Positions 1 to 64,000 of a stretch of 64,000 nucleotides of DNA are shown here, one piece after another. How positions within the stretch are numbered: position 1 is the first letter of the stretch; each line of letters begins with the position of its first letter. The translations under genes and the position numbers were made by a program. This stretch comes from Spartobacteria bacterium (GTDB lineage: Bacteria; Verrucomicrobiota; Verrucomicrobiia; Chthoniobacterales; UBA6821), in assembly GCA_947482345.1 (NCBI GenBank), contig CANKJN010000003.1, positions 1,922 through 65,921 of the forward strand, given 5' to 3'. Under the pieces are notes generated by a model. It was not told where the DNA came from and did not search any database. It worked only from the letters and a program-made list of their open reading frames with translations.

Positions 1-363
1 CTCGACTATCAGGATATCCGCAACCTTGCTTCCAGCCATGTCCCGACACACGTCGTCGTCGGCTACCTCCGCTCCACCCAGCGGGTCTACAACTTCAGCT
101 ACGCCCAACTTGCCGGCCTCAAGGCCGCCGGTGCCAAGCCCCATCTCCTCAACTACCTGACTGAGACGCAGGGATTCTACGGGAACAACCAACCACCCAA
201 GCAGGGCGGCAAGGTCCCCAAGTATGTGAAGGACAACTCCAAGCTGAATCAGGATCAGCAGCCCTTCTTCTACAACGCCCCCCTGATCGACGACTGGTAT
301 GACTCGGCCTACACCGAGTCCTGCTACAGTCCCTTCTCCTTCGACACGGGCGGGGGCGGTTAG
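1..363 (+). CDS. C-terminal fragment of a hypothetical protein (5' end lies outside the window)
   Basis: Frame 1 is open from base 1 to TAG at 361-363. Codon usage is GC3-rich like neighbouring genes. No recognisable motif. Confidence 0.45.
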   Translation, partial: LDYQDIRNLASSHVPTHVVVGYLRSTQRVYNFSYAQLAGLKAAGAKPHLLNYLTETQGFYGNNQPPKQGGKVPKYVKDNSKLNQDQQPFFYNAPLIDDWYDSAYTESCYSPFSFDTGGGG

Positions 364-416
364 TCCCTGGCGTCGTCGATCACTCCGTCGATCCATACCC
401 CGCACGACCGACCGGG

Positions 417-995
417 ATGAAGCGTGGCAGGGGTCTCCAGCTTTTCCGGGATCTTCACACACCGCTGGTCCATCTGGTGGGGGATCATCTCAAGGGCCGT
501 GTGGAGACACGGGCTGACCGACTCGGCCGGAACAGGGAACTGGACCATGTCTGGATCAGTATGGATCCCGGGCTTTCAGTCCGCGTCATGGTCTCGGTGA
601 ATACCTTCTCGATTCGCAACGCCGCGGCGGGGTTCGATCCCAGGGTCCGCCTCGGGTTGATGCGCGGCACATGGGATCGCCTCCCCGAGCGCGGCATCAA
701 CGAGTGTCACCGCTTCAGTTATGAGGAGATTCCGGAAATCGGTTCCGTTGATTTCCTTCCGATGGAGAGGGTGTTTTTGGAGTCGATGATCCTCGATCGG
801 GTGCATCAGGCGATCCTTCTGGAGGCATGGGGGACTCCCTACCACCGCGAGATTTCGGGGATTCATCAGATTCACAGCAGAAGGGGAAGCTGCGCCGTGT
901 CCGAATCGATCGAGGGAAGGGACGGGGCCCTGAGATTCTATTTCCGCGAGGAACAACGCATGGAGACCCTCCTCTTCAAGTTCTGCGGGCAGTGA
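417..995 (+). CDS. Hypothetical protein, possibly DUF2278/YukJ-like
   Basis: 192-aa ORF with GC3-rich codons. The C-terminal stretch GIHQIHS...GRDGALRFYF resembles the YukJ-family GIHDIH...QDGAL region, judged from memory only. The start codon is uncertain. Confidence 0.45.
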   Translation: MKRGRGLQLFRDLHTPLVHLVGDHLKGRVETRADRLGRNRELDHVWISMDPGLSVRVMVSVNTFSIRNAAAGFDPRVRLGLMRGTWDRLPERGINECHRFSYEEIPEIGSVDFLPMERVFLESMILDRVHQAILLEAWGTPYHREISGIHQIHSRRGSCAVSESIEGRDGALRFYFREEQRMETLLFKFCGQ

Positions 996-3286
996 GGGAG
1001 ATCCCGATCCTGAAGCAACGCTTTCCCTTCGCGGGACTGCTGTTGGCCGCCATGGCGGGCATCCTGCTCTCCTCGTGGTTGGGTGCGGGGTGGCCCTTGG
1101 TGATCGCCTTGGTGCTGCTTTCACTTCCCCTGGTGATCTTCCGTAGGCGAGGCGGTCTCTGCTGGGCTCTGGTGCTATCCCTCTTCTCTCTCCTGCAACT
1201 CTGGAACTGGCAGGAATCCCCCGCAAGGAAGCTGGCCGTGTGGCTTGATGAGCATCCGGGGGAGTTTCACGTCGAGGGGATTGTCTCGGGGGAACCGAAG
1301 GTCTCCTCCCCGGGAAGCGTCACCTTTCCGATGCGGCTCGGGTCTCTCGTTCCAATCGGGACGAACGAGTCTTCGGAGCAGGCAGGGAAACCGGTCACCA
1401 TTCCCGTCGAGGTCCAGGTGAAATGGTCCGGAGTGATGCCGCGATACGGGGACATGGTCGGCTTTCAGGCCATTCCGTCCCGTCCGGCGCTTCCGCGCAA
1501 TCCCGGCGCGATGGATTACCGGCGATGGCTGGAGCGGCACGGCATCCATACGCAGTTCCGAATCGATCCATCCGAACCGGGGGCGATCCTCTCTTCCGGA
1601 CATGGGAATCCCCTGATTGCCTGGGCGATCTCGTCACGTCAGCGGATGGAGGCGATCCTCGCCGTGGACATGGGGGATTCCGCCGAGGTGCTCAGCGCCA
1701 TCAAGGGAATCACGCTCGGTGTCACGGAGAACTCTCCGGAGGGATTCACGGACGACTTCCGCTTCACCGGAACGATGCATCTCTTCTCGGTCTCGGGACT
1801 CCATGTCGGCATGCTGGCCGTGATCATCTGGTTCGTGTTGAAGGCGGCCCGCATTCCCAGGGGTTGGGCCGTGGCGCTGACCATTCCCGTACTCTTCTTC
1901 TACGTCGCGGTGACGGGACTCAAGTCGGGGAGTGTCAGGAGCGCAACCATGGCCTCGATCATGCTCGTCGGGCTTGTCCTCCACAGGAGGTCCCCGATGA
2001 TCAACACGCTGGCCGCATCGGCCTTCCTGCAGCTTGCGATCGATCCGAACATCCTCTTCTCCGCCGGGTGGCAATTCTCCTACACGGTGGTGTTCGCCAT
2101 TCTGGTGGCTGCGGGGCCGATTGAGCGATGGATCGCCTCAAGGCATGCTCCCGATCCCTTCATCCCCCCGAAGCTGCTGACCCGGCGGGAGCGCCTTGGA
2201 TTTGACACCTGGAATCACCTTGCCGGCCTTGCAGCCGTCTCGGCCGCCGCATGGATCGGATCGCTGGTGCCGACGATCGCCTACTTCCATCTCGTCTCGC
2301 TCTCAGCCTTCGGGGCCAACCTCCTTGCCGTTCCGCTTGCCTTCGGTGTCCTTTCCCTCGGGATGCTCTCCCTTCTCGGCGGCTCCGTCTCGCTCTGGGT
2401 GGCGGGTGCCTTCAACAATGCCAACTGGCTGGTCACCAAGCTTCTGCTCCTTGTGGTCCAGGTGAGTGCCATGATGCCAGGAGGTCACTGGTTTGTTGGT
2501 CCCCCTGGGAAGCCCTTTCCCGTGATGACGATTCTCGACCTGCGGGGAGCCTCCTGCGCGGTGATCCGGAGTGGCGGTGACTTTGCCATGATCGATGCCG
2601 GGCGCCGTCGTGACGCCATCTCCACGATCCTTCCCTTTCTCGAATCAATCGGAGCCAACTCCGTTCGGAGCGCCCTGATCACGAAGTCCGATGCCGCGCA
2701 TCTCGGGGGACTTGCGGAGATCATGCGTGAGATTCCCGTGAAAGGGACGGCTCTGCCTCCGGGAGACGGACGATCCCCCGTGGCCAAAAAGTTCCAGGCA
2801 GACGGGAGGAAAGTGCGTCGGGTGCAGGCGGGGGAAGAGTTGGCATTGTCCCCTGGCGTGACCGCCTCGATCCTCGCCGCCGCTCCCGGGAAGGATCGTG
2901 ACTCCCTGATTACCAGGGTGACGATGGGGGAAGTGAGGATCCTCATCCTTCCCCGGCTTTTCGGAGGAATCTCCGAACTGGTGATGAAGCTTCCCGATCA
3001 GGAACTCCATGCCGATGTACTGGTTCTTCCGTTGGGCGGTTCGGAGATGTCGGCAACTTTGGGTGTGATCCGCAAGGTCTCTCCGCGTGTCGTGGTCTCG
3101 ACCGTCGATGCCCTGAACCGTAACGGGAAACCAAGCGGTGAATGGAAGGGTGTGCTTCGTGAGGAGGGGATCACGCTCCTCCGCCAGGATGAGACGGGGG
3201 CGGTGATTCTGGAGGCCGATCCGAAAGCTCCCAGGGCAGTTCCCTTTCTAGGGGAACCGCTGATTAAATCCCATGAAGGCCGCTGA
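992..3286 (+). CDS. comEC: ComEC/Rec2 DNA internalisation competence protein (DUF4131 + ComEC core + metallo-beta-lactamase-like C-terminus)
   Basis: Polytopic membrane core with the motif FRFTGTMHLFSVSGLHVG and a C-terminal beta-lactamase-like domain. A GTG at 992 overlaps the upstream stop (GTGA); an alternative ATG lies at 1052. The last 12 codons and the stop lie inside the IS terminus at 3248-3290. Confidence 0.85.
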   Translation: MREIPILKQRFPFAGLLLAAMAGILLSSWLGAGWPLVIALVLLSLPLVIFRRRGGLCWALVLSLFSLLQLWNWQESPARKLAVWLDEHPGEFHVEGIVSGEPKVSSPGSVTFPMRLGSLVPIGTNESSEQAGKPVTIPVEVQVKWSGVMPRYGDMVGFQAIPSRPALPRNPGAMDYRRWLERHGIHTQFRIDPSEPGAILSSGHGNPLIAWAISSRQRMEAILAVDMGDSAEVLSAIKGITLGVTENSPEGFTDDFRFTGTMHLFSVSGLHVGMLAVIIWFVLKAARIPRGWAVALTIPVLFFYVAVTGLKSGSVRSATMASIMLVGLVLHRRSPMINTLAASAFLQLAIDPNILFSAGWQFSYTVVFAILVAAGPIERWIASRHAPDPFIPPKLLTRRERLGFDTWNHLAGLAAVSAAAWIGSLVPTIAYFHLVSLSAFGANLLAVPLAFGVLSLGMLSLLGGSVSLWVAGAFNNANWLVTKLLLLVVQVSAMMPGGHWFVGPPGKPFPVMTILDLRGASCAVIRSGGDFAMIDAGRRRDAISTILPFLESIGANSVRSALITKSDAAHLGGLAEIMREIPVKGTALPPGDGRSPVAKKFQADGRKVRRVQAGEELALSPGVTASILAAAPGKDRDSLITRVTMGEVRILILPRLFGGISELVMKLPDQELHADVLVLPLGGSEMSATLGVIRKVSPRVVVSTVDALNRNGKPSGEWKGVLREEGITLLRQDETGAVILEADPKAPRAVPFLGEPLIKSHEGR

Positions 3287-3750
3287 AGAGCAATTGTTTA
3301 GGGTCTTATGTAGTTGAGAGAGGGTACTGGCGGAGGTGTTTGAGTAGGATGGGGTAGATTTTACGATGTCTGTGGTTCCAACGCCACTCGCATTCTTTGA
3401 GATGGATGAGGAACTTTTCCTTACGGATGCTACGGAGTTTTAGGAGGCGGTGTTTGGCGAAGCTCCAGAAGGATTCGATGCCAATAACGTGATTCTTACC
3501 CCGAGCGAACTGTTTTTCATGATGGTGAACTCGATGATGCTGGTAACCATTGGTTACCAGCCCGTCATAAGCCTTCCATCAATCCGTATAGACATTACTG
3601 CTTGAGAGAACGTGTCCCTTGAGGATCGGCATCAGCTCTTGCTTGGAGCAATTCTTCACCACACTGACGAAGACCCGATCGCCGCGTTTATGGAGCCCCA
3701 AGAAAGGGATCTTACCCCCGGCACCACGGCCTCGCTTGCCTCGTACTCTG
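3248..3750 (-). mobile_element. 5'-truncated IS1595-family (ISXO2-like) element remnant with one intact terminus
   Basis: The terminus CTAGGGGAACCGCTGATTAAATCCCATGAAGGCCGCTGAAGAGCA lies at 3248-3290. It is followed by the transposase C-terminal half on the minus strand. Homology stops abruptly near 3750, next to the HlyD stop. Confidence 0.7.
3306..3750 (-). pseudogene. IS1595-family DDE transposase, C-terminal half only, with an in-frame TGA
   Basis: Manual minus-strand translation gives RGKRGRGAGGKIPFLGLHKRGDRVFVSVV...NVYTD*WKAYDGL...HVIGIESFWSFAKHRLLKLRSIRKEKFLIHLKECEWRWNHR. The stop replaces the expected residue in the YTDxWKAY motif. The N-terminal third is missing. Confidence 0.75.
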
Positions 3751-3758
3751 CATTAAAG

Positions 3759-4736
3759 CTATTTTCTTGAGATTTCGGATAGGCTTGCGCTGTGCGCTGA
3801 GCGCGGATGTCCTTCCACAAGAAGATCCATCTGCTGGCCCACAAAAAGCGTTTTTGTCGGTGCGACCACTTGATAAATCACCTGAAGAACCCGCGTGTCC
3901 ACCCTCTCGCGCGGATCCCCTGTGAGCGAGCGTTTCGGGACCACCAATGGCTCAAAACGGACAAACTGAAGATCGAACCGATCGTTCGCATTGCCGCGAG
4001 GAGTGGCCGTGGCTCGGGCACCGGCAGCAAGTCGCGGTATGTCAAACTCATCCACATCTCCCCGGACGTGCAGGGGCTCGGTGGAACCGAGCAGAAGACG
4101 CGGTTCTCCGGAGCCACTCGCGTCAAGGAATTCACCTGGCCGCATCCGAGTTTGAAGAATAGTCCCATTCTTTGGGGCGCGGATCGTGCTGCGATCAATC
4201 TCCGTTTCGACCGAAGCGACCTCTGCACGGTTGAGGCGCACCGCGGCCAAGGTCGAATCTAACTCCGCCTCCAGTTTCTCCAACTCTGAAACCCTGTCAT
4301 CACGGTCTTGCGACGCAATGGTTCCGGCATTTGCCAACCGACACGAAGTCAGGGCGCGACGGCGTGCCTGCTCCAGAAGCTTTTGAATCACTGTCACCTG
4401 TTTTTCAGTCTGTTCGACCCGTGCCAATGCCACCGAGCGCTGCGCATCCAAATGCCGGTGATCGAGAACAAAAAGCGCCTGATTGGCCTCAACTCTTTCT
4501 CCGGCTGCGACCAGCACGGAGGCAACGACTCCTGGAAAGGGGCTCCCAATGGCAATGCTTTCTGAGTTTGGCTCGATAATTCCGACAGCCGCAACGGTGT
4601 GCTCGAACAGGGATTGCGGAGGTGGAACAGCTGGCTCCGTTAACTCTTGTTTAGGCTGCGTGCTCAGGATGGCCACGGCAGAAATCCCGACCGATGCAAG
4701 ACCTACTAAGGAAAGAATAATGGTAGTGGGCTTCAT
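3759..4736 (-). CDS. HlyD/DevB-family membrane fusion (periplasmic adaptor) protein
   Basis: N-terminal TM anchor, coiled-coil middle and beta-barrel-like C-terminus. 4-nt overlap with the upstream ABC ATPase gene. Confidence 0.75.
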   Translation of the reverse strand: MKPTTIILSLVGLASVGISAVAILSTQPKQELTEPAVPPPQSLFEHTVAAVGIIEPNSESIAIGSPFPGVVASVLVAAGERVEANQALFVLDHRHLDAQRSVALARVEQTEKQVTVIQKLLEQARRRALTSCRLANAGTIASQDRDDRVSELEKLEAELDSTLAAVRLNRAEVASVETEIDRSTIRAPKNGTILQTRMRPGEFLDASGSGEPRLLLGSTEPLHVRGDVDEFDIPRLAAGARATATPRGNANDRFDLQFVRFEPLVVPKRSLTGDPRERVDTRVLQVIYQVVAPTKTLFVGQQMDLLVEGHPRSAHSASLSEISRK

Positions 4737-5491
4737 GGTTGATTCAGTGATTCGATCTTTTTGGACGAGCGGATGAGACCGTCTTCCATCTCGATAATCC
4801 GATGCGCAAAGTGAAAAACCCGACTGTCATGCGTGACCACGATCACCGCGCGATCAGGATGAATTGCAGAAGTGGCGAGACGTTCCATGACCGATTCTCC
4901 GCTGCGGTGATCTAAGGCCGCTGTCGGCTCGTCGCAGATAATCAAGCGTGGCTCATGCACAAGAGCTCGCGCAAGAGCGACCCTTTGCTGCTGACCTCCC
5001 GAGAGAAGTTGAGGAACGAGCTCTGTGCGGTGCGCCAGCCCCAGATGGGTCAAGACCTCGCGCGCCTTGCCGATCGCGTTTTCGCGCCCCCAACCCGCCG
5101 CAACCAAAGGCACGGCGACATTCTCTGCGGCGGTGAAGGCCGGGAGCAGGTTATACTGCTGGAAAACAAACCCCAAGTACTGGCGTCGAAAAAGAATCCG
5201 CTCTCGCGGGGCAAGGAGGCTGAGCCTTTCTCCAAAGAGGCTCACCGTTCCAGAATCAGGCGCGAGCAGGCCGGCGATTATAGATATCAGGGTGGTTTTT
5301 CCGCAGCCTGATGGCCCAACAAGGAATGTCATTTCGCCCAAAGCAGCCATGAAATTCACCCCACGGAGAACATCGACTTTGGCCTCTCCCTCGCCAAATG
5401 ATTTCCAGATCGAGGCGCACGTGACCGCGCCAGTTAAGTCAGGAACGGAAGACATCGGCAGGCTCCAGGTTGAGGACTTTTTTGAAGGCAA
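4733..5491 (-). CDS. ABC transporter ATP-binding protein (DevA/MacB-ATPase/LolD-like)
   Basis: Walker A GPSGCGKTT, signature LSGGQQQRVALARAL and Walker B LIICDEPTAALD. The start is uncertain (5491 or 5455). Confidence 0.85.
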   Translation of the reverse strand: MPSKKSSTWSLPMSSVPDLTGAVTCASIWKSFGEGEAKVDVLRGVNFMAALGEMTFLVGPSGCGKTTLISIIAGLLAPDSGTVSLFGERLSLLAPRERILFRRQYLGFVFQQYNLLPAFTAAENVAVPLVAAGWGRENAIGKAREVLTHLGLAHRTELVPQLLSGGQQQRVALARALVHEPRLIICDEPTAALDHRSGESVMERLATSAIHPDRAVIVVTHDSRVFHFAHRIIEMEDGLIRSSKKIESLNQP

Positions 5492-6572
5492 ATCCTGCTG
5501 TGATAAGGGTGATCAACCCGATGCTTATGCAGCACAGCAGTGTAACCTGCCACGGCAGGTAGAGAGATCGAAAAAATGGCATCGTTGCCGCCGAAAAGCT
5601 GGTGCCAACGGCAAGCATCGTGCCTAGAGCAAGCCCAAGGACGACAACGATTCCAGCCATCGTGGCCACCATGACCGCCAATTGCCCGTGCGTGAATCCG
5701 AGCACTTTCAGAGTCGTGAAAGCGCGGGCATTCTCTTTGACAAACATCAGAAAAGTCTGCCCTGAAAATGCGGCACCAACGATCAGCCCGACGGTGATGG
5801 TGATGTAGAAGAGGTGTGGCACTCCCTGGTCCATGTAGAACCGGGAACTGGCCTCCTCAAACTCCTCGCGGGTCAACGCTTTCCAACCAGTCGCCGCACG
5901 AATCTCGCGCGTCACTTTCCCCCGATCCGCGTCGGCTTCGAATCGACCGACAACAAATGTTGTGCAACGGCTTTCGGCCCGATTAAGTTGGATGGCAGTG
6001 GAATGACTTACATGAATGATCGGAAATCCGGTAAAAGGAGGTGACGCGTTGCTGACTCCTTTGATTTGCAGCCATTTATCATGGATGCGAATCCTCATTC
6101 CGGGGCGAAAAGTCTCGCCGGGATACAGGAGGGCCATGCCGCCTGGATCGATAACTGCGGAATCGCGCTCGTCAAGGACCGAACTGTCGCCGATGTTCAT
6201 CCGCGGTTCCCCAACCTTGCTCTGCTCCGGCACTCCCAAGATGGTGACGCTACTCAGTTTTCCGGCTTCCGTGCGGGCGGGTGCATCTACCTTGAGCAAG
6301 GTCAAGGCCCACTTCACGCCAGGAAAACCGCGCACAATCTCAGCTGCCGTGTCTTTGAGTGGCTTAGCCTGATCAAAGCATTCGGTTGAGGAATCCATCA
6401 CCCAAAGATCGGCTTCCCGCACATCGCGAATCTGGGAGTCGGACATGGCGAGGAAACTAACAAGAAACGAGGCTTGGTTTTGCGTCAGAAATGCCGCCAT
6501 AGCAATGGCCAAGACCATCGCAAGAAACTTTGGACCATCATGACTCAACATCGTAAAGGCCATCGAAATCAT
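5439..6572 (-). CDS. ABC exporter permease, FtsX/DevC-like
   Basis: N-terminal TM, a large periplasmic domain and three C-terminal TM helices, typical of DevC/MacB-type permeases. In an operon with the ATPase and adaptor genes. Confidence 0.75.
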   Translation of the reverse strand: MISMAFTMLSHDGPKFLAMVLAIAMAAFLTQNQASFLVSFLAMSDSQIRDVREADLWVMDSSTECFDQAKPLKDTAAEIVRGFPGVKWALTLLKVDAPARTEAGKLSSVTILGVPEQSKVGEPRMNIGDSSVLDERDSAVIDPGGMALLYPGETFRPGMRIRIHDKWLQIKGVSNASPPFTGFPIIHVSHSTAIQLNRAESRCTTFVVGRFEADADRGKVTREIRAATGWKALTREEFEEASSRFYMDQGVPHLFYITITVGLIVGAAFSGQTFLMFVKENARAFTTLKVLGFTHGQLAVMVATMAGIVVVLGLALGTMLAVGTSFSAATMPFFRSLYLPWQVTLLCCISIGLITLITAGFAFKKVLNLEPADVFRS

Positions 6573-7219
6573 CGCCCTCTGTCCTCCTTGGTTTTGGCTG
6601 TTGGCTTTTTTATCGGTCCCTTGATTTTCATATTAAATGCAGTGCAGATCCATGTTTGGAAAAGCCGGGAGGACGCCCGCCAGTCCAGGCCAGGATCGCA
6701 CGCCATCCGGGATATCAGCCCGTCAATGCACGCGATCATGAAGACGGCCCCCTCGTGCGGCTTGATGGATCCGTCAATCTCGCCCCTCTCAATAGCAAAG
6801 CAGATCAGCGTTTCGATGCGCTTAGTAAGCACTGCATAGTATTTCTTAAGTACAAGAGCAATTTCGGGGTTGGTGGAGGCCTCAGCCGTGATTTGCAAGA
6901 ACATGGCGAGCTCATCTCGATTCGCGCACCCCTGCTCTGCGATCGAGCCAAGGGTGGAAATCACATCAGAGAAAGGCATCGCAGGAGGAATTTCCGCCAC
7001 CGCTGCCTCCCAGCGGGCGCGATCCAGATCAATAATGCCCTTGATGATCGCTTCTTTGGAATCGAAGTATCCGTAGAGCGCACCAACGCTGAGAGACTGG
7101 AATTCGCAGAGGTCGCGCATTGAAGTGCTGTGGAAGCCCTTTCGGGCGAAGCAGCGCATGCACCCATCGAGGATGGCGAGCTTCTGCTTTTCGTAACGTT
7201 CGGAAGTGAGCTTAGGCAT
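6569..7219 (-). CDS. TetR/AcrR-family transcriptional regulator
   Basis: N-terminal HTH FARKGFHSTSMRDLCEFQSLSVGALYGYFDSKEAII. The ATG at 7219 is preferred over the ORF-track start at 7273. 4-nt overlap with the permease start. Confidence 0.85.
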   Translation of the reverse strand: MPKLTSERYEKQKLAILDGCMRCFARKGFHSTSMRDLCEFQSLSVGALYGYFDSKEAIIKGIIDLDRARWEAAVAEIPPAMPFSDVISTLGSIAEQGCANRDELAMFLQITAEASTNPEIALVLKKYYAVLTKRIETLICFAIERGEIDGSIKPHEGAVFMIACIDGLISRMACDPGLDWRASSRLFQTWICTAFNMKIKGPIKKPTAKTKEDRGR

Positions 7220-7240
7220 GGAGATTGGTGGAATATAAAA

Positions 7241-7254
7241 AACGAATGTTCGTT
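7241..7254. promoter_or_regulatory. Candidate TetR operator palindrome AACGAA-TG-TTCGTT
   Basis: Perfect 6-2-6 inverted repeat 22-35 nt upstream of the TetR ATG. It is adjacent to a TATATT -10-like hexamer on the minus strand. Confidence 0.4.
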
Positions 7255-7443
7255 CTGTATTTTGAGAAGTCAAAGCTTTATTCTAATTTTTTCAAGATGA
7301 GATGTATTTTGCTTCATTGTGTGAATTGCAAGAAACCCCACCATCGAAACAAGCCTTGTCAAGAAGGCTAAAGAAATTGTCAACAGGACCAAATGCGCTG
7401 CCACTCTTTGCCTCTGTCAGTCAGTTTTGCTCCCCGTATTCAT

Positions 7444-7800
7444 GGGAGCCTTCCCTTTTCGGAAGGCAAATTCAGCCGCCTTGGCGCATTCCAGCGGATC
7501 GAGAAGGCCGATATTGAGCATTGGGGAAATGATCGAGTGGAACATGTCGGGCTCCCCCTCGATCATCAGGTCCTGCCAGGTGCCGAAGTGTGGGAGCCGC
7601 TCTTCCACGAAGTGCTCCATCCATTTCAGGGATTCCTCCCGTGTCACGGGAAGGGCGAAGTCCGCGGCTTTGTCGGGTGCATCCGGAAAACAGACTTCCA
7701 GGTCGGTCGCGACCTCCCGGGTGATGGGGTCCTGTTCCGGTCTTGGAAGTGCCCGTGGGCGTGGTGAACCGGCCTTCTTCGAATCGCGGAGCGTACCGTC
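7444..7800 (-). pseudogene. Internal fragment of a second photolyase/cryptochrome-like gene (paralogous to 8955-9315)
   Basis: About 357 bp align with the intact gene at 8320-9864 with scattered substitutions (protein ...SPRPRALPRPEQD.ITREVATDLE.CFPDAP...). It has no start region and no C-terminal half. Confidence 0.8.
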
Positions 7801-7965
7801 GTCTCGACCGTCGATGCTTTGAACAGGAACGGAACTCCCAGTTCTGAATGGAAGGGTGTGCTTCTTGAGGAGGGGATCACGCTCCTCCGCCAAGATGAAA
7901 CAGGGGCGGTGATTCTGGAGGCGGATCCCAAAGCTCCCAGAGCAGCCCCCGTGGCCATTCCGTTT
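7801..7965 (+). pseudogene. Duplicated, diverged comEC 3'-end fragment
   Basis: Encodes ...EWKGVLLEEGITLLRQDETGAVILEADPKAPRA..., matching the comEC C-terminus at 3093-3247. It is joined directly to the photolyase fragment on its left and to the MITE terminus on its right. Confidence 0.8.
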
Positions 7966-8288
7966 CTAGGGGAACCGCTGATTAAATCCCATGAAGGCCG
8001 CTGAAGAGCATTTGCTGATTTTTGAAGGCGCGAGCGCTGGGCGATACCCGCAGCGGTCTCGCCCGAGCGAGCAACGTCACAAAAATCGACAAATGGCTTC
8101 AGCCCTACGGGTTGCGGAGATCCAAGCCAAAGGCCACAAAGCCTTTGGCTTCGTGGCGTGGCACGGGGACCAACTGTGTTGGCTTGGCGCTTACAGCCCA
8201 CTGCGGGGATGCTCGCGCCAAGCCGCCTTGCCCGCGGCCCATTCTTCCCGCAACGGCCTCTATGCGATTTAATCAGCGATTCCCAACA
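7966..8288 (+). mobile_element. MITE-like non-autonomous element sharing termini with the IS1595-type remnant (copy M1)
   Basis: Left end CTAGGGGAACCGCTGATTAAATC, right end GATTTAATCAGCGATTCCC (inverted). The first ~45 bp are identical to the IS end at 3248-3290. There is no credible ORF. A second copy lies at 35364-35645 in inverted orientation. Confidence 0.75.
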
Positions 8289-8319
8289 TCGCGAATCAAC
8301 CGGTTCCGCTTGATCGGGT

Positions 8320-9864
8320 TCACCGAAGCGATTCCAAAAAAGCCTTTGATTGAGTGACGATGGCGGCGCGTTCCTCCGCCGGTCGCTTCATCCACGAACG
8401 CACCATCATGGCCGTGCGCGGGTTATTAGCGAAGCGCCCGCGATGGGTTTCGTAGAAGTTCCAGTAGAGGAGGTTGAAGGGGCAGGCTCCCGGCCCTGTT
8501 TTGATATCCGGACTGTGGGGACATCCCCCGCAGTAGTTGCTCATCTTGTGGATGTATGATCCGCCGGCTGCATACGGCTTGGTTGCCATGAATCCGCCGT
8601 CGGCATGGAGGGCCATTCCGAGGAGGTTGGCGGCCATCACCCAGTCATGGGCGTCGATATACATCTCGTTGAACCAACGGAGCGCCTCACCGGGCCTGAC
8701 TCCCGCGAGCAGCAGGAAATTGCCGAGGATCATCAGTCTCTGGATGTGGTGATTGAAGCCACCCTTCAGGACTTCCCCCAAGGTCTGACGGAGGCAGTTC
8801 ATGTCCGTCTCGCCGTCATAGAAGAAGGAGGGGAGGGGGCGTTCGGCTTCGAGACCATTGACCCCCACGTACTCGGGCATCTTCAGCCAGTAGACCCCGT
8901 TGACGAATTCGCGCCATCCGATGATCTGCCGGATGAATCCCTCCACGGCATGCAGGGGAGCCTTCCCTTTTCGGAAGGCAGATTCAGCCGCCTTGGCGCA
9001 TTCCAGCGGATCGAGAAGGCCGATGTTGAGCATCGGGGAAATGATCGAGTGGAACATGTCGGGCTCTCCCTCGACCATCAGGTCCTGCCAGGTGCCGAAG
9101 TGTGGGAGCCGCTCTTCCACGAAGTGCTCCATCCATTTCAGGGAGTCCTCCCGTGTGACGGGAAGGGCGAAGTCCGCAGCTTTGCCGGGTGCATCCGGAA
9201 AACAGATTTCCAGGTCGGTCGCGACCTCCCGGGTGATGGCGTCCTGTTCCGGTCTGGGAAGTGCCCGTGGGCGGGGTGATCCCGCCTTCTTCCAATCACG
9301 GAGCGTGGCCCTGTTCTCGACATCGTAGTTCCAGTCGCCACCGACCGGCTTCCCGTCGCTCTCCATGAGTAATCCCGTCCGCCTCCGCATCTCGCGGTAG
9401 AAATTCTCCATCAGCAGACGCTTCTTTCCCTGCGCCAGTTCGGCGAAATCCTCCCGGGAGCAGAGGAATTGGGTGTCTGGAACGATGCGGAGCGGGTATT
9501 CCAATTTCCCGCCAAGGGAGTCCAAGGCGAGGCTCTCATCGTGGTTGTTAGGCCGGGTGACGAGAATCTCCGAGGGCTTCCAGGCCGTGCAGTGACGGGC
9601 CAGGGCGGAGCGCATGTCGGGAGCGTCGTTGATCCGGTGGTAGTCGACCTCCCATCCCTCGGCCTCCCGTTCCGCGGCGTAGTGTCTCATCGCCGAGAGA
9701 AGGAGCATCAGGCGATGCCGATGGTAGGGGAGCTTTCCGAAGGTCTGCCGGGATTCGATGAAGAGCAGGCAATCCGTCCCCTTCCTTGCCGAGAGGAGGG
9801 ATGCGTTGGTGACCGAGAGTTGGTCGGCGAGGATCCAGACTGTCCGCCGAGTCTCCGCACTCAC
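8320..9864 (-). CDS. FeS-BCP/CryPro-type photolyase-cryptochrome family protein ((6-4) photolyase-like)
   Basis: COG3046-like N-terminus. The C-terminal cysteine pattern C...CGGC-x12-C (YCGGCPHSPDIKTGPGAC) matches the spacing of the four [4Fe-4S] ligands known for PhrB/CryB. GTG start overlaps the HAD stop. Confidence 0.8.
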   Translation of the reverse strand: MSAETRRTVWILADQLSVTNASLLSARKGTDCLLFIESRQTFGKLPYHRHRLMLLLSAMRHYAAEREAEGWEVDYHRINDAPDMRSALARHCTAWKPSEILVTRPNNHDESLALDSLGGKLEYPLRIVPDTQFLCSREDFAELAQGKKRLLMENFYREMRRRTGLLMESDGKPVGGDWNYDVENRATLRDWKKAGSPRPRALPRPEQDAITREVATDLEICFPDAPGKAADFALPVTREDSLKWMEHFVEERLPHFGTWQDLMVEGEPDMFHSIISPMLNIGLLDPLECAKAAESAFRKGKAPLHAVEGFIRQIIGWREFVNGVYWLKMPEYVGVNGLEAERPLPSFFYDGETDMNCLRQTLGEVLKGGFNHHIQRLMILGNFLLLAGVRPGEALRWFNEMYIDAHDWVMAANLLGMALHADGGFMATKPYAAGGSYIHKMSNYCGGCPHSPDIKTGPGACPFNLLYWNFYETHRGRFANNPRTAMMVRSWMKRPAEERAAIVTQSKAFLESLR

Positions 9865-10469
9865 AGGAAGGAGAGCGATTTCAACTTTGCTTCGAAGAGG
9901 TCGTGCCGTTTCGGATCGTAGTGATGGCCGATGAAGCCCACCGACTCCGCCCCCTGCACATTCTCCAGCAGGTCATCGATGTAGAGCGTGGTTGCGGGAT
10001 CGACTCCAAACTGGTCTTTGGCGAGTTCAAAGATCCGGCGCTCGGGTTTCATGACGCCGGCCTTGTACGAATAGACACCGTCGTGGAAGAGACCGGAGAA
10101 GAAATCGTACTCCTCGAAAATATGGTCGTGATGGATGCAGCCGATGTTCGAGAGGAGATAGAGAGGCGTCTTCCCATGGAGGGTGCGGGCCCACTCGACC
10201 ATCGGGGTGTTCACCTCGAAGATCCGTGTCCAGATCCCCATGAAGTGATCCTCGGGTCCGTCATGAGCGAAGGCTTCCCTGACGATCCTGACAAACTCCT
10301 CGCGGCTGATCGTGCCGCTCTCGTGGGCCATCCGGTGAGGATGGAGCTCCTCGATGGAAGGGGCGACCGTTTGGCCCGTGTGGGCAAGGAGCGCCCGCTC
10401 GGCGATGAAGTAGTCGAAGGTCAGGAGGACATTCCCGATATCGAAGATGACGGCGTTTACTGGAGGCAT
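9861..10469 (-). CDS. HAD-superfamily hydrolase (subfamily IA-like)
   Basis: Motif I VIFDIGNVL at the N-terminus and a C-terminal YIDD motif. Confidence 0.75.
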   Translation of the reverse strand: MPPVNAVIFDIGNVLLTFDYFIAERALLAHTGQTVAPSIEELHPHRMAHESGTISREEFVRIVREAFAHDGPEDHFMGIWTRIFEVNTPMVEWARTLHGKTPLYLLSNIGCIHHDHIFEEYDFFSGLFHDGVYSYKAGVMKPERRIFELAKDQFGVDPATTLYIDDLLENVQGAESVGFIGHHYDPKRHDLFEAKLKSLSFL

Positions 10470-10527
10470 AGGCTTTTAGGCTGAAGACTGAAGGCTGTTA
10501 GGTTTGGTTGCGCTTCCCTGAGGAATC

Positions 10528-10791
10528 CTATCCAAAGAGCTTGTCGAAATCATTGTGTGAACCGATCCAGACCCAGATCACCGTATCGCCGGAACGCTCC
10601 CCGACGGCGCGATACTGCTCGTTGATTCTAAGAGACCAGACATGATCATATCCTCCCAGTTTCTTGAACCGCAGGGAGGGGTGCGCGGGATTCTTGACAA
10701 AGAGTTGGTAGGATCTTTTCGCGGAATCCCTGATCCTGGGATCCAAAAGCTCATAGGCCCTCCAAAAACTGGGCCGGACGCGCGAAATCAC
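10528..10791 (-). CDS. RelE/ParE-superfamily type II toxin
   Basis: 87 aa with NPAHPSLRFKKL...WSLRINEQYRAV...WVWIGSHNDFDKL, the typical RelE/ParE/YoeB-like pattern. 4-nt ATGA overlap with the upstream small gene. Confidence 0.7.
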   Translation of the reverse strand: MISRVRPSFWRAYELLDPRIRDSAKRSYQLFVKNPAHPSLRFKKLGGYDHVWSLRINEQYRAVGERSGDTVIWVWIGSHNDFDKLFG

Positions 10792-11006
10792 AACCTCGAA
10801 ACATCTAGAGGCTCTTCACCCTCCTGGGCAGATGCCTTTAAAAATTCCTCAAGCTTGGGACGAGGCTTGGTGTCCGCAATCATCTTCTCCCAGTGATGTT
10901 CTCCGAGTTGGGCGAGCAGGAAACGGGCAAAATCGACCACCTCGGAACGCTTCTCCTCCGGAAGAGCCTCGCAGACTTCGATAATATCGGCAGTGGCACC
11001 GCTCAT
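10788..11006 (-). CDS. Putative antitoxin (DUF2281-like)
   Basis: 72-aa acidic protein immediately upstream of the toxin and translationally coupled to it. The LPEEKRSEVVDFARFL motif is typical of DUF2281-type antitoxins. Confidence 0.6.
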   Translation of the reverse strand: MSGATADIIEVCEALPEEKRSEVVDFARFLLAQLGEHHWEKMIADTKPRPKLEEFLKASAQEGEEPLDVSRL

Positions 11007-11453
11007 AAGAGCAATCTAGAAGGGGATGTTTCCTCCGTCAATAGCGGCAGGATGTCAGGCGGGGGCGCTACACCTCAACAATCTAGGAGGCCGCGTTAAA
11101 AGAGTTAAAAAGTGAAAATGTTACAACCAAGGCTCTGGGAAGAGCCGCGTAAGATCCCGCGAATGCGGGACCCGAAGCGCCACCGCTTGCCTGGAGGCAA
11201 GTGGCGTCAACATGGATCCGTGAGATCCCTGACCTGAGATTCGGGAGGGGAGTGTCAGGGAAAACGTCGTCAAAAGATGCCTGCATCAGTTCAATTCGGC
11301 CTCGGCCTTCAGCCCCTTGTAACCTTTTAACGGTGTAACGCTTTTAACCCTTCCGGGACTCACCATCCGGGTGAACTGTTCAAACCTGTCAACACCGCTC
11401 TATTGCGCAATCTGGGTTAAACAGCGGTTCCCTAACTGTTTTCAGCCTTCAGT

Positions 11454-12584
11454 CTAATCAACCTTAAAAGCGGCCTCTCCGAGGACCGCATTCGCCGCAT
11501 TCCTCGCACCCTCCGGGGTTCCCGTTTTCGTGGCGTTGGCTTCCCATGTCTTCCAGACCAGGGCGCCGCGGGCGAAGGCATGCCGCACAGCGGCGGCGAT
11601 CGCCTTGGGGGAGGTGGAGGTGCATCCGCAGTCGGCCTTGGTGAGGAGTTCCGCATTCCCCTCCTCCTGTCCCGGAAGGACCTGGCTCATGACGAGCGGG
11701 GTGGCCGCCGCAAGGCATTCCTGCACGGTGGCACCTCCGGCCTTGGCAACGATGAGGTGGTTGGCCGCGAGTCTCTCGGGAAGATCGGGCATCCACCCCT
11801 CGACCTTGATCGGCTTCCGGAATCGCGACGCGATCGCCTGAAGTGTGGTCCGGAGTTTCTCGTCACGGCCGCAGGCGGCGGAGAGTTCGATTCCCTCCAC
11901 GCTACCCAGTTCCTTGAGAATTCCCGTGGCGTTTTTCTGTCCTGGATTGGCTAGGAAGAGAACCTTCGGGAGATGTCCCGTACCGGGGACTGTTCGCCGA
12001 CCCCTGAGGGTTTCAAACACCGGTGGGACGGGAAATCCGGTGACGCTCAGTTTCGCACGGGGAACCCCGGCGTTTTCCATCACCTCCGCGGTCTCCTCAT
12101 TGGGAACAAGGAACAGGTCGGAGTAGCCACTGTACCAGAGGGAGTTGATGCTGATGGAGTCGGTGACCACCGTGACGGTCCTGAAAGGTCGGTCGGTCTT
12201 TCCGTGCAGGTGATCGAGGAGGTGGTTGTACCCCGGGTAGGTGGAGGCGATGACAGCCGGCCTCATCTCCGCGACAGTCCTGGCGAGAAGGCGCGCTCCC
12301 CGCTTGTAGACCGCCACGCGACCGGGTGCCGCCTTGTCCTTGTCGAGATACTTGTAGAAGGCGCCCCAGAGTCCTGGGCAATGATTGATGAAGAGGAAGT
12401 ATCCCTTCTGGACGATCTTGTAGAGCCGGCCGTAGGCCTCGGCAAAGAGATCGCGCACCTCGACGGGACGGTCGGGATCGAGAGTCCGCAACGCGGTTGC
12501 CAGATTACGGGCGGCGGCGTTATGTCCCTCGCCGAAAGCGGAGGTCAGGATGAGGATTGGGCGCTTGGTCGTAGCGGCGGTCAT
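11454..12584 (-). CDS. MGDG-synthase/MurG-like glycosyltransferase (GT28 family)
   Basis: N-terminal ILILTSAFGEGHNAAARNL motif and a C-terminal GT-B nucleotide-sugar binding region (KAGGATVQE). Confidence 0.7.
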   Translation of the reverse strand: MTAATTKRPILILTSAFGEGHNAAARNLATALRTLDPDRPVEVRDLFAEAYGRLYKIVQKGYFLFINHCPGLWGAFYKYLDKDKAAPGRVAVYKRGARLLARTVAEMRPAVIASTYPGYNHLLDHLHGKTDRPFRTVTVVTDSISINSLWYSGYSDLFLVPNEETAEVMENAGVPRAKLSVTGFPVPPVFETLRGRRTVPGTGHLPKVLFLANPGQKNATGILKELGSVEGIELSAACGRDEKLRTTLQAIASRFRKPIKVEGWMPDLPERLAANHLIVAKAGGATVQECLAAATPLVMSQVLPGQEEGNAELLTKADCGCTSTSPKAIAAAVRHAFARGALVWKTWEANATKTGTPEGARNAANAVLGEAAFKVD

Positions 12585-12615
12585 GGGTCGAACGGGAAAA
12601 TGCGGAAGGTGAGTT

Positions 12616-13689
12616 TCAGAGCCATTTCTTGCGACGGAAAAAGAGCAACATTCCCCCCGCCGTCAGCAGCACCACGACCCAGAAGGCGGGGTATCCGTAG
12701 GCCCAGTTAAGCTCGGGCATATTCCACGGTTTCTCCGTGTTGAAGTTCATCCCGTAGACACCGGCCAGAAAGGTGAGGGGGATGAAGAATGTCGAGACGA
12801 GCGTGAGGACGCGCATGATCTCATTGGTGCGGAAGCTGAGGCTCGAGTGGTAGATGTCCATGAGACCGGCGGTGAGATCGCGGAAGCTTTCCGCGATATC
12901 GATCGCCTGGGTCACATGGTCATTGCAGTCCTTCAGGAAGATCCGGGTGCTCTCCTTCACGTAGCCGGAGTCATCCCTGAGCAGGTGACCGATGACTTCG
13001 CGGAGCGGCCAGGCGATCCGGCGCATCTCCAGAAGCACACGCTTGTTCTGGAAGAGATCCTTCAGCGCCGCCTTGGTGGGGTTCCGGATGAGGTTTTCCT
13101 CCAGGGTCTCTGACTCGGTGCCGATCATCTCCAGCACGGGGAAGAAATGGTCGATCGCATTGTCGAGCAGGGCATAGGCCAGGAAATCGGCCGCTGATTT
13201 CCGGATGAGGGTTCCTTGCTGTGCGAGCCGCTTCCTGACGCCGGTGAAGGGATCCTTCCGGTTCTCCGACTGGAACGTGAGGACCGTGTTCTTGTTGAAG
13301 AACATGCTCAACTGCTCCACCTCGACCCCAAGGGACTGCTCCGTGTCCCTGTAGATCATCGTGGTGATGAGGAAGATGCCCTTGTCGGTCTCCTCGATTT
13401 TCGGCCGCTGGGTCGTGACGATATCCTCGATCATCAGCGGATTGAGACCGAAGTGGGAGGCCAGGATCCGCACGTTCTCCGTGTCATGGAGGCCTTCCAC
13501 GTTGATCCAGTTCATTTTCCTCCGGTCGAGTTGGCCGATCGCCGAAGCCGCGTCGCCGCAACTGATCTCCTCGTAGGTTGTCTCGTCGTACCGGATGAGG
13601 TTGATGACCGGGGGCATGGTTTCCATGCTTCCCTCGACCTGGAGGGAAGCGGGGGCGGTGCCCGGCTTGTGATAGATCAACTTGATCAT
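12616..13689 (-). CDS. corA: Magnesium/cobalt transporter CorA
   Basis: Two C-terminal TM helices with the signature GVYGMNF. Confidence 0.9.
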   Translation of the reverse strand: MIKLIYHKPGTAPASLQVEGSMETMPPVINLIRYDETTYEEISCGDAASAIGQLDRRKMNWINVEGLHDTENVRILASHFGLNPLMIEDIVTTQRPKIEETDKGIFLITTMIYRDTEQSLGVEVEQLSMFFNKNTVLTFQSENRKDPFTGVRKRLAQQGTLIRKSAADFLAYALLDNAIDHFFPVLEMIGTESETLEENLIRNPTKAALKDLFQNKRVLLEMRRIAWPLREVIGHLLRDDSGYVKESTRIFLKDCNDHVTQAIDIAESFRDLTAGLMDIYHSSLSFRTNEIMRVLTLVSTFFIPLTFLAGVYGMNFNTEKPWNMPELNWAYGYPAFWVVVLLTAGGMLLFFRRKKWL

Positions 13690-13692
13690 GGA

Positions 13693-14595
13693 TTACTGGG
13701 ATCGGAGGTGATCGTAGCCGGAGGGAAGCGGAGTGGGAGGGAAATCCGCAGGGGTCATCCGACCGATGCAGGTGAGCGGGATCCGAGGGAAGTGAGCGTT
13801 CCAGCGTCGCATGATCGGTGGCCAGCGCGAGGGGGTGATCGTCAGGAGTAGTTCGTAATCCTCGCCGTCCGAGAGGGCTTCCCTCGCCGTGCACCCGCGG
13901 TGACACGGGAGTGATTCCGGAGCGATCGTGAAGGAAGTACCGCTCTCGATGGCAAGCTTCGGAAGATCGCTCCCGAGTCCGTCGCTTAGATCCATCATCG
14001 CGGTGACACCCCGTTCGGCACCAAGCCACCGTCCCTCGTCAAGGCGCGGGGAGAAGCGGAGATGGCGTCCGCTCTTGAGGGAACCGCCAAGTCTTCCCGT
14101 CACGCAGATGAAGTCGCCGGGGCGGGCCCCGCTGCGGAGCTTGAGATGTTTCTTCTCCACCTCCCCGGTGAGGGTGACCGAGAGGAAGCAGGGGACGGGT
14201 GAGCGGACGGTCTCTCCGCCGACCACCGAGATGCCAAAGGCCCGCGCCGCCTTGCCGATGCCACGATAAAGAGCCTTCCAGTGGCTACCCTTCCACGAGG
14301 TGGGTGCCGCCACGGTGATGACGGCTTGGCGGGGGGTGCCACCCATGGCTGCGATGTCGCTGAGCGGGCGGCAAAGGGCTTTCCAGCCGACAAGATCAAG
14401 GCGAGTGCCCGATGCGAAGTGAATGCCTTCCACGAGCGCATCGGTCTTGAGCAGTTGCACGATCCCCTTTGCGGCCGAAGGCCTGATCACCGCGCAGTCA
14501 TCGCCGATCCCGTTGAGCACATCGCGCGAGGGATTGGGAAGGGAGGCGGAGATCAGCTCCAGCAGCTCCGCCTCAGACCTTGGTGATCCTTTCAT
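13693..14595 (-). CDS. thiL: Thiamine-monophosphate kinase
   Basis: GIGDDCAVI motif and the AIR-synthase-related two-domain layout. Confidence 0.85.
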   Translation of the reverse strand: MKGSPRSEAELLELISASLPNPSRDVLNGIGDDCAVIRPSAAKGIVQLLKTDALVEGIHFASGTRLDLVGWKALCRPLSDIAAMGGTPRQAVITVAAPTSWKGSHWKALYRGIGKAARAFGISVVGGETVRSPVPCFLSVTLTGEVEKKHLKLRSGARPGDFICVTGRLGGSLKSGRHLRFSPRLDEGRWLGAERGVTAMMDLSDGLGSDLPKLAIESGTSFTIAPESLPCHRGCTAREALSDGEDYELLLTITPSRWPPIMRRWNAHFPRIPLTCIGRMTPADFPPTPLPSGYDHLRSQ

Positions 14596-14794
14596 GAAGG
14601 GAAGTACTGAATGGTTAATGTGGAACTCATGAACTCAGGGGGCAAAGGCAGTTGGGAAGTTTTCTGACTTTGGGTAATTCCTACCGAGCGGATGAGGCCG
14701 CCACCTGCTTCACCAATAAAAAATGTTTCCTTAATGATGCTGAAAATTCCTGAGTTCTTGAGTTCCATATTCTTTCGCCCGGGTCTCCTTTTTC

Positions 14795-15607
14795 TCACCT
14801 TGCCATTTCGGGCCAGAGAATCAGCGCCAGGATGGTGAGGGCGTTGAAGGTGGCATGCATCGTGATCGTGGCCCAGAGCGATCCGGTCCGCTCGTAGAGC
14901 AGGCAGAGGATCACGGCGAGGAGTCCGAGACCGAGCATGGAGGGGAGATGGACATGGATCGCCGCGAAGAGCAGCGAGGAGGTGAGCAGCGCGGGAAGCC
15001 TCCCTCCGAACCGCCTTATCACGCCGTAGAAGTAACCGCGGAAGAGGATCTCCTCCGCCACGGGGGCCACGATCACCGCCATGAAGATCACCGTGGCGCG
15101 ATGCCGGGGATCCGGGTGCTCCAGGAAATAGCGTACGATCATCTGTGCGTCATCGGTCTCTCCGAAGACTCCCTGGACGAACGATTGCGCGACCAGGATC
15201 AGCGGGTAGGTGATGAGCAGCCAGAGAAGACCGGTGCCCGCCGCCTTGGGAAACTTCGAGGGCTGGAGGCCGAAGAATGAGACAGCGGATTCGCGCTGGA
15301 ATCCCATGACGCCGATGACACCCAGGATCAACGAGGAGTAGACGATCGAGTTGGCCAGGATCGCATTCAGGGTGATCGCCTTAGGGGCGTCGAGCGACTG
15401 CCAGATGACCGTGATCATCCAGATGGCGAGGATGCCCGCGCAGAAGGCATCCGGGATGCCGTAGGGCTGTGTCTCGAGCGTGGCGCGCCGCGAAGCGCGA
15501 TGGGCCAGCCATCCGTAAAAGCCGAGCAGAATGAGCAGGATCAGCCCGCTGGGAAGGAGTTCCTGGAATGTCGGGGCGAGTGCCAGCGGCGGCAGGGAAT
15601 TGATCAC
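14795..15607 (-). CDS. CPBP-family intramembrane glutamic endopeptidase (CAAX protease-like)
   Basis: Polytopic protein with APVAEEILFRGYF and FAAIHV motifs. Confidence 0.8.
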   Translation of the reverse strand: MINSLPPLALAPTFQELLPSGLILLILLGFYGWLAHRASRRATLETQPYGIPDAFCAGILAIWMITVIWQSLDAPKAITLNAILANSIVYSSLILGVIGVMGFQRESAVSFFGLQPSKFPKAAGTGLLWLLITYPLILVAQSFVQGVFGETDDAQMIVRYFLEHPDPRHRATVIFMAVIVAPVAEEILFRGYFYGVIRRFGGRLPALLTSSLLFAAIHVHLPSMLGLGLLAVILCLLYERTGSLWATITMHATFNALTILALILWPEMAR

Positions 15608-16605
15608 GGGGCGTAGAAGGGAGGAAGGAGGTAGAGGCGTCCGGTCTCAAGTTTCACGCCCGGAGCCGTACCGAGATTCAGATCAAGGCGGATGTCGCTC
15701 TTTTCGGAATCCTCGAAGAATCGCAGAAGGCGTCCGATTCCGCGCTTCTTCTCGTATCGGACGACCTCGGCTCCGGGGGCCTTGCCCAGGGAGCGGGCCT
15801 TTTCCCAAGCATCCTCGACATAGCCCGTCTGGTCGACGAGCTTCGCCGCAAGGGCATCCTTTCCGCTCATGACACGACCGTCGGCCACGCCTTCCCTCAG
15901 GGTGGCCGGATCGAGTTTCCTCGCGGTGGCCACGATGTTCAGGAATCGGTCGTAAGTCTGCATGACGAGCGCCTGGAAATATGTCTTCTCCTCCTCCGTC
16001 AGGTCGCGGGCACCGTTGAGCGCATCCTTGAATTTGCCGCTTTTGAAGATCACCGACTGCAGGCCGATCTTTCCGAAGAGTTCCTTGTAGTTGAGTGTCG
16101 AGATGATCACGCCGATGCTCCCGGTGAAGGTCGTGTCGGTGCACATGATCCAGGAACCGGCGCAGGCGATGTAGTAGGCAGCCGAGGTGCCGATCGAGTT
16201 CATGAAGATGACGACGGGCTTCCTGGAGCTTAGTTTCGCCAAGGCATGGTGGATGGTGTCGCCGGCCGTGACCTCGCCGCCGGGAGAGTCGACCGAGAGG
16301 ACAACCGCCTTCACATGGGGATCATTCTCCGCCTGCTGGAAGGCTTCCTTGAGTTCCTCGACCATATCCCCGTTCCTGCTGACCCCGCCTCCGAAGGAGA
16401 TCAGGCCGTCGAGGCGGATCAGGGCGATCTTGTCGGAGGAATCCTTGCCGGGGGAGAGCCTTGTTTCCGTGAATTTCTTCTCGGTGATGACCTTCGCCGG
16501 GCCCGAACCGCGGGAGCCAAGGGCGACTAGGAGGATGAGATTGCCAAAGAGGCTCAGGCCGAGCGCCACGAAAAGGACCAAAGAGAGGCATCCAGACTTT
16601 TTCAT
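15604..16605 (-). CDS. sppA: Signal peptide peptidase SppA (36K type)
   Basis: ClpP/crotonase fold motifs (DSPGGEVTA, GSIGV). The ATG at 16605 (MKKSGCLS..., signal anchor) is preferred. The ORF-track N-terminal extension is encoded by low-complexity word sequence. Confidence 0.85.
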   Translation of the reverse strand: MKKSGCLSLVLFVALGLSLFGNLILLVALGSRGSGPAKVITEKKFTETRLSPGKDSSDKIALIRLDGLISFGGGVSRNGDMVEELKEAFQQAENDPHVKAVVLSVDSPGGEVTAGDTIHHALAKLSSRKPVVIFMNSIGTSAAYYIACAGSWIMCTDTTFTGSIGVIISTLNYKELFGKIGLQSVIFKSGKFKDALNGARDLTEEEKTYFQALVMQTYDRFLNIVATARKLDPATLREGVADGRVMSGKDALAAKLVDQTGYVEDAWEKARSLGKAPGAEVVRYEKKRGIGRLLRFFEDSEKSDIRLDLNLGTAPGVKLETGRLYLLPPFYAP

Positions 16606-16846
16606 CGGACACTCAGCGTGGATGAAAAAGCTAAAAGCTAAAATGAGAAAAGCTGAAAGAAGGCATTGAGGGAAAAGTGCCATTATGAAATTTACACAAA
16701 CGAGCTGAGCCTTTGCTGCTCTGACCTAACAGCCTTCAGTCTACAGCCTATCCACCTGCCTGCTGGAGCGGGCTTGTGAATAACTTGGGGACAACGGGGA
16801 AAAACTCCCTCCCGATCACTGCTGGCACAAGTCGCCTCAACGCTTT

Positions 16847-18226
16847 ATGAATCTTCCCATGTCCAAAGCAGAACTTCGCGCCCGACTCGAGCAGATCGGC
16901 GTGCGGCCGAGCAAGATGCTCGGGCAGAATTTCCTCCTCGATCCGAACCTGGCCAAGGCCATCGTCGCCGGTCTTGATCCGCAACCGGGTGACCATCTTG
17001 TCGAGGTGGGGCCCGGCATGGGCGCGCTCACCACGCACATCCTCGACTCGCCCGCGCGGCGCATCACACTGATCGAGCGGGATCACCGTCTCGCTGCAGA
17101 GCTTCGCGAGCGCCATGCCGCGGAGATCGAGTCCGGGCGTCTCGAGATCAGGCAGGGTGACGGGGCGAAAACCGATCTCCTTTCCCTCCATGGCCACGGC
17201 CCCGTGAAGATGGTGGGGAATCTTCCCTACAGCGCCTCCACAGCGATCATCTCGCACTTCACTGCGGCCTTTTCACCCGCATCCAGACTTGTTCTGATGG
17301 TGCAGAGGGAGGTTGCCGAGCGTCTTGCCGCGGCTCCGGGGCACAAGGACTACGCCGCGCTGACCGTGCAGCTCGGACGCCGCTGGTCGGTGAGGAAGCT
17401 GCGCATCGTTCCTCCCGACGTGTTCTGGCCCCGTCCCGCCGTCGAGTCGGCGGTGATCGAGGTGAGCAAGCGCCCGGTCGAGGGTCTCCCAAACTGCGAT
17501 CCCGAAGGATTTTCGGCCTTGGTCCGGCAGGGATTTTCCTCCCGCCGGAAGCAGCTTCGCTCACTGCTCCAGCTCCCCGACGGGGCGTGGGAAGAGTGGG
17601 CCTCGGCCAAGGGGCACCCACTCACCGCCAGGGCCGAGGATCTGCCCGTGGATGACTGGGCCGATCTCGCCCTCCATGTCACCCCGGAGGGGCATGATCA
17701 TCCCTGCGAGATGTGCGATGTGGTCGATTCCGAAGATCGCGTGACCGGTTCCAAGCTTCGGAGCGAGGTCCATGTGAATAACCTGACCCATCGTGCCGTT
17801 CACCTCTGGATTTTCAACGGGCGAGGGGAGCTCTTTCTTCAGAAACGCTCCCCCTGGAAGATCAATCACCCCGACCAGTGGTGCTCCAGCGCCGCCGGCC
17901 ATGTCGATGCCGGTGAGACCTACGAGGCGGCGGGCCATCGGGAGATGCGGGAGGAGATCGGCACCGACTGCCCGCTGGTGAAGTTCTGGAAGACCGGTGC
18001 CTCGGAGGAGACCGGTTATGAATTCGTGGAGTATCTGGTCGGCCGGTGCGACGGTCCCTTCCGATTTGCTCCCGGAGAGGTGGAGACCGGGGCCTTTTTC
18101 CCTGTGGATCAGATCCGAGGGTGGATCAAGCGTTCCCCGGAGGAATTCACCCCCCTCTTCAAGATGGTCGCCGCGAAGTTCCTGAATGAGACAGAGAGAC
18201 TCATAAAAATGGCACCTGTCTCATAA
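16847..18226 (+). CDS. rsmA: Fusion protein: 16S rRNA (A1518/A1519-N6)-dimethyltransferase RsmA/KsgA + C-terminal Nudix hydrolase
   Basis: N-terminal ~275 aa carry KsgA motifs (LGQNFL, EVGPGMGALT, NLPY). The C-terminal ~170 aa carry a Nudix box, GHVDAGETYEAAGHREMREEIG. Confidence 0.85.
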   Translation: MNLPMSKAELRARLEQIGVRPSKMLGQNFLLDPNLAKAIVAGLDPQPGDHLVEVGPGMGALTTHILDSPARRITLIERDHRLAAELRERHAAEIESGRLEIRQGDGAKTDLLSLHGHGPVKMVGNLPYSASTAIISHFTAAFSPASRLVLMVQREVAERLAAAPGHKDYAALTVQLGRRWSVRKLRIVPPDVFWPRPAVESAVIEVSKRPVEGLPNCDPEGFSALVRQGFSSRRKQLRSLLQLPDGAWEEWASAKGHPLTARAEDLPVDDWADLALHVTPEGHDHPCEMCDVVDSEDRVTGSKLRSEVHVNNLTHRAVHLWIFNGRGELFLQKRSPWKINHPDQWCSSAAGHVDAGETYEAAGHREMREEIGTDCPLVKFWKTGASEETGYEFVEYLVGRCDGPFRFAPGEVETGAFFPVDQIRGWIKRSPEEFTPLFKMVAAKFLNETERLIKMAPVS

Positions 18227-18281
18227 ATGAGACATCATGTCCCTTATGCCGCTTTTTTTAGATGGCGAATATATTCTATAA

Positions 18282-20297
<2,016 letters not shown>

Positions 20298-20458
20298 AAC
20301 CGAGAAGTAGGATCGAGAAGTCAGCTTCCCTGATCCCCCACTTTTTAACCTTCTAACCTTTTAACGTTTCACTTCATCCACACTTTAACAACAAGCCCTC
20401 CCGCAGGTGCGGGACCGGGCGCCTGTTAGAAACCACACAAACCAAGGAAACACACACC

Positions 20459-20752
20459 ATGGCAGTATCCATCCAACCTCTCGCCGACCGGGTGCTCGTT
20501 CAGCCGATCGAAGAGAAGGAAGTCAAGAAAGGCGGGATCATCATCCCCGACACCGCGAAAGAGAAGCCCCAGGAAGCCAAGGTCATCGCCCTAGGCACCG
20601 GCAAGCTCGACGACGACGGCAAGAAGGTCCCCTTCACCGTCAAGAAGGGCGACAAGGTCCTCATCTCCAAGTACGGAGGCACCGAGGTCAAGGTCGACGG
20701 CGAATCCTACCTGATCATGCGCGAGGACGACATCCTCGGCATCATTGGCTAA
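20459..20752 (+). CDS. groES: Co-chaperonin GroES
   Basis: 97 aa, [10 protein letters not shown]...[18 protein letters not shown]. Confidence 0.97.
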
Positions 20753-20782
20753 TCCACCACACTCACCAACACACAAACTTAG

Positions 20783-22429
<1,647 letters not shown>

Positions 22430-22466
22430 GTCCGACTCCCACGCTTCTCTAAGAAGTTACAGCAGC

Positions 22467-22500
22467 AGCCGGGTCAGAAATGACCCGGCTGTTTCTGTTT
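22467..22500 (+). terminator. Rho-independent terminator of groESL
   Basis: Stem AGCCGGGTCA, loop GAAA, stem TGACCCGGCT, followed by GTTTCTGTTT. Confidence 0.75.
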
Positions 22501-22581
22501 ATGAGGTATAGCGGGGGCTTGGAGAGCGGTTTAGACTGTAGGCTGTTAGGCTGTAGGATTTGCCAGTAAGTCTACAAAAGG

Positions 22582-22609
22582 TTGCAAAAAAAGCAATTAT
22601 GTGTAGAGT
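22582..22609 (+). promoter_or_regulatory. Candidate promoter of the AbiE cassette (TTGCAA-16 nt-TAGAGT) with a flanking imperfect inverted repeat
   Basis: Hexamers at 22582-22587 and 22604-22609. The ATG at 22619 would give a near-leaderless mRNA. GTCTACA/TGTAGAG half-sites flank the promoter, a possible AbiEi operator. Confidence 0.3.
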
Positions 22610-22618
22610 CTATCTCAG

Positions 22619-23155
22619 ATGCAGCCCCTCAAAAAGCTGGCAATGACCTTGGATTCCCTTGCCAGCAGGGAGCACTCACTCTTTGCCTCTTCAGATCTGA
22701 GGGCGGCATTCGAGAAGTATGATCAACTGCCAGTCCTGCTCTCCCGTGCAGTCAAGGCTGGTCTCCTCAAGAGGATCTGTCGTGGCATTTACCTCTATCC
22801 TAAGGGGGGGTATCCCATGGGGGACCTTCTCTTCCATACGGCGGCCCGCTTACGGGCCGATGAGTTCAACTATATCAGTCTGGAGACGGCATTAAGTGAT
22901 GCCGGACTGATATCCCAGATCCCGATGAATTGGATTACCATCATGTCCTCGGGCAGAAGCCATACCATTGATTGCGGCGAGTTTGGGCACATCGAGTTCA
23001 TCCATACGGAGCAACGTCCCGAGGAGATCTGCGGGGAACTCGCCTACGATCCCGCGCGCCATCTCTGGAGGGCTTCGGAGAAGCAGGCCCTGCGTGACAT
23101 GAAAATGACCCGGCGAAGCATGGACCTGGTCAGTATGAGGAAGGAGACTGCATGA
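22619..23155 (+). CDS. AbiEi-family type IV toxin-antitoxin antitoxin / transcriptional regulator
   Basis: 178 aa with a winged-helix-like N-terminus (AVKAGLLKRICRGIYLYP). 4-nt ATGA overlap with the downstream AbiEii-like gene. Confidence 0.7.
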   Translation: MQPLKKLAMTLDSLASREHSLFASSDLRAAFEKYDQLPVLLSRAVKAGLLKRICRGIYLYPKGGYPMGDLLFHTAARLRADEFNYISLETALSDAGLISQIPMNWITIMSSGRSHTIDCGEFGHIEFIHTEQRPEEICGELAYDPARHLWRASEKQALRDMKMTRRSMDLVSMRKETA

Positions 23156-24024
23156 GTTCGGCGACACTCTTCAATTCCCTCGTTGACGAGGCACTCAAGT
23201 CGCGTCCCGAGTTAGCACTCCTGCGTCCCGTCGTGGAGAAGGAGTTGCTCCATCACGACATTCTTAGGGAGATGAGTCAGGAAGGACTGCTCTCCAGCCT
23301 CACCTTCATCGGCGGCACTTGTCTGAGAGCCTGCTATGGCTCTACGCGTCTCAGCGAGGATCTCGATTTTACCGGAGGGAACGATTTCAAGCGCTCCGAT
23401 CTCATGGAACTGGGGATGGTGCTCAGCGAAACTATCGGCACCCGCTACGGACTGAAAGTCAGCGTGAGCGATCCCGTCAGGACGGAAGGGAAGGTCAGCA
23501 CCTGGAAGATGAGTGTAGAGACCTGTCCTGGTCGCAAGGATCTTCCTGCACAGCGCATCCATCTCGATATCTGCGCCATCCCCAGTCACGACCCCCGCCC
23601 CATGATGTTGCGTACCCTCTATGGCGTCGATATGGGGACCTCCGGTCTCATCCTTCAAGCCCAGAGTAGGGAGGAGATCCTTGCAGACAAGGTGATAGCC
23701 TTGGCATTCCGCGAGGGGCGAATCAAGAACCGTGACCTCTGGGACATCGTCTGGCTCCAACAGCAGGGAGTGGAACTCCCCGTTCAACTGATCCCGCTCA
23801 AGATCCACGACCACCGCCGCTCCAAGGACGAGTTTCGATCACTCCTGCTGGAGAGGGTGGGGGAGTTGAGAAAGAGCGAGGCGCTTAGGAAAGACTTCAT
23901 CAAGGAGATGAGACGATTCCTTCCCGTGGCCACGGCGGCCCAGACCGTGGAACAGGAACCTTACTGGCGGTATTTGACTCAAGTTATTGGGGAGGAAGCG
24001 GAGAAGGCGCTGGCTATTCTCTAA
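23152..24024 (+). CDS. AbiEii/AbiGii-family nucleotidyltransferase toxin (DUF1814)
   Basis: 290 aa with the pol-beta NTase motif [22 protein letters not shown]. Confidence 0.8.
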
Positions 24025-24046
24025 GGAACCGCGGTTCCCTAACCCA

Positions 24047-24202
24047 ACCAAGGTCACCCGCAGCGCCCTGCAGAACGCCGCTTCCATCAGCGGACTCCTG
24101 CTCACCACCGAGGTCACCATCGCGGACGCTCCTGAGAAGGAGAAGGCCCCTGCGATGCCACCAGGTGGCGGAATGGGTGGAATGGGCGGAATGGACTACT
24201 AA
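24047..24202 (+). pseudogene. Duplicated groEL 3'-end fragment
   Basis: Encodes [51 protein letters not shown], nearly identical to the groEL C-terminus. The copy continues through a second terminator. Confidence 0.85.
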
Positions 24203-24233
24203 GTCCAAGCCTAGCCTAAAAAGCTCAACAGAG

Positions 24234-24267
24234 AGCCGGGTCAGCAATGACCCGGCTCTTTCTGTTT
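24234..24267 (+). terminator. Second copy of the groEL terminator
   Basis: Stem AGCCGGGTCA, loop GCAA, stem TGACCCGGCT, then CTTTCTGTTT. Confidence 0.7.
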
Positions 24268-24445
24268 CTAGGCTTGGAGGCTTGGGATTTTGGCGCAGGG
24301 CGTTGTTGCTGCTCGGTCAGCGTAGGTTCACTACGCTTTCCCTCGCGACGCCTAGCCCTGCATCCAAACTTCCAAGCCTCGACTGCAGTGGGGAAGGTCA
24401 GCAGTCTTTGGTGGCTTCGAGTTCGGTTAAAATCACGAAATCTTA

Positions 24446-24784
24446 TTAAACCCCTTGTTGTTTAAGGTTCCAATCAGTGAATCCAGAGATAACAGTCATA
24501 TCCTCAAAAAACTGATTTTCTGTGATTCCATCCAAAATTATCATTCTTCTTAATTCATGGAAAATTTTGTGGAATCTTGTGCTTTCATTAAGGCTGTTCC
24601 ATCCAGGAATATTTACACCATATTTATTTAAATAACCTTTGGATAGTTTAGGTATGTCGTTGATGAAATTCTCACATGCGAATATCTGAATAATTCCTCC
24701 ACCTTTCATTCCGCAAGAGTTTATGTGAGTTGCTTCAGACCAGCAAATCAGCGCAATTTTAGAATCAATAGAGTTTTTTAGCAT
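24446..24784 (-). CDS. Small hypothetical protein (112 aa) in the most AT-rich DNA of the window
   Basis: The ORF lies 76 bp downstream of the helicase gene and is co-directional with it. I recognise no motif. The coding call rests on length, context and shared atypical composition. Confidence 0.5.
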   Translation of the reverse strand: MLKNSIDSKIALICWSEATHINSCGMKGGGIIQIFACENFINDIPKLSKGYLNKYGVNIPGWNSLNESTRFHKIFHELRRMIILDGITENQFFEDMTVISGFTDWNLKQQGV

Positions 24785-24860
24785 TAAATCCGGAGTTTTA
24801 TTTCAATTGCGTTAGGTTTTGATATTTAAGTAAGGCCTAACTTATATTCGCGCAACGTTT

Positions 24861-27800
24861 TTATTTATCCCAAACGAATCCAATTTCAGTAAGGCGAGCC
24901 ACTTTATCAGCATCAAGAATTCCTTTGCGCTTTTTCTGACGCTGTTTCGTAGCCCAGTTTGCCAGGCCAATATTAGCCTTAAAGTGCCTTGGGACATTGC
25001 AATGTCCATATTCTGCTCTGAAATCAAGTATATCCCTGAATCGATCTTCCCAAGTATTTTGCGTCCCTTCTTTGCCCCAAGATACACCAAGAAAGGTCAG
25101 TTTTTCCTCATGAATCAGGGAAAGAGTCCCCTTGCGTTTTTTACTTCTTTGATCAGTAAGCCATGCACCAAGTGACGGGTTGTCCTTGAATCGAGCCGGA
25201 ACATCACAATGCCTGTGAAGTTTTTTAAAATCTCGAAGTTCTTCAAAACGCTTATTCCAGATTTCATTGCCGATTTCTGAATCTATTCGAGGAGAAACCC
25301 ATTCAAAGCAGATATCCGAAAGAAGCCTTTCGTAGTCTTGGTTGAGTAATCCTCTTGATTTCTTTGATCGTTGCGTTCCAACCCACCGTGCAAGAATAGG
25401 ATTTTCTGGATACTGGCTCGGCACATTGCAATGACCATAGAGCTTTTTAAAATCCAAGAGTTCCTGATAGCGATCCCACCATCGCTTATCGTGAGCGTCC
25501 CAAACGAATCCCGCGTCATTGAGCTTACTAACTTTTTCAGGATCTAAAGTGCCTTCTTTGAAGGATTTTCTTTGGTACATTATCCATATACCAAGTGATT
25601 GATTCTCAGGGTCTGTAGGAGAAGCATTTGTGTGCCCGGTTTTCTCTTTGAATCTCAAAAGTTCAAGGTATCGCTCTTCCCATCTGCACTGCTGCTCGCT
25701 CCAACGGAATCCTGCGTGATCGAGTAGGTTTTGTCTCTCAGCGTAAAGAAGCCCTCTTGTTTTTGCGCTCCTTTGGTTTTCAACCCATGAGCCAAGCATT
25801 GGGTATTCCGCACAGCCTTTTGGAACGTTCGTGTGACCATACTTAGCTTTGAATTGGAGGAGTTCTGCATAGTGCGTCTCCCACTTGGAGACTAAACCAT
25901 CTATGCACTGAGCCGCTACGGCTGACTCAATGTCATTTAGGTGTACATGAGGGCCTATAACCTCAACCAATTCGCCGAAGGGTCGATCAACAACTCCTTC
26001 CTCAAGAACAGAGTTAATCGCTGAGAGCCTGATGGTATCTGCCAGCACTTCATCCTGCTCCTGCATTGTTTGTAGAACATCCCAGATTTCATCGAAGTCC
26101 GCTCGGGCTACCGCCTCATCTAGGCTTTCGCCTGACTCAACCTCGACATAGAGAGGAACGAGAACATACCCGAGTTTCTTGCCGGGTGATTTTCGCATTG
26201 CTCGGCCTGTAGCCTGAACGATGTCTACCAGACTGCGTCTCGGTGAAAGAAACGCCACCATGTCGACCGCTGGGACATCGACTCCCTCGGTGAGGCATCG
26301 GGCATTGGACATTATACCACTGTCTGAGGCCCTGAAATCGCGCATGATCCGTTCTCGATGGGCGGTCGGCATCGCTCCGCTGACATGGAAAGTGCAAAAT
26401 TCTGGAAGATGAGTTCTCACTCCCTCGCTGGTATCCGCAACGAAGGAAGAGGCGGATGCCACCGTATTGTGAAAGGTAAAGATGCGGCGGACACCGTATT
26501 TATAAGCGGCATCACGGAGTGCAATCTGGTTAGCCACCTGCCTAGCCTGAATAGCATCGCCATCGATCAGAACCTGCCCTCTGCTGATCAGTTCATTTGT
26601 CACCATTTCGGAGGTGATGACCGAGATGACAACTTTGTAGCCGCAGATGATTTCGCGTTTGGCTGCTTGGCTGAAACTCAGTGTGTAGCAGCGCGTTCCG
26701 AATACCTCGGGGTTATCCATCGAATAGACCAGTTCCGCGTCACCTGATCTGTCCTTCTTTCTTGGATTGTGGTGCCGTGGAGTGGCCGTGACGAAGAGTC
26801 GCTTGGCGATGAGGATATTTGCGTCCTTCAGGGCGTAGGAGAGTTTGGATCCATCGCGGCCTGCGGTCTTGTGAGCCTCGTCGAAGATGCCGAGATCGAA
26901 GGATTCGTCCGGATGCATGGCCGCACCAACCACTGTTGCGGATTGGTAGGTACTGAAGACGATCTTGGTTCCCTTGAACGGGGCATCAAGGAAGCTGCGG
27001 ACGGTTTCGGGATTCGTGGAAACCTCGAAATCGAGGTCCGACTGGGCCGTGCTGATCGCATCGGCATCTCCTTTGACGGTGGGATCGGAGCAAACGCAGA
27101 GGTAGGCGAGTGATTTGAGACTCGTTTCCTTTAGCCACTCGTGGAGCGTCTGCCGAAGCAGGGCGAGCGAGGGAAGCAGGACGAGGATCTTTTGTGCGCC
27201 AAGCTGTTCCGCTGTCCAGAGGGTGACGAGGGTCTTACCCGTGCCACAGGCCATGATAGCGGTTGCACGACTTTCCTTTTGGAGTGTCGGAACGATGGCG
27301 GCCAGTGCCTCCTCCTGATGGGGAAGGGGAGTTTTCCTCGGGGTGCGGACTGTGGCCTCGGCAAGCCATGCCTCAATCGCAGCGAAGTCCGATGCCCCCA
27401 TCCGGTCTAGATCCGATCCCCTAATGCAGAAAAAGCCCTGTCGGTCGTTGATGACGGAGGGAAGTTCGTCGCAGTTGGTGATCAGGATGCGGCTTCGGAT
27501 GTGGGGGCTGTCGGCCAATCCCATGAAGGTCGATAGCTCACGCCAGGTCATCGGGTCCCGGCCCGTTCGGAATTTTACCTGATAAGCGCTCAGATCCCCA
27601 AGGAGCGTTTGAAGGACTCCATCGATGCCGTAATCCATCCCACCCAGCCCCAGCTTGCTCAGGATATCAAGCGGGGTGGCGTTCAGCGGCCAGACTTCTT
27701 TGGCATCATGCTTCCGCTGGGTGGCGAGATACGCCTCGGCAAAAACCTCGAAGGCATCGCCCTTTCCCTTGTTCTCCGGAATCGCCGTGATCCGTTTCTC

Positions 27801-27875
27801 CAGATCCGCAAACGACTTCACCCCGGCAAACAGCCCGGACTTGGCAATCTCTCGTGATTTCGTGTGCAGTGGCAT
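24861..27875 (-). CDS. Mrr-like PD-(D/E)xK nuclease domain + SF2 (DEAH) helicase + five C-terminal helicase-associated (HA) repeats
   Basis: The N-terminus has GDAFE...DYGIDGV...YQVKF. Helicase motifs are ACGTGKT (I), FDEAHKTAG (II), TATP (III), LTEGVDVP (V) and QATGRAMR (VI). Five ~65-aa repeats follow, of the form W..(R/H)(Y/F).EL..FK...GH.NVP......LG.W...QR. The ATG at 27875 is preferred over the TTG at 27902. Confidence 0.85.
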   Translation of the reverse strand: MPLHTKSREIAKSGLFAGVKSFADLEKRITAIPENKGKGDAFEVFAEAYLATQRKHDAKEVWPLNATPLDILSKLGLGGMDYGIDGVLQTLLGDLSAYQVKFRTGRDPMTWRELSTFMGLADSPHIRSRILITNCDELPSVINDRQGFFCIRGSDLDRMGASDFAAIEAWLAEATVRTPRKTPLPHQEEALAAIVPTLQKESRATAIMACGTGKTLVTLWTAEQLGAQKILVLLPSLALLRQTLHEWLKETSLKSLAYLCVCSDPTVKGDADAISTAQSDLDFEVSTNPETVRSFLDAPFKGTKIVFSTYQSATVVGAAMHPDESFDLGIFDEAHKTAGRDGSKLSYALKDANILIAKRLFVTATPRHHNPRKKDRSGDAELVYSMDNPEVFGTRCYTLSFSQAAKREIICGYKVVISVITSEMVTNELISRGQVLIDGDAIQARQVANQIALRDAAYKYGVRRIFTFHNTVASASSFVADTSEGVRTHLPEFCTFHVSGAMPTAHRERIMRDFRASDSGIMSNARCLTEGVDVPAVDMVAFLSPRRSLVDIVQATGRAMRKSPGKKLGYVLVPLYVEVESGESLDEAVARADFDEIWDVLQTMQEQDEVLADTIRLSAINSVLEEGVVDRPFGELVEVIGPHVHLNDIESAVAAQCIDGLVSKWETHYAELLQFKAKYGHTNVPKGCAEYPMLGSWVENQRSAKTRGLLYAERQNLLDHAGFRWSEQQCRWEERYLELLRFKEKTGHTNASPTDPENQSLGIWIMYQRKSFKEGTLDPEKVSKLNDAGFVWDAHDKRWWDRYQELLDFKKLYGHCNVPSQYPENPILARWVGTQRSKKSRGLLNQDYERLLSDICFEWVSPRIDSEIGNEIWNKRFEELRDFKKLHRHCDVPARFKDNPSLGAWLTDQRSKKRKGTLSLIHEEKLTFLGVSWGKEGTQNTWEDRFRDILDFRAEYGHCNVPRHFKANIGLANWATKQRQKKRKGILDADKVARLTEIGFVWDK

Positions 27876-28029
27876 AGGGGATGTCGGAGTGTAGGACAAC
27901 AAGCATCCCCCTCCAAGCCTTCAAAGCTCCTAAAGGGGGATGAGTATCCATGGACTGTAGGGACATTTCACCATTGGCGCTTTTTTTCCGCACAATGAAG
28001 GCTAGATTGATACAAGTCACTACGGAGCC

Positions 28030-29313
28030 ATGAGGACCCTTCCCGATCACCCCCTGCGCTATGCCATGGTCAATGAGCTGCATGCGCGTCCTTTCCCGGT
28101 ACTTACGACGCCCTGTCAGGTGGTTTATTTTGCCATTAAGGAACCCAAAGACGCCCGTAAACGCGATCGAGATAGGGATCGGGCCCATTTAACTACCCTG
28201 CTCGATCAATTTGGGGTGAATCATCCCGAAGCACGTGCGACGCATTTTGAAGCAAGTCTGGGCAAAACAGAATTGAAATGGGAATCGCATACGGAGTTTG
28301 TAACCTATTCCGCCTTTACCCCCGGCTTGGATGCACGGCCTTTTGATCCAGCAGGAGCGTCCGTATTACCCCCCGACTGGTTGGCCAAAGCACCTGGTCA
28401 GACCCTGGTTGCTATGATGATCCGCGTCGAGGAACTGCCCGAGGATGAGGAAAAGATCCTGCCGATGTTGCTCGATTGTTTCGTTCCCGAAAGTCTCGCA
28501 GTCTCCTATGTCCTCGATGGGGCGGCGGTCGTTGCCGGGGATTTTCGCATCGATGCAGCGGGGTTCATGCGGATTTCGGTTTTCGTGCGTAAAAAGACCG
28601 GCACACGAAGGGTCGGGCGGATTGTGCAACGTCTCTGCGAGTTGGAAACCTATCGTGCAGCCTCGATGTTGGGCCTGCCAAGGGCATGGGAATTATCGGG
28701 GGAGCTGAATGCGCTGGACCCGCGCCTTTCGGCGCTTGTCTCAGGGTTGGATGAGCGCGGAGAATCCGCCGAAAAGGTACTCCACGAGTTACTCTCCATA
28801 GCGGGGCAACTGGAACGCCTTGCTGTACAGGCCAGCTTTCGTTTGCCGGCCACCGTAGCCTATGAGGCAATTGTGAATCAACGCATCGCTGTCCTACGTG
28901 AGACGCGGTTTCAAGGCCGCCAAACATTTGCCGAATTCATGACGCGCCGCTATGACCCTGCAATGCGCACCGTCCGCGCCACCGAAGCGCGCCTTACCTC
29001 CATGGCGGATCGTGCAGAACGAGCGGCGGAACTGCTTCGCACCAGGGTCGATGTGGAGCGTTCGGCACAAAACCAACAGATTTTGCAGAGCATGGACACC
29101 CGCGCAGATACGTCCTTGCGCCTGCAACATACGGTCGAGGGTCTCTCGGTGATCGCCATCAGCTATTATGTTTTGGAGTTGATGGCCTATCTGACGGCAC
29201 CCTTGGCTGATGCGTGGCATCTACCTAAGGTTTGGCTGATGGCGGGATCTGTCCCGGTGGTCTTGGTATTGGTCTGGGCCGGAATACGGCGGTTGAAGTC
29301 TCCTTCTAGATAG
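28030..29313 (+). CDS. DUF3422-family membrane-anchored protein (CorA-like topology, function unknown)
   Basis: 427 aa. The N-terminal HPLRYAMVNELHARPF is typical of DUF3422. A long helical region is followed by two C-terminal TM helices. Confidence 0.65.
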   Translation: MRTLPDHPLRYAMVNELHARPFPVLTTPCQVVYFAIKEPKDARKRDRDRDRAHLTTLLDQFGVNHPEARATHFEASLGKTELKWESHTEFVTYSAFTPGLDARPFDPAGASVLPPDWLAKAPGQTLVAMMIRVEELPEDEEKILPMLLDCFVPESLAVSYVLDGAAVVAGDFRIDAAGFMRISVFVRKKTGTRRVGRIVQRLCELETYRAASMLGLPRAWELSGELNALDPRLSALVSGLDERGESAEKVLHELLSIAGQLERLAVQASFRLPATVAYEAIVNQRIAVLRETRFQGRQTFAEFMTRRYDPAMRTVRATEARLTSMADRAERAAELLRTRVDVERSAQNQQILQSMDTRADTSLRLQHTVEGLSVIAISYYVLELMAYLTAPLADAWHLPKVWLMAGSVPVVLVLVWAGIRRLKSPSR

Positions 29314-29318
29314 AGGCC

Positions 29319-29506
29319 ATGTGTGCCCGGGAGGCAGGGTTGTAGACCACGCGAAGCGTAGCCTGAAGGGTAACCAAACACCCAGGAGGGTGTGCGGAAG
29401 AGAGCGATGCAATCGCTCCCCGAAGGGTGCCACAGCTCCCCGGAAGGGAAGTGGCATCAAGCGGCATCAGACGGAGTGTGCGACAACAAGCATCCCCTTC
29501 TAAGCT
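29319..29506 (-). repeat. Structured repeat family, copy A (canonical orientation on the minus strand)
   Basis: Aligns as a reverse complement with 62800-63030 and 39441-39530. Contains the hairpin GAGCGAT-GCA-ATCGCTC (29402-29418), a CCC-TTCG-GGG hairpin and others. Confidence 0.75.
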
Positions 29507-29612
29507 GGATCATTCAGCGCTTCCCTTTAATCTCATGAGGGTAAATTCCCCGCCCCTTGGGGCGACCCAAGAAATAAAGAAACCAAATACCCCGCTGCTT
29601 GCGGTGGGGTTC

Positions 29613-29632
29613 TTTAATCAGCGCTTCCCTAG
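29613..29632. repeat. Solo IS/MITE terminus fragment
   Basis: TTTAATCAGCGCTTCCCTAG matches the MITE end TTAAATCAGCACTTCCCTAG at 35626-35645. A weaker second copy (ATTCAGCGCTTCCCT) lies at 29510-29525. Confidence 0.55.
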
Positions 29633-29660
29633 ATCCTATCGCCTCGCCTTATAGCCTTAT

Positions 29661-29675
29661 TTAGAATAATTCTTG
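29661..29675. promoter_or_regulatory. Fur-family 7-1-7-like box TTAGAAT-A-ATTCTTG
   Basis: The core AGAAT-A-ATTCT is a perfect palindrome about 40 nt upstream of the fur-family gene that heads the suf cluster. Confidence 0.45.
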
Positions 29676-29713
29676 ATTGAGGATTGCATGCTGGTAGGTT
29701 TTCAGCCCGCCGC

Positions 29714-30181
29714 ATGAAGAAGGATTCATCCATTCCAGCCTATGAGAACGCGATGGGAAGAGAGGGCCTGAGGCTCACTCCCCAGAGGCGTCAGGTCTAC
29801 GAGGTGCTGATGGACAAGCGGGACCATCCCACGGCCACGGAAGTCTTTATCCGTGCCCAGAAGCGGATGCCTTCGATCTCGCTCGCCACGGTCTACAATT
29901 GCCTCGAGACGATGGTCGGCAACGGCTTGGTCAAAGCCGTCCATGTCGACCGGGAACCGACCCGCTTCTGCGCAAATCTCCGCGAGCACGGCCACTTTCA
30001 CTGCTCCGACTGCGGCAAGGTGACCGACATCGAGTTTTCACAAGCCCGCGACAAGGGATGGAAGCTTCCCGACGGTTTCCTCGTCACCCAGCACGACGTG
30101 ACCCTCCGCGGCCTCTGCGCCGATTGCGGCACGGCTACAAAGTCCTCCACTCATTCCAGAAACAAACCAACCACCAAGTAA
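29714..30181 (+). CDS. Fur-family metalloregulator (Fur/PerR/Zur-like)
   Basis: Winged-helix [14 protein letters not shown]...HPTATEV, and metal sites [12 protein letters not shown]...CADCG (two CxxC pairs). ATG at 29714. Confidence 0.85.
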
Positions 30182-30186
30182 GAACC

Positions 30187-30954
30187 ATGTCCGCCTCTTC
30201 ACTCTCCATCCGCGACCTGCATGCCTCGATCGGTGACAAGCCCATCCTGAAGGGGCTCACCCTCGACATTCCGAAGGGAGAGGTGCACGCCATCATGGGC
30301 AAGAACGGGGCCGGCAAGAGCACGCTTGCCAAGATCATGGCCGGTCATCCCGACTACACCGTCACCTCCGGCGATGTGCTTCTGGACGGCGAGAGCATCC
30401 TCGGTCTCGAGCCCGATGTCCGTGCACGACTCGGACTCTTCCTGGCCTTCCAGTACCCCATGGAGATCCCCGGCGTCACCATCGCCAACTTCATCCGCGC
30501 CGCACTGCAGGCCCGCCTTCCCGAGGGGGAGGAGCTCGAGGCGACCGAGTACTATGCCAAGCTCTACGCCAAGATGGATGCCCTCAGTGTGCCCCGCGGG
30601 TTCACCTCGCGCTCGGTGAACGAGGGGTTCTCCGGCGGCGAGAAGAAGCGCTGTGAGATCCTCCAGATGGCGATGCTCGAGCCCTCTTACGCGGTGCTTG
30701 ACGAGACCGACAGCGGTCTCGACATCGATGCGCTCAAGATCGTCTCCGCCGGCGTGAATGCGCTCCGCGGTCCGAATATCGGAATGCTCGTGATCACCCA
30801 CTACCAGCGCCTGCTCGACTACATCGTCCCCGACAAGGTTCATGTCATGTCCGAGGGCCGCATCATCCTGAGCGGCGACAAGGATCTCGCCCTCAAGCTC
30901 GAGGCCGAGGGCTACGACTGGGTCGAGAAGGAATACGGGACTAAGGCCGATTGA
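30187..30954 (+). CDS. sufC: Fe-S cluster assembly ATPase SufC
   Basis: [10 protein letters not shown] Walker A and the typical SufC N-terminus ([19 protein letters not shown]). The ORF-track start at 29899 is an upstream artefact. Confidence 0.95.
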
Positions 30955-31022
30955 AGTCTCACCCCGCTTTTCAATCCATCACCTCTTTCCCTAGCTCCCA
31001 ACTTCCAGCTCCCAGCTACCAT

Positions 31023-32435
31023 ATGAGCACAGAGACCAAACCCGACATCGATATCGACCGTTCCGTGGGCGATTTCCGCTACGAGATGGACTACGCCTAC
31101 GATGCCGGCGTCGGCCTGACCGAGGCGACAATCGATTATATCAGCGACGTGAAGGGGGATCCCGATTGGGTCCGTGCCTTCCGCAAGGAGGGTTACCGCA
31201 AGTTTCTTGAGAAGCCGATGCCGACCAATTGGGCGACCAAGGATCTGGAGAATATCGTCTTCGAGAACATCCGCTACTACCTCGCGCAGGGACAGCAACC
31301 GAAGCGGAGCTGGGACGAGGTTCCCGAGGACATCAAGAAAACCTTCGAGCGCCTCGGAATCCCCGAGCAGGAGCGCAAGTTCCTCGCCGGAGTGGAGGCC
31401 CAGTTCGACAGCGAGGCGGCCTACTCCAACATCAAGGCGGCCGTCGGCGAGCAGGGCGTCATCTTCGTCGGCTCCACCGAGGGGCTCAAGGAGCACCCCG
31501 AGATCTTCAAGAAGTGGTTTGGCAAGGTCATCCCGAGCGGCGACAACAAGTTCTCCGCGCTGAACAGCGCCGTCTTCAGCGGCGGCAGTTTCATCTACGT
31601 CCCGCCCGGGGTGAAGGTGAAGCACCCGCTCCAGGCCTACTTCCGCATCAACGCGCAGAACTTCGGCCAGTTCGAGCGCACCCTGATCATCGCGGACGAG
31701 GGGGCCGAGGTCATGTACATGGAGGGTTGCACGGCGCCGAAGTTCGAGACATCTACCCTACACAGCGCGGTCGTGGAGTTGGTCGCCATGAAGGGGGCCA
31801 AGATCCAGTACGTCACCGTCCAGAATTGGAGCTCGAATGTCTTCAATCTGGTTACCAAGCGCGGCCTCGCCCACGAGGATGCCGAGATCAAGTGGATCGA
31901 TTGCAACATCGGCTCCCGCCTCACCATGAAGTATCCGGGTGTCGTCATGAAAGGGAAGGGTGCCCGCGGTGAAGTCGTCTCGATTGCACTCGCCGGTGAC
32001 GGCCAGCATCAGGACACCGGAGCCAAGATGATCCATGCTGCCGATAACACGACCAGCAACATCATTTCCAAGTCGATCAGCCTCGGCACCGGCCGCGCCA
32101 CCTACCGCGGCATGGTGCATGTCCCCAAGCATCTCAAGGGGTGCAAGAACAACACCGAGTGCGACGCCCTGCTCATTAACACCCACAGCCGCACCGACAC
32201 ATACCCCGCCATCAGCGTCCGCGGGCAGGGGAATGCCGTCCAGCACGAGGCGAGTGTGAGCCAGATCAGCTCCGAACAGATATTCTACATGCAGCAGCGC
32301 GGCCTGAGTGAGGCGGCGGCGATGAGTCTTGCCGTGAACGGATTTGTCAACGACCTCGTCCAGCAGTTCCCGATGGAATACTCCGTCGAATTGAAGCGCC
32401 TCATCGACCTCGAGATGGAGGGATCGGTCGGATGA
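31023..32435 (+). CDS. sufB: Fe-S cluster assembly scaffold SufB
   Basis: Full-length SufB similarity (...[10 protein letters not shown]...[20 protein letters not shown]). The ATG at 31023 sits just after a low-complexity leader. Confidence 0.95.
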
Positions 32436-33709
32436 GCTCCTCCAATTCCGTCACCTCCGTCGCCCCCGCCAACGGTCACTGGCCTGAGTGGTTTCACCAC
32501 GATCAGCAGGCGTCATGGGATCTCTTCCAGGCGCTCCCGCAACCGAAGCGCAATGAGGAACCATGGCGTTTTGCCAACCTCAAGGCGACCGATCTCTCCG
32601 GCTTCTCCACGGCCGCTCCCGTCAGGGATGCCGCGGATCTTGTTTCCCGTTCCTCGGGACTGACCGATCTCTCGGCCAAGCTGGTCTTCGGAAACGATGC
32701 GCTTCTCCACTCCGAGACAGCTGGACTCCCTGCCGGTGTGATTGTTCTGCCGCTGGAGAAAGCGGCGAAAGAGCATGAGGATCTTTTCAGGAAGAGCTTC
32801 ATGACCTCGGAGGTCCGCCTCGGATCGAAGAAATTCGCAGCCCTTCACAAGGCGCGCCTCCGCGCCGGAACCTTCGTTCATGTCCCCAAGGGAGTTGCCG
32901 TGCTGAAGCCGATCGAGATCTGGCACTGGGTCGAGGGTGAGTCGGCGGCCGTCTTTCCCCACACCCTGATCGTCCTCGAGGAGGGCGCCTCCGCGACCGT
33001 CATCGACCGCTTCGTCTCCGCTGGAAACGAGGTCTCCCTGGCCGTCGCGGTGAATGACCTTTCGCTCGGCGCGGGTTCCCGGCTCACCTATGTCGGTGTC
33101 CAGGACTGGAGCGACAAGACGACGGCCTTCCATCTCAACACCACCGGTGTGGAGAAAGCGGGCACCTCCACCGCCCTCCAGTTGAACCTCGGCGGCGCCT
33201 ACATCCGCGGTGAGAGCGACAGTCACCTGCGTGGCGAGGGATCGCGCAGCGTCATGCTCTCGATCAATCCCGCCTCCGGCGAGCGCGAGATCGACCAGAG
33301 GACCTTTCAGGATCACTTCGCCCCGCGTGCGACGAGCGACCTTCTCTACCACAATGCCCTGGCCGATTCCTCGAAGACGATCTTCGCCGGCCTGATCAAG
33401 GTCGAGGAGGCCGCCCACGAGACCGATGCCTACCAGAAGGTTCGCAATCTCATGCTCAGCGACGAGGCCGAGGCCAATTCCATGCCCGGACTCGAGATTC
33501 TCGCCGACAACGTCCGCTGCACCCACGGCGCCACGTCAGGCGAACTCAACGAGGATGAACTCTTCTACATGATGGCCCGAGGCATTCCACCCAAGCAGGC
33601 GGCGCAGCTCATTGTTCGCGGCTTCTTCGGAACCGTCCTCGAGCGTCTGGAGAATCCCATGCTTCAGGAGCATTTGGGAGAAATCCTCGACCGGAAGTTA
33701 AACTTGTAA
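32432..33709 (+). CDS. sufD: Fe-S cluster assembly protein SufD
   Basis: 4-nt overlap with sufB. The SufB/SufD beta-helix C-terminal region is present ([23 protein letters not shown]). Confidence 0.9.
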
Positions 33710-33910
33710 AATCAGCCGTAACAAATCAGCGACTGGCGAACACATAGCCGTGGGAACGGCTTGGGTAGACTGAACGAAAGTTCAGCCCGCAAGGGTGAGC
33801 CGAGCAGGAGCGAGCGAATCAAAGCTGATAGGACTGCAAAGCAGCCCCGATAGGGGCGAGTGGCTTGGGAAAGCCCGAGTTCAAATGCGTAGCAACGGCC
33901 GGGTCAGTCA

Positions 33911-34235
33911 AATCAGGAAAGGAGAAAGAAATCCCTGAGGGCCGGCTGATTTCTAGCGCAGAAGTAGGGGAAAACTCACAGGGATGAAGGGGATAAAGGG
34001 GATGGGAGAAATCCCCTGTCCCCGATCGTATCCAGCATATTACAGTGACACTGGGGGCACGGATCAGCCCAACTGTTCCAAAATCCTTTTCATCCCCTTC
34101 ATCCCTGTGAAATGTCAGGGATTCTCTGACTCCTTTTTTCCGGATCAAACCTGCAGCGTCGCTGGTACTTGAAGCATCCAAACGGAGGTTTGGCAGGGAA
34201 GTCCTTTCCTAAGCCGATCGCCTTGAACTGTTGCC
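33911..34235. repeat. Direct repeat copy 1 (decayed MidA-like gene 3' end plus its downstream region)
   Basis: Aligns with 35800-36168. The 34150-34235 part is a frameshifted copy of the methyltransferase C-terminus, with a 14-nt deletion. Confidence 0.8.
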
Positions 34236-34291
34236 TTACGCCGCGACGTCCCGGCACTCAGCCACTCTTTAAGAACCCATCCGCAGAAAGA

Positions 34292-34441
34292 CTACTCTGC
34301 GGCGGAAGCCTCTTCCTGCGGTTCGGATGAGGAAGATCCGGCAGCTTTGCTTGCGGCCTTGGCTTTTGCTTTTTCTTCCTTCTTGCGCTTCTTCTCCATT
34401 TCTTTCCTGCGCTTCTCGAACCCGTAATTGATTTTGACCAT
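34292..34441 (-). CDS. Small lysine-rich protein (49 aa), below the ORF-track cutoff
   Basis: Manual translation gives MVKINYGFEKRRKEMEKKRKKEEKAKAKAASKAAGSSSSEPQEEASAAE*. A hairpin CCGCAGA...TCTGCGG overlaps the stop. It replaces the overlapping spurious 76-aa ORF. Confidence 0.5.
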   Translation of the reverse strand: MVKINYGFEKRRKEMEKKRKKEEKAKAKAASKAAGSSSSEPQEEASAAE

Positions 34442-34477
34442 GGTCTTCGGTGGTTGGTGGTTGTGGCTGGTTGGTGG

Positions 34478-34813
34478 TCAAACGTCGCCGTTCAACCATT
34501 TTGTAAATTGCTCATCAAGGCGCTCCTTCATGGCCCCGATGTCGTGGGACATGTCGGTAAACTGACCCCACTTCAAGATGTCCTTGGCCTTTCCGGAACC
34601 CTCGATTTCGAGGATAAAATCCTCCACGAGGATACCCTGCGAGACGTGGGTGGAGCGGAGGTGTTCCTTGCAGAGATCAGCGGTCTGATTCTGGCGATTT
34701 TTCGTGCCGAGTCCCATGTCAGAGAGGGAAAAGCGCTCCGCAGGAGTCGCTGGAGTGACGGCAGGATGAGTGAAAGGACTGATGCAATGTCCTGTGAATC
34801 TACCCCCCTGCAT
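34478..34813 (-). CDS. Hypothetical protein (start uncertain: 34813 or 34717)
   Basis: 111-aa ORF with plausible codon usage, upstream of the 49-aa ORF and co-directional with it. No recognisable motif. Confidence 0.45.
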   Translation of the reverse strand: MQGGRFTGHCISPFTHPAVTPATPAERFSLSDMGLGTKNRQNQTADLCKEHLRSTHVSQGILVEDFILEIEGSGKAKDILKWGQFTDMSHDIGAMKERLDEQFTKWLNGDV

Positions 34814-35049
34814 TCGGTTGAGCGAATGAATTCCGCTGGAAAGCCAAGGATCCGTTGGAGTCCCCTCATTACGCCGGGGTCCAAAGGTTTACCTTGCTAA
34901 TGTTTGGAAATGCCCCACATTCAAACTGTTCGATTTTTAATGATTTGTTGCGTGGTGAATTGCCAATTGAGTTTTTCAATGGTGGTTTGAAACCCGGTTC
35001 TCGGGAACGGCTCTGATTAGCGGATTTCGTATCAACCACACACACCAAC

Positions 35050-35367
35050 ATGAAACTCTACGTAGGCAATCTGACCTTTGACACCACCGACCAGGATCTC
35101 CGTGATCTCTTCACCCAGTACGGCAAGCCGACCGAGGTCGCCCTGGTCACCGACCATGAAACCGGCCGTTCCCGCGGATTCGGCTTTGTCACCATGGGCA
35201 ACGCTGAGGAAGGCAACGCAGCCATCGCGGCACTTGAGGGCAAGGACTTCCAGGGTCGCAACCTGACCGTCAACGAGGCCCGTCCCCGAGAGGATCGTCC
35301 TCCAGGAAACAGGGGCGGAGGCCGCTCCTTCGGTGGCGACCGCGATCGCGGTCCTCGCCGTTATTAG
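35050..35367 (+). CDS. RRM-type RNA-binding protein with a Gly/Arg-rich tail
   Basis: RNP2 LYVGNL, RNP1 RGFGFVTM and a C-terminal RGG-like tail. The stop TAG (35365-35367) lies in the MITE terminus. Confidence 0.9.
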
Positions 35368-35645
35368 GGAAGGGCTGATTAAATCGCATAGAGGCCGTTG
35401 CGGGAAGAACTGGCCGCGGGCAAGGCGGCTTGGCGCGAGCATCCCCGCAGCGGGCTGTAAGTGCCAAGCCAACACAGCCCCCGGCCTGTTATCTCCGCAA
35501 CCCGCAGGGCTGAATCCATTTGTCGATTTTTGTGGCGTTGCTCGCTCGGGCGAGACCGCTGCGGGTATCGCCCAGCACTCGCGCCTTCAAAAATCAGCAA
35601 ATGCTCTTCAGCGGCCTTCATGGGATTAAATCAGCACTTCCCTAG
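35364..35645 (-). mobile_element. MITE-like element, copy M2 (inverted relative to M1)
   Basis: Reverse complement of 7966-8288, except for a ~45-bp internal indel. Termini are TTAGGGAAGGGCTGATTAAATC and GATTAAATCAGCACTTCCCTAG. Confidence 0.8.
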
Positions 35646-35662
35646 TCATCTCTCCACAAAAA

Positions 35663-35697
35663 AGCGGGACCTCATTACAGGGGTCCCGCTTTTTTTG
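35663..35697. terminator. Bidirectional Rho-independent terminator
   Basis: An A-run, stem AGCGGGACC, loop, stem GGTCCCGCT, then a T-run (TTTTTTT). Confidence 0.75.
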
Positions 35698-35799
35698 TGC
35701 CTTGAAAGGATTGGCCTTTTGGCCCCACTAGCAACGGCCTTTATGCGATTACCCCAAAAATTGCATTAGAGGCGGGAAGTACAAAGAATTTTATCAGGA

Positions 35800-36168
35800 A
35801 ATCAGGAAAGGATAAAAGAACCCCTGAGGGCCGGCTGTTTTCTAACGCAGAAGTAGCGAAAAACTCACAGGGATCCGTAATGGATGCGAAGCAACGGCCG
35901 GGCCAGCCAAGGGGATAAAGGGGATGGGAGAAATCCCCTGTCCCCGATCGTATCCAGCATATTGCAGTGCCACTGGGGGCACGGATCAGCTCAGCTGTTC
36001 CAAAATCCTTTTCATCCCCTTCATCCCTGTGAAATTGCAGGGATTCTCTGACTTCTTTTTCCGAATCAAACCTGCAGCGCCTCGACTCCCGGGCGCTGGT
36101 ACTTGAAGCATCCCAGCGGAGGCTCGGCGGCGAAGTCCTTTCCGAAGGCGATCGCCTTGAACTGTCGC
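35800..36168. repeat. Direct repeat copy 2 (intact MidA-like 3' end plus downstream region)
   Basis: Aligns with 33911-34235. It is continuous with the intact gene at 36066-37253. Confidence 0.8.
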
Positions 36169-37253
36169 CCCATGGTGCCGGGGTTCAGAAGTGTCTGCAG
36201 GGAGCGCAGGTCGCCGCGCGCCGCATCGCTCGCGGCGGTGAGATCACCGAGTGAGCGGAGCCACGGTTCGGCGGTTCCGACGAGGAAGTGATGCTGGTCG
36301 CTGTAACCGAGGAGCCCGAAGCCGATGGAGCGGGCTTCCGCCGCCAGAGTCGTGAAATCGATCTGAGCGGTGATATCGCGCAGGCCGGGTTCGGGGAGGG
36401 GATCGTTGTAACGTTGATGATCCTGGTAGGCCATCACGGTGCCATCGGCCCGATGCGGGGCGTAGCGATCCTCTCCCACCTGGCCGTAATCGATAGTCAG
36501 GACGATGCCGCGTTGCAGCTTCGCATGCAGTGTCGCGAGCCATGGGGAAAGTCCCGGATTCCATTCGACCCGGAAACCGGGAGCGAGGTTGGTCGGCAGT
36601 TTCGCGGCGACAGCCCTCAGGGCGGGATCTGGAATAGGACGGGTGACTAGCCGGAGACCCTGTTCTTGTAGAACCACGCATTCCTCCTCCCAGACGCTGC
36701 CGCTCCACCGGAGCGAGTCGACGGGGAAGGCGTCCAAGAGCTCGTTGGAGAGATGGATGCCGGTGAATTCGGGCACCTCCTCGAGGGTAGTCACCCAGCT
36801 GACGTCGGGGAACGATTGCAGCCGTTCCCGTTGCTTTCGCTGATTCACGGCAAAGGGTTCCACTATGAGGAAATGCGCGGAACGGCTGAAATCATCGGAG
36901 CTCTTGGCAATCTCCCCGAGAATATCGGAAGCCATGCTTCCGTCGTTGGCCCCCTGCTCCACGATCGTGAATGGGGAGGGGCGGCCAAGTCGCTCCCAGA
37001 CTTCCCTGCAGACAGAGGCAAGGAGTCGTCCGTAGATCCCTCCGACGCTGACGCTGGTGAAGAAATCCCCCTCCTTCCCCACCCGCGCGCGGCCCGAGGC
37101 GTAGTAACCGTGCTCCGGGTGATAGAGGGCCGTCTCCATGAAGCGGCGGAAGGGGATGGCGCCGCTCTGCTGAATCTCCTTTATGATGATGGAAATCAGA
37201 GGCGGTGCTGAAACCTGTGATGTGAAACCTGAAACTTGAAATTCCGGGTTCAT
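36066..37253 (-). CDS. MidA/NDUFAF7-family SAM-dependent methyltransferase (DUF185)
   Basis: The FRRFMETALYHPEHGYY N-terminal motif and overall family layout. The start is uncertain because the first ~15 codons are low-complexity word sequence. Confidence 0.75.
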   Translation of the reverse strand: MNPEFQVSGFTSQVSAPPLISIIIKEIQQSGAIPFRRFMETALYHPEHGYYASGRARVGKEGDFFTSVSVGGIYGRLLASVCREVWERLGRPSPFTIVEQGANDGSMASDILGEIAKSSDDFSRSAHFLIVEPFAVNQRKQRERLQSFPDVSWVTTLEEVPEFTGIHLSNELLDAFPVDSLRWSGSVWEEECVVLQEQGLRLVTRPIPDPALRAVAAKLPTNLAPGFRVEWNPGLSPWLATLHAKLQRGIVLTIDYGQVGEDRYAPHRADGTVMAYQDHQRYNDPLPEPGLRDITAQIDFTTLAAEARSIGFGLLGYSDQHHFLVGTAEPWLRSLGDLTAASDAARGDLRSLQTLLNPGTMGRQFKAIAFGKDFAAEPPLGCFKYQRPGVEALQV

Positions 37254-37384
37254 TTGGAGGAGTCGGCTGATGAGTTGTTTCTCGGATCTGGGAAGGGGGG
37301 AGAAGCGAAAGAAGTCAGATGGATCCGCTGTATTCAGGTCTCAGCTTACAGATTTCATCCTTAGCGGTATTCTGACCGCGTCGC

Positions 37385-38965
37385 TCACTGGCCGCGGGTC
37401 ACTTCGCGCGCGTAGATGTTGATCTGGCCGTCATCCCCGCGCTTCACGGAGGTGATCTCGAAAGGACGGAGCGTGTCGCGCGAGAGCATGCTCCCTTCGG
37501 TCGGGGGCGTTACGCCCGCGGGAAACTCCACGATCACACGCACCTTCGAACTTGGGCCGACGGGTACTCCCGCCACCGCGCCCTGGGGTCGAAGCACGGC
37601 GCGTCCGTTGCCGGAGGCGGTGACCGAGAAACGGCCCTTGAGATAGTTGCGCTCACCGCCGATGCCGCGCTTGGCGAGTTCCTGGCTTTCGGAGGGTTCC
37701 ACGAGCCGACCTCTAGGCATCTGCCCCGGCGCATAGACAGGCCAGACCTGGGAGGGGGAGGCCGCGGCCGGCTGCATGATGGCGGTGACGGCGTTCGAGG
37801 GGGTCAGCGCGGAGGGTGGCTGCGTCAGAGCCGGGGGGGCGGCGGCAACCGGTTTGGTCGCTGGTGTGGCGACGGGAATTGCCGAGGGTGCGGGGGTTGC
37901 CACTGGCTGGGCAGGGAGTGTCGCCGGAAAAGTGTTCACGGGGGTTGCCACGGGAATGGCCACGGAAACAGGGGTCGCCACCGGGATCGCCGGCAGGACG
38001 GGTTGTGCATTCACCGGGATGGCGCGCGCCACGGTCGGTTCCGCGGCGGGCAGCGCCCCCTTCGCGGGAGTGGATGGAGTGGAGACAGCGATGGCTTTGG
38101 CCACCTTGGGTTCCGGAGTCGGTGTGGCCATTTCCTCGGCAATCCTGCTGATCCTCAGGCCCAGTCCAGGTTTGTCGGTCCCCTTGCCTAGTTTTCCGCC
38201 CGAGAGTGCCCCGATCTCATCGCGTGAGAGGACGGGAAGTCCTGACTCGAGGTTGAGTTCCAGCGGTGGCTCCAAGGAGAAGCTGGTGCCTCCCTTTGCC
38301 GATCCGTAGCTTCCATAGAGGAGCGGCATCGTGGTGAGCAGGATGCGGCTTTCGCCGATCCGGTCGATGTGAACGACCGCCGAGAGGTCGAGCGGTTTCT
38401 CCAACTTGATCTCCTGAGCGGGGGTGAGGGATCGCTTCAAGGCCGGGAGATTAGACTCCTCGCAGGTGAAGGGTTGCTCCACGAGGATCTCGGGCTGTTC
38501 CACCGCCTGAAGCAGGGCGATCAGTCCGGGATTGCAGAACGATTTCTTCGTCAGGGGAAGAGTGCCGATGACCCGGTAGGTCCCCACGGCATAGGGGACC
38601 AATTCGCGGTTCTGATGGTAGTTGCGGATAAAGTTGCGGAGCAGTTTCTCATTGGTGCGGCTGATCTCGGAACCCGTCATCGATCCGAAACGCTCAAGAA
38701 GCTGGCCCGGTTTGAGGAACTCCCCGCGGGGGGCCGCCGTGACATCGAAGCGCTGGGGAGGCTCCACCTTATGGAGTCGGAGGAGCAGCCTGTAGTTCGC
38801 TGCCTTCTCAGGATGGGCGAAGATGTAGTAACTCCCCATCCAGCAGAGGAAGACGAAGCCGATCAGGAGGAAAATGAAGACCGTCCAACCGAAGAGGCTG
38901 TCCGAGTTGCCGCCGCTCCGGTGCCCGGAGTGCGCCTGATAGCTGTAGTAGCGTTTGCCTGCCAT
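37385..38965 (-). CDS. Hypothetical membrane-anchored protein with a Pro/Ala/Val/Thr-rich repeat region
   Basis: One N-terminal TM (WTVFIFLLIGFVFLCWMGSYYIF). The central region has degenerate repeats (IPVATPV...). The ATG at 38965 avoids overlap with the HesB gene. Confidence 0.6.
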   Translation of the reverse strand: MAGKRYYSYQAHSGHRSGGNSDSLFGWTVFIFLLIGFVFLCWMGSYYIFAHPEKAANYRLLLRLHKVEPPQRFDVTAAPRGEFLKPGQLLERFGSMTGSEISRTNEKLLRNFIRNYHQNRELVPYAVGTYRVIGTLPLTKKSFCNPGLIALLQAVEQPEILVEQPFTCEESNLPALKRSLTPAQEIKLEKPLDLSAVVHIDRIGESRILLTTMPLLYGSYGSAKGGTSFSLEPPLELNLESGLPVLSRDEIGALSGGKLGKGTDKPGLGLRISRIAEEMATPTPEPKVAKAIAVSTPSTPAKGALPAAEPTVARAIPVNAQPVLPAIPVATPVSVAIPVATPVNTFPATLPAQPVATPAPSAIPVATPATKPVAAAPPALTQPPSALTPSNAVTAIMQPAAASPSQVWPVYAPGQMPRGRLVEPSESQELAKRGIGGERNYLKGRFSVTASGNGRAVLRPQGAVAGVPVGPSSKVRVIVEFPAGVTPPTEGSMLSRDTLRPFEITSVKRGDDGQINIYAREVTRGQ

Positions 38966-39030
38966 GTGATCAGGAAAGAAGAACCGCAGGGGAAATCGCT
39001 GGCAAACGAAAACGGAAGGACATGAAGGAA

Positions 39031-39360
39031 TTAGGCGCTCTTTTCCCCGGGCTCGAACGACGTGCCGCATCCGCAGCTTCGGGCCGCCTTCGGATTGATG
39101 ATCCGGAATCCGGCCCCCGTCAGGTCATCGCTGTAGTCGAGGGTGCACCCGGTGAGATGGGGGAGACTTTCCGGATCCACGGCAACAACGGCGCCATCCC
39201 GCATCGCCACGGTATCCCCATCCTGCGGAGCTCCGAGGTTCATCGCGTATTGGAGGCCGGCGCATCCGCCCTTCTCCACGGCAAGGCGCAGGCCGGGGGT
39301 TCCTTTTTCAAGGGCCAGTTCCCTCAGGTGCTTCGCCGCCGCCTCGGTAATCTCGATCAT
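39031..39360 (-). CDS. HesB/IscA/ErpA-family iron-sulfur cluster insertion protein
   Basis: 109 aa with GGCAGLQY and a C-terminal CGCGTSF motif. Confidence 0.9.
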   Translation of the reverse strand: MIEITEAAAKHLRELALEKGTPGLRLAVEKGGCAGLQYAMNLGAPQDGDTVAMRDGAVVAVDPESLPHLTGCTLDYSDDLTGAGFRIINPKAARSCGCGTSFEPGEKSA

Positions 39361-39440
39361 GATGATGTCATTTTATTGGAGTCGCTCCTTAAGTCAACGG
39401 GAGGCGGTGCCCGTGCCGTTTACTTCTTCATAATTCATAA

Positions 39441-39530
39441 TTGATGGCATCCGCCTCCCGGCGGACGGTGCCACCCTTCGGGCAACGACATCGTCGTTGT
39501 CTTCCGCGCGCCTTGCCAGGGACTTGGTTC
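39441..39530 (+). repeat. Structured repeat family, copy C (short)
   Basis: Shares ...GCCGCCTCCC..GGTGCCACCCTTCGGGCAACGAC-ATC-GTCGTTG..CTTCCGC...TTGGTTC with copies A and B. It lies directly upstream of mutL. Confidence 0.65.
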
Positions 39531-39549
39531 ATCATTCATCCTTTCCCCC

Positions 39550-41328
39550 ATGGGTTCCATCCGCCTCCTTCCTGACATCCTTGCCAGCCAGGTGGCTGCC
39601 GGCGAGGTGGTGGAGCGCCCCGCCTCCGTGGTCAAGGAACTGGTGGAGAACTCCATCGATGCCGGCGCCCGGCGCATCACCATCGAGTTTCAGCGGGGCG
39701 GTGCCCGCCTGATCCGGGTGACCGACGACGGATCCGGCATGGACCGCGCCGACGCCCTTCTCTGTCTGGAACGCCATGCCACCAGCAAGATCCGCGAGAG
39801 CGGCGATCTCGCCGCCATCACCACCCTCGGATTCCGCGGCGAGGCCGTGCCCAGCATCGCGAGTGTCTCCCGTTTCCGCCTCTCCACGCGCCGCAGGGAG
39901 GATGAGGCGGGGACGCTGATCGAGGTCACCGGTGGGAAGATCCACGGGGTGCAGGATTCCGGCGATGCTCCCGGCACCACCATCGAGGTGGCCGACCTCT
40001 TCTTCAACGTCCCCGCCCGCCGCAAATTCCTCCGGGGCGAGCAGACCGAGGCCGCGAATCTGCTGCAGCAGATCGAGATCCTGGCGGTCGCACATCCCGG
40101 TATTTCCTTCATCTGCAGGCGGGACGACCGGGAGGTCTTCCGTCTGGCCGCCACGGAGGATCTGGCCGTGCGGCTCCGCGATCTGCACGGGGAGGCATTC
40201 CTCGGAAAACTGATCAAGGTTCCTCCCCTCGAGAGCCATGGAGTGCGCGTGCATGGATGGATCGCCAGACCGGGCGAGGGGCGGAGTGACAGGACCCGGC
40301 AGATGACCTTCGTGAACGGGAGGATTATCCGGAGCCCCGTTCTCTCCCTGCCGCTCCGAGAGGCGTGCGACGGAGTCCTTGCCAAGGGGTTGCATCCCCC
40401 CGCGGTTCTCTTTTTCGAGATCGACCCGGCGGCGGTCGACTGCAACGTCCATCCCGCCAAGCGCGAGGTCCGTTTCCGGGATCCCGGAGTGATCCGAGCC
40501 GCCGCCCTGGAGGCCGCCCGCTCGGCTTGGGGTGCGGCTTCTCCCGCCGCCCCATCACTTGAGGCGATCGGCCCCGGTTCCGACCCGCTCTTCCCACCGA
40601 TCATCAATCCGTCATGGTCGCCTTCCGCCGGCTCCCATCAGCAGGAGTTTGCGGTTCAGGAACCCGACGCAGCCCGTGTCGCAGAGTCACCCACTAGGTT
40701 TTCATCCCCAACTTCCAACTTCCAACTTCCAACTCCTCCAGCGGTCCAATTTATTGGATCGCTGTGCGGCCGCTACCTCCTCTTCGAGGAGCAGGAGAGC
40801 CTCATGATCGTGGAGATCCGTGCGGCCCGGGAGAGGATCCTCTACGAGCGTTTCCTTGCACGTCTTGGTCAGGGTGAACTCGAGAGCCAGAGTCTGCTGC
40901 TTCCCGAGATCCTCGAAATGTCGGTGGCCGATCTGGCGTGGATCGACGCCCACCGCTCCATCCTCCGTGCAGCCGGACTCGTGGCCGAATCCTTCGGACA
41001 GGGAAGCCTCGGAACAGCGAGTCTCAAGGTCGATGCCATCCCCGCCGCCGCCGCGTCCCTTCCCGTCATGGAGATCGTGATCCGTCTGGTGGACGAGCTG
41101 AGGACCCTTGCCGAGACACCGACCCTTGATCTCCCGGGCCGCGAAGCCCTTGCCGCCTCCGTAAGCCGTCTTGCGGCGGCCGGAGCGAGACTTCCCTCCG
41201 GAGAGGAGGGGGGGCGGATGCTCCTGCGCGACCTGCTTGACTGCAATCATCCCTACGTCACTCCGAAGGGACGCCCCACCATGAGTCAGATGGCGCCCGG
41301 CGAACTCTCACGCCGCTTCACGGCCTGA
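39550..41328 (+). CDS. mutL: DNA mismatch repair protein MutL
   Basis: GHKL ATPase N-terminus (VVERPASVVKELVENSIDAG, TLGFRGEA) and a C-terminal dimerisation domain. Confidence 0.95.
   Translation: MGSIRLLPDILASQVAAGEVVERPASVVKELVENSIDAGARRITIEFQRGGARLIRVTDDGSGMDRADALLCLERHATSKIRESGDLAAITTLGFRGEAVPSIASVSRFRLSTRRREDEAGTLIEVTGGKIHGVQDSGDAPGTTIEVADLFFNVPARRKFLRGEQTEAANLLQQIEILAVAHPGISFICRRDDREVFRLAATEDLAVRLRDLHGEAFLGKLIKVPPLESHGVRVHGWIARPGEGRSDRTRQMTFVNGRIIRSPVLSLPLREACDGVLAKGLHPPAVLFFEIDPAAVDCNVHPAKREVRFRDPGVIRAAALEAARSAWGAASPAAPSLEAIGPGSDPLFPPIINPSWSPSAGSHQQEFAVQEPDAARVAESPTRFSSPTSNFQLPTPPAVQFIGSLCGRYLLFEEQESLMIVEIRAARERILYERFLARLGQGELESQSLLLPEILEMSVADLAWIDAHRSILRAAGLVAESFGQGSLGTASLKVDAIPAAAASLPVMEIVIRLVDELRTLAETPTLDLPGREALAASVSRLAAAGARLPSGEEGGRMLLRDLLDCNHPYVTPKGRPTMSQMAPGELSRRFTA
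40708..40735 (+). repeat. Heptanucleotide tandem repeat (CCAACTT) x3 plus a partial unit, inside the mutL linker
   Basis: Read directly as CCAACTT CCAACTT CCAACTT CCAACTC. It encodes PTSNFQLPT. Confidence 0.9.
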
Positions 41329-41433
41329 TTGCTCTGGCTGCTCTTTTCGCTCATCCATTTCTTGGAGGCCCTTCCTCCGCTTCGTCTTGGTTGCATTGCA
41401 AAATATGTGATGAAGCATCCCACCTTCAGTCTT

Positions 41434-42741
41434 TCAGATTGTTCCTTCGATCCCGGCCTGCAGGGCGGCCTGGTGGACCAGTCTGACGGGAACGCCGTAT
41501 CGGGCGGCTGCTTCGGCGCAGGAGGAGAACTCGGGTGACTGCTGGAGGATTTCCCCGCGCAGTGTGCCGACCTTGACGGCGATCTCCCCGTAGGGTGTGG
41601 ATACGCTGGAGTGATGACGCTCGAGCTTGAGACGATCCATCCTGTGGCGGCGAACGCCGAATGCCGTGGTCTCGCGAAGAATCCTCTCGGTGAGTTTGCC
41701 CGCCTTCTCCTCTTGGCAGAGGACTTCCAGGATCCAACCGGAGCGTCCCTTCTTCATGACGGTCGGGGTCAGGGTCGCGTCGAGTGCGCCTGCGGAAAGG
41801 ATCGCTTCGAGGGCATGAGAGGCATGCTCCGGGGTGAGGTCATCGAGATTGCATCGGAGTTCCACGACCTCGTCGCAGTCGGTTGACCCAGAGTCGATCG
41901 ACGCGCCGAGAATCAGGCGAAGAGCGTTGGGGCGGTTTGGTGTATGGCGTGAACCTAGCCCGTAACCGATGGCCGAAACGCTTGTTTCCTGCATCGGGCC
42001 GAAGGCGGAGGCAAACTCCGCGATCAGGGCCGCGCCGGTGGGGGTAATGTGTTCCCACGGCTCCTCGACCTGACGGAAGGGGATTCCTTGGAGCAGTGCC
42101 AGCGTGGCCGGGGCGGGGAGGGGAAAGGTTCCGTGGGCGCAATGGACATGTCCGGTTCCCTCTATCAATGCTCCGCAGGTGATCCTGTCTAGCTTCAGGT
42201 GGGCGAATCCAGCGCAGGCTGCCACGATGTCGGCAATGGAATCCTCGGCCCCGACTTCATGAAAGCCGACGGTTTCGGGAGGGACTCCATGGATGCCCCC
42301 TTCGGCAATGGCGATTCTCTGAAAAACGGAGAGGGCGTGCTGCTTGACCTCCTCGGGTAGGCGGCTCTGCCCGAGAAGGGTACGGATTTCATCATGGGTG
42401 CGGCCATGGGTGTGGGAATCCCCGTGATGATGGGAATGGCTGTGGGAATGCGAAGGGGAATGCCCATGTCCGTGCGAATGATCATGTGCATGATCGTGGG
42501 GATCATCGTGGTGGTGATGGCCGGCGGCATGGCCCTCCTCCCCGTCGTGTCCCTTCACCCGGAAGCGCCATCCCGAGATGCCGCCGCGCTCTCCCCGGAC
42601 AAACCGGCACTCAGGGAGAGTGATCGGAAGGGCGGCAAGGGCTTCCTGGAAAACCTCCTCGGGCACCCCGAGGTCGCGTAGTGCCGAAACGGTCATGTCG
42701 CCGCTGATGCCGGCGAAGGGGTCGATGTGGAGAAGTTTCAT
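41434..42741 (-). CDS. larC: Nickel-pincer cofactor biosynthesis protein LarC (DUF111)
   Basis: MKLLHIDPFAGISGDM N-terminus and an internal His-rich stretch (HHHHDDPHDHAHDHSHGHGH...). Confidence 0.85.
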   Translation of the reverse strand: MKLLHIDPFAGISGDMTVSALRDLGVPEEVFQEALAALPITLPECRFVRGERGGISGWRFRVKGHDGEEGHAAGHHHHDDPHDHAHDHSHGHGHSPSHSHSHSHHHGDSHTHGRTHDEIRTLLGQSRLPEEVKQHALSVFQRIAIAEGGIHGVPPETVGFHEVGAEDSIADIVAACAGFAHLKLDRITCGALIEGTGHVHCAHGTFPLPAPATLALLQGIPFRQVEEPWEHITPTGAALIAEFASAFGPMQETSVSAIGYGLGSRHTPNRPNALRLILGASIDSGSTDCDEVVELRCNLDDLTPEHASHALEAILSAGALDATLTPTVMKKGRSGWILEVLCQEEKAGKLTERILRETTAFGVRRHRMDRLKLERHHSSVSTPYGEIAVKVGTLRGEILQQSPEFSSCAEAAARYGVPVRLVHQAALQAGIEGTI

Positions 42742-42922
42742 GGGCAGGCGAGCGGTGTGGGGATGATTTGGAAAGAGTTTCAAAGGCGGTTCGCCAAGGC
42801 AATCACGCACGGAAGTTTTTGAAGCTCGGATCCCCCTCTCCGGGGAGTGGTAAAAAAATCTCATCTACATGTCGCCAACAGGGGTGATGTTTGTTAATTC
42901 CTCTGCTCCTATTTCAAAGAAA

Positions 42923-44899
42923 ATGTCCCAACCCGCCTCCGGATCCATCACCCTGCAGAACTCCGTGCTCTACAATGTGGAGGGATGGTCGGAAGGCTAT
43001 GTGTGCATCAACGGTGCGGGACACGCCGTGATCCGACCCCGACGGAAGGAGGGGGAGGAGATCGATCTGATGGAACTGGTCGATGAGGCCAGGGAACGCG
43101 GGCTCCGTTTTCCCCTGCTCATACGCAGCCACGACCTGCTTCGTGACCGCGTCCGCAGACTCAACGAATCCTTCGCCCGCGCGATCTCGGAATGCGGCTA
43201 CAGGAACCAGTACCGCGGCGTCTTCCCGATCAAGGTGAACCAGCTCTGCGAGGTCGTGGAGGAGATCGTCGACGCGGGGCTTCCCTACCATTTCGGCATC
43301 GAGGCCGGCAGCAAGCCGGAGATGATCGCCGCCCTCGCCGTCCATTCCGATCCCGAGAGTCTCGTCGTGGGCAACGGCTACAAGGATGACGAGTTCATCC
43401 GTGCCGCCCTGCTCGGGTTGAAGCTCGGCAAGAAGGTGATTCTTGTCGTCGAGAAGCTGGAGGAGTTCCACCAGATCCTGGCCGTCGCCAAGCAGGTGGG
43501 GGTCCAGCCGATGATCGGCGCCCGTGTCCGTCTCCTCTCCAAGGGAGCAGGCAAGTGGGCGACAAGCGGCGGTGAGAATGCCAAGTTCGGTCTCTCGACC
43601 GCCGACCTGGTCTCCATGAGCGACACGCTCCACGCCGAGGGGATTCCCGATGCCCTTGTCCTGCTCCATTACCATGTCGGATCCCAGGTTCCCGACATCC
43701 AGACGATCAGCCGGGCCACGCGCGAGGCGGCGCGCTTCTACGCGAAGCTCCGCAAGATGGGCCACGCCCTCGGCTATCTCGACGTGGGGGGCGGTCTCGG
43801 CGTCGACTACGACGGATCGCGCACGAGCTTCGACAGCTCGCGCAACTACTCCCTGCACGAGTACACCCGCGACATCGTCTACAACATCATGGAGATCTGC
43901 GACTCCGAGCAGGTCGAGCATCCCGTGATCGTCAGCGAGAGCGGCCGCTTCATCGTGGCCCCGCACTCGGTGCTGATCATCGAGGCCTTCGGATCGATCG
44001 AGAAGGAAGCCCAGTCCGATGATGTCTCCTCCTCGCCCGAGGATCCGAAACTCGTGGCCGACATGATCGAGATCAGGGCGGGCCTGAGCGAGAAGCGCCG
44101 TCTGGAGAATCTCCACGATGCCCAGCAGATCCGCGACCGGGCGCAGTCGATGTTCGACCTCGGCCTGCTCGATCTGCGCGCCAAGGCCAAGATCGACACG
44201 CTCTACTGGCACATCGCCGCCCGCATGGTCCAGATGCACCGCGGAATGGCGCAGGTTCCCGAGGAGGTGCGCGAACTCGAAGTCGCACTTGCCGACCAGT
44301 TGCTCTGCAATTTTTCGGTCTTCCAGTCGCTCCTCGACCACTGGGCTCTCGGTCAGCTCTTCCCGGTGATGCCGATTCACCGCCTCGACGAGGTGCCGGA
44401 ACGTAGCGGAACCCTTGTCGACATCACCTGCGACTCCGACGGCAAGATGGCGAAGTTCATCGACTTCCAGGATGTGAAGGAGACCCTTCCCGTCCATCGT
44501 GTCCGCCAGGGCGAGCCCTACTACCTCGGCATCTTCCTCTCGGGTGCCTATCAGGACATCATGGGGGACCTTCATAATCTCTTTGGCCGCGTGAACGAGA
44601 TGCATGTCTTCCTCGATGAGGATGAGGAGGCCGGCTACTACATCGAGGAGGTGCTTCCCGGAAACACCATCGACCAGGTCCTGACCCTTACCCAGTGGGA
44701 CACGAAGGAACTCGCGCGCCGCATCAAGTCCCAGGCCGATGCCGCCCTCAAGGGAGACCGTCTCAAGCCGAACGAGGCGATGCGCCTGGTGGACGAGTAC
44801 GAGAAGATGTTCCAGTCCTACACCTACCTTGATTTCAATGCCCGCCGTCCGAACGGTGCGGTCACAGTCCCCACCAAGCACCCCTCCAATAAGTCATGA
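42923..44899 (+). CDS. speA: Biosynthetic arginine decarboxylase
   Basis: Full-length SpeA-like sequence (YRGVFPIKVNQ PLP-lysine region, GYLDVGGGLGVDYDG). Start chosen at MSQPAS. Confidence 0.9.
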   Translation: MSQPASGSITLQNSVLYNVEGWSEGYVCINGAGHAVIRPRRKEGEEIDLMELVDEARERGLRFPLLIRSHDLLRDRVRRLNESFARAISECGYRNQYRGVFPIKVNQLCEVVEEIVDAGLPYHFGIEAGSKPEMIAALAVHSDPESLVVGNGYKDDEFIRAALLGLKLGKKVILVVEKLEEFHQILAVAKQVGVQPMIGARVRLLSKGAGKWATSGGENAKFGLSTADLVSMSDTLHAEGIPDALVLLHYHVGSQVPDIQTISRATREAARFYAKLRKMGHALGYLDVGGGLGVDYDGSRTSFDSSRNYSLHEYTRDIVYNIMEICDSEQVEHPVIVSESGRFIVAPHSVLIIEAFGSIEKEAQSDDVSSSPEDPKLVADMIEIRAGLSEKRRLENLHDAQQIRDRAQSMFDLGLLDLRAKAKIDTLYWHIAARMVQMHRGMAQVPEEVRELEVALADQLLCNFSVFQSLLDHWALGQLFPVMPIHRLDEVPERSGTLVDITCDSDGKMAKFIDFQDVKETLPVHRVRQGEPYYLGIFLSGAYQDIMGDLHNLFGRVNEMHVFLDEDEEAGYYIEEVLPGNTIDQVLTLTQWDTKELARRIKSQADAALKGDRLKPNEAMRLVDEYEKMFQSYTYLDFNARRPNGAVTVPTKHPSNKS

Positions 44900-46005
44900 G
44901 CGATCCGGCATCCCTGAAACACACTCCGCTGGAATCCGCCCATGTGACCTGCGGTGCCCGCATGGTCGAGTTCGGCGGCTGGTTCATGCCGGTCCAGTAT
45001 TCCGGCATCATGGACGAGCACAAGGCGGTGCGCTCCGCCTCGGGAATGTTCGACATCTCCCACATGGGTGAGGTGACCGTGGAGGGGCCGGGTGCCCTTG
45101 CATGGCTCGAGAGCCTGCTCACCAACCGCGTCGGCAAGCTGGCTGTCACGCGCGGCCAATACACCCTGATGCTCGATGCGAAGGGGGGCGTGATCGACGA
45201 CCTCATCATCTATCGCAACGGCGAGATGTCCTATTTTCTGGTTATCAACGGTGCCTGCCGCGATCTCGATCTGGAGTGGATGCGCTCCCGCCTCCCCGCC
45301 GACGGCTCGGTGGTGCTGAAGGATCAGGGGGATGATTATGCGGCGATCGCGCTTCAGGGGCCCGATTCCGAAAAGATCCTCAGGTCACTCTATCCTGCCT
45401 GCGAGGTGCCCAAGCGCAACGGGATCGCCCCCCTGACCTCATCGGCCGCAGCTGTTTCCCCGCTGGTTGCCCGCACGGGATACACAGGTGAGGATGGCTT
45501 CGAGCTTTTTGTCCCCGTGGCTGATGGCATTGCCCTCTGGGAGAGTCTGCTGGCCGCCGGTGTGAAGCCGTGCGGGCTCGGTTCCCGCGACACCCTCAGG
45601 CTCGAGATGGGGTATCCGCTCAACGGCTCCGACCTCTCGAGCGAACGGACCCCCCTGGAAGCCGGTCTCGACAGGTTCACGGGCCTGGATGACCCTGAGA
45701 AGGGTGATTTTTCCGGTCGCCCGGCGCTTGAGCAGCAGCGCACGGCGGGACTTCCGTCACGGCTTACCCCGCTGAAACTGACCGTCTCCGGCCCCCCGAT
45801 GCGCTCCCATTATGCGGTGTTCGCGGGTGATTCGCAGATCGGTGAGACCTGCAGCGGCGCCCTCTCCCCAAGCCTGGGGGAGGGGATCGCGATGGCCTAC
45901 CTGCCACCCGCCTTCTCGGCACCCGGAACGGCCGTGGAAATTGAGGTGCGTGGCCGCCGTTACGCCGCTACGATCACGACTTTTCCGTTTTACAAGAAAC
46001 CCTGA
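44896..46005 (+). CDS. gcvT: Glycine cleavage system aminomethyltransferase T
   Basis: GcvT motifs (MVEFGGWFMPVQY, FDISHMG). 4-nt overlap with speA. Confidence 0.95.
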   Translation: MSDPASLKHTPLESAHVTCGARMVEFGGWFMPVQYSGIMDEHKAVRSASGMFDISHMGEVTVEGPGALAWLESLLTNRVGKLAVTRGQYTLMLDAKGGVIDDLIIYRNGEMSYFLVINGACRDLDLEWMRSRLPADGSVVLKDQGDDYAAIALQGPDSEKILRSLYPACEVPKRNGIAPLTSSAAAVSPLVARTGYTGEDGFELFVPVADGIALWESLLAAGVKPCGLGSRDTLRLEMGYPLNGSDLSSERTPLEAGLDRFTGLDDPEKGDFSGRPALEQQRTAGLPSRLTPLKLTVSGPPMRSHYAVFAGDSQIGETCSGALSPSLGEGIAMAYLPPAFSAPGTAVEIEVRGRRYAATITTFPFYKKP

Positions 46006-46042
46006 ATCCACCCTTCTCAACCGACTCAATCCTACCATCACC

Positions 46043-46420
46043 ATGAACGTTCCCGCCGATCTCCGCTACGCAAAGACCCACGAATGGATCCGGGTCGAGG
46101 GTGACACCGTGACCGTCGGGATCACCGACCATGCCCAGACCGAACTCACCGACATTGTCTATGCCGAGCCTCCCAAGGTCGGCGCCGAGGTGAAGGCCGG
46201 AGCCACCGCCGCCGTTGTAGAGTCGGTCAAGGCCGCCAGCGACATCTACTCCCCGCTCAGCGGAACGGTGACCGAGGTGAATTCTGAACTTTCCGCCAAT
46301 CCCGCCCTGCTTAACACCGATCCCTTCGGTCAGGGGTGGATCTACAGGATGGAGGCCTCCAGTCCCGCCGAAGTGGAGGCGCTTCTCACTCCCGAAGCCT
46401 ACACCGCCCAGATCTCCTGA
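46043..46420 (+). CDS. gcvH: Glycine cleavage system H protein
   Basis: [13 protein letters not shown]...[16 protein letters not shown] (lipoyl-lysine motif). ATG at 46043. Confidence 0.95.
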
Positions 46421-49290
46421 TGAGCGCGGCTTCGGGACTCAATGATCTTGACGAAGTTTTCCGTATCGGGCGCTTCACACGCCGTCATCTCGGTTCCGAG
46501 AACGAGGGCATCGGAGCGATGCTCTCCACGCTGGGATGCTCCTCACTGGAGGATCTGATCGCAAAGACCGTCCCCCCCGGGATCCGTCTCAAGCGCCCGC
46601 TTGATCTGCCCGCGGCCCTCTCCGAGGAGGAGGCCCTGGCCGAACTTCAGGGGATCGCATCGCAGAACGAGAATCGCCCCACCTACATCGGCATGGGGTA
46701 TCACGGAACGCATCTCCCGGCCGTGATCCGCAGGAACATCCTCGAGAATCCCGGTTGGTACACGGCCTACACCCCCTATCAGGCGGAGATCTCCCAGGGA
46801 CGCATGGAGGCCCTGGTCAATTTCCAGACCATGGTCTGCGACCTGACCGGGATGGCGATCGCGAATGCCTCGATGCTCGACGAGGCCACGGCCGCCGCCG
46901 AGGCGATGGCCATGTGCCACGACCTCAAGGGGCAGGGGGGCGCCTCCCGCTTCTTTGTCTCCGAGGGGTGCCATCCCCAGACCATCTCCCTGCTGCGGAC
47001 CCGCACGGAGCCCATGGACATTGAGCTGATCGTCGGCGGCATCCACGACGTTCCCAATGCCGGCCTCTGCGGCGGCATCGTGCAGTACCCCGCCACGGAC
47101 GGGACGATTTCCGATCCTAAGCCCCTGATCGACGCGATCCATGCCGCGGGCGGTCTTGCCGTGGTCGCAAGCGACCCTCTTGCCCTGGTCCTGCTCAAGG
47201 CCCCCGGAGAGTTCGGTGCCGACATCGTTGTCGGATCGACCCAGCGCTTCGGAGTCCCGATGGGATACGGTGGCCCTCACGCGGCCTACCTCGCCGTGCG
47301 CGACGAGTTCAAGCGCCGCCTGCCCGGACGCCTGGTCGGGATCTCCCGAGACGCCGACGGCAACCCCGCATACCGCCTCACGCTCCAGACCCGGGAGCAG
47401 CACATCCGCCGCGAGAAGGCGACAAGCAACATCTGCACCGCCCAGGTCCTCCTCGCCGTCATCGCCTCGATGTACGCCGTCTATCACGGCCCCAAGGGAC
47501 TGCGCGAGATCGCCGAGAAGGTCCATCTTCAGGCGCTCAAGCTTGCGGCCTCGCTGGCCAAGGCGGGATGGGAGGTTTCCAAGGGCCCATTCTTCGACAC
47601 AGTCCGCGTCACGATGACCCCGGCCGAGTCGGCATCCCTCCGTTCCCGCGCTGAGCATGCCGGCATCAATCTCCGCTACCTCGGCGAGACTGCCGTGACC
47701 GTTTCCCTCGACGAGACCACCGCGTCGGTCGACCACCTTGCCGATCTCTTCGGCACCGGTCCGGGGAATGCCGTCAACGACGCGCTCGCCTGGCAGACGC
47801 CTGATGCCCTGCGCCGCTCCACTCCGATCCTCACCCATCCGGTCTTCAACTCCTACCACACCGAGACCGAAATGCTGCGTTACCTGCGCCGCCTTGAGGC
47901 CAAGGATCTCTCCCTGACCACCTCCATGATCCCGCTCGGATCATGCACGATGAAGCTCAACTCGACCTCCGAGATGCTCCCCGTCACTTGGGAAAAGATC
48001 GGGGGACTTCACCCCTTCGTGCCGGTCTCCCAGGCCAAGGGGTACGCCGTCATGTTCCGCCAGCTTGAGCAGTGGCTCTCGGAGGTAACCGGATTCCATG
48101 CCGTATCCCTCCAGCCCAATGCCGGCTCCCAGGGAGAGTATGCGGGGCTTCTCGTGATCCGCGCCTACCACAGGTCGCGCGGCGACCAGCACAGGAACGT
48201 CTGCCTGATCCCCACCTCCGCCCACGGTACCAATCCCGCGAGCGCCGCGATGGTCGGCATGGAAATCGTCGGTGTCGCCTGCGACAACGAGGGGAACGTC
48301 GATGTCGCGGACCTGAAGGAGAAGATCGCCGCGCACCGCGACCGTCTCGCCGCGCTCATGGTGACCTATCCCTCGACCCACGGCGTCTTCGAGTCACGCA
48401 TCAAGGAGATCTGCGCGATGATCCACGAGGCCGGAGGACAGGTCTACATGGACGGGGCCAACATGAATGCCCAGGTGGGTCTTTGCAGTCCCGGCGACAT
48501 CGGGGCCGATGTCTGCCACCTCAATCTTCACAAGACTTTCTGCATCCCTCACGGCGGCGGTGGTCCCGGCGTGGGCCCGATCGGTGTCGCCGGGCATCTC
48601 GCCCCTTTCCTTCCCGGACACTCCGTCATCCCGACCGGCGGATCGCAAGCCGTGACCGAGGTGAGCGCCGCCCCCTGGGGAAGCGCCAGCATCCTGGTCA
48701 TCAGCTGGATGTATCTGCGCATGATGGGGCCGGATGGTCTCGCCATGGCCAGTGCCCTTTCGATCCTCAACGGCAACTACATCGCCAAGCGTCTCGAACC
48801 CTTCTTCCCCGTCCTCTACAAGGGTGAGAACGGCACCGTCGCCCACGAGTGCATCCTCGATTTCCGCGAGTGGAAGGCCCGCGCCGGAGTCGAGGTCGAG
48901 GACATCGCCAAGCGCCTCATGGATTTCGGCTTCCATGCCCCCACCATGAGTTGGCCCGTCCCCGGTACCCTCATGGTCGAGCCGACCGAGAGTGAGTCCA
49001 AGGAGGAACTCGACCGCTTCTGCGACGCCATGATCGTGATCCACGGCGAGCTCACCGCCATCGAGAAGGGGGAACTAGACCGCGCCGACAACCCACTCAA
49101 GCGCGCACCCCATACCGCCGCTACCGTCACCTCCGACGAATGGAACAGGCCCTATTCACGCCAGCAGGCCGCCTATCCGGCCCCCTGGCTCAGGAACCAC
49201 AAGTTTTGGCCGAGCGTTTCGCGCGTGGATAATGTCTACGGAGATCGGAATATCTTCTGCTCCTGCCTCCCTGTTCAGGGAGGGGGCTAG
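46420..49290 (+). CDS. gcvP: Glycine dehydrogenase (decarboxylating), single-chain P protein
   Basis: About 956 aa of full-length GcvP similarity, including the PLP site region [18 protein letters not shown]. The start overlaps the gcvH stop (TGATG). Confidence 0.95.
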
Positions 49291-49367
49291 GTCCTTTGAG
49301 TTCTAGCGTCGTTGCCCTGCGCTTGCAGTAGTTCACTACAGCTGCGCTTGGGCGCCTAGCTATCTCC

Positions 49368-49402
49368 TCAAAATACCGTCGCCCCTTCAGCAAAACGACG
49401 GC
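49368..49402 (-). terminator. Possible terminator downstream of the DUF202 gene
   Basis: On the minus strand: CCGTCG, a 14-nt loop, CGACGG, then TATTTTG. Confidence 0.35.
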
Positions 49403-49433
49403 CAATGTCCCCAGTCACCGTGATTTTCTTCGA

Positions 49434-49805
49434 TCAGAAGAGAATCTTGCTGACGTAGAGGAGGACGAAACTCGCCAAGAGTATGAAGATCGCCCCAGTG
49501 AGCAGGACGCTGCGGATTCCATAGGTTTCCTGGGTTTCGCTCTTGATGAGTCGCGTCGTCGTAGTGAAACGCCACGTTGAGAGGATCATGATGAGCAGAC
49601 CCAAAGCGACGAGGACGATCCCCGCCTCCCTGCCCAGCGGAGATGTCATCTGGAATTTTCCATCTGTCATGGATCGTGCAAAGGCCCTGACCACGAGATC
49701 AAAGCGTTCGAGGAGGAATCCGAAGGCGATCAGTGCCAGCGATGTGCGCATCCATGCGAGATAGGTACGCTCATTGGCTGCGAGGTCGTTGTAGCGTGGA
49801 ATCAT
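49434..49805 (-). CDS. YidH/DUF202-family membrane protein
   Basis: LAANERTYLAWMRTSLALIAFGF motif and three TM segments. Confidence 0.75.
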   Translation of the reverse strand: MIPRYNDLAANERTYLAWMRTSLALIAFGFLLERFDLVVRAFARSMTDGKFQMTSPLGREAGIVLVALGLLIMILSTWRFTTTTRLIKSETQETYGIRSVLLTGAIFILLASFVLLYVSKILF

Positions 49806-50119
49806 ATTTTCTCAGTGATAGTTCCCGACATCTATCCTGTCGATACCCGGCGGGTTGATTCTTGCACGCCTGACGCGCCATCAAGACTTCCACGCAATCG
49901 GTCGCTCCTCACTGTAGTGAGGAGGATCTAAGCGAAAGCGCTAGGGCTATTCCCTGTCGCGGCTGAGAAGGTGGGATTAGAGCTAGTTTATGGAAGCGGA
50001 CGTTCTGCAGGAAGGAGTTACGAAAACCGTCGATGAGTTCGGCAGCGGTTCCCTCGAGGAATATTCGAATACTCCCCAAACGAATAATGAATAGCGAACA
50101 ACGAATAAGGAATGAAGCC

Positions 50120-51931
50120 ATGACCAAAGCGACATCCAAAGCGAAGCCGAACCCCAAGGCGGGATTCGTGGCGAGATCCGTTACTGCCTCAAAAACAAAA
50201 CCGAGGCCGCAACTTCCCAAAACTCCCACCGGTATCCGGGGATTCGATGAGATCACTGGAGGGGGGCTTCCGACCGGGCGGCCCACTCTGGTCTGTGGTG
50301 GAGCGGGGTGTGGCAAGACGGTCTTTGGAATCGCATTTCTGGTGAATGGGGTGACCCATTTTGGCGAGCCGGGTGTCCTGATGTCGTTCCAGGAGAGTGC
50401 AATGGAACTGACCGATAATGTGGCCTCGTTCGGTTACGACCTGCAGGATCTGATCCGGCGCAAGAAGCTGGTGATTGACTGTGTTTGTATTGAGCGCAGC
50501 GAGATCGAAGAGGCCGGCAACTACGATCTGGAAGGCCTCTTCATCCGCCTAGGCCATGCCATCGACTCGATCGGTGCCAAGCGAGTGGTGCTCGACAGTA
50601 TCGAATCACTCTTCGGCGCCCTGCCCAACCAGTCGATCCTTCGTGCCGAAATCAGCCGTCTGTTTCGCTGGCTCAAGGCAAAAGGTGTCACCGCTGTCAT
50701 TACCGGTGAACCCGGAATCGAAATGCTGACTCGGCAGGGGCTTGAGGAGTATGTCAGTGACTGCGTCATCAAGCTTGATCAACGGATCGCGGATCAGGTC
50801 GCCTCGCGCCGTCTGCGCGTGGTCAAGTACCGGGGCTCGGATCACGGCACCAACGAGTACCCTTTCCTGATCGATGAGAGCGGTCTCATCGTGCTGCCGA
50901 TCACCTCGGTCACTCTTGAGCACAACGTTTCGATCGAACGCGTCTCTTCCGGTGTGCCGCGTCTGGATGCCATGATCGGAGGCAAGGGTTATTACAAGGG
51001 GAGCAGCGTGCTGGTCTCGGGCACGGCCGGCACCGGCAAGAGCAGCCTGGCCGCGCACTTTGTCGATGCGGCCTGTCGCAGGGGCGATCGCGCCATCTAT
51101 TTTACCTTTGAGGAGCCGGCCAAGCAGATCATCCGCAACATGCGCTCCATCGGGATCGACCTACAGCACTGGGTGAAGAAGGGGTTGTTGGAATTTCACG
51201 CCACACGCCCGAGTACACACGGCCTGGAAAAGCACCTGCTCCTGATGGAAAGCGCCATTAATGACTTCATACCCAAGGTGGTGTCGGTCGATCCCCTGAA
51301 CAGTTTCCTCATGGGTGGCAATCAGCTCGAGGTGAAGGGAATGATGATGCGCCTGGTGAATTTCATGAAGACACGCGGGATCACCAGTGTGTTTACCAGT
51401 CTGACCTCGGGCGGTGCGCCGATCGAGCGGACCGACATCGCGATCTCCTCCCTGATCGACACCTGGATCCTGCTGCGCGATACCGATTATGGCGGGGAGC
51501 GTAACCGCACGCTGTACGTGCTGAAGTCGCGCGGAATGCCGCACTCGAACCAGATTCGTGAGTTTCTGTTGACAGACAAGGGTATCAAATTGAGCGATGT
51601 CTATGTCGGCGCGGCCGGCGTGCTGACCGGGACGGCACGGTTGAATCAGGAGGCCATCGATGCCGCCGCGAAATTGCTGCGCGAGCAGGAAGTGAAGCGG
51701 GGCCGCGACGAACTCGAAGGGAAGCACCGGATCATGGAAGCGCAGATCGCCGCCATGCGCGCCGAGTTTGCCGTGCAGGAACTGGCCAGCAAGAAAGTCA
51801 CCGATGTGCAACAGGCCATCGAGATGATGGCAACCAAGCAGCGTCAACAGATGTCGCGTGCCCGAGGAGCTGATATCACCCCCCCCCCCGGATTTCACGC
51901 CGTGACAACCGAAGTGAATCCAAATGAATAG
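50120..51931 (+). CDS. kaiC: KaiC-family double-domain RecA-like ATPase with a C-terminal coiled-coil extension
   Basis: Two Walker A motifs (GGAGCGKT, GTAGTGKS). The GIRGFDEITGGGLP entry motif and the CII region DIAISSLIDTWILLR (Ser-Ser at the phospho-site position) are present. About 100 aa of heptad-like tail follow CII. The ATG at 50120 follows a low-complexity leader. Confidence 0.85.
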   Translation: MTKATSKAKPNPKAGFVARSVTASKTKPRPQLPKTPTGIRGFDEITGGGLPTGRPTLVCGGAGCGKTVFGIAFLVNGVTHFGEPGVLMSFQESAMELTDNVASFGYDLQDLIRRKKLVIDCVCIERSEIEEAGNYDLEGLFIRLGHAIDSIGAKRVVLDSIESLFGALPNQSILRAEISRLFRWLKAKGVTAVITGEPGIEMLTRQGLEEYVSDCVIKLDQRIADQVASRRLRVVKYRGSDHGTNEYPFLIDESGLIVLPITSVTLEHNVSIERVSSGVPRLDAMIGGKGYYKGSSVLVSGTAGTGKSSLAAHFVDAACRRGDRAIYFTFEEPAKQIIRNMRSIGIDLQHWVKKGLLEFHATRPSTHGLEKHLLLMESAINDFIPKVVSVDPLNSFLMGGNQLEVKGMMMRLVNFMKTRGITSVFTSLTSGGAPIERTDIAISSLIDTWILLRDTDYGGERNRTLYVLKSRGMPHSNQIREFLLTDKGIKLSDVYVGAAGVLTGTARLNQEAIDAAAKLLREQEVKRGRDELEGKHRIMEAQIAAMRAEFAVQELASKKVTDVQQAIEMMATKQRQQMSRARGADITPPPGFHAVTTEVNPNE

Positions 51932-52622
51932 GAAAGCTGTAGCGCACAACATCAAGGCGGCGAACGGCAAAGCAGGCCCTGATTTCTTTTCGCTGAGGCT
52001 GTATGTCGTCGGAGAGACGCCGAAGTCGCAAGCGGCCATTGCCAATCTGGAGAAGATTTGCGGGGAGTATCTTGCCGGGCACCATCAGATCGAAGTCATT
52101 GATCTGCTGAAAAATCCGCAACTCGCGCTGGATCATCAGATCGTGGCGATCCCGACGCTTGTCATCGAGCAACCGCTTCCGGTGCGCAGGATCATCGGCG
52201 ATCTCTCCGATACCGACCGGGTGCTGATCGCCCTTGGCTTGAGGGAGCTCCCGCCACGCGCGATAAGAACACTGCCGAACTTTTACGAATGGAACTATTA
52301 CACGCGTTCCAGTGACCTCGTACCATGCGAGGCCATCGGATTCACGGGCTCAAACCTTGGTCTGGTTCAAAGTCTCCCGGAAATCGCGGGTAGCAACGAG
52401 AAGCTTGTCATGAAGGATTGGGAAGTGACGATTCCAGAGGGAAAGATATCGCCCGCTCAGATCCTGAGACGCGGTGATTACCTGGTCTGGGATGGGACCG
52501 CCTTGAGAGTCTGGGGGGATCAGGACTTCAAAGAGAACTTTCAGCCAATGAAGCCTCCGTCCTCACTTCAAGCTGGAACACCCAGGAATCTCAGGGTGAT
52601 AACGCTCCCGAATCCCCAGTGA
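51924..52622 (+). CDS. kaiB: KaiB-domain protein fused to a ~125-aa C-terminal domain of unknown function
   Basis: The N-terminal thioredoxin-like KaiB signature is LRLYVVGETPKSQAAIANLEKIC...IEVIDLLKNPQLALDHQIVAIPTLV. The remainder has no motif I recognise. 8-nt overlap with kaiC. Confidence 0.75.
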   Translation: MNRKAVAHNIKAANGKAGPDFFSLRLYVVGETPKSQAAIANLEKICGEYLAGHHQIEVIDLLKNPQLALDHQIVAIPTLVIEQPLPVRRIIGDLSDTDRVLIALGLRELPPRAIRTLPNFYEWNYYTRSSDLVPCEAIGFTGSNLGLVQSLPEIAGSNEKLVMKDWEVTIPEGKISPAQILRRGDYLVWDGTALRVWGDQDFKENFQPMKPPSSLQAGTPRNLRVITLPNPQ

Positions 52623-53456
52623 TCAGGATTGGATCGAGTCAATCGTCGGGAGGCGGTGTCTGCGTTCTCCAAGCCGGGGGATGCAGGCGATGAGGGCCTT
52701 GGTGTAGGGATGCTGGGGATTGCGGAGGATCTGGTCGGTCTCCCCATACTCGACGACCTCGCCCCGGTACATCACGGCCACATGGCGGGCGAGACCGCGG
52801 ATGATGGCGAAATTGTGGGTGATCAGGAGCACCGCCATGCCGAGGTCGCGCTGGAGTTCCCGAAGCTTGTCGAGGATCTGCTTCTGGATCGTGACATCGA
52901 GCGCCGTGGTCGGTTCATCGGCGATCAGAAGGTCAGGACGCGCCGAAAGAGCCATGGCGATCATCACGCGCTGCTGCATGCCGCCGCTGAGTTGGTGGGG
53001 GTAGTCGTGGAGTCTCGAAGCCGGATCGACGATCCCGACGGCATCAAGCCAGCGGATGATCTCGGAATCGATGTCGGTCACGTCGGGCCGGTGGAGACGA
53101 ATCATCTCCGCGATCTGGCTGCGAATCGTGTAGACGGGGTTGAGCGAGGTGGAGGGCTCCTGGAAGATGTAGGCGATCTTCCCCCCGCGAACCTCGCGAA
53201 GCTCCGCATCCGAGGCCTTCAGAAGGTCCTTCCCTTCAAAGAGGATCTCACCGCCCTGATAGACGGCGGGAGGTGTGGGTAGAAGTTGCGAGATCGCGAG
53301 CGCGGTCACGCTCTTGCCGCTGCCGCTCTCACCGACGATCGCAAGGGTTTCGCCTTTGCCAAGCTCAAGGGAAACTCCCTTGAGGGCCGGGGTGATGGTC
53401 TCGCCCGAGCGGAAAGCGATTTTGAGGTTGCGGATGGAGAGCATGGGAAAAGGCAA
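52623..53456 (-). CDS. Peptide/nickel ABC transporter ATP-binding protein (DppD/OppD-like)
   Basis: Walker A GESGSGKS, signature [12 protein letters not shown], Walker [13 protein letters not shown] and the OppD-type C-terminal extension. Confidence 0.85.
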
Positions 53457-53471
53457 ATTATGAAGGATGAA

Positions 53472-53852
53472 TTATGAAGTATGAAGGGCAGAGGCCTTGG
53501 TCTTCTTGGAAATGGTCGTGAGGATTGCGATGAGCTGATCGCACTCATGATAGAGATCCTTCAATTTCCGAGAGCTGACGATATCAGATTCAACGAGCAA
53601 CTCGAGCCAGTAGGCGGTTTCATCAAGCTCCTTGATGCAAACTCCGATGATGGAGATGAACTCTGCTTTGGACCTGGAGCGCTTGGCTTCGCGGAAATTG
53701 GCTCCAACTGATGTTCCTGATCTCAGAGCCTGCTTTCCCAATACTTGGGCCTGCGTGTTCTTGGGAAGGGAACAGTAAAGCCTGATCATCCGAAGGGCGA
53801 ACTCCTTCGTCCTTGCGGAAAGCTCAACAGGGGGTGTTTTTTCATTTTTCAT
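53472..53852 (-). CDS. Four-helix-bundle protein (23S rRNA intervening-sequence protein family, TIGR02436-like)
   Basis: Motifs FALRMIRLY...LGKQALRSGTSVGANFREA...EF...KELDETAYWLELL. Start chosen at MKNEK (53852). Confidence 0.8.
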   Translation of the reverse strand: MKNEKTPPVELSARTKEFALRMIRLYCSLPKNTQAQVLGKQALRSGTSVGANFREAKRSRSKAEFISIIGVCIKELDETAYWLELLVESDIVSSRKLKDLYHECDQLIAILTTISKKTKASALHTS

Positions 53853-53898
53853 TCTGCATTTTTCCTTTCCTTCATCCCTCATAACTCATCCTTCATCA

Positions 53899-54777
53899 TT
53901 ACCCGCGGCTTTCCGCCGCCTCCCTGAGCGCATCGCCTGCAAGAAAGAATGACAGCGAGGCAATCAGGATGGCGAGTCCCGGGAAGAGGATGAGCCACCA
54001 GGCGTCGAGCAGGTAGGTCTTCCCGTCGGCGATGATGTTGCCCCAGGTGGCCTGCGGTGGCTGGACGCCGAAGCCGAGGAAGCTCAGTCCTGCTTCCGAG
54101 AGGATCGCCTCGGGAATGCCTAGCACGGCGGTCACTAGGATCGGTGCCGCGGCATTGGGGAGAATGTGGCGGGTGATGATGGTCCAGGCGTTCTGGCCTA
54201 GAACTCTGGCGCTCTTCACATATTCCGCCTCACGCAGGGTCAGGAATTCCCCCCTGACAAGCCGGGCCGTGCCTGTCCAACTGACCAGGCCGATCACGAC
54301 AACGATATTGATGAGGCTCGGCCCGAGGAGGGCGACGGCTGTCAGCATGAGGAAGAAGGTGGGGAAGCAGAGCAGGGCGTCGACGGAGCGCATCAGGACC
54401 TGGTCGGTGATGCCCCCGAAGTATCCGGCAAGAGCCCCCACCACCATGCCGATCGCCAGCGAGACAAAGACCGCAATGAGTCCCACGGTGAGCGAGATCG
54501 AGGCGCCGTGGAGCATCCGGGAGAGGACGTCACGGCCGAGATTATCGGTTCCAAGCCAGTGTTGAGAGGAGGGAGGCAGAAGCTTCTGCTCAAGGTTGGT
54601 GAGATTCGGGTCGAAGGGCCAGTGATGGCCGAACTGGGAGAGGAGGGCCGTCCCTCCGGCCAGCAGGGCGAAGAGGATGATGAACATCACCGCGATCCGG
54701 GCGATCGGATCGGCTCGGAACCGTCGAAGGATCCGTGCGCTTGGTGTTTCGGAAGAAATCGTTGGAACGGCACTCAT
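53899..54777 (-). CDS. Peptide/nickel ABC transporter permease (DppC/OppC-like)
   Basis: Six TM segments and a BPD_transp_1 region. The ATG at 54777 sits 1 nt after the upstream permease stop. The ORF-track N-terminal extension overlaps dppB and is rejected. Confidence 0.85.
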   Translation of the reverse strand: MSAVPTISSETPSARILRRFRADPIARIAVMFIILFALLAGGTALLSQFGHHWPFDPNLTNLEQKLLPPSSQHWLGTDNLGRDVLSRMLHGASISLTVGLIAVFVSLAIGMVVGALAGYFGGITDQVLMRSVDALLCFPTFFLMLTAVALLGPSLINIVVVIGLVSWTGTARLVRGEFLTLREAEYVKSARVLGQNAWTIITRHILPNAAAPILVTAVLGIPEAILSEAGLSFLGFGVQPPQATWGNIIADGKTYLLDAWWLILFPGLAILIASLSFFLAGDALREAAESRG

Positions 54778-54778
54778 T

Positions 54779-55741
54779 TTATTCGAGTCGTACACGCGGA
54801 TCGACCGCCGCGTAGAGCAGGTCGGAAAGAAGGTTGCCGAGCAGGATGAGTGCCGCCCCGATGAAGTTGAGCGCGACGATGGTCGGGTAGTCCCGTTCCA
54901 ACACCGCCTCGTAGAAGAGGCGCCCCATGCCGGGGTAGGCGAAGATGCTCTCGATGATGACCGAACCGCTGATGAGCGCCGGAAGAAGCATTCCGATGCC
55001 GGTGACAAGCGGTCGGATCGAGTTCCTGAGGGCATGCTTGTAGAGAACCGTCTCCTCGGCGAGCCCCTTGGCCCGGGCGGTCCTGATGTAATCCTCGCGG
55101 AGCGTCCCGATCATCGTGGCCCGTAGGTAGCGTGACTGGGAGGCGATTCCTCCGATGGCGAGGATCGAGGCGGGAATCAGGAGATGCCAGAGGGTGTCGA
55201 GTCCCGCGGCAAAACCGCTGGGGAAGACGATGCCGTAGCTGCGGGTGCCGAGGATCGGGACGCCGAAGCCCTTCACCAGCACGATCGCAACCAGATAGGA
55301 GACCCAGAATCCCGGCAGGGCGATGAAGAGGAAGGCGACAAACGATCCGGCCATGTCCTGCCAGCGCCCGGCATGCCGCGCAGCATAGACGCCCAGCAGG
55401 GTTCCGAAGGAGAGGGAGATGAGGATGGCGGTGATGTTCAGCGCGAGGGTGGCGGGAAGGCGCTCCATGATCTTTCCCATCACGGGGCGGTCATCCTTGA
55501 TGCTGCGCAGATCACCCGTGAAGAGGTCCTTCATCATGAGTGTGTATTGCTCGTGCAGGGGGCGATCGAGGTGGAACTTCTTCCGGAAGTTGGCCTTCAC
55601 CTCGGCGGAGATCTTGGGATTGAGCTCTCCCCACGGATAGGGGCTCCCGGGGGTCATCGTGACGATGAAGAAGGAGATGATGCTGATGATGAACAGCAGC
55701 ACCACGCTCAGGGCGAGACGGCGGATGAGGAAGGAAGTCAC
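54779..55741 (-). CDS. Peptide/nickel ABC transporter permease (DppB/OppB-like)
   Basis: 320 aa with the typical N-terminus MTSFLIRRLALSV... and the EAA-loop region YIRTARAKGL. Confidence 0.9.
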   Translation of the reverse strand: MTSFLIRRLALSVVLLFIISIISFFIVTMTPGSPYPWGELNPKISAEVKANFRKKFHLDRPLHEQYTLMMKDLFTGDLRSIKDDRPVMGKIMERLPATLALNITAILISLSFGTLLGVYAARHAGRWQDMAGSFVAFLFIALPGFWVSYLVAIVLVKGFGVPILGTRSYGIVFPSGFAAGLDTLWHLLIPASILAIGGIASQSRYLRATMIGTLREDYIRTARAKGLAEETVLYKHALRNSIRPLVTGIGMLLPALISGSVIIESIFAYPGMGRLFYEAVLERDYPTIVALNFIGAALILLGNLLSDLLYAAVDPRVRLE

Positions 55742-55895
55742 TGAAGGAAAGGATGAATTATGAAGGATGAATGATGAAAGGAAGAGGAGTCACCCGGCAT
55801 AGAGCGCCGGCGTATAGCGACGGCGTTTTGCCAAATGGAAAAACGAAACAAGATTGATCCCTTCGGGCATTTCATAATTCATCCCTCATCCTTCA

Positions 55896-57788
55896 TCATT
55901 GTTTTGGCGCATACTCCGGCCGGTAGAACCACACCAGGTCGTAGCTCCAGCCGGCCTTGGTCATGGTGACGGGTGCGTCGATCCATTCGCCGGGTGAGGG
56001 GCCCGGGCGTCGGATCCGGTAGCTTCCCTTCCACATGACCGAGGTCTCCTCGGGGACAAAGAGGAACAGGTAGGGTTGGTCGGCATAGATCGCCTGCTGG
56101 AGTTTGCCGGCAAGCCTGATGATCTCGGGACGGGCGTATTCCTGCCGCAGGTCGGTCAGGAGGTGGTCGACTTCGGGATTGTTGTAGCCGATGAAGTTCA
56201 GTTCCTCGGGATGGGTCTGGCTGGAGTGCCAGATCCCGTATTGGTCGAAGTCGTATCCAAGCCCCCAGCCCATGACGATGGCGTCGAATTCCCCCTTGTT
56301 GACGAAGCGCTTGAGCAGGACGGCCCACTCGTAGATCTCGACCTTCACCTCGATGCCGACCTGCTTGAGGTCATCCTGGACAAGGGTGGCGATGTCGCGA
56401 CGGACCTCGTTGCCGTTGTTGGCCAGCAGGGTGAAGCTGAAACGCTTCCCCTCCTTCACCCGGATACCGTCAGGGCCAACCTTCCACCCGGCTTCATCCA
56501 GAAGCTTGCGGGCGGCGGCCGGATCGTAGGGGAGTGGTTTCACCGAGGGGTCGAAGAACCATACCTGCGGAGTGAAGATCCCGGTCGACTGCACTCCCCG
56601 GCCATAGATGATGTGCTTGATCATCTGGGCGACATTCACGGCCTGAGCCAAGGCTTGCCTGACCCTGAGGTCTTGGAACATGGGACGGCGGAGATTCCAG
56701 CCGATGTAGTTGTACCTGTTGCCGGGGACGCTGAAGAGGTCGAGGCGGGGATCCTTCTCCAAGCTCTTCACGGCCCAGGGGCTGACATCCCAGAAATCGA
56801 CCTGCTTGGTCTGGAAGGCGAGTTGGAGGGTGAGGGGATCGGGCAGGACGCGGAAGACGATCGAATCGAGCCATGGGGAGCCGAGGAAATAGTCGGGGTT
56901 CTTTTTTAGCCGTATGAACTCATTGGTCTTCCAGGAATCGAACTTGAAGGGGCCTGTGCCGATCGGCTTCCGGTTATAGGCCTCGGGCCACTTGGAGGGG
57001 TCGAGTTTTCCCAGGAGGTGCTCGGGCAGGATCGCCCCCATCCAGCTCAGGAGCGCCGGGGAGAAGGGCTTCTTGTAGCGGACAATGACCGTTTTCGGAT
57101 CCGGCGTCCCGACGCTCTCCACGAGATCGAAGTCGGAGCGGCGAGGGGAGGCCACTTTCTCGTCCATGATGGCCCGGCACGTGAAGGCGACATCCGCCGA
57201 GGTGAAGGGGGCGCCGTCATGCCAACGCACCCCGTCGCGCAGGGTGAATCGGATGATCGGTTCGGCCTTGAATGGGCGCTCCTTACCGCCGGGCTCCAAG
57301 GCGGGGAAGGGGAGTGGGTGGAGGTCATTTTTCTCAAAGAACCCCGCGATTTTTTCTGAAACTTCGAGCCCCGGCTGGCGTAGCGTGATGACGAGATTTT
57401 TCCCCTTTTGTTCAGTATTCGAAATCTCACCCTTAAAATTAAAAGCGGTATTGAGTTGCGATGCCGGTATCGTTGCCGTTTTGGCTTCTTCTTCAGTCGC
57501 AAACTGAAACGTTGTTTCCTGCGATAGCTCCCACCCGGTGGCCAGATCACCCACGATCTCGAGATCCTGATTGTATTTGATCAGGCCGTTAAAGATCAGC
57601 CCCCCGATCTGGGAAGAGGCCGAGTCGGCCTGCTGGATCGGGTTCAGAGTGGAGGGTTCCCCGAGGGTACCGATCGACATCTCGTTCTTCTTGGCCACCG
57701 AGAGGTAGGTGGCATTGACGAAAGCCGCCGCCAGAAGGAGAAGCAACGCAACCGGAATGCCGTAGAGAAAGAGCCGGAGGGAACGCAT
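55896..57788 (-). CDS. ABC transporter substrate-binding protein, family 5 (peptide/nickel)
   Basis: 630 aa with a signal anchor and SBP_bac_5-like core. It heads the permease/ATPase operon. Confidence 0.85.
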   Translation of the reverse strand: MRSLRLFLYGIPVALLLLLAAAFVNATYLSVAKKNEMSIGTLGEPSTLNPIQQADSASSQIGGLIFNGLIKYNQDLEIVGDLATGWELSQETTFQFATEEEAKTATIPASQLNTAFNFKGEISNTEQKGKNLVITLRQPGLEVSEKIAGFFEKNDLHPLPFPALEPGGKERPFKAEPIIRFTLRDGVRWHDGAPFTSADVAFTCRAIMDEKVASPRRSDFDLVESVGTPDPKTVIVRYKKPFSPALLSWMGAILPEHLLGKLDPSKWPEAYNRKPIGTGPFKFDSWKTNEFIRLKKNPDYFLGSPWLDSIVFRVLPDPLTLQLAFQTKQVDFWDVSPWAVKSLEKDPRLDLFSVPGNRYNYIGWNLRRPMFQDLRVRQALAQAVNVAQMIKHIIYGRGVQSTGIFTPQVWFFDPSVKPLPYDPAAARKLLDEAGWKVGPDGIRVKEGKRFSFTLLANNGNEVRRDIATLVQDDLKQVGIEVKVEIYEWAVLLKRFVNKGEFDAIVMGWGLGYDFDQYGIWHSSQTHPEELNFIGYNNPEVDHLLTDLRQEYARPEIIRLAGKLQQAIYADQPYLFLFVPEETSVMWKGSYRIRRPGPSPGEWIDAPVTMTKAGWSYDLVWFYRPEYAPKQ

Positions 57789-57922
57789 ATCAGGGAAAAG
57801 ATGAAGGAGGAATTATGAATGATGAAACGGTGAATCACAGGCTATTCCATGGAAACTTCCACCAAAAATCGCCTTTGGAGGTTGTCCCTGAAGGATCTCC
57901 CTGCTTTCCTTGTCGGTTCATC

Positions 57923-59311
57923 ATGAAAGTCACCACAGAACAGAAAGAGACCTGCATCGTCGACCTGCACATCGAACTTCCGCCCGATCGCTTCCACTCC
58001 GAGTGGAAGGAAGTGGGCGGCGAATACCGCCGTCTGGCCAATCTTCCCGGCTTCCGCAAGGGCAAGGCCCCGCTCGCCATCGTCGAGAAGAAATACGGAC
58101 AGGACATCGAGCAGGAAGTCACCCGGAAGCTCCTTGATGCCGCCGTCCGCGAGGCGATCAACGAGCAGAAGCTCGGCCCGGTCCAGAGCCCGAACGTCCG
58201 CGATATCAAGCTGGAAGGGGACCGTTCCCTGCGCTTCACCGCGACGATCGTGACACGCCCCGCGATCACCCTGCCCGAGTACAAGGGACTCCAGGTGACC
58301 GTTGAGAAGCCTGCCGTCGATGAGAAGCAGGTGGAGGAATTCCTCGAGGGACTGCGCGGCGACCTGGCCGACTTCAAGACGGTCGAGGGGCGTCCCCTCG
58401 CGATGGGTGACTTCGCGGTCCTCGATTACGAGGGTTCCATCGAGGGAAAACTCCTCTCGGAGACCTACCCCGACCTGCAGCCCACCTACACAGGCCGCAA
58501 GAACTTCTGGATCAAGCTGGAGGAGGAGCGTCCGATCCCAGGTCTGGCCGCCGCCATGGTCGGCATGAAGGCCGGAGAGACGCGCGACTGCAGCGTCAGC
58601 TTCCCGACCGAGTTCGGCGAGGAGAAGCTCCGCGGCTACAAGGTCTCCTACAAGGTCACCCTGCACGAGATCAAGGAGCGTGAGCTTCCCCCGCTCGACG
58701 ACGCCTTTGCCGCGAAGCTGGCCCCAGGTTCGACCCTCGAGAAGATCCGTGAGCAGATCCGTGAGCGCCTGCAGGCCAATGGTGAGGAGAACTTCACCCG
58801 CGCCGTCCGCGCCGATGTCGTGAAGCAGCTTCTCGCCATGGTGACGGTCGACATCCCCTCCACGATGGTCCAGCAGGAGAGCACCTCGATCCTCAAGGAG
58901 ATCATCCGCGAGAACCAGCAGCGCGGCGTCTCCGAGGAGGAGCTCCGTTCCCATCAGGAGGAGTTGCTCGGCGCCGCCCGCCAGAGCGCCGGGGACAAGG
59001 TGAAGCTCAACTTCATCCTCGGCGAGGTCATCGGCAAGGAAGGCATCAGCGTCTCCCGCGAGGAACTCGCCTGGCGCATCACCAACATGGCCGAGCGCTA
59101 CCAGATGACACCGCAGAAGCTTCTCAAGGAACTTCAGAAACACCGCGCCATCGCCGGCATCGAGGAGGAGATAGCCCTCGGTAAGGCCCTTGATACGGTC
59201 GTCTCTCATGCTAGGGTGAATGGAGAGGATCCCAAACCGATCCATCACAACAATCCTTCCCATGATGAAGAACCCCATGTCCATGGCCCCGGTTGCGGGC
59301 ACGACCACTAA
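57923..59311 (+). CDS. tig: Trigger factor with an unusual His/Cys-rich C-terminal tail
   Basis: N-terminal ribosome-binding motif GFRKGKAP. The FKBP and C-terminal arm regions are present. The tail is [22 protein letters not shown]. Confidence 0.9.
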
Positions 59312-59312
59312 G

Positions 59313-59981
59313 ATGAGCCACTTCAACAACGGCAACGGATCGGGCGCCCCCCATTCCATGCTCGTCCCGATGGTGGTCGAGCAGACCGGCCGGGGCGAAC
59401 GCAGTTACGACATCTATTCCCGCCTTCTCAAGGACCGGATCATCTTCATCGGCACCGGAATCGACGATCATGTCGCCAATCTGGTGATCGCCCAGTTGCT
59501 CTTCCTTCAGATGGAGGATGCCAAGAAGGATATTCACCTCTACATCAACTCGCCCGGCGGTTCCGTCACGGCGGGTCTGGCCATCTACGACACGATGCAG
59601 TTCGTCACCTGTGACGTGAACACCTACTGCATGGGGATGGCCGCCAGCATGGGGGCATTCCTTCTCTGTGCAGGAACGAAGGGGAAACGCTTCGCCCTGC
59701 CCAACTCCGACATCATGATCCACCAGGTCTCCGGTGGTGCCCATGGCACCGCCAGCGACGTCGAGCGGAGTGTGGAGTTCATGTACAAGCTGAACCGCCG
59801 CCTCACCAAGATCATCGCCGATAACACCGGCAAGACCGAGGAGCAGGTGAAGAAGGATGCCGACCGCGACTACTACATGACCGCCGATGAGGCCTGTGAA
59901 TACGGACTCGTCGACGAGGTCGTGAAGTACCGAAAGGAACTCAAGAATCCTCCCGAGAAGGCGAAGGATTCCGCCGAGTAA
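59313..59981 (+). CDS. clpP: ATP-dependent Clp protease proteolytic subunit
   Basis: [16 protein letters not shown], and catalytic Ser/His regions ([17 protein letters not shown]). Confidence 0.95.
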
Positions 59982-60002
59982 TCTCTCCAAGCTCCCAACG
60001 TC

Positions 60003-61283
60003 ATGGCCCGATCCAGCAACCTGACGATGTGCTCCTTCTGCGGGAAGAGTCATGCGGAAGTCCGCAAGCTCATCGCAGGGCCCGGAGTCTACATTTGTGA
60101 CAGCTGCATCACGGTCTGCAAGGGGATCATGGACAAGGAGGGGGGCGAGGGGCTTTCCGGAGGAGGGGAGCCGGTACTGCGGGTTCCCAAGCCCTCGGAG
60201 ATCCGCGCCGAACTCGACCGGCACGTGATCGGTCAGGATCTTGCCAAGAGGACCCTCTCGGTCGCCGTCCATAACCACTACAAGCGCATTGCCATCGAGC
60301 GCCAGGGATTCCCTCCCGGCGTCCTCTCCGAGGGGCTTTCCGAAGTCGAGGTGGAGAAGAGCAATATCCTGCTGATGGGGCCGACCGGCTCGGGGAAGAC
60401 CCTGCTGGCACGCACGCTCGCGCGGATCCTGGATGTTCCCTTCTGCATCGCCGACGCGACCACCCTGACCGAGGCGGGTTATGTCGGTGAGGATGTCGAG
60501 AACATCGTGCTACGCCTGCTTCAGAACGCCGACTACGACGTGAAGCGCGCCGAGGTGGGCATCGTCTACATCGACGAGATCGACAAGATCGGCCGCAAGA
60601 CCGACAACGTTTCCATCACCCGCGATGTCTCCGGTGAAGGAGTCCAGCAGGCGCTGCTCAAGGTTCTCGAGGGAACCACCTGCAACGTTCCGCCCCAGGG
60701 AGGCCGCAAGCATCCCCATCAGGAGTACATCCAGCTCAATACCCAGAACATCCTCTTCATCTGTGGCGGGGCCTTTGTCGGCCTCGAGAAGATCATTCAG
60801 CGTCGCATCGGCGGAAAGACCCTCGGTTTCCATTCCAAATCGGAAGGGGAGATCGATCCCGCCGACGCACTCAGGATCCTTTCCTCGGTGGAGCCGGAGG
60901 ATCTCCTCTCATTTGGGATGATTCCCGAGTTCATCGGACGTCTTCCCGTGCTTGCCTCGCTCGAGCAACTCGACGAGGAGCAGCTCGTCCGCATCCTGAC
61001 CGAGCCGCGCAACGCCCTGGTGAAGCAGTTCACCAAGCTGATGGCCATGGATGACATCTCCCTCACCGTGACTAAGGACGGTCTCTCGGCGCTCGCCGAG
61101 TCGGCCGTGAAGAAGGGAACCGGCGCCCGTGCGCTCCGCTCCCTGCTTGAGAAAATCATGCTTGATGTGATGTACGAGGCTCCGGATCGGGATGATCTCA
61201 CCGGAGTCACGATCAACCGCTCCGTTGTCGAGGGTAAGCGTGCCGCCATGGTGCGCCGTCGTCAGGAGAAGGACGCCGCCTGA
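60003..61283 (+). CDS. clpX: ATP-dependent Clp protease ATP-binding subunit ClpX
   Basis: N-terminal zinc finger CSFCGK...CDSC, Walker A GPTGSGKT and the IGF-like loop region. Confidence 0.95.
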
Positions 61284-61287
61284 GTCC

Positions 61288-61914
61288 GTGGAACGGATCG
61301 AGAATCCGGAACTGATTCCCGTTCCCGGGAGGATGGCCCCGAACGAGGTGCTGGCGGAAGCCCGTGCCGAACTGATCCGAAAATCCGCGGGATTTTCACG
61401 GATCGAATGTGATTTCGGCGCCTCGAAGGGGAAATTCCTCTCGGAGAGCGCGGTACTGAACCCTGCGGTCTTCTTTGCCGGGATCGAGGGGCTTTCCGAC
61501 AGGGTGAATCGCGCCAACAGGAAGATCGAGCGTCAGGGAATCGCCAATGCATCGCTCTGGCGGGGTTGGGGAAAGGAATCCCTCGATGCCCTGATTCCCG
61601 ACGGGTTCCTAGACACCCTGCATGTCTCGTTTCCCGACCCATGGCCGAAGAGGAGGCATTGGTTCCGGCGCCTTGTGAAGGAACCCTTCCTTGAGGTGGC
61701 GGCAAGGAAGCTCAAGCCCGGGGGCGTGCTGCGCCTGATGACCGACCACCTTGGCTACTTCGCCTCGATGAAGGAAGAGGTTGCCACACATGGTGGTTGG
61801 GTCGAGGTCGACTGGCGGGATGGGTTTCAGCGTCCTGTGACCGAGTTTGAGACCATCTTTCTCGCCAAGGGGGATCCAATCGGTCGTGTTGCGGTGAAAA
61901 GAGGCGAGGGTTGA
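61288..61914 (+). CDS. trmB: tRNA (guanine-N7)-methyltransferase
   Basis: Motif LHVSFPDPWPKRRHWFRRL. The start is uncertain (GTG 61288 or ATG 61333). Confidence 0.8.
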   Translation: MERIENPELIPVPGRMAPNEVLAEARAELIRKSAGFSRIECDFGASKGKFLSESAVLNPAVFFAGIEGLSDRVNRANRKIERQGIANASLWRGWGKESLDALIPDGFLDTLHVSFPDPWPKRRHWFRRLVKEPFLEVAARKLKPGGVLRLMTDHLGYFASMKEEVATHGGWVEVDWRDGFQRPVTEFETIFLAKGDPIGRVAVKRGEG

Positions 61915-62129
61915 AGGGGTGCAAAGTCAAAAGGCAGAATGAAAAATGAAAAAGGATCAGGGCAACCGAATGGGATCAAAGGGGGAGTGAAGAGCCAACG
62001 AAGTCAGGGGGGGCGGTTTGCTTTTTAAGCGTATGCTTTTGCACTTTGCAAAAATTCCTTCGTTGGCACTGCGTGGCGGAAATTCCTTCAGGAGTTGATC
62101 TGACAAGGAGTTGAAGTCAGGCTGATCCT

Positions 62130-62714
62130 GTGACGGAGTTCTCCCCAGATTCCGATAAGACTGATGAGTCGGATCATGATCTGATGGCGGCTGTTGCCGC
62201 CGGAGATCAGCACTCTTTCCGGCGTTTCGTGGAGCGTCATCAGAATCTGGTGATCGGTACGGTAGCCCGCATGATCGGTACCGCCGATGCCGAGGATATA
62301 GCCCAGCAGATCTTTCTCAACGTCTGGAAGTCCGCGCCGCGCTGGCGCCCCGAGGCGAAGGTCACCACATGGCTGATGACCATCACCAAACGACTGGTCT
62401 TCAACGAAGCCCGGCGCCGTTCCCGTACGAGAATCGTTCCCCGGGAACCCGAGGAGGCGTTTCCGGAATTCCCTGATACAAAACCTTCTCCAGACAGCGA
62501 GATCCTGGAGCGGGAAATGCATGCCGCAATCGAGGCGGCGATGGGGGCGCTTCCGGAGAGGGAACGAGTGGTCGTGGTGCTGAGACGTTATGAAACGATG
62601 CCGTATGAGGAAATCGCCGCTGTCCTTGGAGTAACCGTTCCCTCCGTGAAGAGCCTCCTTTTCCGTGCCCGCAATACCCTCAGGGAGAAGTTGAGTCCCT
62701 ATCTGGAGGACTGA
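62130..62714 (+). CDS. ECF-type RNA polymerase sigma-70 family factor
   Basis: Region 2 (AEDIAQQIFLNVW...WLMTITKRLVFNEARRR) and region 4 (YEEIAAVLGVTVPSVKSLLFRAR). GTG start. No adjacent anti-sigma gene is apparent. Confidence 0.85.
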   Translation: MTEFSPDSDKTDESDHDLMAAVAAGDQHSFRRFVERHQNLVIGTVARMIGTADAEDIAQQIFLNVWKSAPRWRPEAKVTTWLMTITKRLVFNEARRRSRTRIVPREPEEAFPEFPDTKPSPDSEILEREMHAAIEAAMGALPERERVVVVLRRYETMPYEEIAAVLGVTVPSVKSLLFRARNTLREKLSPYLED

Positions 62715-62799
62715 TTGAACCCGAACTCCGAAATTGAGCAGAGCGATTTGACATAATCTGCTGACCGCAAAGAAATATTGCCTCGCTCGCTCCCGCTGG

Positions 62800-63030
62800 G
62801 TTGAACGGCACTTTGCTTTGCCTCAGCATCTCCCGATGCATTGATGCCGCCTCCCTCCCGGGAAGCTGCGGCACCCTTCGGGCAGCGACAGAGTCGCAGT
62901 CTACCGCACACCCTCCCAGGTGTTTGGTTCGTCCCCTTCGGGACTGTCCCTGCAGTAGAGGGAAAGGCTACGCGGTGCCACCAGGCACTCGGCGGTCGCA
63001 ATGCCGTGCCGCCCTCACGTGCTACACCTC
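62800..63030 (+). repeat. Structured repeat family, copy B (longest)
   Basis: Core 62836-62968 aligns with the reverse complement of 29347-29470. Hairpins are GCCGC...GCGGC, CCC-TTCG-GG, GCGAC-AGA-GTCGC (62885-62897) and ACACC...GGTGT. Confidence 0.75.
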
Positions 63031-63355
63031 ATGAAGGCTCAACAGCCATTTCCCAAGAGCATGGGTTGTCGATCCACGCCTGTATCCATCGATACGCCCT
63101 CGGATCTCCGCAAATCCCATCAGTCAGAATCTTGCACCAATTGACTCGCTCATTCCCATGAGACTCGCCTCTCGCTTCACTCGGGCGGCCTTCGGCACTC
63201 TAACCTGCTCACCCCTTCGCAGGGTTCATCTCTTTCGTCTTCGGAATTCGGATTGAATCTCATCAACTACACAGGATCCATGCGAATTTTGTGACAATTC
63301 CCGCGGCCTGTGATTTGTCCTGTCGCTGTCGTTTATCCCGGAATATGCTGAATAC

Positions 63356-63877
63356 ATGAAATCCTATCTCTGGACCCGGAAGCTTCGCGAACTTTACGAC
63401 AAGGCCGTTGATCTCTACCGCGGCGGTAACCGCGATCTGGATAGCTATTTTTCTGCGGACGAGCACTCTTGGCTGACCTCCGTAGGCCTCCGTCCCATCA
63501 ATCTCTATGACTGGGCAGAGGACATGGTCTCGGCAGGGGAACCCGATTGGAACACCGTCCTCCTCATCGCCGCTGCTCGCCGTGATTACTTTCTCGTCCA
63601 TCAGAAGGGTGTCACCGCCAACACGGTGACCGAGGCTGCGGAACTCCCCGCCAAGACGGAAGAACTGGCAGGCATAATCTGGCTTCCGCGCATTATCGCG
63701 AAGTCCACCTGCTTCCTGAAGGGCGGCCTCTGTCATGAGATCATGTACGGGTGCGGGGGTGACAGGCGCTTCCTCAAGGAGCATGACATCCATCCCGCTG
63801 ACTTCCTACGGGCAGTCTGGGCCTCAGGAGGTGATCAGGCCAAGGTACTCGCCTTCGTGAAGGGATCGGCAAAGTAA
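63356..63877 (+). CDS. DUF5069-family protein
   Basis: 173 aa. The C-terminal half LPRIIAKSTCFLKGGLCHEIMYGCGGDRRFLKEHDIHPADF resembles the DUF5069 signature, judged from memory only. Confidence 0.55.
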   Translation: MKSYLWTRKLRELYDKAVDLYRGGNRDLDSYFSADEHSWLTSVGLRPINLYDWAEDMVSAGEPDWNTVLLIAAARRDYFLVHQKGVTANTVTEAAELPAKTEELAGIIWLPRIIAKSTCFLKGGLCHEIMYGCGGDRRFLKEHDIHPADFLRAVWASGGDQAKVLAFVKGSAK

Positions 63878-64000
63878 ACCAGTGCGTACCGGTCTTTTGG
63901 GTACAAGTTCACAAGGGCATTTCACAAGAGCCTCAGGCAGCTTCCTTAGCATTGAGTTCGGAAGAACAGTTTCCTCCCCCTCTTTGCGTCCGTTGCGCGA

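Follow-up and report, generated by a model that had tools for sequence, protein, structure and literature searches.

The window analysed here is a 64-kb stretch of DNA from a freshwater member of the Verrucomicrobiota. BLAST within this window reveals three loci, at comEC, groEL and a gene for a MidA-like methyltransferase, at which an intact gene is followed by cargo and then by a second copy of the tail of this gene (200–370 bp). The features of these loci are summarized in Table 1. The two tails of each pair are 80–88% identical, with E values of 1e-67 to 1e-101. The initial annotation had reported these pairs and the recurrence of the layout; all of the pairs are present, with its coordinates good to approximately 10 nt, and a fourth case is found at sufD in the sister strain L003. 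When the whole window is compared with itself, few duplications other than gene tails are detected, namely a fragment of the DPRP gene, a 315-bp MITE-like element and three dispersed repeats of approximately 90 nt each. Thus, gene-tail duplicates dominate the duplications in the window. The cargo consists of toxin-antitoxin or Abi modules, an efflux operon or a monooxygenase, none of which is related to the host gene, and also contains ordinary chromosomal DNA, namely the DPRP fragment and an RRM gene of the host. Relatives with an empty site are found for all three window loci.

Table 1. Features of the three loci, in order of position in the window
Locus	Feature	Position	Strand	Remarks
comEC	comEC	992..3286	+	764 aa as called in public assemblies; Pfam Competence and DUF4131
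comEC	Tail copy 1, attached to gene	3085..3296	+	
comEC	IS1595-family DDE transposase relic	3297..3758	-	PF12762, E 1.7e-21, profile positions 37-153 of 153
comEC	Cargo of the unit	3759..7273	-	HlyD-like adaptor, ABC ATPase, FtsX permease, TetR regulator (Pfam)
comEC	DPRP internal-fragment copy	7438..7808	-	Matches 8950-9321
comEC	Joint of DPRP fragment and tail copy 2	7791..7808		Microhomology TCTCGAC
comEC	Tail copy 2, detached	7791..8014	+	
comEC	MITE-like element, copy A	7970..8284		315 bp; TIR GGGAAYCGCTGATTAAATC
comEC	Stranded ancestral comEC C-terminal coding sequence	8285..8353	+	NIANQPVPLDRVHRSDSKKAFD*
comEC	DPRP gene	8320-9864	-	Convergent; overlapped by the stranded comEC end
groEL	groEL, intact	20789..22429	+	546 aa; Pfam Cpn60
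groEL	Tail copy 1 (to 22429), T1 terminator and leader	22262..22557	+	
groEL	Cargo of the unit, AbiEi/AbiEii	22619..24024	+	Pfam; PADLOC E 4e-60 and 1e-103
groEL	Tail copy 2 and T2 terminator	24035..24267	+	
groEL	112-aa ORF and 1,013-aa Mrr-nuclease/helicase/HA-repeat protein	24446..27902	-	
MidA-like	Tail copy 2, detached	33910..34235	-	Adjoins the sufD stop at 33709
MidA-like	Cargo of the unit	34236..35798		MITE-like copy B, RRM_1 gene, two small ORFs
MidA-like	RRM_1 RNA-binding protein gene	35050-35367	+	
MidA-like	MITE-like element, copy B	35367-35642		Inverted relative to copy A
MidA-like	Tail copy 1	35799..36169	-	Last 104 nt of the gene and 267 nt downstream
MidA-like	MidA-like methyltransferase gene, intact	36066..37253	-	395 aa; Pfam PF02636

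The three cases are not equivalent, in that the comEC case includes in addition an IS relic, a MITE-like element and a second gene fragment. The comEC copies are 84% identical over 224 nt (E 2e-67), with 13 synonymous and 5 non-synonymous differences and a four-codon indel; copy 2 is in frame and uninterrupted up to the stop codon, and the longest identical run, located near the 3' end, is 48 nt. In both comEC ends, the final 45 nt (3252–3296 in copy 1) belong to the left end of the MITE-like element and correspond to its first 45 nt, and the last 11 codons of comEC are sequence of this element rather than ancestral comEC sequence. In relatives, the C-terminus of ComEC reads ...PFLQPNQPVPLDRVHRSDSKKAFD. 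Copy A of the element is inserted at a TA within the comEC 3' end and is missing from the empty site of L144, where comEC overlaps DPRP by 34 nt. The IS1595 relic, which directly follows copy 1, is truncated at the N-terminus and contains an internal stop codon; both this relic and the MITE-like element at this locus were overlooked in the initial annotation. The cargo is a predicted MacAB-type efflux operon. The DPRP fragment, in which the reading frame is still open, belongs physically to the unit and is joined to copy 2 at a 7-nt sequence, TCTCGAC, common to DPRP (9314–9320) and comEC (3094–3100). This is the only clear microhomology joint. The fragment is more similar to the DPRP allele of L144 (95.2%) than to that of the resident gene (93.5%).

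The comEC unit is also represented by L116, a k=119 contig from another sample, the first and last 119 nt of which are identical. This terminal overlap falls in unique cargo sequence, and the resulting unit of 4,718 bp is exactly as long as the spacing between comEC copies 1 and 2. At its junction, the sequence upstream of copy 2 is joined to that downstream of copy 1 through one mosaic comEC fragment; IS1595 is still a relic in this contig. Because the longest identity between the two comEC copies is 48 nt, a cycle at k=119 is not an artefact of repeat collapse. L116 may represent either a free circle or a tandem array of the comEC unit. The microhomology joint and this circular contig directly support, at comEC, the earlier proposal that circular DNA integrates through a short homologous anchor. 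Circular forms of the AbiE and MidA units are not found, the 30-nt terminal overlap of L128 being a graph artefact of k=31. This artefact, the origin of every sequence in metagenomes and the frequent ending of contigs at these repeats speak for a layout that itself arose from a chimeric contig, in which two co-existing strains are stitched together at shared sequence. However, the junctions between cargo and copy 2 are unique and are recovered at 99–100% identity in independent samples by different assemblers, including k=31 unitigs (L126–L129, L123 and L133), and the diverged relatives L003, L109 and L110 carry structural variants of the layout. Recurrence of the junctions across assemblers and unitigs indicates that the structure is not an assembly artefact, and we regard this explanation as extremely improbable.

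The GroEL protein is identical on 22 contigs. The groEL copies (22262/22269–22500 and 24035/24042–24267) are 88% identical over 233 nt (E 1e-76), with the initial 75 nt being identical, and differ by 7 synonymous and 2 non-synonymous changes; copy 2 is in frame to the stop codon. Copy 1 is followed by the T1 terminator (hairpin at 22468–22489 and T-run to 22500) and then by a conserved leader of approximately 40 nt, the motif of which occurs once in the window. The block of copy 1, T1 and leader always accompanies variable cargo, and the T1-type loci all diverge at a single point past the leader. The cargo in the window is an abortive-infection toxin-antitoxin pair, and only 0–17 nt separate the AbiEii stop codon from copy 2. 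In the empty sites of L107 and L115, groEL is followed by the T2 terminator and the helicase neighbourhood without AbiE, and in L107, L113 and L115 a full groEL gene runs straight into copy-2-type sequence and DNA similar to positions 24203–24385 of the window. The helicase further downstream in the window is the native neighbour of groEL in L115; the block that contains it includes a 112-aa ORF partly located in low-GC DNA and is deleted as a whole in L003, L004 and L110. Comparison with these relatives shows at sequence level that the groEL copy 2 represents the native end of the gene, displaced but still adjoining the native DNA downstream.

The copy-2-type coding end is present on the groEL genes of L107, L109 and L110, and groEL ends are mosaic, with the copy-1 coding end combined with T2 in L105 and L111 and the copy-2 coding end combined with T1 in L109 and L110. 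These mosaics indicate that recombination occurs within the repeat. The groEL slot has five alternative occupants: AbiE, an antitoxin-PIN pair, a DUF6036 pair, a toxin-antitoxin pair alongside UmuDC, and a 243-aa protein with Nramp. The left boundary of the detached copy lies within approximately 4 nt for AbiE in the window, the diverged AbiE of L109 and the cargo of L110, which has the AbiE promoter region in common with the AbiE locus; in L005 it lies 30 nt away. At the groEL joint, no more than 4 nt are shared (ACCC). This slot resembles the product of a single old event with subsequent exchange of cargo, and not of repeated fresh integrations.

The MidA copies are 80% identical over 372 nt including indels (E 1e-101). 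Copy 2 contains a 13-nt frameshifting deletion, and its coding differences are 0 synonymous and 6 non-synonymous. In the empty sites of L142 and L143, MidA converges directly on sufD with 194 nt between them, and this synteny shows that the detached copy sits at the native position beside sufD. In the fourth case, the sufD copies of L003 differ by 11 synonymous and 2 non-synonymous changes.

In every case, sufD of L003 included, the intact gene runs without a break into copy 1. The lengths of the repeats vary across the four cases (206, 224, 232 and approximately 370 nt), and no boundary motif is common to comEC, groEL, MidA and sufD, so that the four cases cannot be tied to a single type of site. 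As alleles of housekeeping proteins, the two tails of a pair are nearly identical, with 2–6 amino acid differences. The excess of synonymous differences at groEL, comEC and sufD indicates that the copies diverged as working alleles. The initial annotation had described the second copies as decayed, diverged duplicates. This does not hold for groEL and comEC, where the copy is open in frame with mostly synonymous differences; among the three window loci, only the MidA copy 2 looks decayed. The detached copies are better described as displaced resident ends, as indicated by sequence for groEL and by synteny for MidA.

The view that no tyrosine or serine recombinase is present holds for the window and for every gene-annotated related locus, as examined by Pfam scans and precomputed Pfam assignments, although the truncated IS1595 DDE transposase gene had been missed. 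This relic is the sole transposition-related gene in these scans. All cargo ORFs and the window were searched by Pfam, and some metagenome loci by ORF listing alone; in the metagenome loci, no integrase is recognised among the ORFs that follow groEL. Among the loci fetched, the five occupants of the groEL slot contain neither an integrase nor a conjugation gene. An IS-bounded transposon or IS26-like translocatable unit is rejected, since the only IS element is the single IS1595 relic. An integron cassette array is likewise rejected: no integrase is found, Rfam gives no match in the window and the leader motif is not repeated.

The absence of an integrase from the DNA examined favours gene gain through recombination over a classical mobile element. 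Nevertheless, a surrogate gene end with the native end displaced to the far side, as is found for groEL by comparison with L107, L113 and L115 and for MidA by synteny in L142 and L143, is the classic signature of site-specific elements that enter gene 3' ends. These units could be site-specific elements that resemble genomic islands, IMEs or PICIs without their own integrase, either decayed CIME-like remnants or small non-autonomous cassettes mobilised in trans by a recombinase from elsewhere in the genome; the latter would correspond to the unrecognised site-specific system proposed in the initial annotation. Staphylococcal PICIs enter the groEL 3' end with an 18-bp att overlap (PMC8125051), and CIMEs retain attL and attR without an integrase (PMC5704250). 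The identical first 75 nt of the groEL repeat resemble an att core, the boundary of the detached copy is constant within 4 nt for three cargo types, the left breakpoint past the T1 leader is fixed and the comEC unit has a unit-length circle. In contrast, no integrase or excisionase is found in the window or the gene-annotated related loci, a core search of viral contigs gives no match, and the gap between AbiEii and copy 2 leaves no room for an attP arm outside the coding sequence. The displaced boundary in L005, the four target genes without a common motif and the failure to see a detached copy at other Verrucomicrobiota groEL loci also argue against such elements. In addition, the "attP arm" of the comEC unit derives from a neighbouring chromosomal gene, a fragment of which is joined at microhomology; this is unexpected for a dedicated element. 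The CIME reading in particular is not supported by any related integrase-bearing element at the groEL site among the occupants compared. Site-specific elements are thus a serious but unlikely explanation.

The units could also have arisen in place, by microhomology-mediated unequal exchange (for example, between comEC 3094 and DPRP 9314) that generates a tandem duplication. One copy would have been remodelled later, when IS1595 and the efflux operon entered it and neighbouring DNA was deleted, and homologous recombination would have replaced the functional copy with an allele of another lineage. Such a duplication would create exactly the junction observed between DPRP and comEC, L116 is compatible with tandem amplification of the unit, an IS relic lies at the cargo border, and the allelic mosaics indicate frequent homologous replacement in the population. 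However, the cargo of groEL and MidA and the T1 terminator are absent from the empty-site relatives and unrelated to native downstream DNA, and duplication in place therefore cannot supply them. The greater similarity of the DPRP fragment to the allele of another strain than to the resident one also argues against it, and it requires several additional steps per locus. We consider this explanation quite improbable.

We favour, with a probability of roughly 0.5, the explanation that the units are products of homology-anchored, recombinase-independent insertion, by which the resident 3' end is displaced. The incoming DNA would consist of the end of a conserved gene and the DNA downstream of it in the donor. 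This donor is probably a diverged relative, as suggested by the tail divergence of 6–16%, dominated by synonymous changes, and by the DPRP fragment being nearer to the allele of another strain. The incoming DNA would pair with the resident gene across the homologous stretch, and an illegitimate joint at a short microhomology, within the resident tail or immediately upstream of it, would attach the non-homologous far end of the incoming DNA, as in homology-facilitated illegitimate recombination (HFIR). Alternatively, the fragment would be circularised by a microhomology joint and then inserted by one homologous crossover, which gives the same topology; HFIR of linear DNA accounts for the layout equally well as the circle. 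The outcome would be an intact gene with an imported surrogate tail, followed by cargo and then by the displaced tail of the resident gene, without its 5' part and without its promoter. A working gene would be left only if the homology segment covers the 3' end of the gene, so that selection would make the surviving events look specific for 3' ends. Once formed, a unit would be flanked by two stretches homologous to the single gene end of any relative and could spread by ordinary homologous recombination; its conserved flanks would allow cargo swaps and its direct repeats would allow loop-out or amplification. In this scheme, the pathway of recombination, the way in which DNA entered and the contribution of selection are inferred. 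Natural transformation as the entry route is suggested only by the comEC gene, the C-terminus of which is rewritten by the MITE-like element.

The fixed groEL breakpoints count against displacement of this kind, since a site-specific system would give them. They are equally explained by the shared ancestry of one old unit combined with cargo swaps. That a microhomology joint is clear at comEC alone, and that HFIR is rare in the laboratory, also weighs against this explanation.

In Campbell-type insertion-duplication, a single crossover via a 3'-terminal gene fragment leaves the gene intact, followed by the insert and by a copy truncated at its 5' end, and the insert can loop out as a unit-length circle. 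This reaction is a standard genetic tool and its outcome an engineered one; to our knowledge, recurrent natural acquisition by it is not established. HFIR, in which one homologous anchor and one microhomology joint insert foreign DNA without a recombinase, is known from natural transformation of Acinetobacter, Streptococcus and Pseudomonas (PMC3240628, PMC5361080). An HFIR joint inside the anchor region of the recipient gives exactly the present tail duplication. HFIR is known from laboratory selections, in which it is rare (PMC5361080, PMC3240628), whereas it is inferred here from natural population structure, and the circular or tandem form of one unit is not predicted by HFIR alone.

The closest precedent for the layout may be C-terminal displacement at Rhs, CDI and T6SS effector-immunity loci (Jackson et al. 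2009, as cited in PMC5361080; Kirchberger et al. 2017, PMC5361080). At these loci, as in the window, an imported 3' end arrives with new downstream genes and the old 3' end or ends are orphaned downstream without a recombinase. For Rhs and T6SS loci, this displacement has been attributed, as a proposal, to HFIR, and the arrays spread by ordinary homologous recombination (PMC5361080). The displaced ends at those loci are distinct toxin domains kept with immunity genes under strong diversifying selection. In contrast, the genes examined here are housekeeping genes (groEL, comEC, midA and sufD) with near-synonymous tails and gene-unrelated cargo, and polymorphic-toxin displacement proper is rejected, because the tails contain no distinct toxin domains. 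PICIs (PMC8125051) and CIMEs (PMC5704250) resemble the present units in using the 3' end of a conserved gene (groEL included), in keeping this gene intact by element sequence, and in having flanking direct repeats; they have circular forms, to which L116 may correspond, and integrase-less remnants of them occur. Unlike them, the present units are accompanied by no integrase at the gene-annotated related loci examined, their repeats are 200–370 bp of allelic gene sequence rather than a short att core, and one "arm", in the comEC unit, comes from a chromosomal gene nearby.

Homology-anchored displacement would thus extend the known pattern of C-terminal displacement to housekeeping genes. A more speculative and rather doubtful possibility is that this lineage hosts recombinase-free "homology cassettes" of 1.8–4.7 kb, for which the copy of the 3' end of a conserved gene is the sole attachment device. 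Such cassettes would enter by homologous pairing and a microhomology joint, exit through their flanking repeats as unit-length circles, a route suggested by L116, and then enter relatives again. If this is the case, they would represent a general, integrase-independent route by which defence and resistance mini-islands are built behind housekeeping genes.

Whole-window self-comparison recovers the three gene-tail repeat pairs reported by the initial annotation, at the ends of comEC, groEL and the MidA-like gene, essentially at the coordinates claimed and far above chance. The positions are summarized in the table, in which copy 1 is the tail attached to the gene and copy 2 is the detached tail beyond the cargo. 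The initial 75 nt of the groEL repeat are identical between the copies. Because this unbiased comparison detects few other duplications, the duplications of the window are mostly gene-tail duplicates. A tRNA scan detects neither tRNA nor tmRNA genes in the window and an Rfam scan of it gives no match to a known RNA, indicating that the insertions lack a tRNA or tmRNA target. Profile scans of the window genes likewise bear out the absence of tyrosine and serine recombinases. The remaining genes encode core functions (DnaK, GroES, Suf, MutL, the glycine cleavage system, KaiC/KaiB, Opp, trigger factor and ClpP/ClpX). The gene for double-domain KaiC (E 5e-108) adjoins that for a KaiB-domain protein at 50033-52622 in this Verrucomicrobiota host, outside cyanobacteria. 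Dispersed intergenic repeats of approximately 50-100 nt may be REP-like elements.

Positions of repeat pairs, element relics, cargo and slot contents (window coordinates unless a related locus, L-number, is named)
Feature	Position	Strand	Remarks
comEC tail pair	3085-3296 vs 7791-8014		84% over 224 nt, E 2e-67
groEL tail pair	22269-22500 vs 24042-24267		88% over 233 nt, E 1e-76
MidA tail pair	35799-36169 vs 33910-34235	minus	80% over 372 nt with indels, E 1e-101
sufD tail pair (fourth case)	L003:19057-21071, also L006		206 nt, 94.7%; 11 synonymous vs 2 non-synonymous differences
DPRP internal fragment, 372 nt	8950-9321, copied at 7438-7808		self-comparison
MITE-like element, 315 nt	7970-8284; 35367-35642 (inverted copy); 3252-3296 (first 45 nt only)		self-comparison (first two)
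MITE-like element, unrelated places	L002:18765-19040; L003:2691-3040
IS1595-family DDE transposase pseudogene	3297-3758	minus	truncated, internal stop; PF12762, E 1.7e-21
Dispersed repeats, three			about 90 nt each; self-comparison
Dispersed intergenic repeats	62840-62933, 39440-39533, 29372-29460		74-89% alike
Intergenic repeats of the same sort	27822-27919, 29472-29616		matched against L002 and L004
comEC unit cargo			HlyD/ABC/FtsX/TetR efflux operon
groEL unit cargo			AbiEi/AbiEii
MidA unit cargo			RRM RNA-binding protein gene and small ORFs
groEL slot, AbiE	window, L003, L004, L109
groEL slot, small-ORF/PIN pair	L005
groEL slot, DUF6036 nucleotidyltransferase pair	L110
groEL slot, UmuDC and toxin-antitoxin pair	L112
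groEL slot, 243-aa protein and Nramp	L002

Related contigs were drawn from public metagenome assemblies (ENA, JGI, NCBI and Logan). The groEL loci picked first, by the exact GroEL sequence, were biased toward the copy-1-type end, and native and imported ends were instead distinguished by a search of metagenomes for a 26-nt core of groEL DNA, which returned 11 loci. At the related loci L107, L113 and L115, a complete groEL is joined straight to the copy-2-type coding end or to T2, the terminator of that end, and is followed by the sequence found 3' of copy 2 in the window. L115 continues into a homologue of the helicase gene of the window without the AbiEi/AbiEii pair (AbiE). T1, the terminator after the copy-1-type end, always precedes a conserved leader of approximately 40 nt and then variable cargo. 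These results identify groEL copy 2 as the resident end, now displaced. The insert comprises a surrogate tail with T1, followed by the leader and AbiE (1,773 bp, ~22262 to 24034), and at least five different contents of this slot are known from the window and related loci. A detached groEL tail is found at none of the other Verrucomicrobiota groEL loci of the genome collection, among the matches listed, and the groEL core gives no match in a scan of viral contigs. Among the matches listed from the genome collection, which are mostly from distant phyla, the best is 90% identical to GroEL, and Chthoniobacterales MAGs reach 87%; this similarity assigns the window to a freshwater Verrucomicrobiota.

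The groEL boundaries nearly coincide and the leader breakpoint is fixed, both of which favor the main rival explanation, a site-specific system acting in trans, as do the precedents of PICIs, which occur at groEL (PMC8125051), and CIMEs (PMC5704250). Nevertheless, no integrase is present at these sites in the relatives examined, and there is no space for an attP arm. The leader motif occurs once in the window and was rejected as a dispersed repeat or attC-like site. The contig L128 was rejected as an AbiE circle: it was built at k=31, and its 30-nt overlap falls inside the 75 nt that the two groEL copies share exactly, such that it represents a graph artefact. A perfect 14-nt palindrome, GGAACCGCGGTTCC, is located at 24025-24041, where it separates the stop codon of AbiEii from the beginning of groEL copy 2, and is missing from the diverged AbiE unit of L109.

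A second breakpoint hotspot is located inside the detached groEL tail, just past ...CTGCTCACCACC (window position 22336), in the second groEL copy of L109 (about 2058-2414 of the reoriented locus) and in L005:12464-12560. In both loci, the leader-like sequence ATTAGGCTGAAGWCTGTT... comes after this breakpoint, which hints at nested or serial insertions. The block at 24182-27934 contains the groEL copy 2 tail, a 112-aa ORF and a gene for a 1,013-aa protein with Mrr-nuclease, helicase and five HA-repeat regions; the GC content is 0.45 over roughly 24000-26000. In L003 and L004, the sequence passes from 24181 to 27935, and the deletion in L110 is similar, with endpoints that differ slightly. Loss of this block is a recurrent deletion polymorphism, at the cost of a restriction-like defence gene.

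The MidA locus follows the same logic as groEL. In L142 and L143 (76% MidA identity), MidA converges directly on sufD-sufB-sufC-fur, and in the window it is the detached tail that adjoins sufD, so that by synteny this tail is in the native position. The C-termini of MidA in relatives do not decide which tail is native. At the sufD 3' end of the sister strains L003 and L006, the gene tail is repeated beyond an inserted FAD_binding_3 FAD-monooxygenase gene; the window lacks this insertion. No boundary motif common to the comEC, groEL, MidA and sufD cases was found, which is a further point against a site-specific system acting in trans.

The second copies had been described as decayed. This description fits only that of MidA, which looks degraded: the MidA copies show no synonymous and six non-synonymous differences, and a 13-nt frameshifting deletion. 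Copy 2 of groEL is in frame through its stop codon and differs from copy 1 at seven synonymous and two non-synonymous sites. Copy 2 of comEC is also in frame through the stop, with 13 synonymous and five non-synonymous differences and an in-frame 4-codon indel. These mainly synonymous, in-frame differences indicate that the groEL and comEC tails belonged to working genes when they diverged.

The layout described for comEC holds, but an IS1595 relic, a MITE-like element and a microhomology joint had been overlooked. In L144, a relative with 96% identity, comEC and the convergent DPRP gene overlap by 34 nt with nothing in between. In the window, comEC copy 1 is followed immediately by the IS1595 relic and then by the efflux operon; the relic interrupts several assemblies, of which L120 ends at window position 3355 and L121 at 3441. 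Beyond copy 2, the 315-nt 'spacer' proves to be a MITE-like element in the IS630/Tc1-mariner style, which has terminal inverted repeats of approximately 19 nt (GGGAAYCGCTGATTAAATC) and TA flanks and is dispersed in the lineage. Its insertion in the comEC 3' end has replaced the ancestral C-terminal residues with GEPLIKSHEGR and a stop, and the ancestral C-terminus, NIANQPVPLDRVHRSDSKKAFD and a stop, is still encoded at 8285-8353. A '45-nt third comEC end' at 35598-35642 was rejected as a gene-tail duplicate, because it is the end of a MITE-like element. A ComEC start at the first ATG of the ORF was also rejected; that protein is not on record and the called gene starts at 992. At least four different C-termini follow ...ILEADP in close relatives (proteins P0124-P0131, 92-96% identical): the ancestral ...RVHRSDSKKAFD, the MITE-derived ...GEPLIKSHEGR, ...RNPGITSRLPGGPEMKIKPANLEKPGPR and a fourth in P0002. 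This variety marks the comEC 3' end as an insertion hotspot and makes the function of the 'intact' comEC uncertain. The DPRP fragment meets comEC copy 2 at TCTCGAC, a 7-nt microhomology shared by the two parent genes, and the junction illegitimately joins two chromosomal points. The 'arm' of the comEC unit is a chromosomal fragment, which also argues against a site-specific system. Only for comEC is duplication in place, with later remodelling, a plausible origin. Assembly artefact is ruled out by independent assemblies.

The comEC unit is known in its integrated state and also as either a closed circle or a tandem array. The contig L116, from another sample, ERZ27292214, and assembled at k=119, is 4,837 nt long with identical first and last 119 nt, and the unit is therefore 4,718 bp, which is exactly the spacing of comEC copies 1 and 2. 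The terminal overlap is within unique cargo sequence (FtsX). The path contains one mosaic comEC fragment between the sequence upstream of copy 2 (DPRP fragment) and that downstream of copy 1 (IS relic). Because the longest identical stretch between the copies is 48 nt, this cycle cannot result from repeat collapse at k=119.

The data fit a homology-anchored, recombinase-independent insertion. Donor DNA would pair with the resident locus through the conserved gene, and its far end would be joined illegitimately within or just before the resident tail (homology-facilitated illegitimate recombination, HFIR). Integration, by one crossover, of a fragment circularised at a microhomology joint would be equivalent. 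Either route would yield an intact gene with an imported tail, the cargo and the displaced resident tail. A homology segment without the gene 3' end would give a broken gene and the event would be lost, probably the reason why the survivors seem 3'-end-specific. The unit would then have two arms homologous to the single gene end of any relative, and ordinary homologous recombination could spread it and exchange its cargo. Consistent with this, the groEL ends are mosaics, in which all four combinations of two coding types and two terminator types occur, and L110 shares the promoter region of the AbiE unit while its genes are different. Acquisition through a homologous anchor, as proposed by the initial annotation, is the best-supported explanation but falls short of proof.

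The observation itself, cargo between an intact gene and a second copy of its tail, is solid. Among described patterns, the closest is C-terminal displacement, a proposed product of HFIR at Rhs, CDI and T6SS loci (PMC5361080). The topology is the same, whereas here housekeeping genes are hit and the cargo is unrelated to them. Many bacterial hotspots of defence and accessory genes lack mobile-element genes, and how their cargo enters is an open question. The present loci offer a concrete, checkable trace, in which the imported block carries its own copy of the end of the neighboring core gene and the resident end is left as a scar. To our knowledge, C-terminal displacement has so far been described for polymorphic toxin loci, and it would thereby extend to essential housekeeping genes such as groEL, if this route is general. 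Displaced, 5'-truncated gene tails could then mark recombinase-independent acquisitions across a genome. Since the two tails of a unit are alleles of different lineages, they would also permit dating of each event and identification of its donor.

Follow-up and report, generated by a model that had tools for sequence, protein, structure and literature searches.

The window, a stretch of 64,000 nucleotides from a Spartobacteria bacterium, carries a large gene for a protein of 1004 amino acids and, after it, an ORF of 112 amino acids (Table 1). Both lie on the minus strand and are co-directional, with a gap of 76 bp, as the initial annotation had reported. The large gene is intact and strain-variable. 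It opens with an ATG at 27875 and its stop codon occupies 24861-24863; an extension to a TTG at 27902 is unsupported. The proposed architecture of a nuclease, an SF2 DEAH helicase and five helicase-associated (HA) repeats is real: Pfam finds Mrr_cat_2 (aa 56-139, E 1e-5), ResIII and Helicase_C, followed by HA in five stretches (E 5e-86; 283 bits, gathering cut-off 28.4). The motor has its Walker A motif at residues 209-215, DEAH at 332-335 and motif VI at 554-561. The closest homologue (P0001) is 92% identical and there are many further full-length homologues.

Table 1. Features at and around the HA helicase gene (positions in the window)
Feature	Position	Strand	Basis or remark
AbiEi/AbiEii cassette	22619..24024	+	Convergent with helicase; Pfam AbiEi_4, AbiEii; PADLOC
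groEL 3' end duplicate and terminator	24042..24267	+	Copy of 22269-22500; repeats D1, D7
Segment missing in sister strains	24182..27934		blastn breakpoints vs L096, L097, L099
108-nt structured hairpin repeat	24274..24381	-	Between small ORF and duplicated groEL terminator
112-aa lineage-restricted orphan gene	24446..24784	-	76 bp downstream of helicase stop, co-directional
Mrr nuclease/SF2 motor/5xHA gene	24861..27875	-	1004 aa; ORF translation, Pfam, homologues
Five HA (PF03457) repeats	24864..25883	-	aa 665-1004; Pfam HA x5
SF2 DEAH translocase core	26043..27332	-	aa ~182-611; ResIII and Helicase_C
Mrr-type PD-(D/E)xK nuclease domain	27456..27773	-	aa ~35-140; Pfam, LlaBIII alignment, AF2
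44-bp conserved upstream element (GGCTTGGAGGGGGATGCTTGTTGTCCTACACTCCG...)	27876..27919	-	Repeat D8; pattern search

The base composition of the two genes had been described as AT-rich and foreign. This is true of the HA-coding 3' third of the helicase gene (GC 0.44, GC3 0.40) and of the small ORF (GC 0.34), but not of the part that encodes the nuclease and motor (GC 0.56, GC3 0.63; window mean 0.59).

The gene start had also been thought to overlap a local repeat, which holds only for the TTG start; with the ATG, 10 bp separate the gene from the repeat upstream of it (27885-27918, second copy at 29472-29505). Copies of the upstream element in related genomes extend into the start of the helicase coding sequence, by 3-116 bp. 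Copies with an identical boundary are found at 29472-29505 of the window and in L001, L090, L095 and L097, and the element also precedes truncated 'ghost' 5' fragments of the helicase gene elsewhere. By eye the 44-bp element is promoter-like; a scan for consensus promoters gave no hit there.

The hairpin repeat has a fold z-score of -5.1 and compensatory changes in 7 of its 21 pairs (4 sequences). A covariance model matches further copies at 49280-49386 of the window and in L091, L005 and L009. It is a dispersed intergenic element and is not specific to the helicase.

A variable site downstream of groEL

The locus has a chromosomal setting between DnaK-GroES-GroEL and Fur-Suf genes. Three sister genomes (L096, L097 and L099) encode a GroEL protein identical to that of the window, yet they lack exactly the segment from 24182 to 27934, which comprises the hairpin repeat, the small ORF, the helicase gene and the upstream element. 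The junction lies in a GGGATG / GGGGGATG microhomology inside the duplicated 3' end of groEL. The gene is accessory.

The AbiE abortive-infection genes noted next to the helicase were confirmed; they are convergent with it at a distance of about 420 bp. PADLOC recognises the antitoxin AbiEi (E 4e-60) and the nucleotidyltransferase toxin AbiEii (E 1e-103), the genes of which overlap by 4 bp, and the cassette is a system separate from the helicase. It is flanked by the two copies of the groEL 3' end, with a repeat spacing of 1773. Where AbiE is lacking, genomes carry just one copy, and that of L093 matches the copy at 24042-24267 at 93%.

At the same site, sister genomes have AbiE, PIN, a MkoC/MkoA (Mokosh)/Hhe-like helicase-nuclease, an AbiO/Nhi/PDC-S41-like protein, or a different HA helicase of 1171 aa. 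The groEL-downstream site in this Chthoniobacterales lineage is a hypervariable defence hotspot, and the defence-gene surroundings seen in the window are borne out in its relatives.

Kinship of the nuclease, the motor and the HA array

Residues 21-611 of the protein show clear homology to two Type ISP restriction enzymes, LlaBIII and LlaGI, both in sequence (phmmer E 4.6e-55 against LlaBIII 4xqk and E 3.9e-47 against LlaGI 5ffj) and in predicted fold. The AF2 model has a mean pLDDT of 83.7, and its best PDB match in Foldseek is LlaBIII 4xqk (E 1.2e-37), LlaGI 5ffj also being matched. RadD, XPB, UvrB and SauUSI rank below the Type ISP enzymes as structural or sequence neighbours. In the nuclease region (pLDDT ~90) the model shows an alpha-beta-beta-beta-alpha-beta core; together with the homology to the solved Mrr domain of LlaBIII, this upholds the assignment to the PD-(D/E)xK superfamily. 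The motifs that were first read as GDAFE (E43), GIDG (D85) and YQVKF (Q99 and K101) are real and align with the nuclease motifs of LlaBIII. None of these four residues varies among 68 homologous sequences, nor do the core residues of Walker A and DEAH.

Does the protein belong to a known system? Like the Type ISP enzymes, it has an N-terminal Mrr nuclease (E / D / QxK) and, behind it in one chain, an SF2 dsDNA translocase. In the Type ISP enzymes a coupler domain links the motor to the methylase; here the homology stops at residue 611 (LlaBIII residue ~648), and residues 612-660 are helical in the AF2 model. Where the Type ISP enzymes have an N6-adenine methyltransferase and a target-recognition domain (TRD), five HA repeats form the C-terminus. 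Searches of Pfam and NCBIfam found no methyltransferase domain in the protein, and a TRD is absent. Because these two domains are missing, the protein would be unable to modify host DNA or to recognise targets in the Type ISP way, and by its domain content it is not a member of Type ISP. The earlier impression that no named system fits was correct: the PADLOC model REase_MTase_IIG is matched (E 7e-89) only over positions 15-661 of 1646, in its N-terminal half.

A second comparison is with the SauUSI-type Type IV enzymes (7clg), which also combine a nuclease, an SF2 motor and a C-terminal DNA reader, the part that the HA array would play here, in one chain without a cognate methylase. The nuclease of SauUSI is of the PLD type and its reader is SRA-like, whereas here an Mrr nuclease is combined with HA repeats; the sequence and fold matches to 7clg are weak and lie in the motor. 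As in ATP-dependent Type IV systems, there is a nuclease and an NTPase without a cognate methyltransferase in cis or conserved nearby, but a recognised modified-base reader (SRA, EVE, DUF3427 and similar) was not detected by Pfam.

The HA repeats are 34-48% identical to each other, and for this reason a recent tandem duplication is ruled out; the repeats are old. The array is basic (pI 9.05 versus 5.6 for the N-terminal parts) and fast-evolving (omega 0.45 versus 0.09 in the N-terminal part), and it weakly matches the solved HA domain 2kta in phmmer. Across the family, the number of HA copies per protein ranges from 1 to 13. HA domains are reported to be DNA-binding, and the END nuclease study (PMC12191111) notes them, beside other modular nuclease-sensor enzymes, as one of the modules that can occupy the C-terminus of PLD nucleases. 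These PLD-HA fusions resemble the present protein in using HA as an interchangeable DNA-sensing module on a defence-type nuclease, but the nuclease is of another superfamily, there is no translocase motor, and they too are predictions. TtrA also has tandem HA domains, and so do TniQ proteins encoded by telomeric Tn7-like transposons (bioRxiv 10.1101/2024.11.13.623437). The HA array of TniQ has likewise been proposed to select a DNA target, but is fused to a transposition targeting protein and not to a nuclease-motor.

Candidate function and alternatives

The most likely product of the large gene is a restriction-like DNA endonuclease-translocase that is driven by ATP and works on its own in defence, a reading that we hold with moderate confidence. 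Its sequence suggests that the nuclease-motor chassis of Type ISP has been kept, and that the methyltransferase and TRD were either lost or never present. The basic HA array would pick and grip a DNA target, and the bound DNA would load the motor, which would hydrolyse ATP and translocate along the duplex. By analogy with LlaGI and LlaBIII, the N-terminal nuclease may then cut upon stalling or collision. Since there is no methylase in the protein or conserved nearby, the sparing of self DNA would have to come from recognition by the HA array or from regulation; the array would recognise a sequence, modification or structure missing from host DNA. The defence role, DNA binding by the HA array, translocation and cleavage are candidate functions that we infer, and the searched literature contained no experimental test of any Mrr-SF2-HA member. 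Against the defence reading is the fact that the protein is a nuclease-translocase with no modification partner and no demonstrated sparing of host DNA.

The family is large and is found at 30-66% identity in many phyla, including Verrucomicrobiota, Planctomycetota, Proteobacteria and Actinomycetota, as well as in marine picocyanobacteria and SAR11/SAR86. This distribution is patchy, which suggests horizontal transfer. The family is nearly missing from phage records, of which only three match. The enrichment near defence genes that would be expected of a defence system is weak family-wide: PADLOC models match about 10 of 97 immediate neighbours, against about 5 of 97 genes at distances above 6 kb. 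This twofold difference falls short of significance, and some of the models matched (several) are generic.

An alternative is that the protein is a genome-maintenance helicase-nuclease acting on damaged DNA, stalled forks or ends, in which case the HA array would read DNA structure and not foreign DNA. The lack of a significant difference between the PADLOC rates near and far is consistent with such a role, as is the finding that four more distant homologues at 53-55% identity, all four of the kind examined, lie singly among housekeeping genes. Repair genes occur as neighbours (umuDC at the groEL-downstream hotspot itself, a UvrA-like gene in L009, RecD2 in L101), and the structural neighbours next below the Type ISP enzymes include the repair helicases RadD, XPB and UvrB. 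The nuclease and motor are under strong purifying selection (omega 0.08-0.09), which would fit a maintenance enzyme equally well. We nevertheless consider this alternative unlikely. The gene comes and goes among strains with identical GroEL, bona fide defence-type genes replace it at the same site, and the phyletic pattern speaks for transfer; the closest homologues are, by a wide margin, restriction enzymes. Read by eye, the region upstream of the helicase has no obvious LexA-type palindrome.

Could the helicase depend on the 112-aa protein, the two making up an obligate defence pair in which the smaller partner is a regulator, inhibitor or sensor? The small ORF is free of recognisable motifs, as first noted, with no match in Pfam, PADLOC, NCBIfam or PHROGs, and its AF2 model is unusable (pLDDT 55). 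It looks like a real gene, judging from a homologue of the same length at 49% identity (P0160) and an omega of 0.41. In each of the five loci read for it, the small gene follows an HA-array gene at a distance of 40-81 bp; these loci represent three sequence-distinct versions (the window; L005-L008, 85% identical; L104/L105, 49%), and a terminator scan of the 76-bp gap detected none. These points favour a functional pair, but the co-occurrence expected of a general two-gene module fails. The small ORF is missing from the 92% and 81% helicase homologues, which have unrelated or uncalled ORFs in the slot; in the former (P0001) this is a 79-aa ORFan for which no homologues were found. No partner gene is conserved among 37 diverse HA-helicase loci, nor is a neighbouring methylase, and a profile search of 1.84 billion representatives returned only three true relatives of the small ORF. 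Moreover, its dS relative to L005 is 0.22 compared with 0.82 in the adjacent HA region, which suggests that it has moved separately. An obligate pair is therefore improbable, and the 112-aa gene is, on its sequence distribution, a clade-restricted local accessory that the family does without.

Finally, a role like that of TtrA, in helping DNA to be transferred or mobile elements to be maintained through recognition of replicon ends or transfer intermediates, as has been proposed for Streptomyces TtrA, would account for the homologues in 629 plasmid records (mainly Streptomyces linear plasmids and Pseudomonas megaplasmids) and for a nuclease-bearing copy near the end (12-16 kb away) of a linear plasmid in Rhodococcus, but is improbable, given that the best-ranked plasmid copies (bar Rhodococcus) and the Streptomyces TtrA-like L072 match only from about residue 180 and so lack the Mrr nuclease, which is intact here and invariant across the family, and that the gene sits in a chromosomal hotspot flanked by dnaK-groESL and fur-suf, a region for which the called-gene tables (L094) list no genes for conjugation, replication or an integrase. 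[quoted passage not shown]

Implications for the HA helicase family

The endonuclease-translocase reading can be extended to the family, a step that is rather doubtful at present. Mrr-SF2-HA(n) proteins may be restriction enzymes that need neither a methylase nor a second gene and that form a widespread class so far overlooked. In them 1-13 HA repeats would set the target, AT-rich HA cassettes would be swapped or diversified, and clade-specific small genes downstream would modulate the activity. Cassette exchange of this kind would explain the recurrent drop in GC3 within the gene.

If this is true, methylase-free restriction-type enzymes would be encoded by at least hundreds of genes whose annotation now goes no further than 'DEAD/DEAH box helicase' or 'helicase associated domain protein', and one would have to ask how they avoid cutting the DNA of their host. 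An array of tandem repeats for DNA recognition, mounted on a motor-nuclease chassis that is well understood, would also lend itself to the study of modular target recognition. The hotspot downstream of groEL in these Chthoniobacterales is clear and well sampled, and it lets gains, losses and replacements be traced to the base pair.

Architecture of the large protein

Judged by homology and predicted structure, the large gene is a Type ISP-type nuclease-motor combined with a helicase-associated (HA) array and without a methylase. The initial annotation of two co-directional ORFs, the larger with a nuclease, an SF2 motor and five HA repeats, was largely a real observation, since both ORFs and this architecture were found (see table). 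An alternative TTG start at 27902 for the large ORF receives no support from homologues. Over residues 21-611 the protein shows homology to two solved Type ISP enzymes, LlaBIII (4xqk, E 4.6e-55) and LlaGI (5ffj, E 3.9e-47), and the nuclease motifs GDAFE, GIDG and YQVKF align with GTLFE, GVDL and IQAKF in these enzymes. An AlphaFold2 model based on 68 homologues has a mean pLDDT of 83.7, with about 90 in the nuclease domain, for which an alpha-beta-beta-beta-alpha-beta core is predicted; in the PDB the model most resembles LlaBIII (E 1.2e-37) and LlaGI, and after them RadD, XPB and SauUSI. Together with E43, D85, Q99 and K101, which are invariant across 68 sequences, this homology and the predicted core bear out the call of a PD-(D/E)xK nuclease. 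In the motor, Walker A residues C210, G213, K214 and T215, the DEAH box (332-335) and most of motif VI are likewise invariant in 68 sequences, and the remaining Walker A positions are at least 90% conserved.

Is this protein a Type ISP enzyme? As described in PMC4666363 and PMC7049714, such enzymes consist of an Mrr nuclease, an SF2 ATPase, a coupler, a methylase and a target-recognition domain (TRD). The 1004-aa protein has the nuclease and motor in common with them, but Pfam and NCBIfam find in it neither a methyltransferase nor a target-recognition domain; with these two defining features missing, it is not a member of the type. Its top PADLOC match, a Type IIG/ISP model, covers only positions 15-661 of 1646, the nuclease and motor half. 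The C-terminal HA array is basic, with a pI of 9.05 versus 5.6 elsewhere in the protein. HA domains have been reported to bind DNA, and are found as alternative C-terminal modules of PLD nucleases (PMC12191111). Because the five repeats are just 34-48% identical to one another, the array is, on this comparison, old, and a recent tandem duplication is excluded.

The claim that both genes are AT-rich holds for the HA-coding part (GC 0.44, GC3 0.40) and for the small ORF (GC 0.34) but not for codons 1-640, which encode the nuclease and motor (GC 0.56, GC3 0.63, near the window mean GC of 0.59). GC3 declines steadily from 5' to 3' along the large ORF, from about 0.7 to about 0.35. An N- to C-terminal drop recurs in many homologues from unrelated phyla (loci L001, L009-L011, L023, L024, L032, L035, L036, L039, L040 and L045); some are without it. 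Upstream of the helicase, a consensus scan for promoters gave none on the minus strand, and Rfam and tRNA scans gave no matches. SOS regulation was considered and set aside, as no common operator was seen when the umuD and helicase upstream regions were compared by eye.

Coordinates of the genes, domains and repeats (window positions unless a locus in another genome is named)
Feature	Position	Strand	Details
Large ORF	24861-27875	minus	ATG start, 1004 aa
Mrr_cat_2	aa 56-139 of 1004-aa protein		Pfam
ResIII/DEAD	aa 182-370 of 1004-aa protein		Pfam
Helicase_C	aa 463-562 of 1004-aa protein		Pfam
Five HA repeats	starts aa 665, 732, 799, 873, 942		Pfam, E 5e-86
Small ORF	24446-24784	minus	112 aa; 76 bp from large ORF
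groEL 3'-end copies	22269-22500; 24042-24267		about 94% identical
Hairpin copies	24274-24381, 49280-49386; L091 11708-11814; L005 1845-2034; L009 13407-13512		covariance model
Ghost copies of helicase 5' end	29472-29505; L001 8728-8884; L090 19272-19429; L095 12857-12904, 14497-14594; L097 9013-9046, 11261-11352		truncated
Further dispersed repeats	33951-34028, 35840-35950, 29372-29460, 62841-62929		intergenic

A hypervariable site downstream of groEL

Close relatives of the window share the block RrnaAD/NUDIX-DnaK-GroES-GroEL, and the genes after groEL differ: the site is a hypervariable hotspot. AbiE, the helicase and DUF3422 follow groEL in the window and in one relative (L094); AbiE and DUF3422 without the helicase follow an identical GroEL protein in three (L096, L097 and L099), and two are without both AbiE and the helicase (L095 and L098). 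Elsewhere the site holds AbiE with PIN, TPR and MazG-like genes and a Schlafen-type helicase matching PDC-S41, AbiO and Nhi (L090), an SF1 helicase with DUF559 matching MkoC, MkoA, Hhe and PDC-S37 (L091), another HA helicase, of 1171 aa, at the same position and in the same orientation (L093), or umuDC directly (L092).

In the strains without the helicase, the missing segment is exactly 24182-27934. Because the junction of this indel lies in a microhomology (GGGATG / GGGGGATG) within the duplicated groEL GGM-repeat tail, the absence is better read as a deletion than as an insertion site left empty. Between the window and L093, DNA identity is 92% in groEL and 71% in the nuclease and motor, and the HA part cannot be aligned. 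In the comparison with the 92%-identical homologue, the N-terminal 640 codons have an omega of 0.09 and the HA part one of 0.45. The density of variable sites is about twice as high in the HA array. Taken together, the presence and absence among strains, the content of the site, the divergence of L093 and the contrast in omega give the helicase the marks of an accessory gene of a defence hotspot with a putative fast-changing specificity module.

The last 165 nt of groEL and its terminator are duplicated, and the two copies, 1773 bp apart, lie on either side of the AbiEi/AbiEii cassette. Among the relatives, those with AbiE carry two such copies and those without it one, so that AbiE arrived with the second groEL 3' end. 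The locus of the 92%-identical helicase (L001) shares the groEL side with the window; on the 5' side of the helicase the genes are wholly different, DUF3422-Fur-Suf in the window (from 27935 onward) versus nucleotidyltransferase-PRTase-RuvA-LpxK in L001 (1-9900), and the helicase therefore lies at a synteny breakpoint.

Several repeats are found around the gene. A transposon-like module bounded by short inverted repeats (24265-24280 and 27910-27925) was rejected on three grounds: its left arm belongs to a dispersed hairpin, neither a transposase nor an integrase is present, and the ends of the strain indel are different. The hairpin repeat, about 108 nt long, is intergenic and located at gene 3' ends; it has a fold z-score of -5.1, compensatory changes in 7 of 21 pairs and no Rfam match. 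It is not a helicase-specific element, since the covariance model also places one copy at 49280-49386 of the window and another next to a Mokosh-like gene (L091). The helicase 5' end also occurs as truncated 'ghost' copies, which all begin 44 bp before the ATG and stop 34-162 bp later. Often two such copies lie on either side of one gene (DUF3422 in the window, Nramp in L095, a DUF6036-like nucleotidyltransferase in L001). The copies may have been left as scars by recurrent gain and loss, or may be a recombination site. Of the further dispersed repeats, which have the form GGGATAAAGGGGATGGG..., the segment 35866-35929 shares 92% identity with the stretch immediately upstream of a helicase homologue (L009).

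The family, its neighbours and the small ORF

The Mrr-SF2-HA proteins are a large family, already annotated and never characterised; no paper with an experimental test of this architecture was found in the literature. All of the best 120 protein clusters contain ResIII, Helicase_C and HA, and nearly all span at least 93% of the query, at lengths of 923 to 1639 aa. A search of one genome per species found relatives at 30-66% identity in Verrucomicrobiota, Planctomycetota, Beta- and Gammaproteobacteria, Actinomycetota, Chlamydiota, Prochlorococcus, SAR11, SAR86 and SAR116. The number of HA copies per protein ranges from 1 to 13. The same chassis has three sister forms: proteins of about 1600 aa, which have the length of Type ISP enzymes, proteins of about 1000 aa whose C-terminal region is uncharacterised, and a TtrA-like form without the nuclease (L072).

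Which genes accompany the helicase? When every ORF within 6 kb was clustered across 37 diverse HA-helicase loci, no conserved partner was found; clusters were common to at most three loci and had no fixed position. Pfam and PADLOC scans of 97 immediate neighbours saw each listed family once only. At E <= 1e-10, PADLOC gave 21 model hits near the gene (an estimated 10 or so proteins, including AbiH, MkoA/MkoC, Dsr1 and several PDC candidates) and 6 model hits among genes more than 6 kb away at the same loci (an estimated 5 or so); the twofold difference between these estimated protein counts is not significant. Four homologues with 53-55% identity, on long contigs, are each found alone amid housekeeping genes. 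These settings speak for a genome-maintenance helicase-nuclease, and the presence or absence of the gene after an identical GroEL speaks against one; we regard this reading as rather unlikely.

The small ORF was described as having no recognisable motif, and indeed Pfam, PADLOC, NCBIfam and PHROGs return nothing for it. It is not a degenerate HA repeat, as an HA profile run against the six-frame translation of 24270-24900 matched the helicase end alone; its AF2 model is unreliable (pLDDT 55). An exhaustive search with a profile, across 1.84 billion representative proteins, revealed only a tiny family, adding no more than P0160 (loci L104/L105) and one spurious repeat protein. The homologues are 85% identical (L005-L008) or 49% identical and of exactly equal length (P0160), and each lies 40-81 bp past the 3' end of an HA-array gene. 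Omega is 0.41 over 36 substitutions, and the ORF is probably a real gene. The same slot holds an unrelated 79-aa ORF, for which no homologues were found, in the 92% helicase relative and yet another sequence in the 81% relative; the sequence in this slot is AT-rich in each of the three cases (GC 0.35-0.38). Relative to L005, dS is 0.22 in the small ORF, well under the 0.82 of the adjacent HA region, as if the ORF had moved independently of it. In the contigs with the 85% homologue, the latter is followed, with overlapping stop and start, by a 162-aa ORF (L005 1294-1782) that has no family match and is missing from the window.

As a rule, the small ORF does not accompany the helicase. Its consistent place behind HA-array genes notwithstanding, the proposed two-gene module finds no support as a general system, with no partner gene conserved across the 37 loci and the small-ORF family tiny, and an obligate system of helicase and small ORF is improbable.

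Tandem HA arrays are known in Streptomyces TtrA and in TniQ of telomeric Tn7-like transposons (bioRxiv 10.1101/2024.11.13.623437), and helicase homologues occur in 629 plasmid records, mainly from Streptomyces and Pseudomonas; the best-ranked of these begin to match only at about aa 180, and hence lack the nuclease, except for one Rhodococcus plasmid copy, and a TtrA-like transfer function is improbable for the protein. A phage origin was rejected, as only three phage records match, two of which, from Listeria, cover the nuclease-motor region alone.

A possible mode of action

According to PMC4666363 and PMC7049714, Type ISP enzymes recognise a target, translocate downstream by means of ATP and cleave where two enzymes converge. 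By analogy, the 1004-aa protein may well work as a methylase-less, Type ISP-like, HA-guided nuclease-translocase. Selecting and holding DNA would fall to the HA array, translocation along the duplex to the motor, and cutting upon stall or collision to the N-terminal nuclease. Since the methylase is missing, discrimination of self from foreign DNA would lie in recognition by the HA array or in regulation; this point is the model's main gap. Across the family, the initial proposal of a defence role is not backed by a significant association with defence genes; for the helicase itself it is plausible, and is supported locally by the hotspot downstream of groEL.

Follow-up and report, generated by a model that had tools for sequence, protein, structure and literature searches.

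A probable family of modular structured repeats in freshwater Chthoniobacterales

Known structured repeats and the family described here

REP/BIME sequences are high-copy extragenic structured repeats that lie near gene ends and are mobilised by RAYT transposases (PMC3733652, PMC2817692). The REPs themselves are single palindromes of 20-40 nt marked by GTAG or CGTC and mostly arranged as inverted doublets (PMC3733652, PMC2817692), and GTAG REPs, again single tagged palindromes, have been reported in Opitutus terrae (PMC3733652). The repeat family described here resembles REP/BIME in its clustered mosaics, in having neither terminal inverted repeats (TIRs) nor target-site duplications (TSDs) and in the RNA hairpins that it presumably contributes to untranslated regions (UTRs), but its 93-nt unit comprises three covarying hairpins plus a mini-hairpin and no tag, and we saw neither inverted doublets nor a RAYT. 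Reading its TTGACG start as the CGTC tag of a REP (CGTCAA on the other strand) was rejected because the tag would then be misplaced in both end and strand, and because many copies carry TTGATG.

BOX elements of Streptococcus pneumoniae follow the plan boxA-boxB(n)-boxC, with defined A and C end modules. Like them, the present repeat is a non-coding, modular hairpin mosaic with variable modules and many intergenic copies in either orientation relative to genes; unlike them, it has three UCCC-loop hairpins and nests in the loop of its own first hairpin (P1), and it occurs in another phylum and has no sequence relation to BOX. ERIC/IRU and Correia (NEMIS) elements are intergenic sequences of about 100-150 nt that are co-transcribed with their neighbours and fold as RNA. 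Each is one long, imperfect palindrome whose ends are inverted, and Correia elements make a TA duplication. Our repeat is an intergenic element of that size class without the inverted ends. It shares with IS200/IS605 miniatures of the PATE type the lack of TIR and TSD, the end hairpins and the excision-like empty sites, but has no conserved target in its 5' flank and no likeness to the ends of the insertion sequence (IS) found at locus L075 of our comparison set.

RsaE/RoxS and LhrC1-5 are terminated, promoter-driven genes for small RNAs (sRNAs) with C-rich loops, situated at fixed loci of Firmicutes. The repeat has several hairpins with such UCCC or C-rich loops and forms tandem sibling copies, but it lacks terminators, is insertion-polymorphic and can be nested. 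Judged from its sequence, it also appears to lack the promoter of its own (29250-29750) and the intrinsic terminator of an independent sRNA gene. It differs from a riboswitch in having no conserved place upstream of one gene class, from a MITE in having neither terminal inverted repeats nor a target-site duplication of fixed length, and from an integron attC site in that its ends are unpaired in all folds, direct reading gives no fit to RYYYAAC/GTTRRRY and no integrase was seen. Collectively, the repeat behaves like REP/BIME, BOX and ERIC elements but fails the defining features of each.

Copies, fold and covariation of the repeat unit

Throughout, the window refers to the whole 64-kb stretch of DNA analysed. 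The original prediction described three copies of a hairpin-rich repeat in it, and direct reading confirmed all three at their places, together with the hairpins GAGCGAT-GCA-ATCGCTC, GCGAC-AGA-GTCGC and CAACGAC-ATC-GTCGTTG and the closing pair GCCAC/GTGGC versus GCCGC/GCGGC. The core common to these copies, here A, B and C, is 93 nt long; CCCTTCGGG is invariant in all three, and ungapped core identity is 72% for B versus C and 83% for A versus B. A covariance model built from the three cores (R1) was run without filters on the window, and a second model (R2) was rebuilt from 50 copies. Copies A, B and C score about 96-110 bits, and the scan uncovered two further copies that had been missed, at 11121-11210 (86 bits) and 33735-33822 (29 bits). 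A 21-base degenerate pattern covering four copies matches the window 4 times, compared with an expected 0.00.

The repeat unit measures about 87-93 nt and reads, in order, 5'-TTGAYG, P1 (loop UCCC), CCC-NNN-GGG, P2, UCUNCCGC, P3 (loop UUCCCA) and CUUGG(UUCA)-3', so that its ends are TTGAYG and CTTGGTTCA. Conserved among its unpaired parts are TTGAYG, the P1 loop UCCC, CCC-NNN-GGG, UCUNCCGC, the P3 loop UUCCCA and CUUGGUUCA. While the stems covary, a UCCC-like loop recurs in every one of P1, P3 and the accessory hairpins. RNAalifold predicted three consecutive hairpins from the three cores, with 9 of 30 pairs compensatory, and folding each of the three singly gave the same hairpins, with z-scores of -3.7 for copy A, whose minimum free energy (MFE) is -42.5 kcal/mol, and of -2.4 and -1.4 for the other two. 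The GGG of the unit may pair either with the upstream CCC or with a downstream UCU; the former pairing is backed by CCCC/GGGG extensions and one CCU/AGG case only. Because the GGG can pair upstream instead, three apparently invariant G-U pairs may not be pairs. A stem closing the 5' end on the 3' end, tRNA-like or attC-like, was rejected as neither predicted nor conserved.

The core of copy A (29368-29460, minus strand; R2 101 bits, E 1e-22) begins 54 nt past the stop codon of the convergent DUF3422 gene. Its P1 has 11 bp, a 3-nt bulge and the loop UUCC, and is followed by CCC-UUC-GGG, P2 GAGCGAU/AUCGCUC and P3 ACACCC/GGGUGU. On its 3' side, direct reading finds the accessory hairpins ACGC-UUC-GCGU and UGCC-UCCC-GGGCA (29319-29367, minus strand); modules loosely similar to them, which are weak evidence, follow A-type copies in L038, L007 and L014. 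The 5' flank of copy A (29461-29506, minus strand) is a direct repeat of 27870-27919 according to blastn and the alignment with L039, and 27870-27919 comprises the upstream region and first codons of a helicase-like gene. The supposed partial fourth copy at 27884-27919 (minus strand) matches only this flank (29470-29506) and not the core.

Copy C (39441-39533, plus strand; R2 95.9 bits) occupies the 5' leader of mutL and ends 16 nt ahead of the ATG at 39550; the unit that is gained or lost here is 39441-39527, within an array of TTCATNN heptamers. The core of copy B (62841-62933, plus strand; R2 95.5 bits) is the inner element of a nested composite of 230 nt. In this composite, all on the plus strand, the 5' half of an outer element, TTGAACGGCACTTTGC (62801-62816), is followed by the hairpin module GCAUC-UCCC-GAUGC (62817-62840), both delimited by an alignment of seven B-type composites, then by the inner core, two or three accessory hairpins (62934-62994; composite alignment) and the outer 3' half (62995-63068), whose GCAA..GTGCC pairs with 62807-62816. 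One of the extra hairpins is GUGAC-UCCC-GUCAC in the relatives. The extents originally given for A and B, 29319-29506 and 62800-63030, do contain the cores, but the remainder consists of other modules, and in the case of B of a nested composite.

The inner unit of B-type composites sits in the P1 loop of the outer unit. The P2 and P3 of the outer element of copy B are degenerate, and the outer P1 halves covary, with CCGCC/GGCGG in L005 and L016, TTTGC/GCAA in the window and CTTC/GAAG in L017; the outer P1 is also closed when the L016 composite is folded to its MFE. A copy at L059 (5642-5750) has a 16-nt insertion in the P1 loop, where the nested insertion of the B type also sits.

Of the two copies found by the models, copy E (11121-11210, minus strand; R1 66.9 bits, R2 85.8 bits) lies between an MGDG_synth gene and a 72-aa open reading frame (ORF), in the same orientation as both. 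Its stems, with P2 UCCCGC/GCGGGA and P3 GGCUCU/AGAGCC, hold many new compensatory changes, and near-identical E copies with the same flanks occur in L008, L011, L015, L026, L029 and L035. The other is a divergent F-type copy (33735-33822, minus strand; R1 21.9 bits; R2 29.4 bits, E 2e-5) that starts 25 nt past the stop codon of the convergent sufD and has kept P2 and P3 while its P1 is degenerate. A possible degenerate relative, which is uncertain, was picked up at 63141-63236 (plus strand) by a motif match and by R1 with only 11.8 bits (E 0.47); it starts with TTGACTCGCTC and has the hairpin CUCAU-UCCC-AUGAG, and it was not recovered by R2 at E<=1.

Outside the window, the pattern matches 34 stretches in a collection of species-representative genomes, one genome giving 12. 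Almost all bear the label Chthoniobacterales, Spartobacteria, Verrucomicrobiia or Verrucomicrobiota, and they come from freshwater metagenome-assembled genomes (MAGs). R1 finds 67 copies in the window and the matched stretches (308 kb), and R2 finds 17 in 80 metagenome loci syntenic at sufD (796 kb), all 17 where identity to the SufD of the window is 75% or more; the F-type start motif also occurs in one locus with a SufD of 61% identity. The total comes to about 80 copies in the Verrucomicrobiota/Chthoniobacterales DNA examined, often clustered, tandem or nested. One stretch from a 'Nitrosomonas' MAG (L024, JAUXRH010000064.1) matches the pattern but not the model and was set aside as chance, while a contig labelled 'Proteobacteria bacterium' (L012, RFPR01000130.1) has a full copy of 86.7 bits and is probably a verrucomicrobial contig that was binned wrongly. 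Viral contigs gave no pattern matches. The sequence of the window itself is also found in a lake-metagenome contig in ENA and in the NCBI MAG GCA_947479235.1.

Comparison with Rfam 15, in which a match would have spoken against the original prediction, returned no family: there was no match at the gathering threshold anywhere in the window, none to the core at E<=10 in the region 29200-29700 and none to 19 copies in L037, L009 and L017 at E<=1. ARAGORN found no tRNA or tmRNA in the window. A search of full-text literature on repeats and small RNAs in Verrucomicrobia, Chthoniobacterales and Spartobacteria yielded nothing of this kind. The repeat family thus looks new, being absent from Rfam 15 and undescribed in the literature searched.

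Covariation was assessed first on a 67-sequence alignment fitted to the covariance model. In it, 95% of cells hold standard pairs, and moving the 3' partners by 1-3 columns lowers this share to 36-50%. Changes on both sides are found in 27 of the 30 pairs, compared with 10-17 after such a shift, and none of 500 column shuffles reached the observed values. As that alignment had been fitted to the model, we realigned a diverse set of 28 copies with MAFFT and had RNAalifold predict the structure unconstrained, which returned the same three hairpins with 20 of 27 pairs compensatory. By eye, P2 and P3 each exist in roughly ten or more fully paired sequence versions. The covariation, from which selection on a folded single strand was originally argued on three copies, holds on about 80. 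Among the variable pairs there are 31 G-U and 22 A-C combinations, so that G-U is not in excess and neither strand is favoured; an assignment of the strand from G-U pairs was dropped, these counts being uninformative.

A different pattern appears within subfamilies, defined by at least 88% identity, when each distinct variant is counted once. Here, a pair is broken by 13 single changes and turned into a wobble by 2 others, while of the double changes 7 preserve pairing and 3 abolish it. Paired positions within subfamilies change about half as often as unpaired ones.

Gain, loss and genomic context

Comparison of orthologous sites revealed filled and empty states of the same place. The mutL leader of the window reads ...cttcataattcataa, then the unit TTGATGG...(87 nt)...CTTGG, then ttcatcattcatcc...ATG, and that of L046 reads ...cttcataattcataattcatcattcatcc...ATG, an exact empty site. 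The leader is also empty in L040 and L041 and is filled in L079, L080 and L111, although their SufD is less similar; L074 has an F-type copy at the same spot. The copy in the mutL leader is 94% identical between the window and L080, compared with 85% for the adjacent mutL coding sequence. Downstream of sufD, L103 carries an 85-nt insert (TTGACGCTC...CCGGTAT) where L046 and L047 are empty. The F-type copy of the window is absent at the exact point from L050, which has a canonical copy slightly further on, on the same strand, and opposite-strand copies occur in the sufD 3' region of L060, L061, L076, L091 and L103. In all three filled/empty pairs the 5' boundary lies at TTGA, and the junctions share 'TT', 'ATTTG' or nothing, giving no consistent target duplication. 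Terminal inverted repeats were not found either, the 5' TTGAYG(G/C)CAC and the 3' CTTGGTTCA not being reverse complements.

The two direct repeats mentioned above bound an indel. In L039, whose SufD is 99% identical to that of the window, 27884-27919 and 29470-29506 are merged as a single sequence, and the segment of about 1.5 kb between the repeats, with the DUF3422 gene and copy A, is missing. Overall, units are gained and lost as discrete blocks in intergenic DNA, stack in tandem, nest in P1 loops and lie at the edges of strain-variable segments. As a separate observation, the window from about 24400 to 29460 is a strain-variable island containing a helicase gene and the DUF3422 gene, neither of which aligns with L039. 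The island helicase has 1013 aa with Mrr_cat_2/ResIII/HA domains, and GC content falls to 45% at 24-26 kb.

Copies cluster in direct, not inverted, order. L037 has eight in 8 kb on one strand, two of them 1 nt apart, and L009 and L017 have five or six each. Genes inside such arrays encode a PIN domain protein, an NTP_transf_2 protein, a DUF4143 ATPase and GT4 glycosyltransferases. In L037 (1-8000), every called gene is also on the strand opposite to the eight copies, which stand between sets of two or three accessory genes (PIN; DUF4143 ATPase; NTP_transf_2 and a partner; GT4), a layout that is cassette-like without attC features.

The genes next to copies are diverse and stand in either orientation, including mutL, DUF3422, sufD, an ECF sigma factor, MGDG synthase, PIN, a GT4 glycosyltransferase and others. 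All-against-all blastp of the ORFs of 34 loci identified no recurrent protein gene adjoining the copies, the matches being limited to neighbours that are orthologous and to two paralogous glycosyltransferases. By codon-bias frame scores, the downstream gene is co-oriented for about 14 copies and convergent for about 11; these counts are approximate, as the rough gene caller was noisy for small genes and its calls were rechecked with the frame scores. Orientation is accordingly unbiased, and the claim that position relative to genes is not conserved stands. Many copies lie in multi-kb non-coding stretches, the distance to the nearest start or stop is mostly below 100 nt, and several copies end 20-60 nt ahead of a start codon.

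A T-run within 20 nt downstream was present in 3 of 65 copies, and in none of the 65 on the opposite strand, on which grounds an intrinsic terminator on either strand was rejected. No sigma-70-like promoter site was found in 29250-29750 around copy A, and TTGACG as a -35 box was likewise discarded, for the sequence offers no suitably spaced -10, and a consensus site near A is lacking. On the strand that runs from TTGA to TTGG the flanks are pyrimidine-rich, with a C fraction of 0.31-0.33 compared with 0.19-0.22 for G.

Tandem arrays with a 7-nt period fill the stretch before many start codons that lack a Shine-Dalgarno (SD) sequence, in the window and in many other loci. The heptamers include TTCATAA, TTCATCA, TTTCAGC, CTCCCAG, CTCCTAG, CTTCGAC and CTAACAG/CCTTCAG, and resemble the STRR heptamers of cyanobacteria. 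Arrays in the window lie at 10477-10503, 16626-16659, 16724-16750, 22531-22557, 39427-39442, 53456-53486, 53838-53897, 55749-55778, 55879-55897, 57800-57826 and 61938-61953, and mutL orthologues have differing heptamers at the same place. In 11 of 65 copies a heptamer array follows in phase directly after ...CTTGG; an array upstream was seen in 0 of 65.

The window contains further repeats of other kinds. These are a 300-nt pair with 96% identity (7438-7737 and 8950-9249), a 165-nt pair with 94% (22269-22433 and 24042-24206), a block of about 325 nt that recurs after 1.9 kb (33910-34235 and 35799-36169) and a 34-45-nt unit, GGGAACCGCTGATTAAATCCCATGAAGGCCGCTG, at 3252, 7970, 8251, 35358 and 35598 on both strands. 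A miniature of the IS200/IS605 type, about 95 nt long, lies at about 29524-29618, 60 nt from copy A, and is unrelated to the repeat in sequence; it has a left hairpin CGCCCC-TT-GGGGCG, a right hairpin CCCCGC-TGCTT-GCGGTGGGG and TTTAATC on both sides. A full version of this IS, with TnpA between very similar ends, is inserted directly after sufD in L075 (11285-11830).

Nature of the element and rival explanations

Our best explanation, which we consider probable, is that the family comprises small, non-autonomous, modular structured repeats of freshwater Chthoniobacterales that behave like REP/BIME or BOX elements. The folded single strand would be under selection mainly in proliferating lineages, as ssDNA during movement or as RNA: stems that are fully compensated between subfamilies, together with frequent uncompensated changes in single copies, point to proliferation as the stage at which most of the selection takes place. 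Given the roughly halved rate of stem changes within subfamilies, copies may also be under some constraint where they stand, and the identity of the mutL copy (94%, against 85% for the coding sequence) could mean purifying selection in place and not a recent insertion. Since no mobilising enzyme, TIR or TSD was found, mobility is read from presence and absence only, a pattern that precise deletion could mimic. The units might spread through a trans-acting single-strand transposase, although none is tied to the element, or through ectopic recombination from one heptamer array to another, such arrays flanking many copies; this would explain in-phase insertions without duplication.

As regards the host, the element appears to have no promoter or terminator signal of its own and gene ends lie nearby in both orientations, so it is probably transcribed within the 5' or 3' UTRs of its neighbours. 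Its effect at the host level would then probably be that of hairpins in the UTRs of neighbouring mRNAs, and such GC-rich hairpins may act as exonuclease blocks or processing sites by analogy with those of REP/BIME, ERIC and BOX. Counting against our best explanation, the UCCC loops on otherwise unrelated stems look like a recognition motif with a host function. A bolder reading, which we regard as a long shot, is that the UCCC modules, with in-phase heptamer arrays running up to SD-less starts, might form a post-transcriptional system common to the clade, as portable 5' or 3' UTR cassettes for a dedicated RNA-binding factor. Alternatively, the family might represent mobile elements of a new class, directed at hairpin loops and heptamer arrays without a known transposase.

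The original prediction held a mobile element or an sRNA family to be likelier than a cis-acting leader, and the filled and empty orthologous sites bear out the mobile half of that claim. The sRNA half has become weaker. A family of trans-acting sibling sRNAs, with C-rich UCCC/CCUCC loops that would bind G-rich mRNA sites much as the loops of RsaE/RoxS or LhrC do, could account for loops that stay UCCC-like while the stems covary, for loci conserved with their flanks in several genomes (E-type copies, for instance), for tandem clusters resembling sibling sRNA arrays, for the pyrimidine-rich flanks on the TTGA-to-TTGG strand and for the mutL copy being more similar (94%) than the adjacent coding sequence (85%). 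We nonetheless think it unlikely, given that a terminator-like T-run follows only 3 of 65 copies, that no promoter-like site lies near copy A, that copies 1 nt apart or nested leave no space for separate promoters, and that no excess of G-U pairs marks one strand. Presence and absence are moreover clean between close relatives, even in the 5' leader of a gene, and the start codons read have no SD-like G-rich site upstream to serve as the target of anti-SD loops. The idea that the repeat is a cis-regulatory leader of the downstream gene, a riboswitch or attenuator, draws on the end of copy C 16 nt before the mutL start and on the several copies that end 20-60 nt before a start codon. It is contradicted by the variety of gene contexts, the downstream genes being unrelated to each other and about half of the copies being convergent with the nearest gene, and also by the mutL orthologues of closer relatives that have no copy and by the lack of an Rfam match, and it appears the least probable of all the readings considered.

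An IS200/IS605 miniature or REP-like element, moved as ssDNA by a trans-acting HUH tyrosine transposase that would recognise its terminal hairpins, would fit the clean empty sites, the either-way orientation, the hairpins near both ends and the lack of TIR and target duplication; its stems are almost purely Watson-Crick, fitting a role of both DNA strands or of ssDNA, and the clade has an IS200-like TnpA gene (L075, 11369-11783) as well as the miniature IS beside copy A. This origin is nevertheless doubtful. The ends of the sole IS200-like element found, that in L075, are unrelated to the repeat, TTGA is part of what is inserted and no target is shared by the empty sites, there is no GTAG/CGTC tag or REP-type inverted doublet (PMC3733652), and no recurrent protein gene stands beside the copies. 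Searches of 1.2 Mb with phmmer gave only one Y1 transposase match with IS608, IS200 and RAYT queries, which were approximate sequences, and the RAYT query itself matched nothing in these 1.2 Mb of loci.

GGA hairpins of CsrB and RsmZ sequester CsrA, and by analogy the complementary strand of the repeat, with its GGGA/GGGAGG loops, might be a protein-binding platform. Every hairpin loop has GGGA on that strand, and about half of the copies are placed so that their GGGA strand would belong to the 3' UTR of the neighbouring gene; but orientation is not biased towards the GGGA strand, the copies are dispersed and not gathered in one or a few sponge genes, and GGGA loops of 4 nt are more constricted than the sites CsrA typically binds, which makes such a platform very unlikely.

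Small structured repeats have been well studied in Proteobacteria, Firmicutes and cyanobacteria, and none of the present type was found for Verrucomicrobiota in the literature searched. The family is abundant, with five copies in the 64-kb window and up to eight in 8 kb elsewhere, and it stands out through its unusually clean covariation, its value as a strain-level indel marker and its nesting in its own hairpin loop. In metagenomic RNA discovery, such a family gives rise to false calls of 'novel ncRNA'. The interest of the family would be higher if the UCCC loops or the link with the heptamer arrays prove functional, and through the association with these arrays in SD-less leaders it may offer an entry to leader organisation. 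For uncultured freshwater Chthoniobacterales, the repeat may serve as a marker of genome plasticity and is a candidate for a new mechanism of mobilisation.

What the first reader, a model, noticed from the sequence alone, without database searches (positions are those of the whole stretch)
50120..52622. KaiC with a coiled-coil tail followed by a KaiB fused to an unknown ~125-aa domain; no kaiA or adjacent kinase
The gene order is kaiC then kaiB, with an 8-nt overlap. KaiC has both Walker A motifs, a Ser-Ser pair at the phospho-site position (ISSLIDTW) and a ~100-aa heptad-rich C-terminal extension of the kind reported for KaiA-independent proteobacterial KaiBC hourglass timers.

The KaiB domain is extended by a C-terminal region (from about ...RELPPRAIRTLPNFYEW to the end) that I cannot assign to any family. 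No histidine kinase or response regulator follows; the next gene converges from the opposite strand. The fused domain could therefore be the output or effector. KaiC-like ATPases are also components of some stress and defence modules, so the function is open.
Basis: partly seen in the sequence, partly recalled or inferred. Interest (0 to 1): 0.55.

Follow-up and report, generated by a model that had tools for sequence, protein, structure and literature searches.

The report
KaiC–KaiB timer with fused extra domain
A freshwater Verrucomicrobia bacterium carries a two-gene KaiC–KaiB "hourglass" timer of a known type, but its KaiB is permanently fused to a small, conserved domain of unknown function that sits where related bacteria encode the signalling kinase, which gives a possible handle on how such timers pass on their signal.

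Summary
kaiC (50120-51931) and a 232-aa kaiB fusion (51924-52622) overlap by 8 nt.

**KaiC.** It is a close homologue of the Rhodobacter sphaeroides KaiA-independent KaiC (PDB 8DBA). The alignment includes the Ser-Ser phosphosite and the coiled-coil extension.

**The fusion is real.** The exact protein occurs on at least 24 independent contigs. Relatives at 73-91% identity keep one reading frame. The tail is under purifying selection (dN/dS 0.04-0.26).

**The tail is not an orphan.**
- It is a folded, beta-rich domain of about 105 aa (AF2 pLDDT 75-93) followed by a conserved 22-aa peptide.
- It belongs to an unnamed family that also has about 20 clusters of stand-alone bacterial proteins (94-155 aa).
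- It probably includes small phage proteins (phrog_6363-like).
- It has no Pfam family and no PDB relative.

**Distribution and context.** The fusion is confined to one narrow Chthoniobacterales-related clade, found in 2 of 185,579 species genomes. In nearest non-fused relatives, kaiB is followed by a PAS-HisKA_3 hybrid kinase. Here no kinase or response regulator was found in the 64-kb window. Some stand-alone tail relatives sit beside HisKA_3/GerE pairs and CsbD genes.

**Verdict.** This is a new variant of a known kind. I favour a KaiB-tethered output adaptor, but that role is inferred only. The fused clade also has Gln at the first CI catalytic glutamate.

The parts
50120..51931 (+). kaiC, 603 aa (an in-frame ATG at 50033 would give 632 aa). 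It is an R. sphaeroides/KaiC2-type double-domain KaiC.
   Evidence: ORF. (PF06745 twice, 3.9e-108). (NF006799, 713 bits against a cutoff of 408). (8DBA, 652 bits, aligned over aa 33-584). Gene callers use 50120.
50390..50395 (+). CI catalytic pair, read as Gln91-Glu92 ('SFQES') instead of Glu-Glu.
   Evidence: The window and L011 have Q-E. The non-fused relative L024 ('AFEET') and R. sphaeroides ('TFEER', E62/E63) have E-E. The double E->Q mutant abolishes CI ATPase and KaiB binding (PMC5007536, PMC10076222).
51446..51451 (+). Ser443-Ser444, the predicted phosphorylation pair in CII.
   Evidence: 'aisslidtw' aligns with 'GLSSLMDGW' of 8DBA and with the S413E/S414E mutant 8FWI.
51629..51931 (+). 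KaiC C-terminal extension (aa 504-603), homologous to the coiled-coil tail that builds the R. sphaeroides KaiC dodecamer. It contains an 11-C homopolymer at 51879-51889.
   Evidence: contiguous alignment to 8DBA residues about 476-556. (26/80 identical). (paper). (poly-C invariant in 5 assemblies).
51924..51931 (+). 8-nt overlap ATGAATAG between the kaiC stop and the kaiB start (translational coupling). The sister species L011 has a 4-nt ATGA overlap.
51924..52622 (+). kaiB fusion gene, 232 aa.
   Evidence: The exact protein is on at least 24 contigs, including NCBI MAG GCA_947464195.1.
51993..52238 (+). KaiB domain (aa 24-105).
   Evidence: PF07689, 81.6 bits against a cutoff of 27. (best PDB hit is KaiB of R. 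sphaeroides, 8FWJ_M, 100.6 bits, aligned 24-105 to 7-88).
52266..52553 (+). Folded core of the fused C-terminal domain (protein aa 115-210). It is beta-rich, with family-invariant W123, Y126, N144, L187 and F202.
   Evidence: AF2 with a 25-sequence family alignment; pLDDT 75-93 over this stretch, pTM 0.68. (conservation). (dN/dS 0.04-0.25). (family).
52554..52619 (+). C-terminal peptide KPPSSLQAGTPRNLRVITLPNPQ. It is predicted disordered but conserved within the fused clade ('NLRVITLP' is invariant, with single substitutions in some clade members). It is absent from stand-alone relatives and is a candidate docking motif.
   Evidence: conservation. (pLDDT <50). (dN/dS 0.13-0.22).
49434..49805 (-). 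DUF202 (YidH-like) small membrane-protein gene. It stays next to the kai module in three species despite different flanks and one change of side. It is a possible, unproven associate.
   Evidence: PF02656. (L011 has a different upstream flank but the same DUF202-kaiC-kaiB block). (in L004 the DUF202 homologue is convergent downstream of the kaiB fusion).

Best explanation
This is a KaiA-independent KaiC-KaiB 'hourglass' or energy-state timer of the Rhodobacter sphaeroides type.

**Core mechanism (by homology to the characterised system).**
- KaiC forms hexamers joined through the C-terminal coiled coil.
- It autophosphorylates on the Ser-Ser pair without KaiA.
- KaiB binds the CI ring in the post-hydrolysis/ADP state and speeds dephosphorylation.

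**What is special here.** KaiB is covalently extended by a folded domain of about 105 aa plus a conserved 22-aa peptide. The operon lacks the PAS-HisKA_3 hybrid histidine kinase that directly follows kaiB in its nearest relatives and in purple bacteria.

**Favoured reading (inferred).** The fused domain is a protein-interaction or output adaptor.
- Because it rides on KaiB, up to six copies per CI ring (twelve per dodecamer) would be clustered on, or released from, KaiC according to KaiC's nucleotide and phosphorylation state.
- This would couple the timer to a partner encoded elsewhere, possibly a HisKA_3-type kinase or a general-stress pathway.

**Confidence by step.**
- Identity of KaiC and KaiB, and the reality and selection of the fusion: about 0.9.
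- The R. sphaeroides-like biochemical cycle, inferred by homology: about 0.6.
- The adaptor/output role of the tail, inferred from gene context only: about 0.35.
For: **KaiC and KaiB identity**
- KaiC scores 652 bits against 8DBA, through the coiled coil and the SS site.
- KaiB matches the KaiB of R. sphaeroides best.
- The mechanism of that system is described in PMC10076222.

**The fusion is real and under selection**
- The exact protein is on at least 24 contigs from independent assemblies.
- Relatives in L011, L012 and L004 keep one frame.
- Tail dN/dS is 0.04-0.26, at or below that of the KaiB domain.
- The AF2 core is confident.

**The kinase is missing where relatives have it**
- Nearest non-fused KaiBs are followed by PAS-HisKA_3-HATPase-REC kinases. 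In L024/L025 the overlap with kaiB is 4 nt; L026 has the same arrangement.
- The kaiC-kaiB-PAS/HK operon is described for R. palustris and R. sphaeroides (PMC4794148).
- No kinase or response regulator was found in the window or in L011's different flank.

**Context of stand-alone tail relatives**
- They lie within 0.3-1 kb of a HisKA_3 kinase plus GerE regulator in about five lineages, and next to CsbD in about five.

**Domain character**
- Family-conserved residues are mostly aromatic or hydrophobic (W, Y, F, L), with no catalytic-looking triad. That fits a binding domain.
Against: - No direct evidence exists for any partner of the tail.
- The HisKA_3/CsbD association holds for only part of one stand-alone subfamily. 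Those genomes are probably related to one another, so shared ancestry could explain it. Other lineages (L013/L037, L033-35, L019, L022) show neither neighbour.
- The fused clade has Gln at the first CI catalytic glutamate. That could lower CI ATPase activity and alter KaiB binding, so the R. sphaeroides cycle may not transfer unchanged.
- The structure of the full-length fusion, and its geometry on KaiC, could not be modelled.
- The rest of the genome was not searched for an orphan PAS-HisKA_3 kinase.
Confidence: 0.4

Rival explanations
1. The tail is an input or regulatory module rather than an output. It sits immediately after the KaiB segment that changes secondary structure when KaiB fold-switches. 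It could bind a ligand or dock back on KaiB, biasing the fold switch or the affinity for the KaiC CI ring, and so set the timing or the threshold of the hourglass.
For: - The tail begins directly after 'DRVLIALGL', the last KaiB element, with only a 10-15-aa Pro-containing linker.
- Conserved aromatic residues could form a small pocket.
- The clade-specific change in CI (Q91) suggests that the KaiB-KaiC interface or cycle has co-evolved.
- KaiB fold switching is established knowledge for this family (PMC10076222).
Against: - No ligand-binding family or fold was recognised. There is no PAS, GAF or similar match in the PDB.
- Stand-alone family members exist without any KaiB to regulate.
- This idea does not explain the loss of the operon kinase.
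Confidence: 0.25
2. The tail is a functionally independent small (stress-related or phage-derived) protein that became fused to kaiB by loss of a stop codon. The fusion provides co-expression only, with no mechanistic coupling to the timer.
For: - The family exists mainly as stand-alone 94-155-aa proteins in varied contexts not linked to kai genes.
- The fusion is restricted to one narrow clade.
- One related population carries only a 3' remnant of the tail, so the module is dispensable there.
Against: - The fusion persists across at least 25% amino-acid divergence and three gene arrangements, with strong purifying selection on the tail, the linker and the extra C-terminal peptide.
- No relative was found with kaiB and a separate adjacent tail gene, which would be the expected intermediate.
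- The 120 closest KaiB clusters are all single-domain.
Confidence: 0.15
3. The module is not a timer at all. It is a KaiC-like ATPase stress-resistance or anti-phage system in which the phage-related tail domain acts as a sensor or effector.
For: - The tail fold resembles many small phage proteins, and Truckee gp63 shares its motifs.
- KaiC homologues improve stress resistance in non-photosynthetic bacteria (preprint 10.1101/2022.01.26.477890, listed; not read).
- There is a weak partial PADLOC hit of KaiC to mad8.
- One stand-alone relative lies beside a reverse transcriptase and PLD-like genes.
Against: - KaiC passes the KaiC equivalog model, and its closest solved relative is a biochemically characterised hourglass KaiC.
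- The mad8 hit covers only the P-loop region, and no PADLOC hit exists for the fusion or its relatives.
- The neighbours are housekeeping genes (glycine cleavage, Opp, tig-clpPX), not a defence island.
- The tail is not found in IMG/VR.
Confidence: 0.08
4. The fusion is an artefact: a sequencing frameshift or a misassembly joining kaiB to a separate ORF.
For: - An 11-C homopolymer lies nearby, but it is inside kaiC, not at the KaiB-tail junction.
- Some contigs of relatives are truncated or chimeric at their ends.
Against: - An identical 232-aa ORF occurs in at least 24 contigs from independent samples and assemblers, including an NCBI MAG.
- The same single frame is kept in species at 91%, 91% and 75% identity.
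- Six fused protein clusters are in the database.
- Purifying selection runs across the junction.
Confidence: 0.01

Closest known systems
Rhodobacter sphaeroides KaiBC hourglass timer (Pitsawong et al. 2023, PMC10076222; PDB 8DBA, 8FWI, 8FWJ)
   Same: - Gene order is kaiC then kaiB, with no kaiA.
- KaiC aligns end to end (652 bits), including the Ser-Ser phosphosite and the coiled-coil extension of about 80 aa.
- The KaiB domain's best match among solved structures is KaiB of R. sphaeroides.
   Different: - KaiB here is 232 aa, not 92. It has an extra folded domain and a conserved C-terminal peptide.
- CI has Gln-Glu instead of Glu-Glu at the catalytic pair.
- No PAS/HK gene follows.
- The host is a non-photosynthetic freshwater Verrucomicrobiota lineage, not a purple alphaproteobacterium.
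kaiC-kaiB-PAS/histidine-kinase operon of Rhodopseudomonas palustris and R. sphaeroides (Ma et al. 2016, PMC4794148), and the same layout in the nearest metagenomic relatives (L024-L026)
   Same: A kaiC-kaiB pair with translational coupling, and the same KaiC2-like KaiC.
   Different: - The third gene, a PAS-HisKA_3-HATPase-REC hybrid kinase, is absent.
- In its place KaiB carries the fused domain.
- That domain is not a remnant of the kinase (hhalign probability <0.1%).
SasA (cyanobacterial clock-output kinase with an N-terminal KaiB-like domain)
   Same: The concept is shared: a KaiB-fold domain that docks on KaiC CI is covalently linked to a downstream signalling module. This is established knowledge. 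There is only a weak 19.6-bit hit to NF006800.
   Different: - The fused module here has no HisKA or HATPase domain and no resemblance to kinases.
- The KaiB moiety is a true KaiB next to kaiC, not a SasA-type paralogue.
Elongated cyanobacterial KaiB (about 250 aa; Schmelling et al. 2017, PMC5520375)
   Same: A KaiB of roughly double length with an extension that matches no known domain.
   Different: - The cyanobacterial extension is N-terminal, about 150 aa, and confined to Cyanobacteria.
- The extension here is C-terminal, occurs in Verrucomicrobiota, and belongs to a different family with stand-alone members.
Unnamed family of small proteins: about 20 bacterial stand-alone clusters (94-155 aa) and phage proteins such as Arthrobacter phage Truckee gp63 (phrog_6363, function unknown)
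   Same: - Shared motifs: W-x2-Y-x-R, A-[IV]-x-F-T-G-x-N, and G-[DE]-[YW]-L-x-W...F-x3-F.
- Profile E-values are 1e-15 to 1e-42 for the bacterial members.
- BFVD Foldseek gives probability 1.0 and TM up to 0.76.
- gp63 carries both C-terminal motifs.
   Different: - All of these are single-domain proteins not linked to kai genes.
- None has the fused clade's C-terminal 'PRNLRVITLP' peptide.
- The phage relationship rests on predicted structure plus a 15-bit profile match.

Membership tests
KaiC (R. sphaeroides/KaiC2-type, coiled-coil extended) | Two tandem RecA-like KaiC domains; the whole protein passes a curated KaiC model. | tested here: met
   PF06745 matches in two stretches at 3.9e-108. 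NF006799 scores 713 bits against a cutoff of 408. The cyanobacterial model TIGR02655 is not reached (352 against 546), as expected for a non-cyanobacterial KaiC.
KaiC (R. sphaeroides/KaiC2-type, coiled-coil extended) | Walker A in both CI and CII. | tested here: met
   GGAGCGKT (CI) and GTAGTGKS (CII) are present in the translation.
KaiC (R. sphaeroides/KaiC2-type, coiled-coil extended) | Catalytic Glu-Glu pair in CI and in CII. | tested here: not met
   CII has 'FEEP' (met). CI has 'FQES', with Gln at the first position, in both the window and L011. L024, R. sphaeroides and S. elongatus have E-E. The functional consequence is unknown.
KaiC (R. sphaeroides/KaiC2-type, coiled-coil extended) | Ser-Ser phosphorylation pair in CII (the KaiC2 signature). 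| tested here: met
   S443/S444 align with S413/S414 of 8DBA/8FWI. The KaiC2 definition is in PMC10076222.
KaiC (R. sphaeroides/KaiC2-type, coiled-coil extended) | C-terminal extension of at least about 50 aa that is homologous to the coiled-coil tail. | tested here: met
   Residues 504-584 align contiguously with the 8DBA coil, with 26/80 identical. A direct heptad test was uninformative.
KaiC (R. sphaeroides/KaiC2-type, coiled-coil extended) | KaiA-independent autophosphorylation; dodecamer formation. | not testable with these tools
   This needs biochemistry or structure determination.
KaiB (PF07689) | KaiB domain above the Pfam gathering score, encoded next to kaiC. | tested here: met
   81.6 bits against a cutoff of 27, over aa 25-104. 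There is an 8-nt overlap with kaiC. The cyanobacterial equivalog cutoffs are not reached (82.5 against 110; 78.2 against 145).
KaiB (PF07689) | Single-domain architecture of about 90-130 aa. | tested here: not met
   The protein is 232 aa with a second folded domain. All 120 closest KaiB clusters are 95-129 aa.
KaiB (PF07689) | Fold switching, and binding to the KaiC CI ring in the ADP state. | not testable with these tools
   Inferred only from 100-bit similarity to KaiB of R. sphaeroides in complex 8FWJ.
kaiC-kaiB-PAS/HK operon (purple bacteria and nearest relatives) | A PAS-containing histidine kinase gene immediately downstream of kaiB. | tested here: not met
   The downstream gene is a convergent ABC ATPase. 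No kinase was found in the window. The kinase is present in L024-L026 and in the literature.
SasA-like KaiB-domain/kinase fusion | HisKA and HATPase_c domains C-terminal to the KaiB-like domain. | tested here: not met
   The tail has no Pfam hit at E<=10. It has no PDB fold match and no similarity to HisKA_3 kinases.
Elongated cyanobacterial KaiB | N-terminal extension of about 150 aa, restricted to Cyanobacteria. | tested here: not met
   The extension here is C-terminal and the organism is Verrucomicrobiota.
Unnamed tail-domain family (stand-alone bacterial proteins) | Conserved motifs across an approximately 90-aa core, with significant profile matches. | tested here: met
   HMMER against 1.84 billion representatives: P0005/6/7/9/10 at 1.4e-13 to 4.4e-04. 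Profile search: 28 clusters. Invariant W18, Y21, N39, L82 and F97.
phrog_6363-like small phage proteins | Homology to the phage family. | tested here: inconclusive
   Foldseek against BFVD gives probability 1.0, E 1e-4 to 1e-2 and target TM 0.6-0.76. Truckee gp63 shares two motifs but scores only 15 bits. No PHROG is significant for the tail family itself.
Known anti-phage defence systems (PADLOC) | Significant match of the components to a defence-system model set. | tested here: not met
   There is only a partial P-loop match of KaiC to mad8 (5.5e-11, 90 of 314 positions). Nothing matches the fusion or the stand-alone relatives.

The most novel reading that the evidence does not exclude
The fused domain is a new kind of clock-output device. 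It would be a phage-related protein-binding module tethered to KaiB that takes the place of the operon-encoded PAS-HisKA_3 kinase. KaiC's nucleotide and phosphorylation state would then be read out by state-dependent clustering or release of six to twelve copies of this domain, with its conserved C-terminal docking peptide, on the CI rings. Stand-alone family members would play the same adaptor role for HisKA_3/GerE stress-response kinases. The accompanying natural E-to-Q change in the CI active site would be a co-adaptation that slows CI turnover and lengthens the KaiB-bound state.
Probability: 0.2. Interest if true: 0.7.

Novelty: new variant of a known kind. Interest (0 to 1): 0.45.

Why it matters
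How KaiBC timers outside cyanobacteria pass their state on to the cell is essentially unknown. The adjacent PAS kinase is only presumed to be the output.

**Why this fusion is useful.** A natural, strongly conserved fusion tethers an extra domain to KaiB in an operon that has lost that kinase. This works as a 'Rosetta-stone' pointer to a partner domain. It offers a simple experimental system of two proteins with one detachable domain, in which input and output roles can be tested.

**A family worth naming.** The work also defines a previously unnamed small-protein family with stand-alone bacterial and probable phage members and no solved structure.

**A natural active-site variant.** The fused clade has a Gln at a catalytic glutamate of the CI ATPase, the step that gates KaiB binding in the studied systems.

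**Limits.** The fusion is confined to one narrow clade of uncultured Verrucomicrobiota, and the function of the domain is still only inferred.

Tried and rejected
1. **Frameshift or misassembly.** Rejected. An identical ORF occurs on at least 24 contigs, and a single frame is kept in three diverged relatives.
2. **Tail as a remnant of the N-terminal PAS region of the lost kinase.** Rejected. hhalign probability is <0.1% against both neighbouring-type kinases. Foldseek finds no PAS domain in the PDB.
3. **USP-like deubiquitinase fold.** USP1 residues about 677-771 are the top PDB hit by both Foldseek (E 0.77) and sequence profile (E 0.47). Neither is significant, and no Cys/His/Asp triad is conserved in the family. 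Rejected.
4. **Defence system.** PADLOC is negative apart from a partial P-loop hit. IMG/VR is negative. Plasmids are negative.
5. **Single-sequence AF2 of the full fusion.** The model was unusable (pLDDT 34). The full-length geometry is therefore unknown.
6. **Heptad-periodicity test of the KaiC tail.** It has no discriminating power, because the solved R. sphaeroides coil fails it as well.
7. **Poly-C tract as a phase-variation or frameshift site.** It is invariant in five assemblies and absent in the sister species. It is not upstream of a fusable frame, because a TGA lies at 51915-51917 in the kaiB frame.
8. **Metagenome locus scan with the whole-family alignment.** It failed because the alignment is too diverse. 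It was repeated with the 133-aa subfamily only, so the context statistics are biased to that subfamily.
10. **An oddity in the KaiB-domain survey.** The survey did not list the fused clade itself among its top 120. The conclusion drawn is only that the nearest non-fused KaiBs are single-domain.

Full report
**1. Observation**

- The window has two co-directional ORFs: 50033/50120-51931 and 51924-52622. They overlap by the 8 nt ATGAATAG.
- The first ORF is KaiC.
  - Pfam finds two PF06745 domains.
  - NCBIfam's KaiC equivalog NF006799 scores 713 bits against a cutoff of 408.
- The second ORF (232 aa) has a KaiB domain only at residues 24-105. Residues 106-232 match no Pfam family even at E<=10.
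- The next gene is a convergent Opp/Dpp-type ABC ATPase whose stop codon abuts the kaiB stop.

**2. KaiC**

- Against the PDB, the best matches are the Rhodobacter sphaeroides KaiC structures 8DBA, 8FWI and 8DB3 (652 bits). The alignment runs from residue 33 to 584. It passes through 'AISSLIDTW', whose Ser443/Ser444 align with the S413/S414 phosphosites, and through about 80 residues of the C-terminal extension.
- Pitsawong et al. 2023 (PMC10076222) showed the following for that protein:
  - The extension forms a 12-helix coiled-coil bundle joining two hexamers.
  - It keeps the A-loop exposed and allows KaiA-independent autophosphorylation.
  - KaiB binds CI in the post-hydrolysis state, raises ATPase activity and promotes dephosphorylation when ATP/ADP falls. 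This makes an hourglass, not a free-running clock.
- The window's KaiC belongs to that KaiC2-like clade. A crude hydrophobic-periodicity test on the extension was uninformative, because the solved R. sphaeroides coil fails it too. The coiled-coil call therefore rests on homology (26/80 identical, contiguous alignment).
- One difference was not anticipated. The first of the two CI catalytic glutamates is Gln ('SFQES').
  - This holds in the window and in the 81%-identical KaiC of a sister species (L011).
  - A non-fused relative (L024, 'AFEET'), R. sphaeroides ('TFEER', E62/E63) and S. elongatus (E77/E78) all have Glu-Glu.
  - Published work used double E->Q mutants, which lose CI ATPase activity and KaiB binding (PMC5007536, PMC3863973, PMC10076222).
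  - The effect of a single substitution is not known, so I report it as an observation only.

**3. The fusion is real and selected**

- The exact 232-aa protein is encoded on at least 24 contigs from independent samples and assemblers, including NCBI MAG GCA_947464195.1.
- Two GTDB species representatives carry it at 91% identity. One is a Verrucomicrobiia MAG (JBEIJN01) and one a Chthoniobacterales MAG (JBAPTI01).
- A 75%-identical relative (L004) also has the KaiB domain and the tail in one frame.
- Nei-Gojobori dN/dS for the tail is 0.07, 0.12 and 0.26 in the three comparisons. The core gives 0.04-0.25, against 0.21-0.24 for the KaiB domain.
- Six fused protein clusters (226-232 aa) exist in the 5.8-billion-protein collection, all at least 81% identical in the tail.
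- Only 2 of 185,579 species genomes have the tail. It is absent from IMG/VR and PLSDB.
- The fusion is therefore genuine but confined to one narrow Verrucomicrobiota clade from freshwater and soil metagenomes.
- One related population (L001-L003) retains only the last 86 codons of the tail next to the opp operon, so the module has been lost there.

**4. What the tail is**

- A word-indexed search found only near-identical sequences.
- A full HMMER scan of 1.84 billion representatives with a tail profile found small stand-alone proteins at about 30-40% identity. Two further repeat-protein hits were spurious.
- A profile search then gave 28 clusters. About 20 are stand-alone proteins of 94-155 aa with no Pfam domain.
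- The alignment (A3) shows invariant W18, Y21, N39, L82 and F97 in tail numbering. These correspond to protein residues W123, Y126, N144, L187 and F202.
- It also shows the motifs W-N-x-Y-x-R, A-[IV]-x-F-T-G-x-N and G-[DE]-[YW]-L-x-W-D-G.
- With this alignment, AlphaFold2 gives a confident beta-rich core.
  - pLDDT is 75-93 over tail residues 10-105, and pTM is 0.68.
  - It has about seven strands and three short helices.
  - The last 22 residues are low-confidence. They are nevertheless conserved within the fused clade ('NLRVITLP' is invariant, with single substitutions in some members) and absent from stand-alone members.
- Foldseek finds nothing in the PDB (best E 0.77).
- Foldseek does find many small uncharacterised phage proteins in BFVD (probability 1.0, target TM up to 0.76).
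- tblastn against phage genomes gave weak hits in the same phage groups.
- Arthrobacter phage Truckee gp63 (98 aa) carries both the 'A-x-Q-F-T-G' and the 'G-D-W-I-V...F-x3-F-x-P' motifs. It belongs to phrog_6363, of unknown function, and to no Pfam family.
- The tail is thus a member of an unnamed, structurally unsolved small-domain family. Its conserved residues look like those of a binding module rather than an enzyme.

**5. Context**

- Within +/-10 kb the neighbours are housekeeping genes. Upstream lie larC, speA, gcvT/H/P and a divergent DUF202 gene. Downstream lie a convergent opp operon interrupted by a 23S-IVP gene, then tig, clpP, clpX, trmB and an ECF sigma factor.
- Pfam on 20 of the window's larger ORFs, together with phmmer using HisKA_3 kinases and GerE regulators against all ORFs >=60 aa, found no kinase, no regulator and no second kai gene.
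- The sister species L011 has a completely different upstream flank (rplM ... acs). It keeps the DUF202-kaiC-kaiB block and also has no kinase.
- In L004 the DUF202 homologue lies on the other side, convergent with the kaiB fusion. DUF202 is therefore the only persistently adjacent gene.
- By contrast, the closest non-fused KaiBs (57-70% identity, all 95-129 aa) are followed directly by a PAS-HisKA_3-HATPase-REC hybrid kinase. In L024/L025 the overlap is 4 nt, and L026 has the same arrangement.
- This matches the kaiC-kaiB-PAS/HK operon described for R. palustris and R. sphaeroides (PMC4794148).
- The tail is not a remnant of that kinase (hhalign probability <0.1%).

**6. Context of stand-alone relatives**

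- None is next to kai genes.
- In the 133-aa subfamily there is a recurring arrangement: tail, small ORF, HisKA_3 kinase (with RsbU_N), GerE regulator, or its divergent form. It occurs in about five lineages (L015/16/27, L029, L030, L023/28). In L017/18/36 the kinase pair lies at 5.4 kb.
- CsbD-like genes are adjacent or close in about five lineages (the same calls).
- Other lineages have neither.
- Because these genomes are probably related to one another, this is suggestive rather than demonstrative.

**7. Interpretation**

- Shown: an R. sphaeroides-type KaiC-KaiB pair; a genuine, selected KaiB-domain fusion; absence of the operon kinase; and family membership of the tail.
- Inferred by homology: KaiA-independent autophosphorylation on S443/S444, and KaiB docking on CI in the ADP state.
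- Inferred from context only: the tail is a KaiB-tethered adaptor or output element.
  - It would be clustered on, or released from, the CI rings according to KaiC state, and would link the timer to a partner encoded elsewhere.
  - HisKA_3 kinases or general-stress components are the only candidates suggested by the data.
- Rivals, each given with its tests in the rival section:
  - a regulatory or input role acting on KaiB fold switching;
  - a passenger fusion with no coupling;
  - a non-timer stress or defence role.

**8. Novelty and score**

- The KaiC part is already known biology.
- A C-terminal domain fusion on KaiB was not found in the literature searched. Only N-terminally elongated cyanobacterial KaiBs are described there.
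- The fused domain's family is unnamed.
- I rate this as a new variant of a known kind, with interest 0.45. It is a useful, testable handle on KaiBC output, tempered by a very narrow distribution and an unproven function.

Noticed in passing
window 24279-24375 (+); also L011:7039-7127 and L033:2874-2967: A conserved intergenic element of about 90 nt. It is 87% identical in the sister Verrucomicrobiia MAG, where it lies about 90 nt upstream of the DUF202 gene beside kaiC. It is 75-78% identical in an unrelated peat-metagenome contig. RNAalifold predicts a 37-pair structure with 6 compensatory pairs from only three sequences. There is no Rfam match at gathering score and none better than E=0.13 in a sensitive scan (E<=1). 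It is a candidate unannotated structured small RNA.
   Followed up: partly
window 50390-50395 (KaiC Q91-E92): The first CI catalytic glutamate is Gln in the fused-KaiB clade (window and L011). It is Glu in a non-fused relative, in R. sphaeroides and in S. elongatus. This may be co-adaptation with the fused KaiB.
   Followed up: partly
window 51879-51889: A homopolymer of 11 C residues inside the 3' end of kaiC, encoding T-P-P-P-G. It is identical in five independent assemblies and absent in the sister species, so there is no sign of length variation.
   Followed up: yes
window 52620-52625: The stop codons of the kaiB fusion (+) and of the convergent ABC ATPase gene (-) form the palindrome TGATCA with zero intergenic bases. 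There is no room for a terminator between the convergent genes, and none was detected.
   Followed up: no
L001:1-382, L002, L003: A related population (about 90% nucleotide identity) keeps only the last 86 codons of the tail next to the opp operon. All three contigs end within 170 nt of the junction, which suggests a deletion or insertion variant, or a repeat boundary.
   Followed up: partly
window 49434-49805 (-); L011:7197-7574; L004:769-1095: A DUF202/YidH-like membrane-protein gene stays adjacent to the kai module in three species. Two have different upstream flanks, and in L004 it lies on the opposite side of the module. It could be a functional associate or a marker of block transfer.
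   Followed up: partly
window 53472-53882 (-): A '23S rRNA intervening-sequence protein' (PF05635) gene is inserted between the ATPase and the permease genes of the opp/dpp operon. It is conserved there in all relatives.
   Followed up: no
window 24861-27902 (-), within the low-GC stretch 24001-26000 (GC 0.45 against about 0.60): A 1013-aa helicase (ResIII/Helicase_C) with five C-terminal HA (helicase-associated) repeats lies in the only markedly low-GC part of the window. It may be horizontally acquired.
   Followed up: no
L022:52-6396 and L019:5260-7381: The short (106-126-aa) stand-alone tail relatives follow PLD-like (PLDc_2) genes. In L022 they lie in a cluster with a 984-aa reverse transcriptase and a metallophosphatase. 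This context differs from that of the 133-aa subfamily and looks like a mobile or defence island.
   Followed up: no
L004:1-20: The start of this metagenome contig translates to the 'MCIRDR/DVYKRQ' signature of a Nextera adapter. It is an assembly artefact at the contig end and does not affect the kaiB fusion frame.
   Followed up: yes
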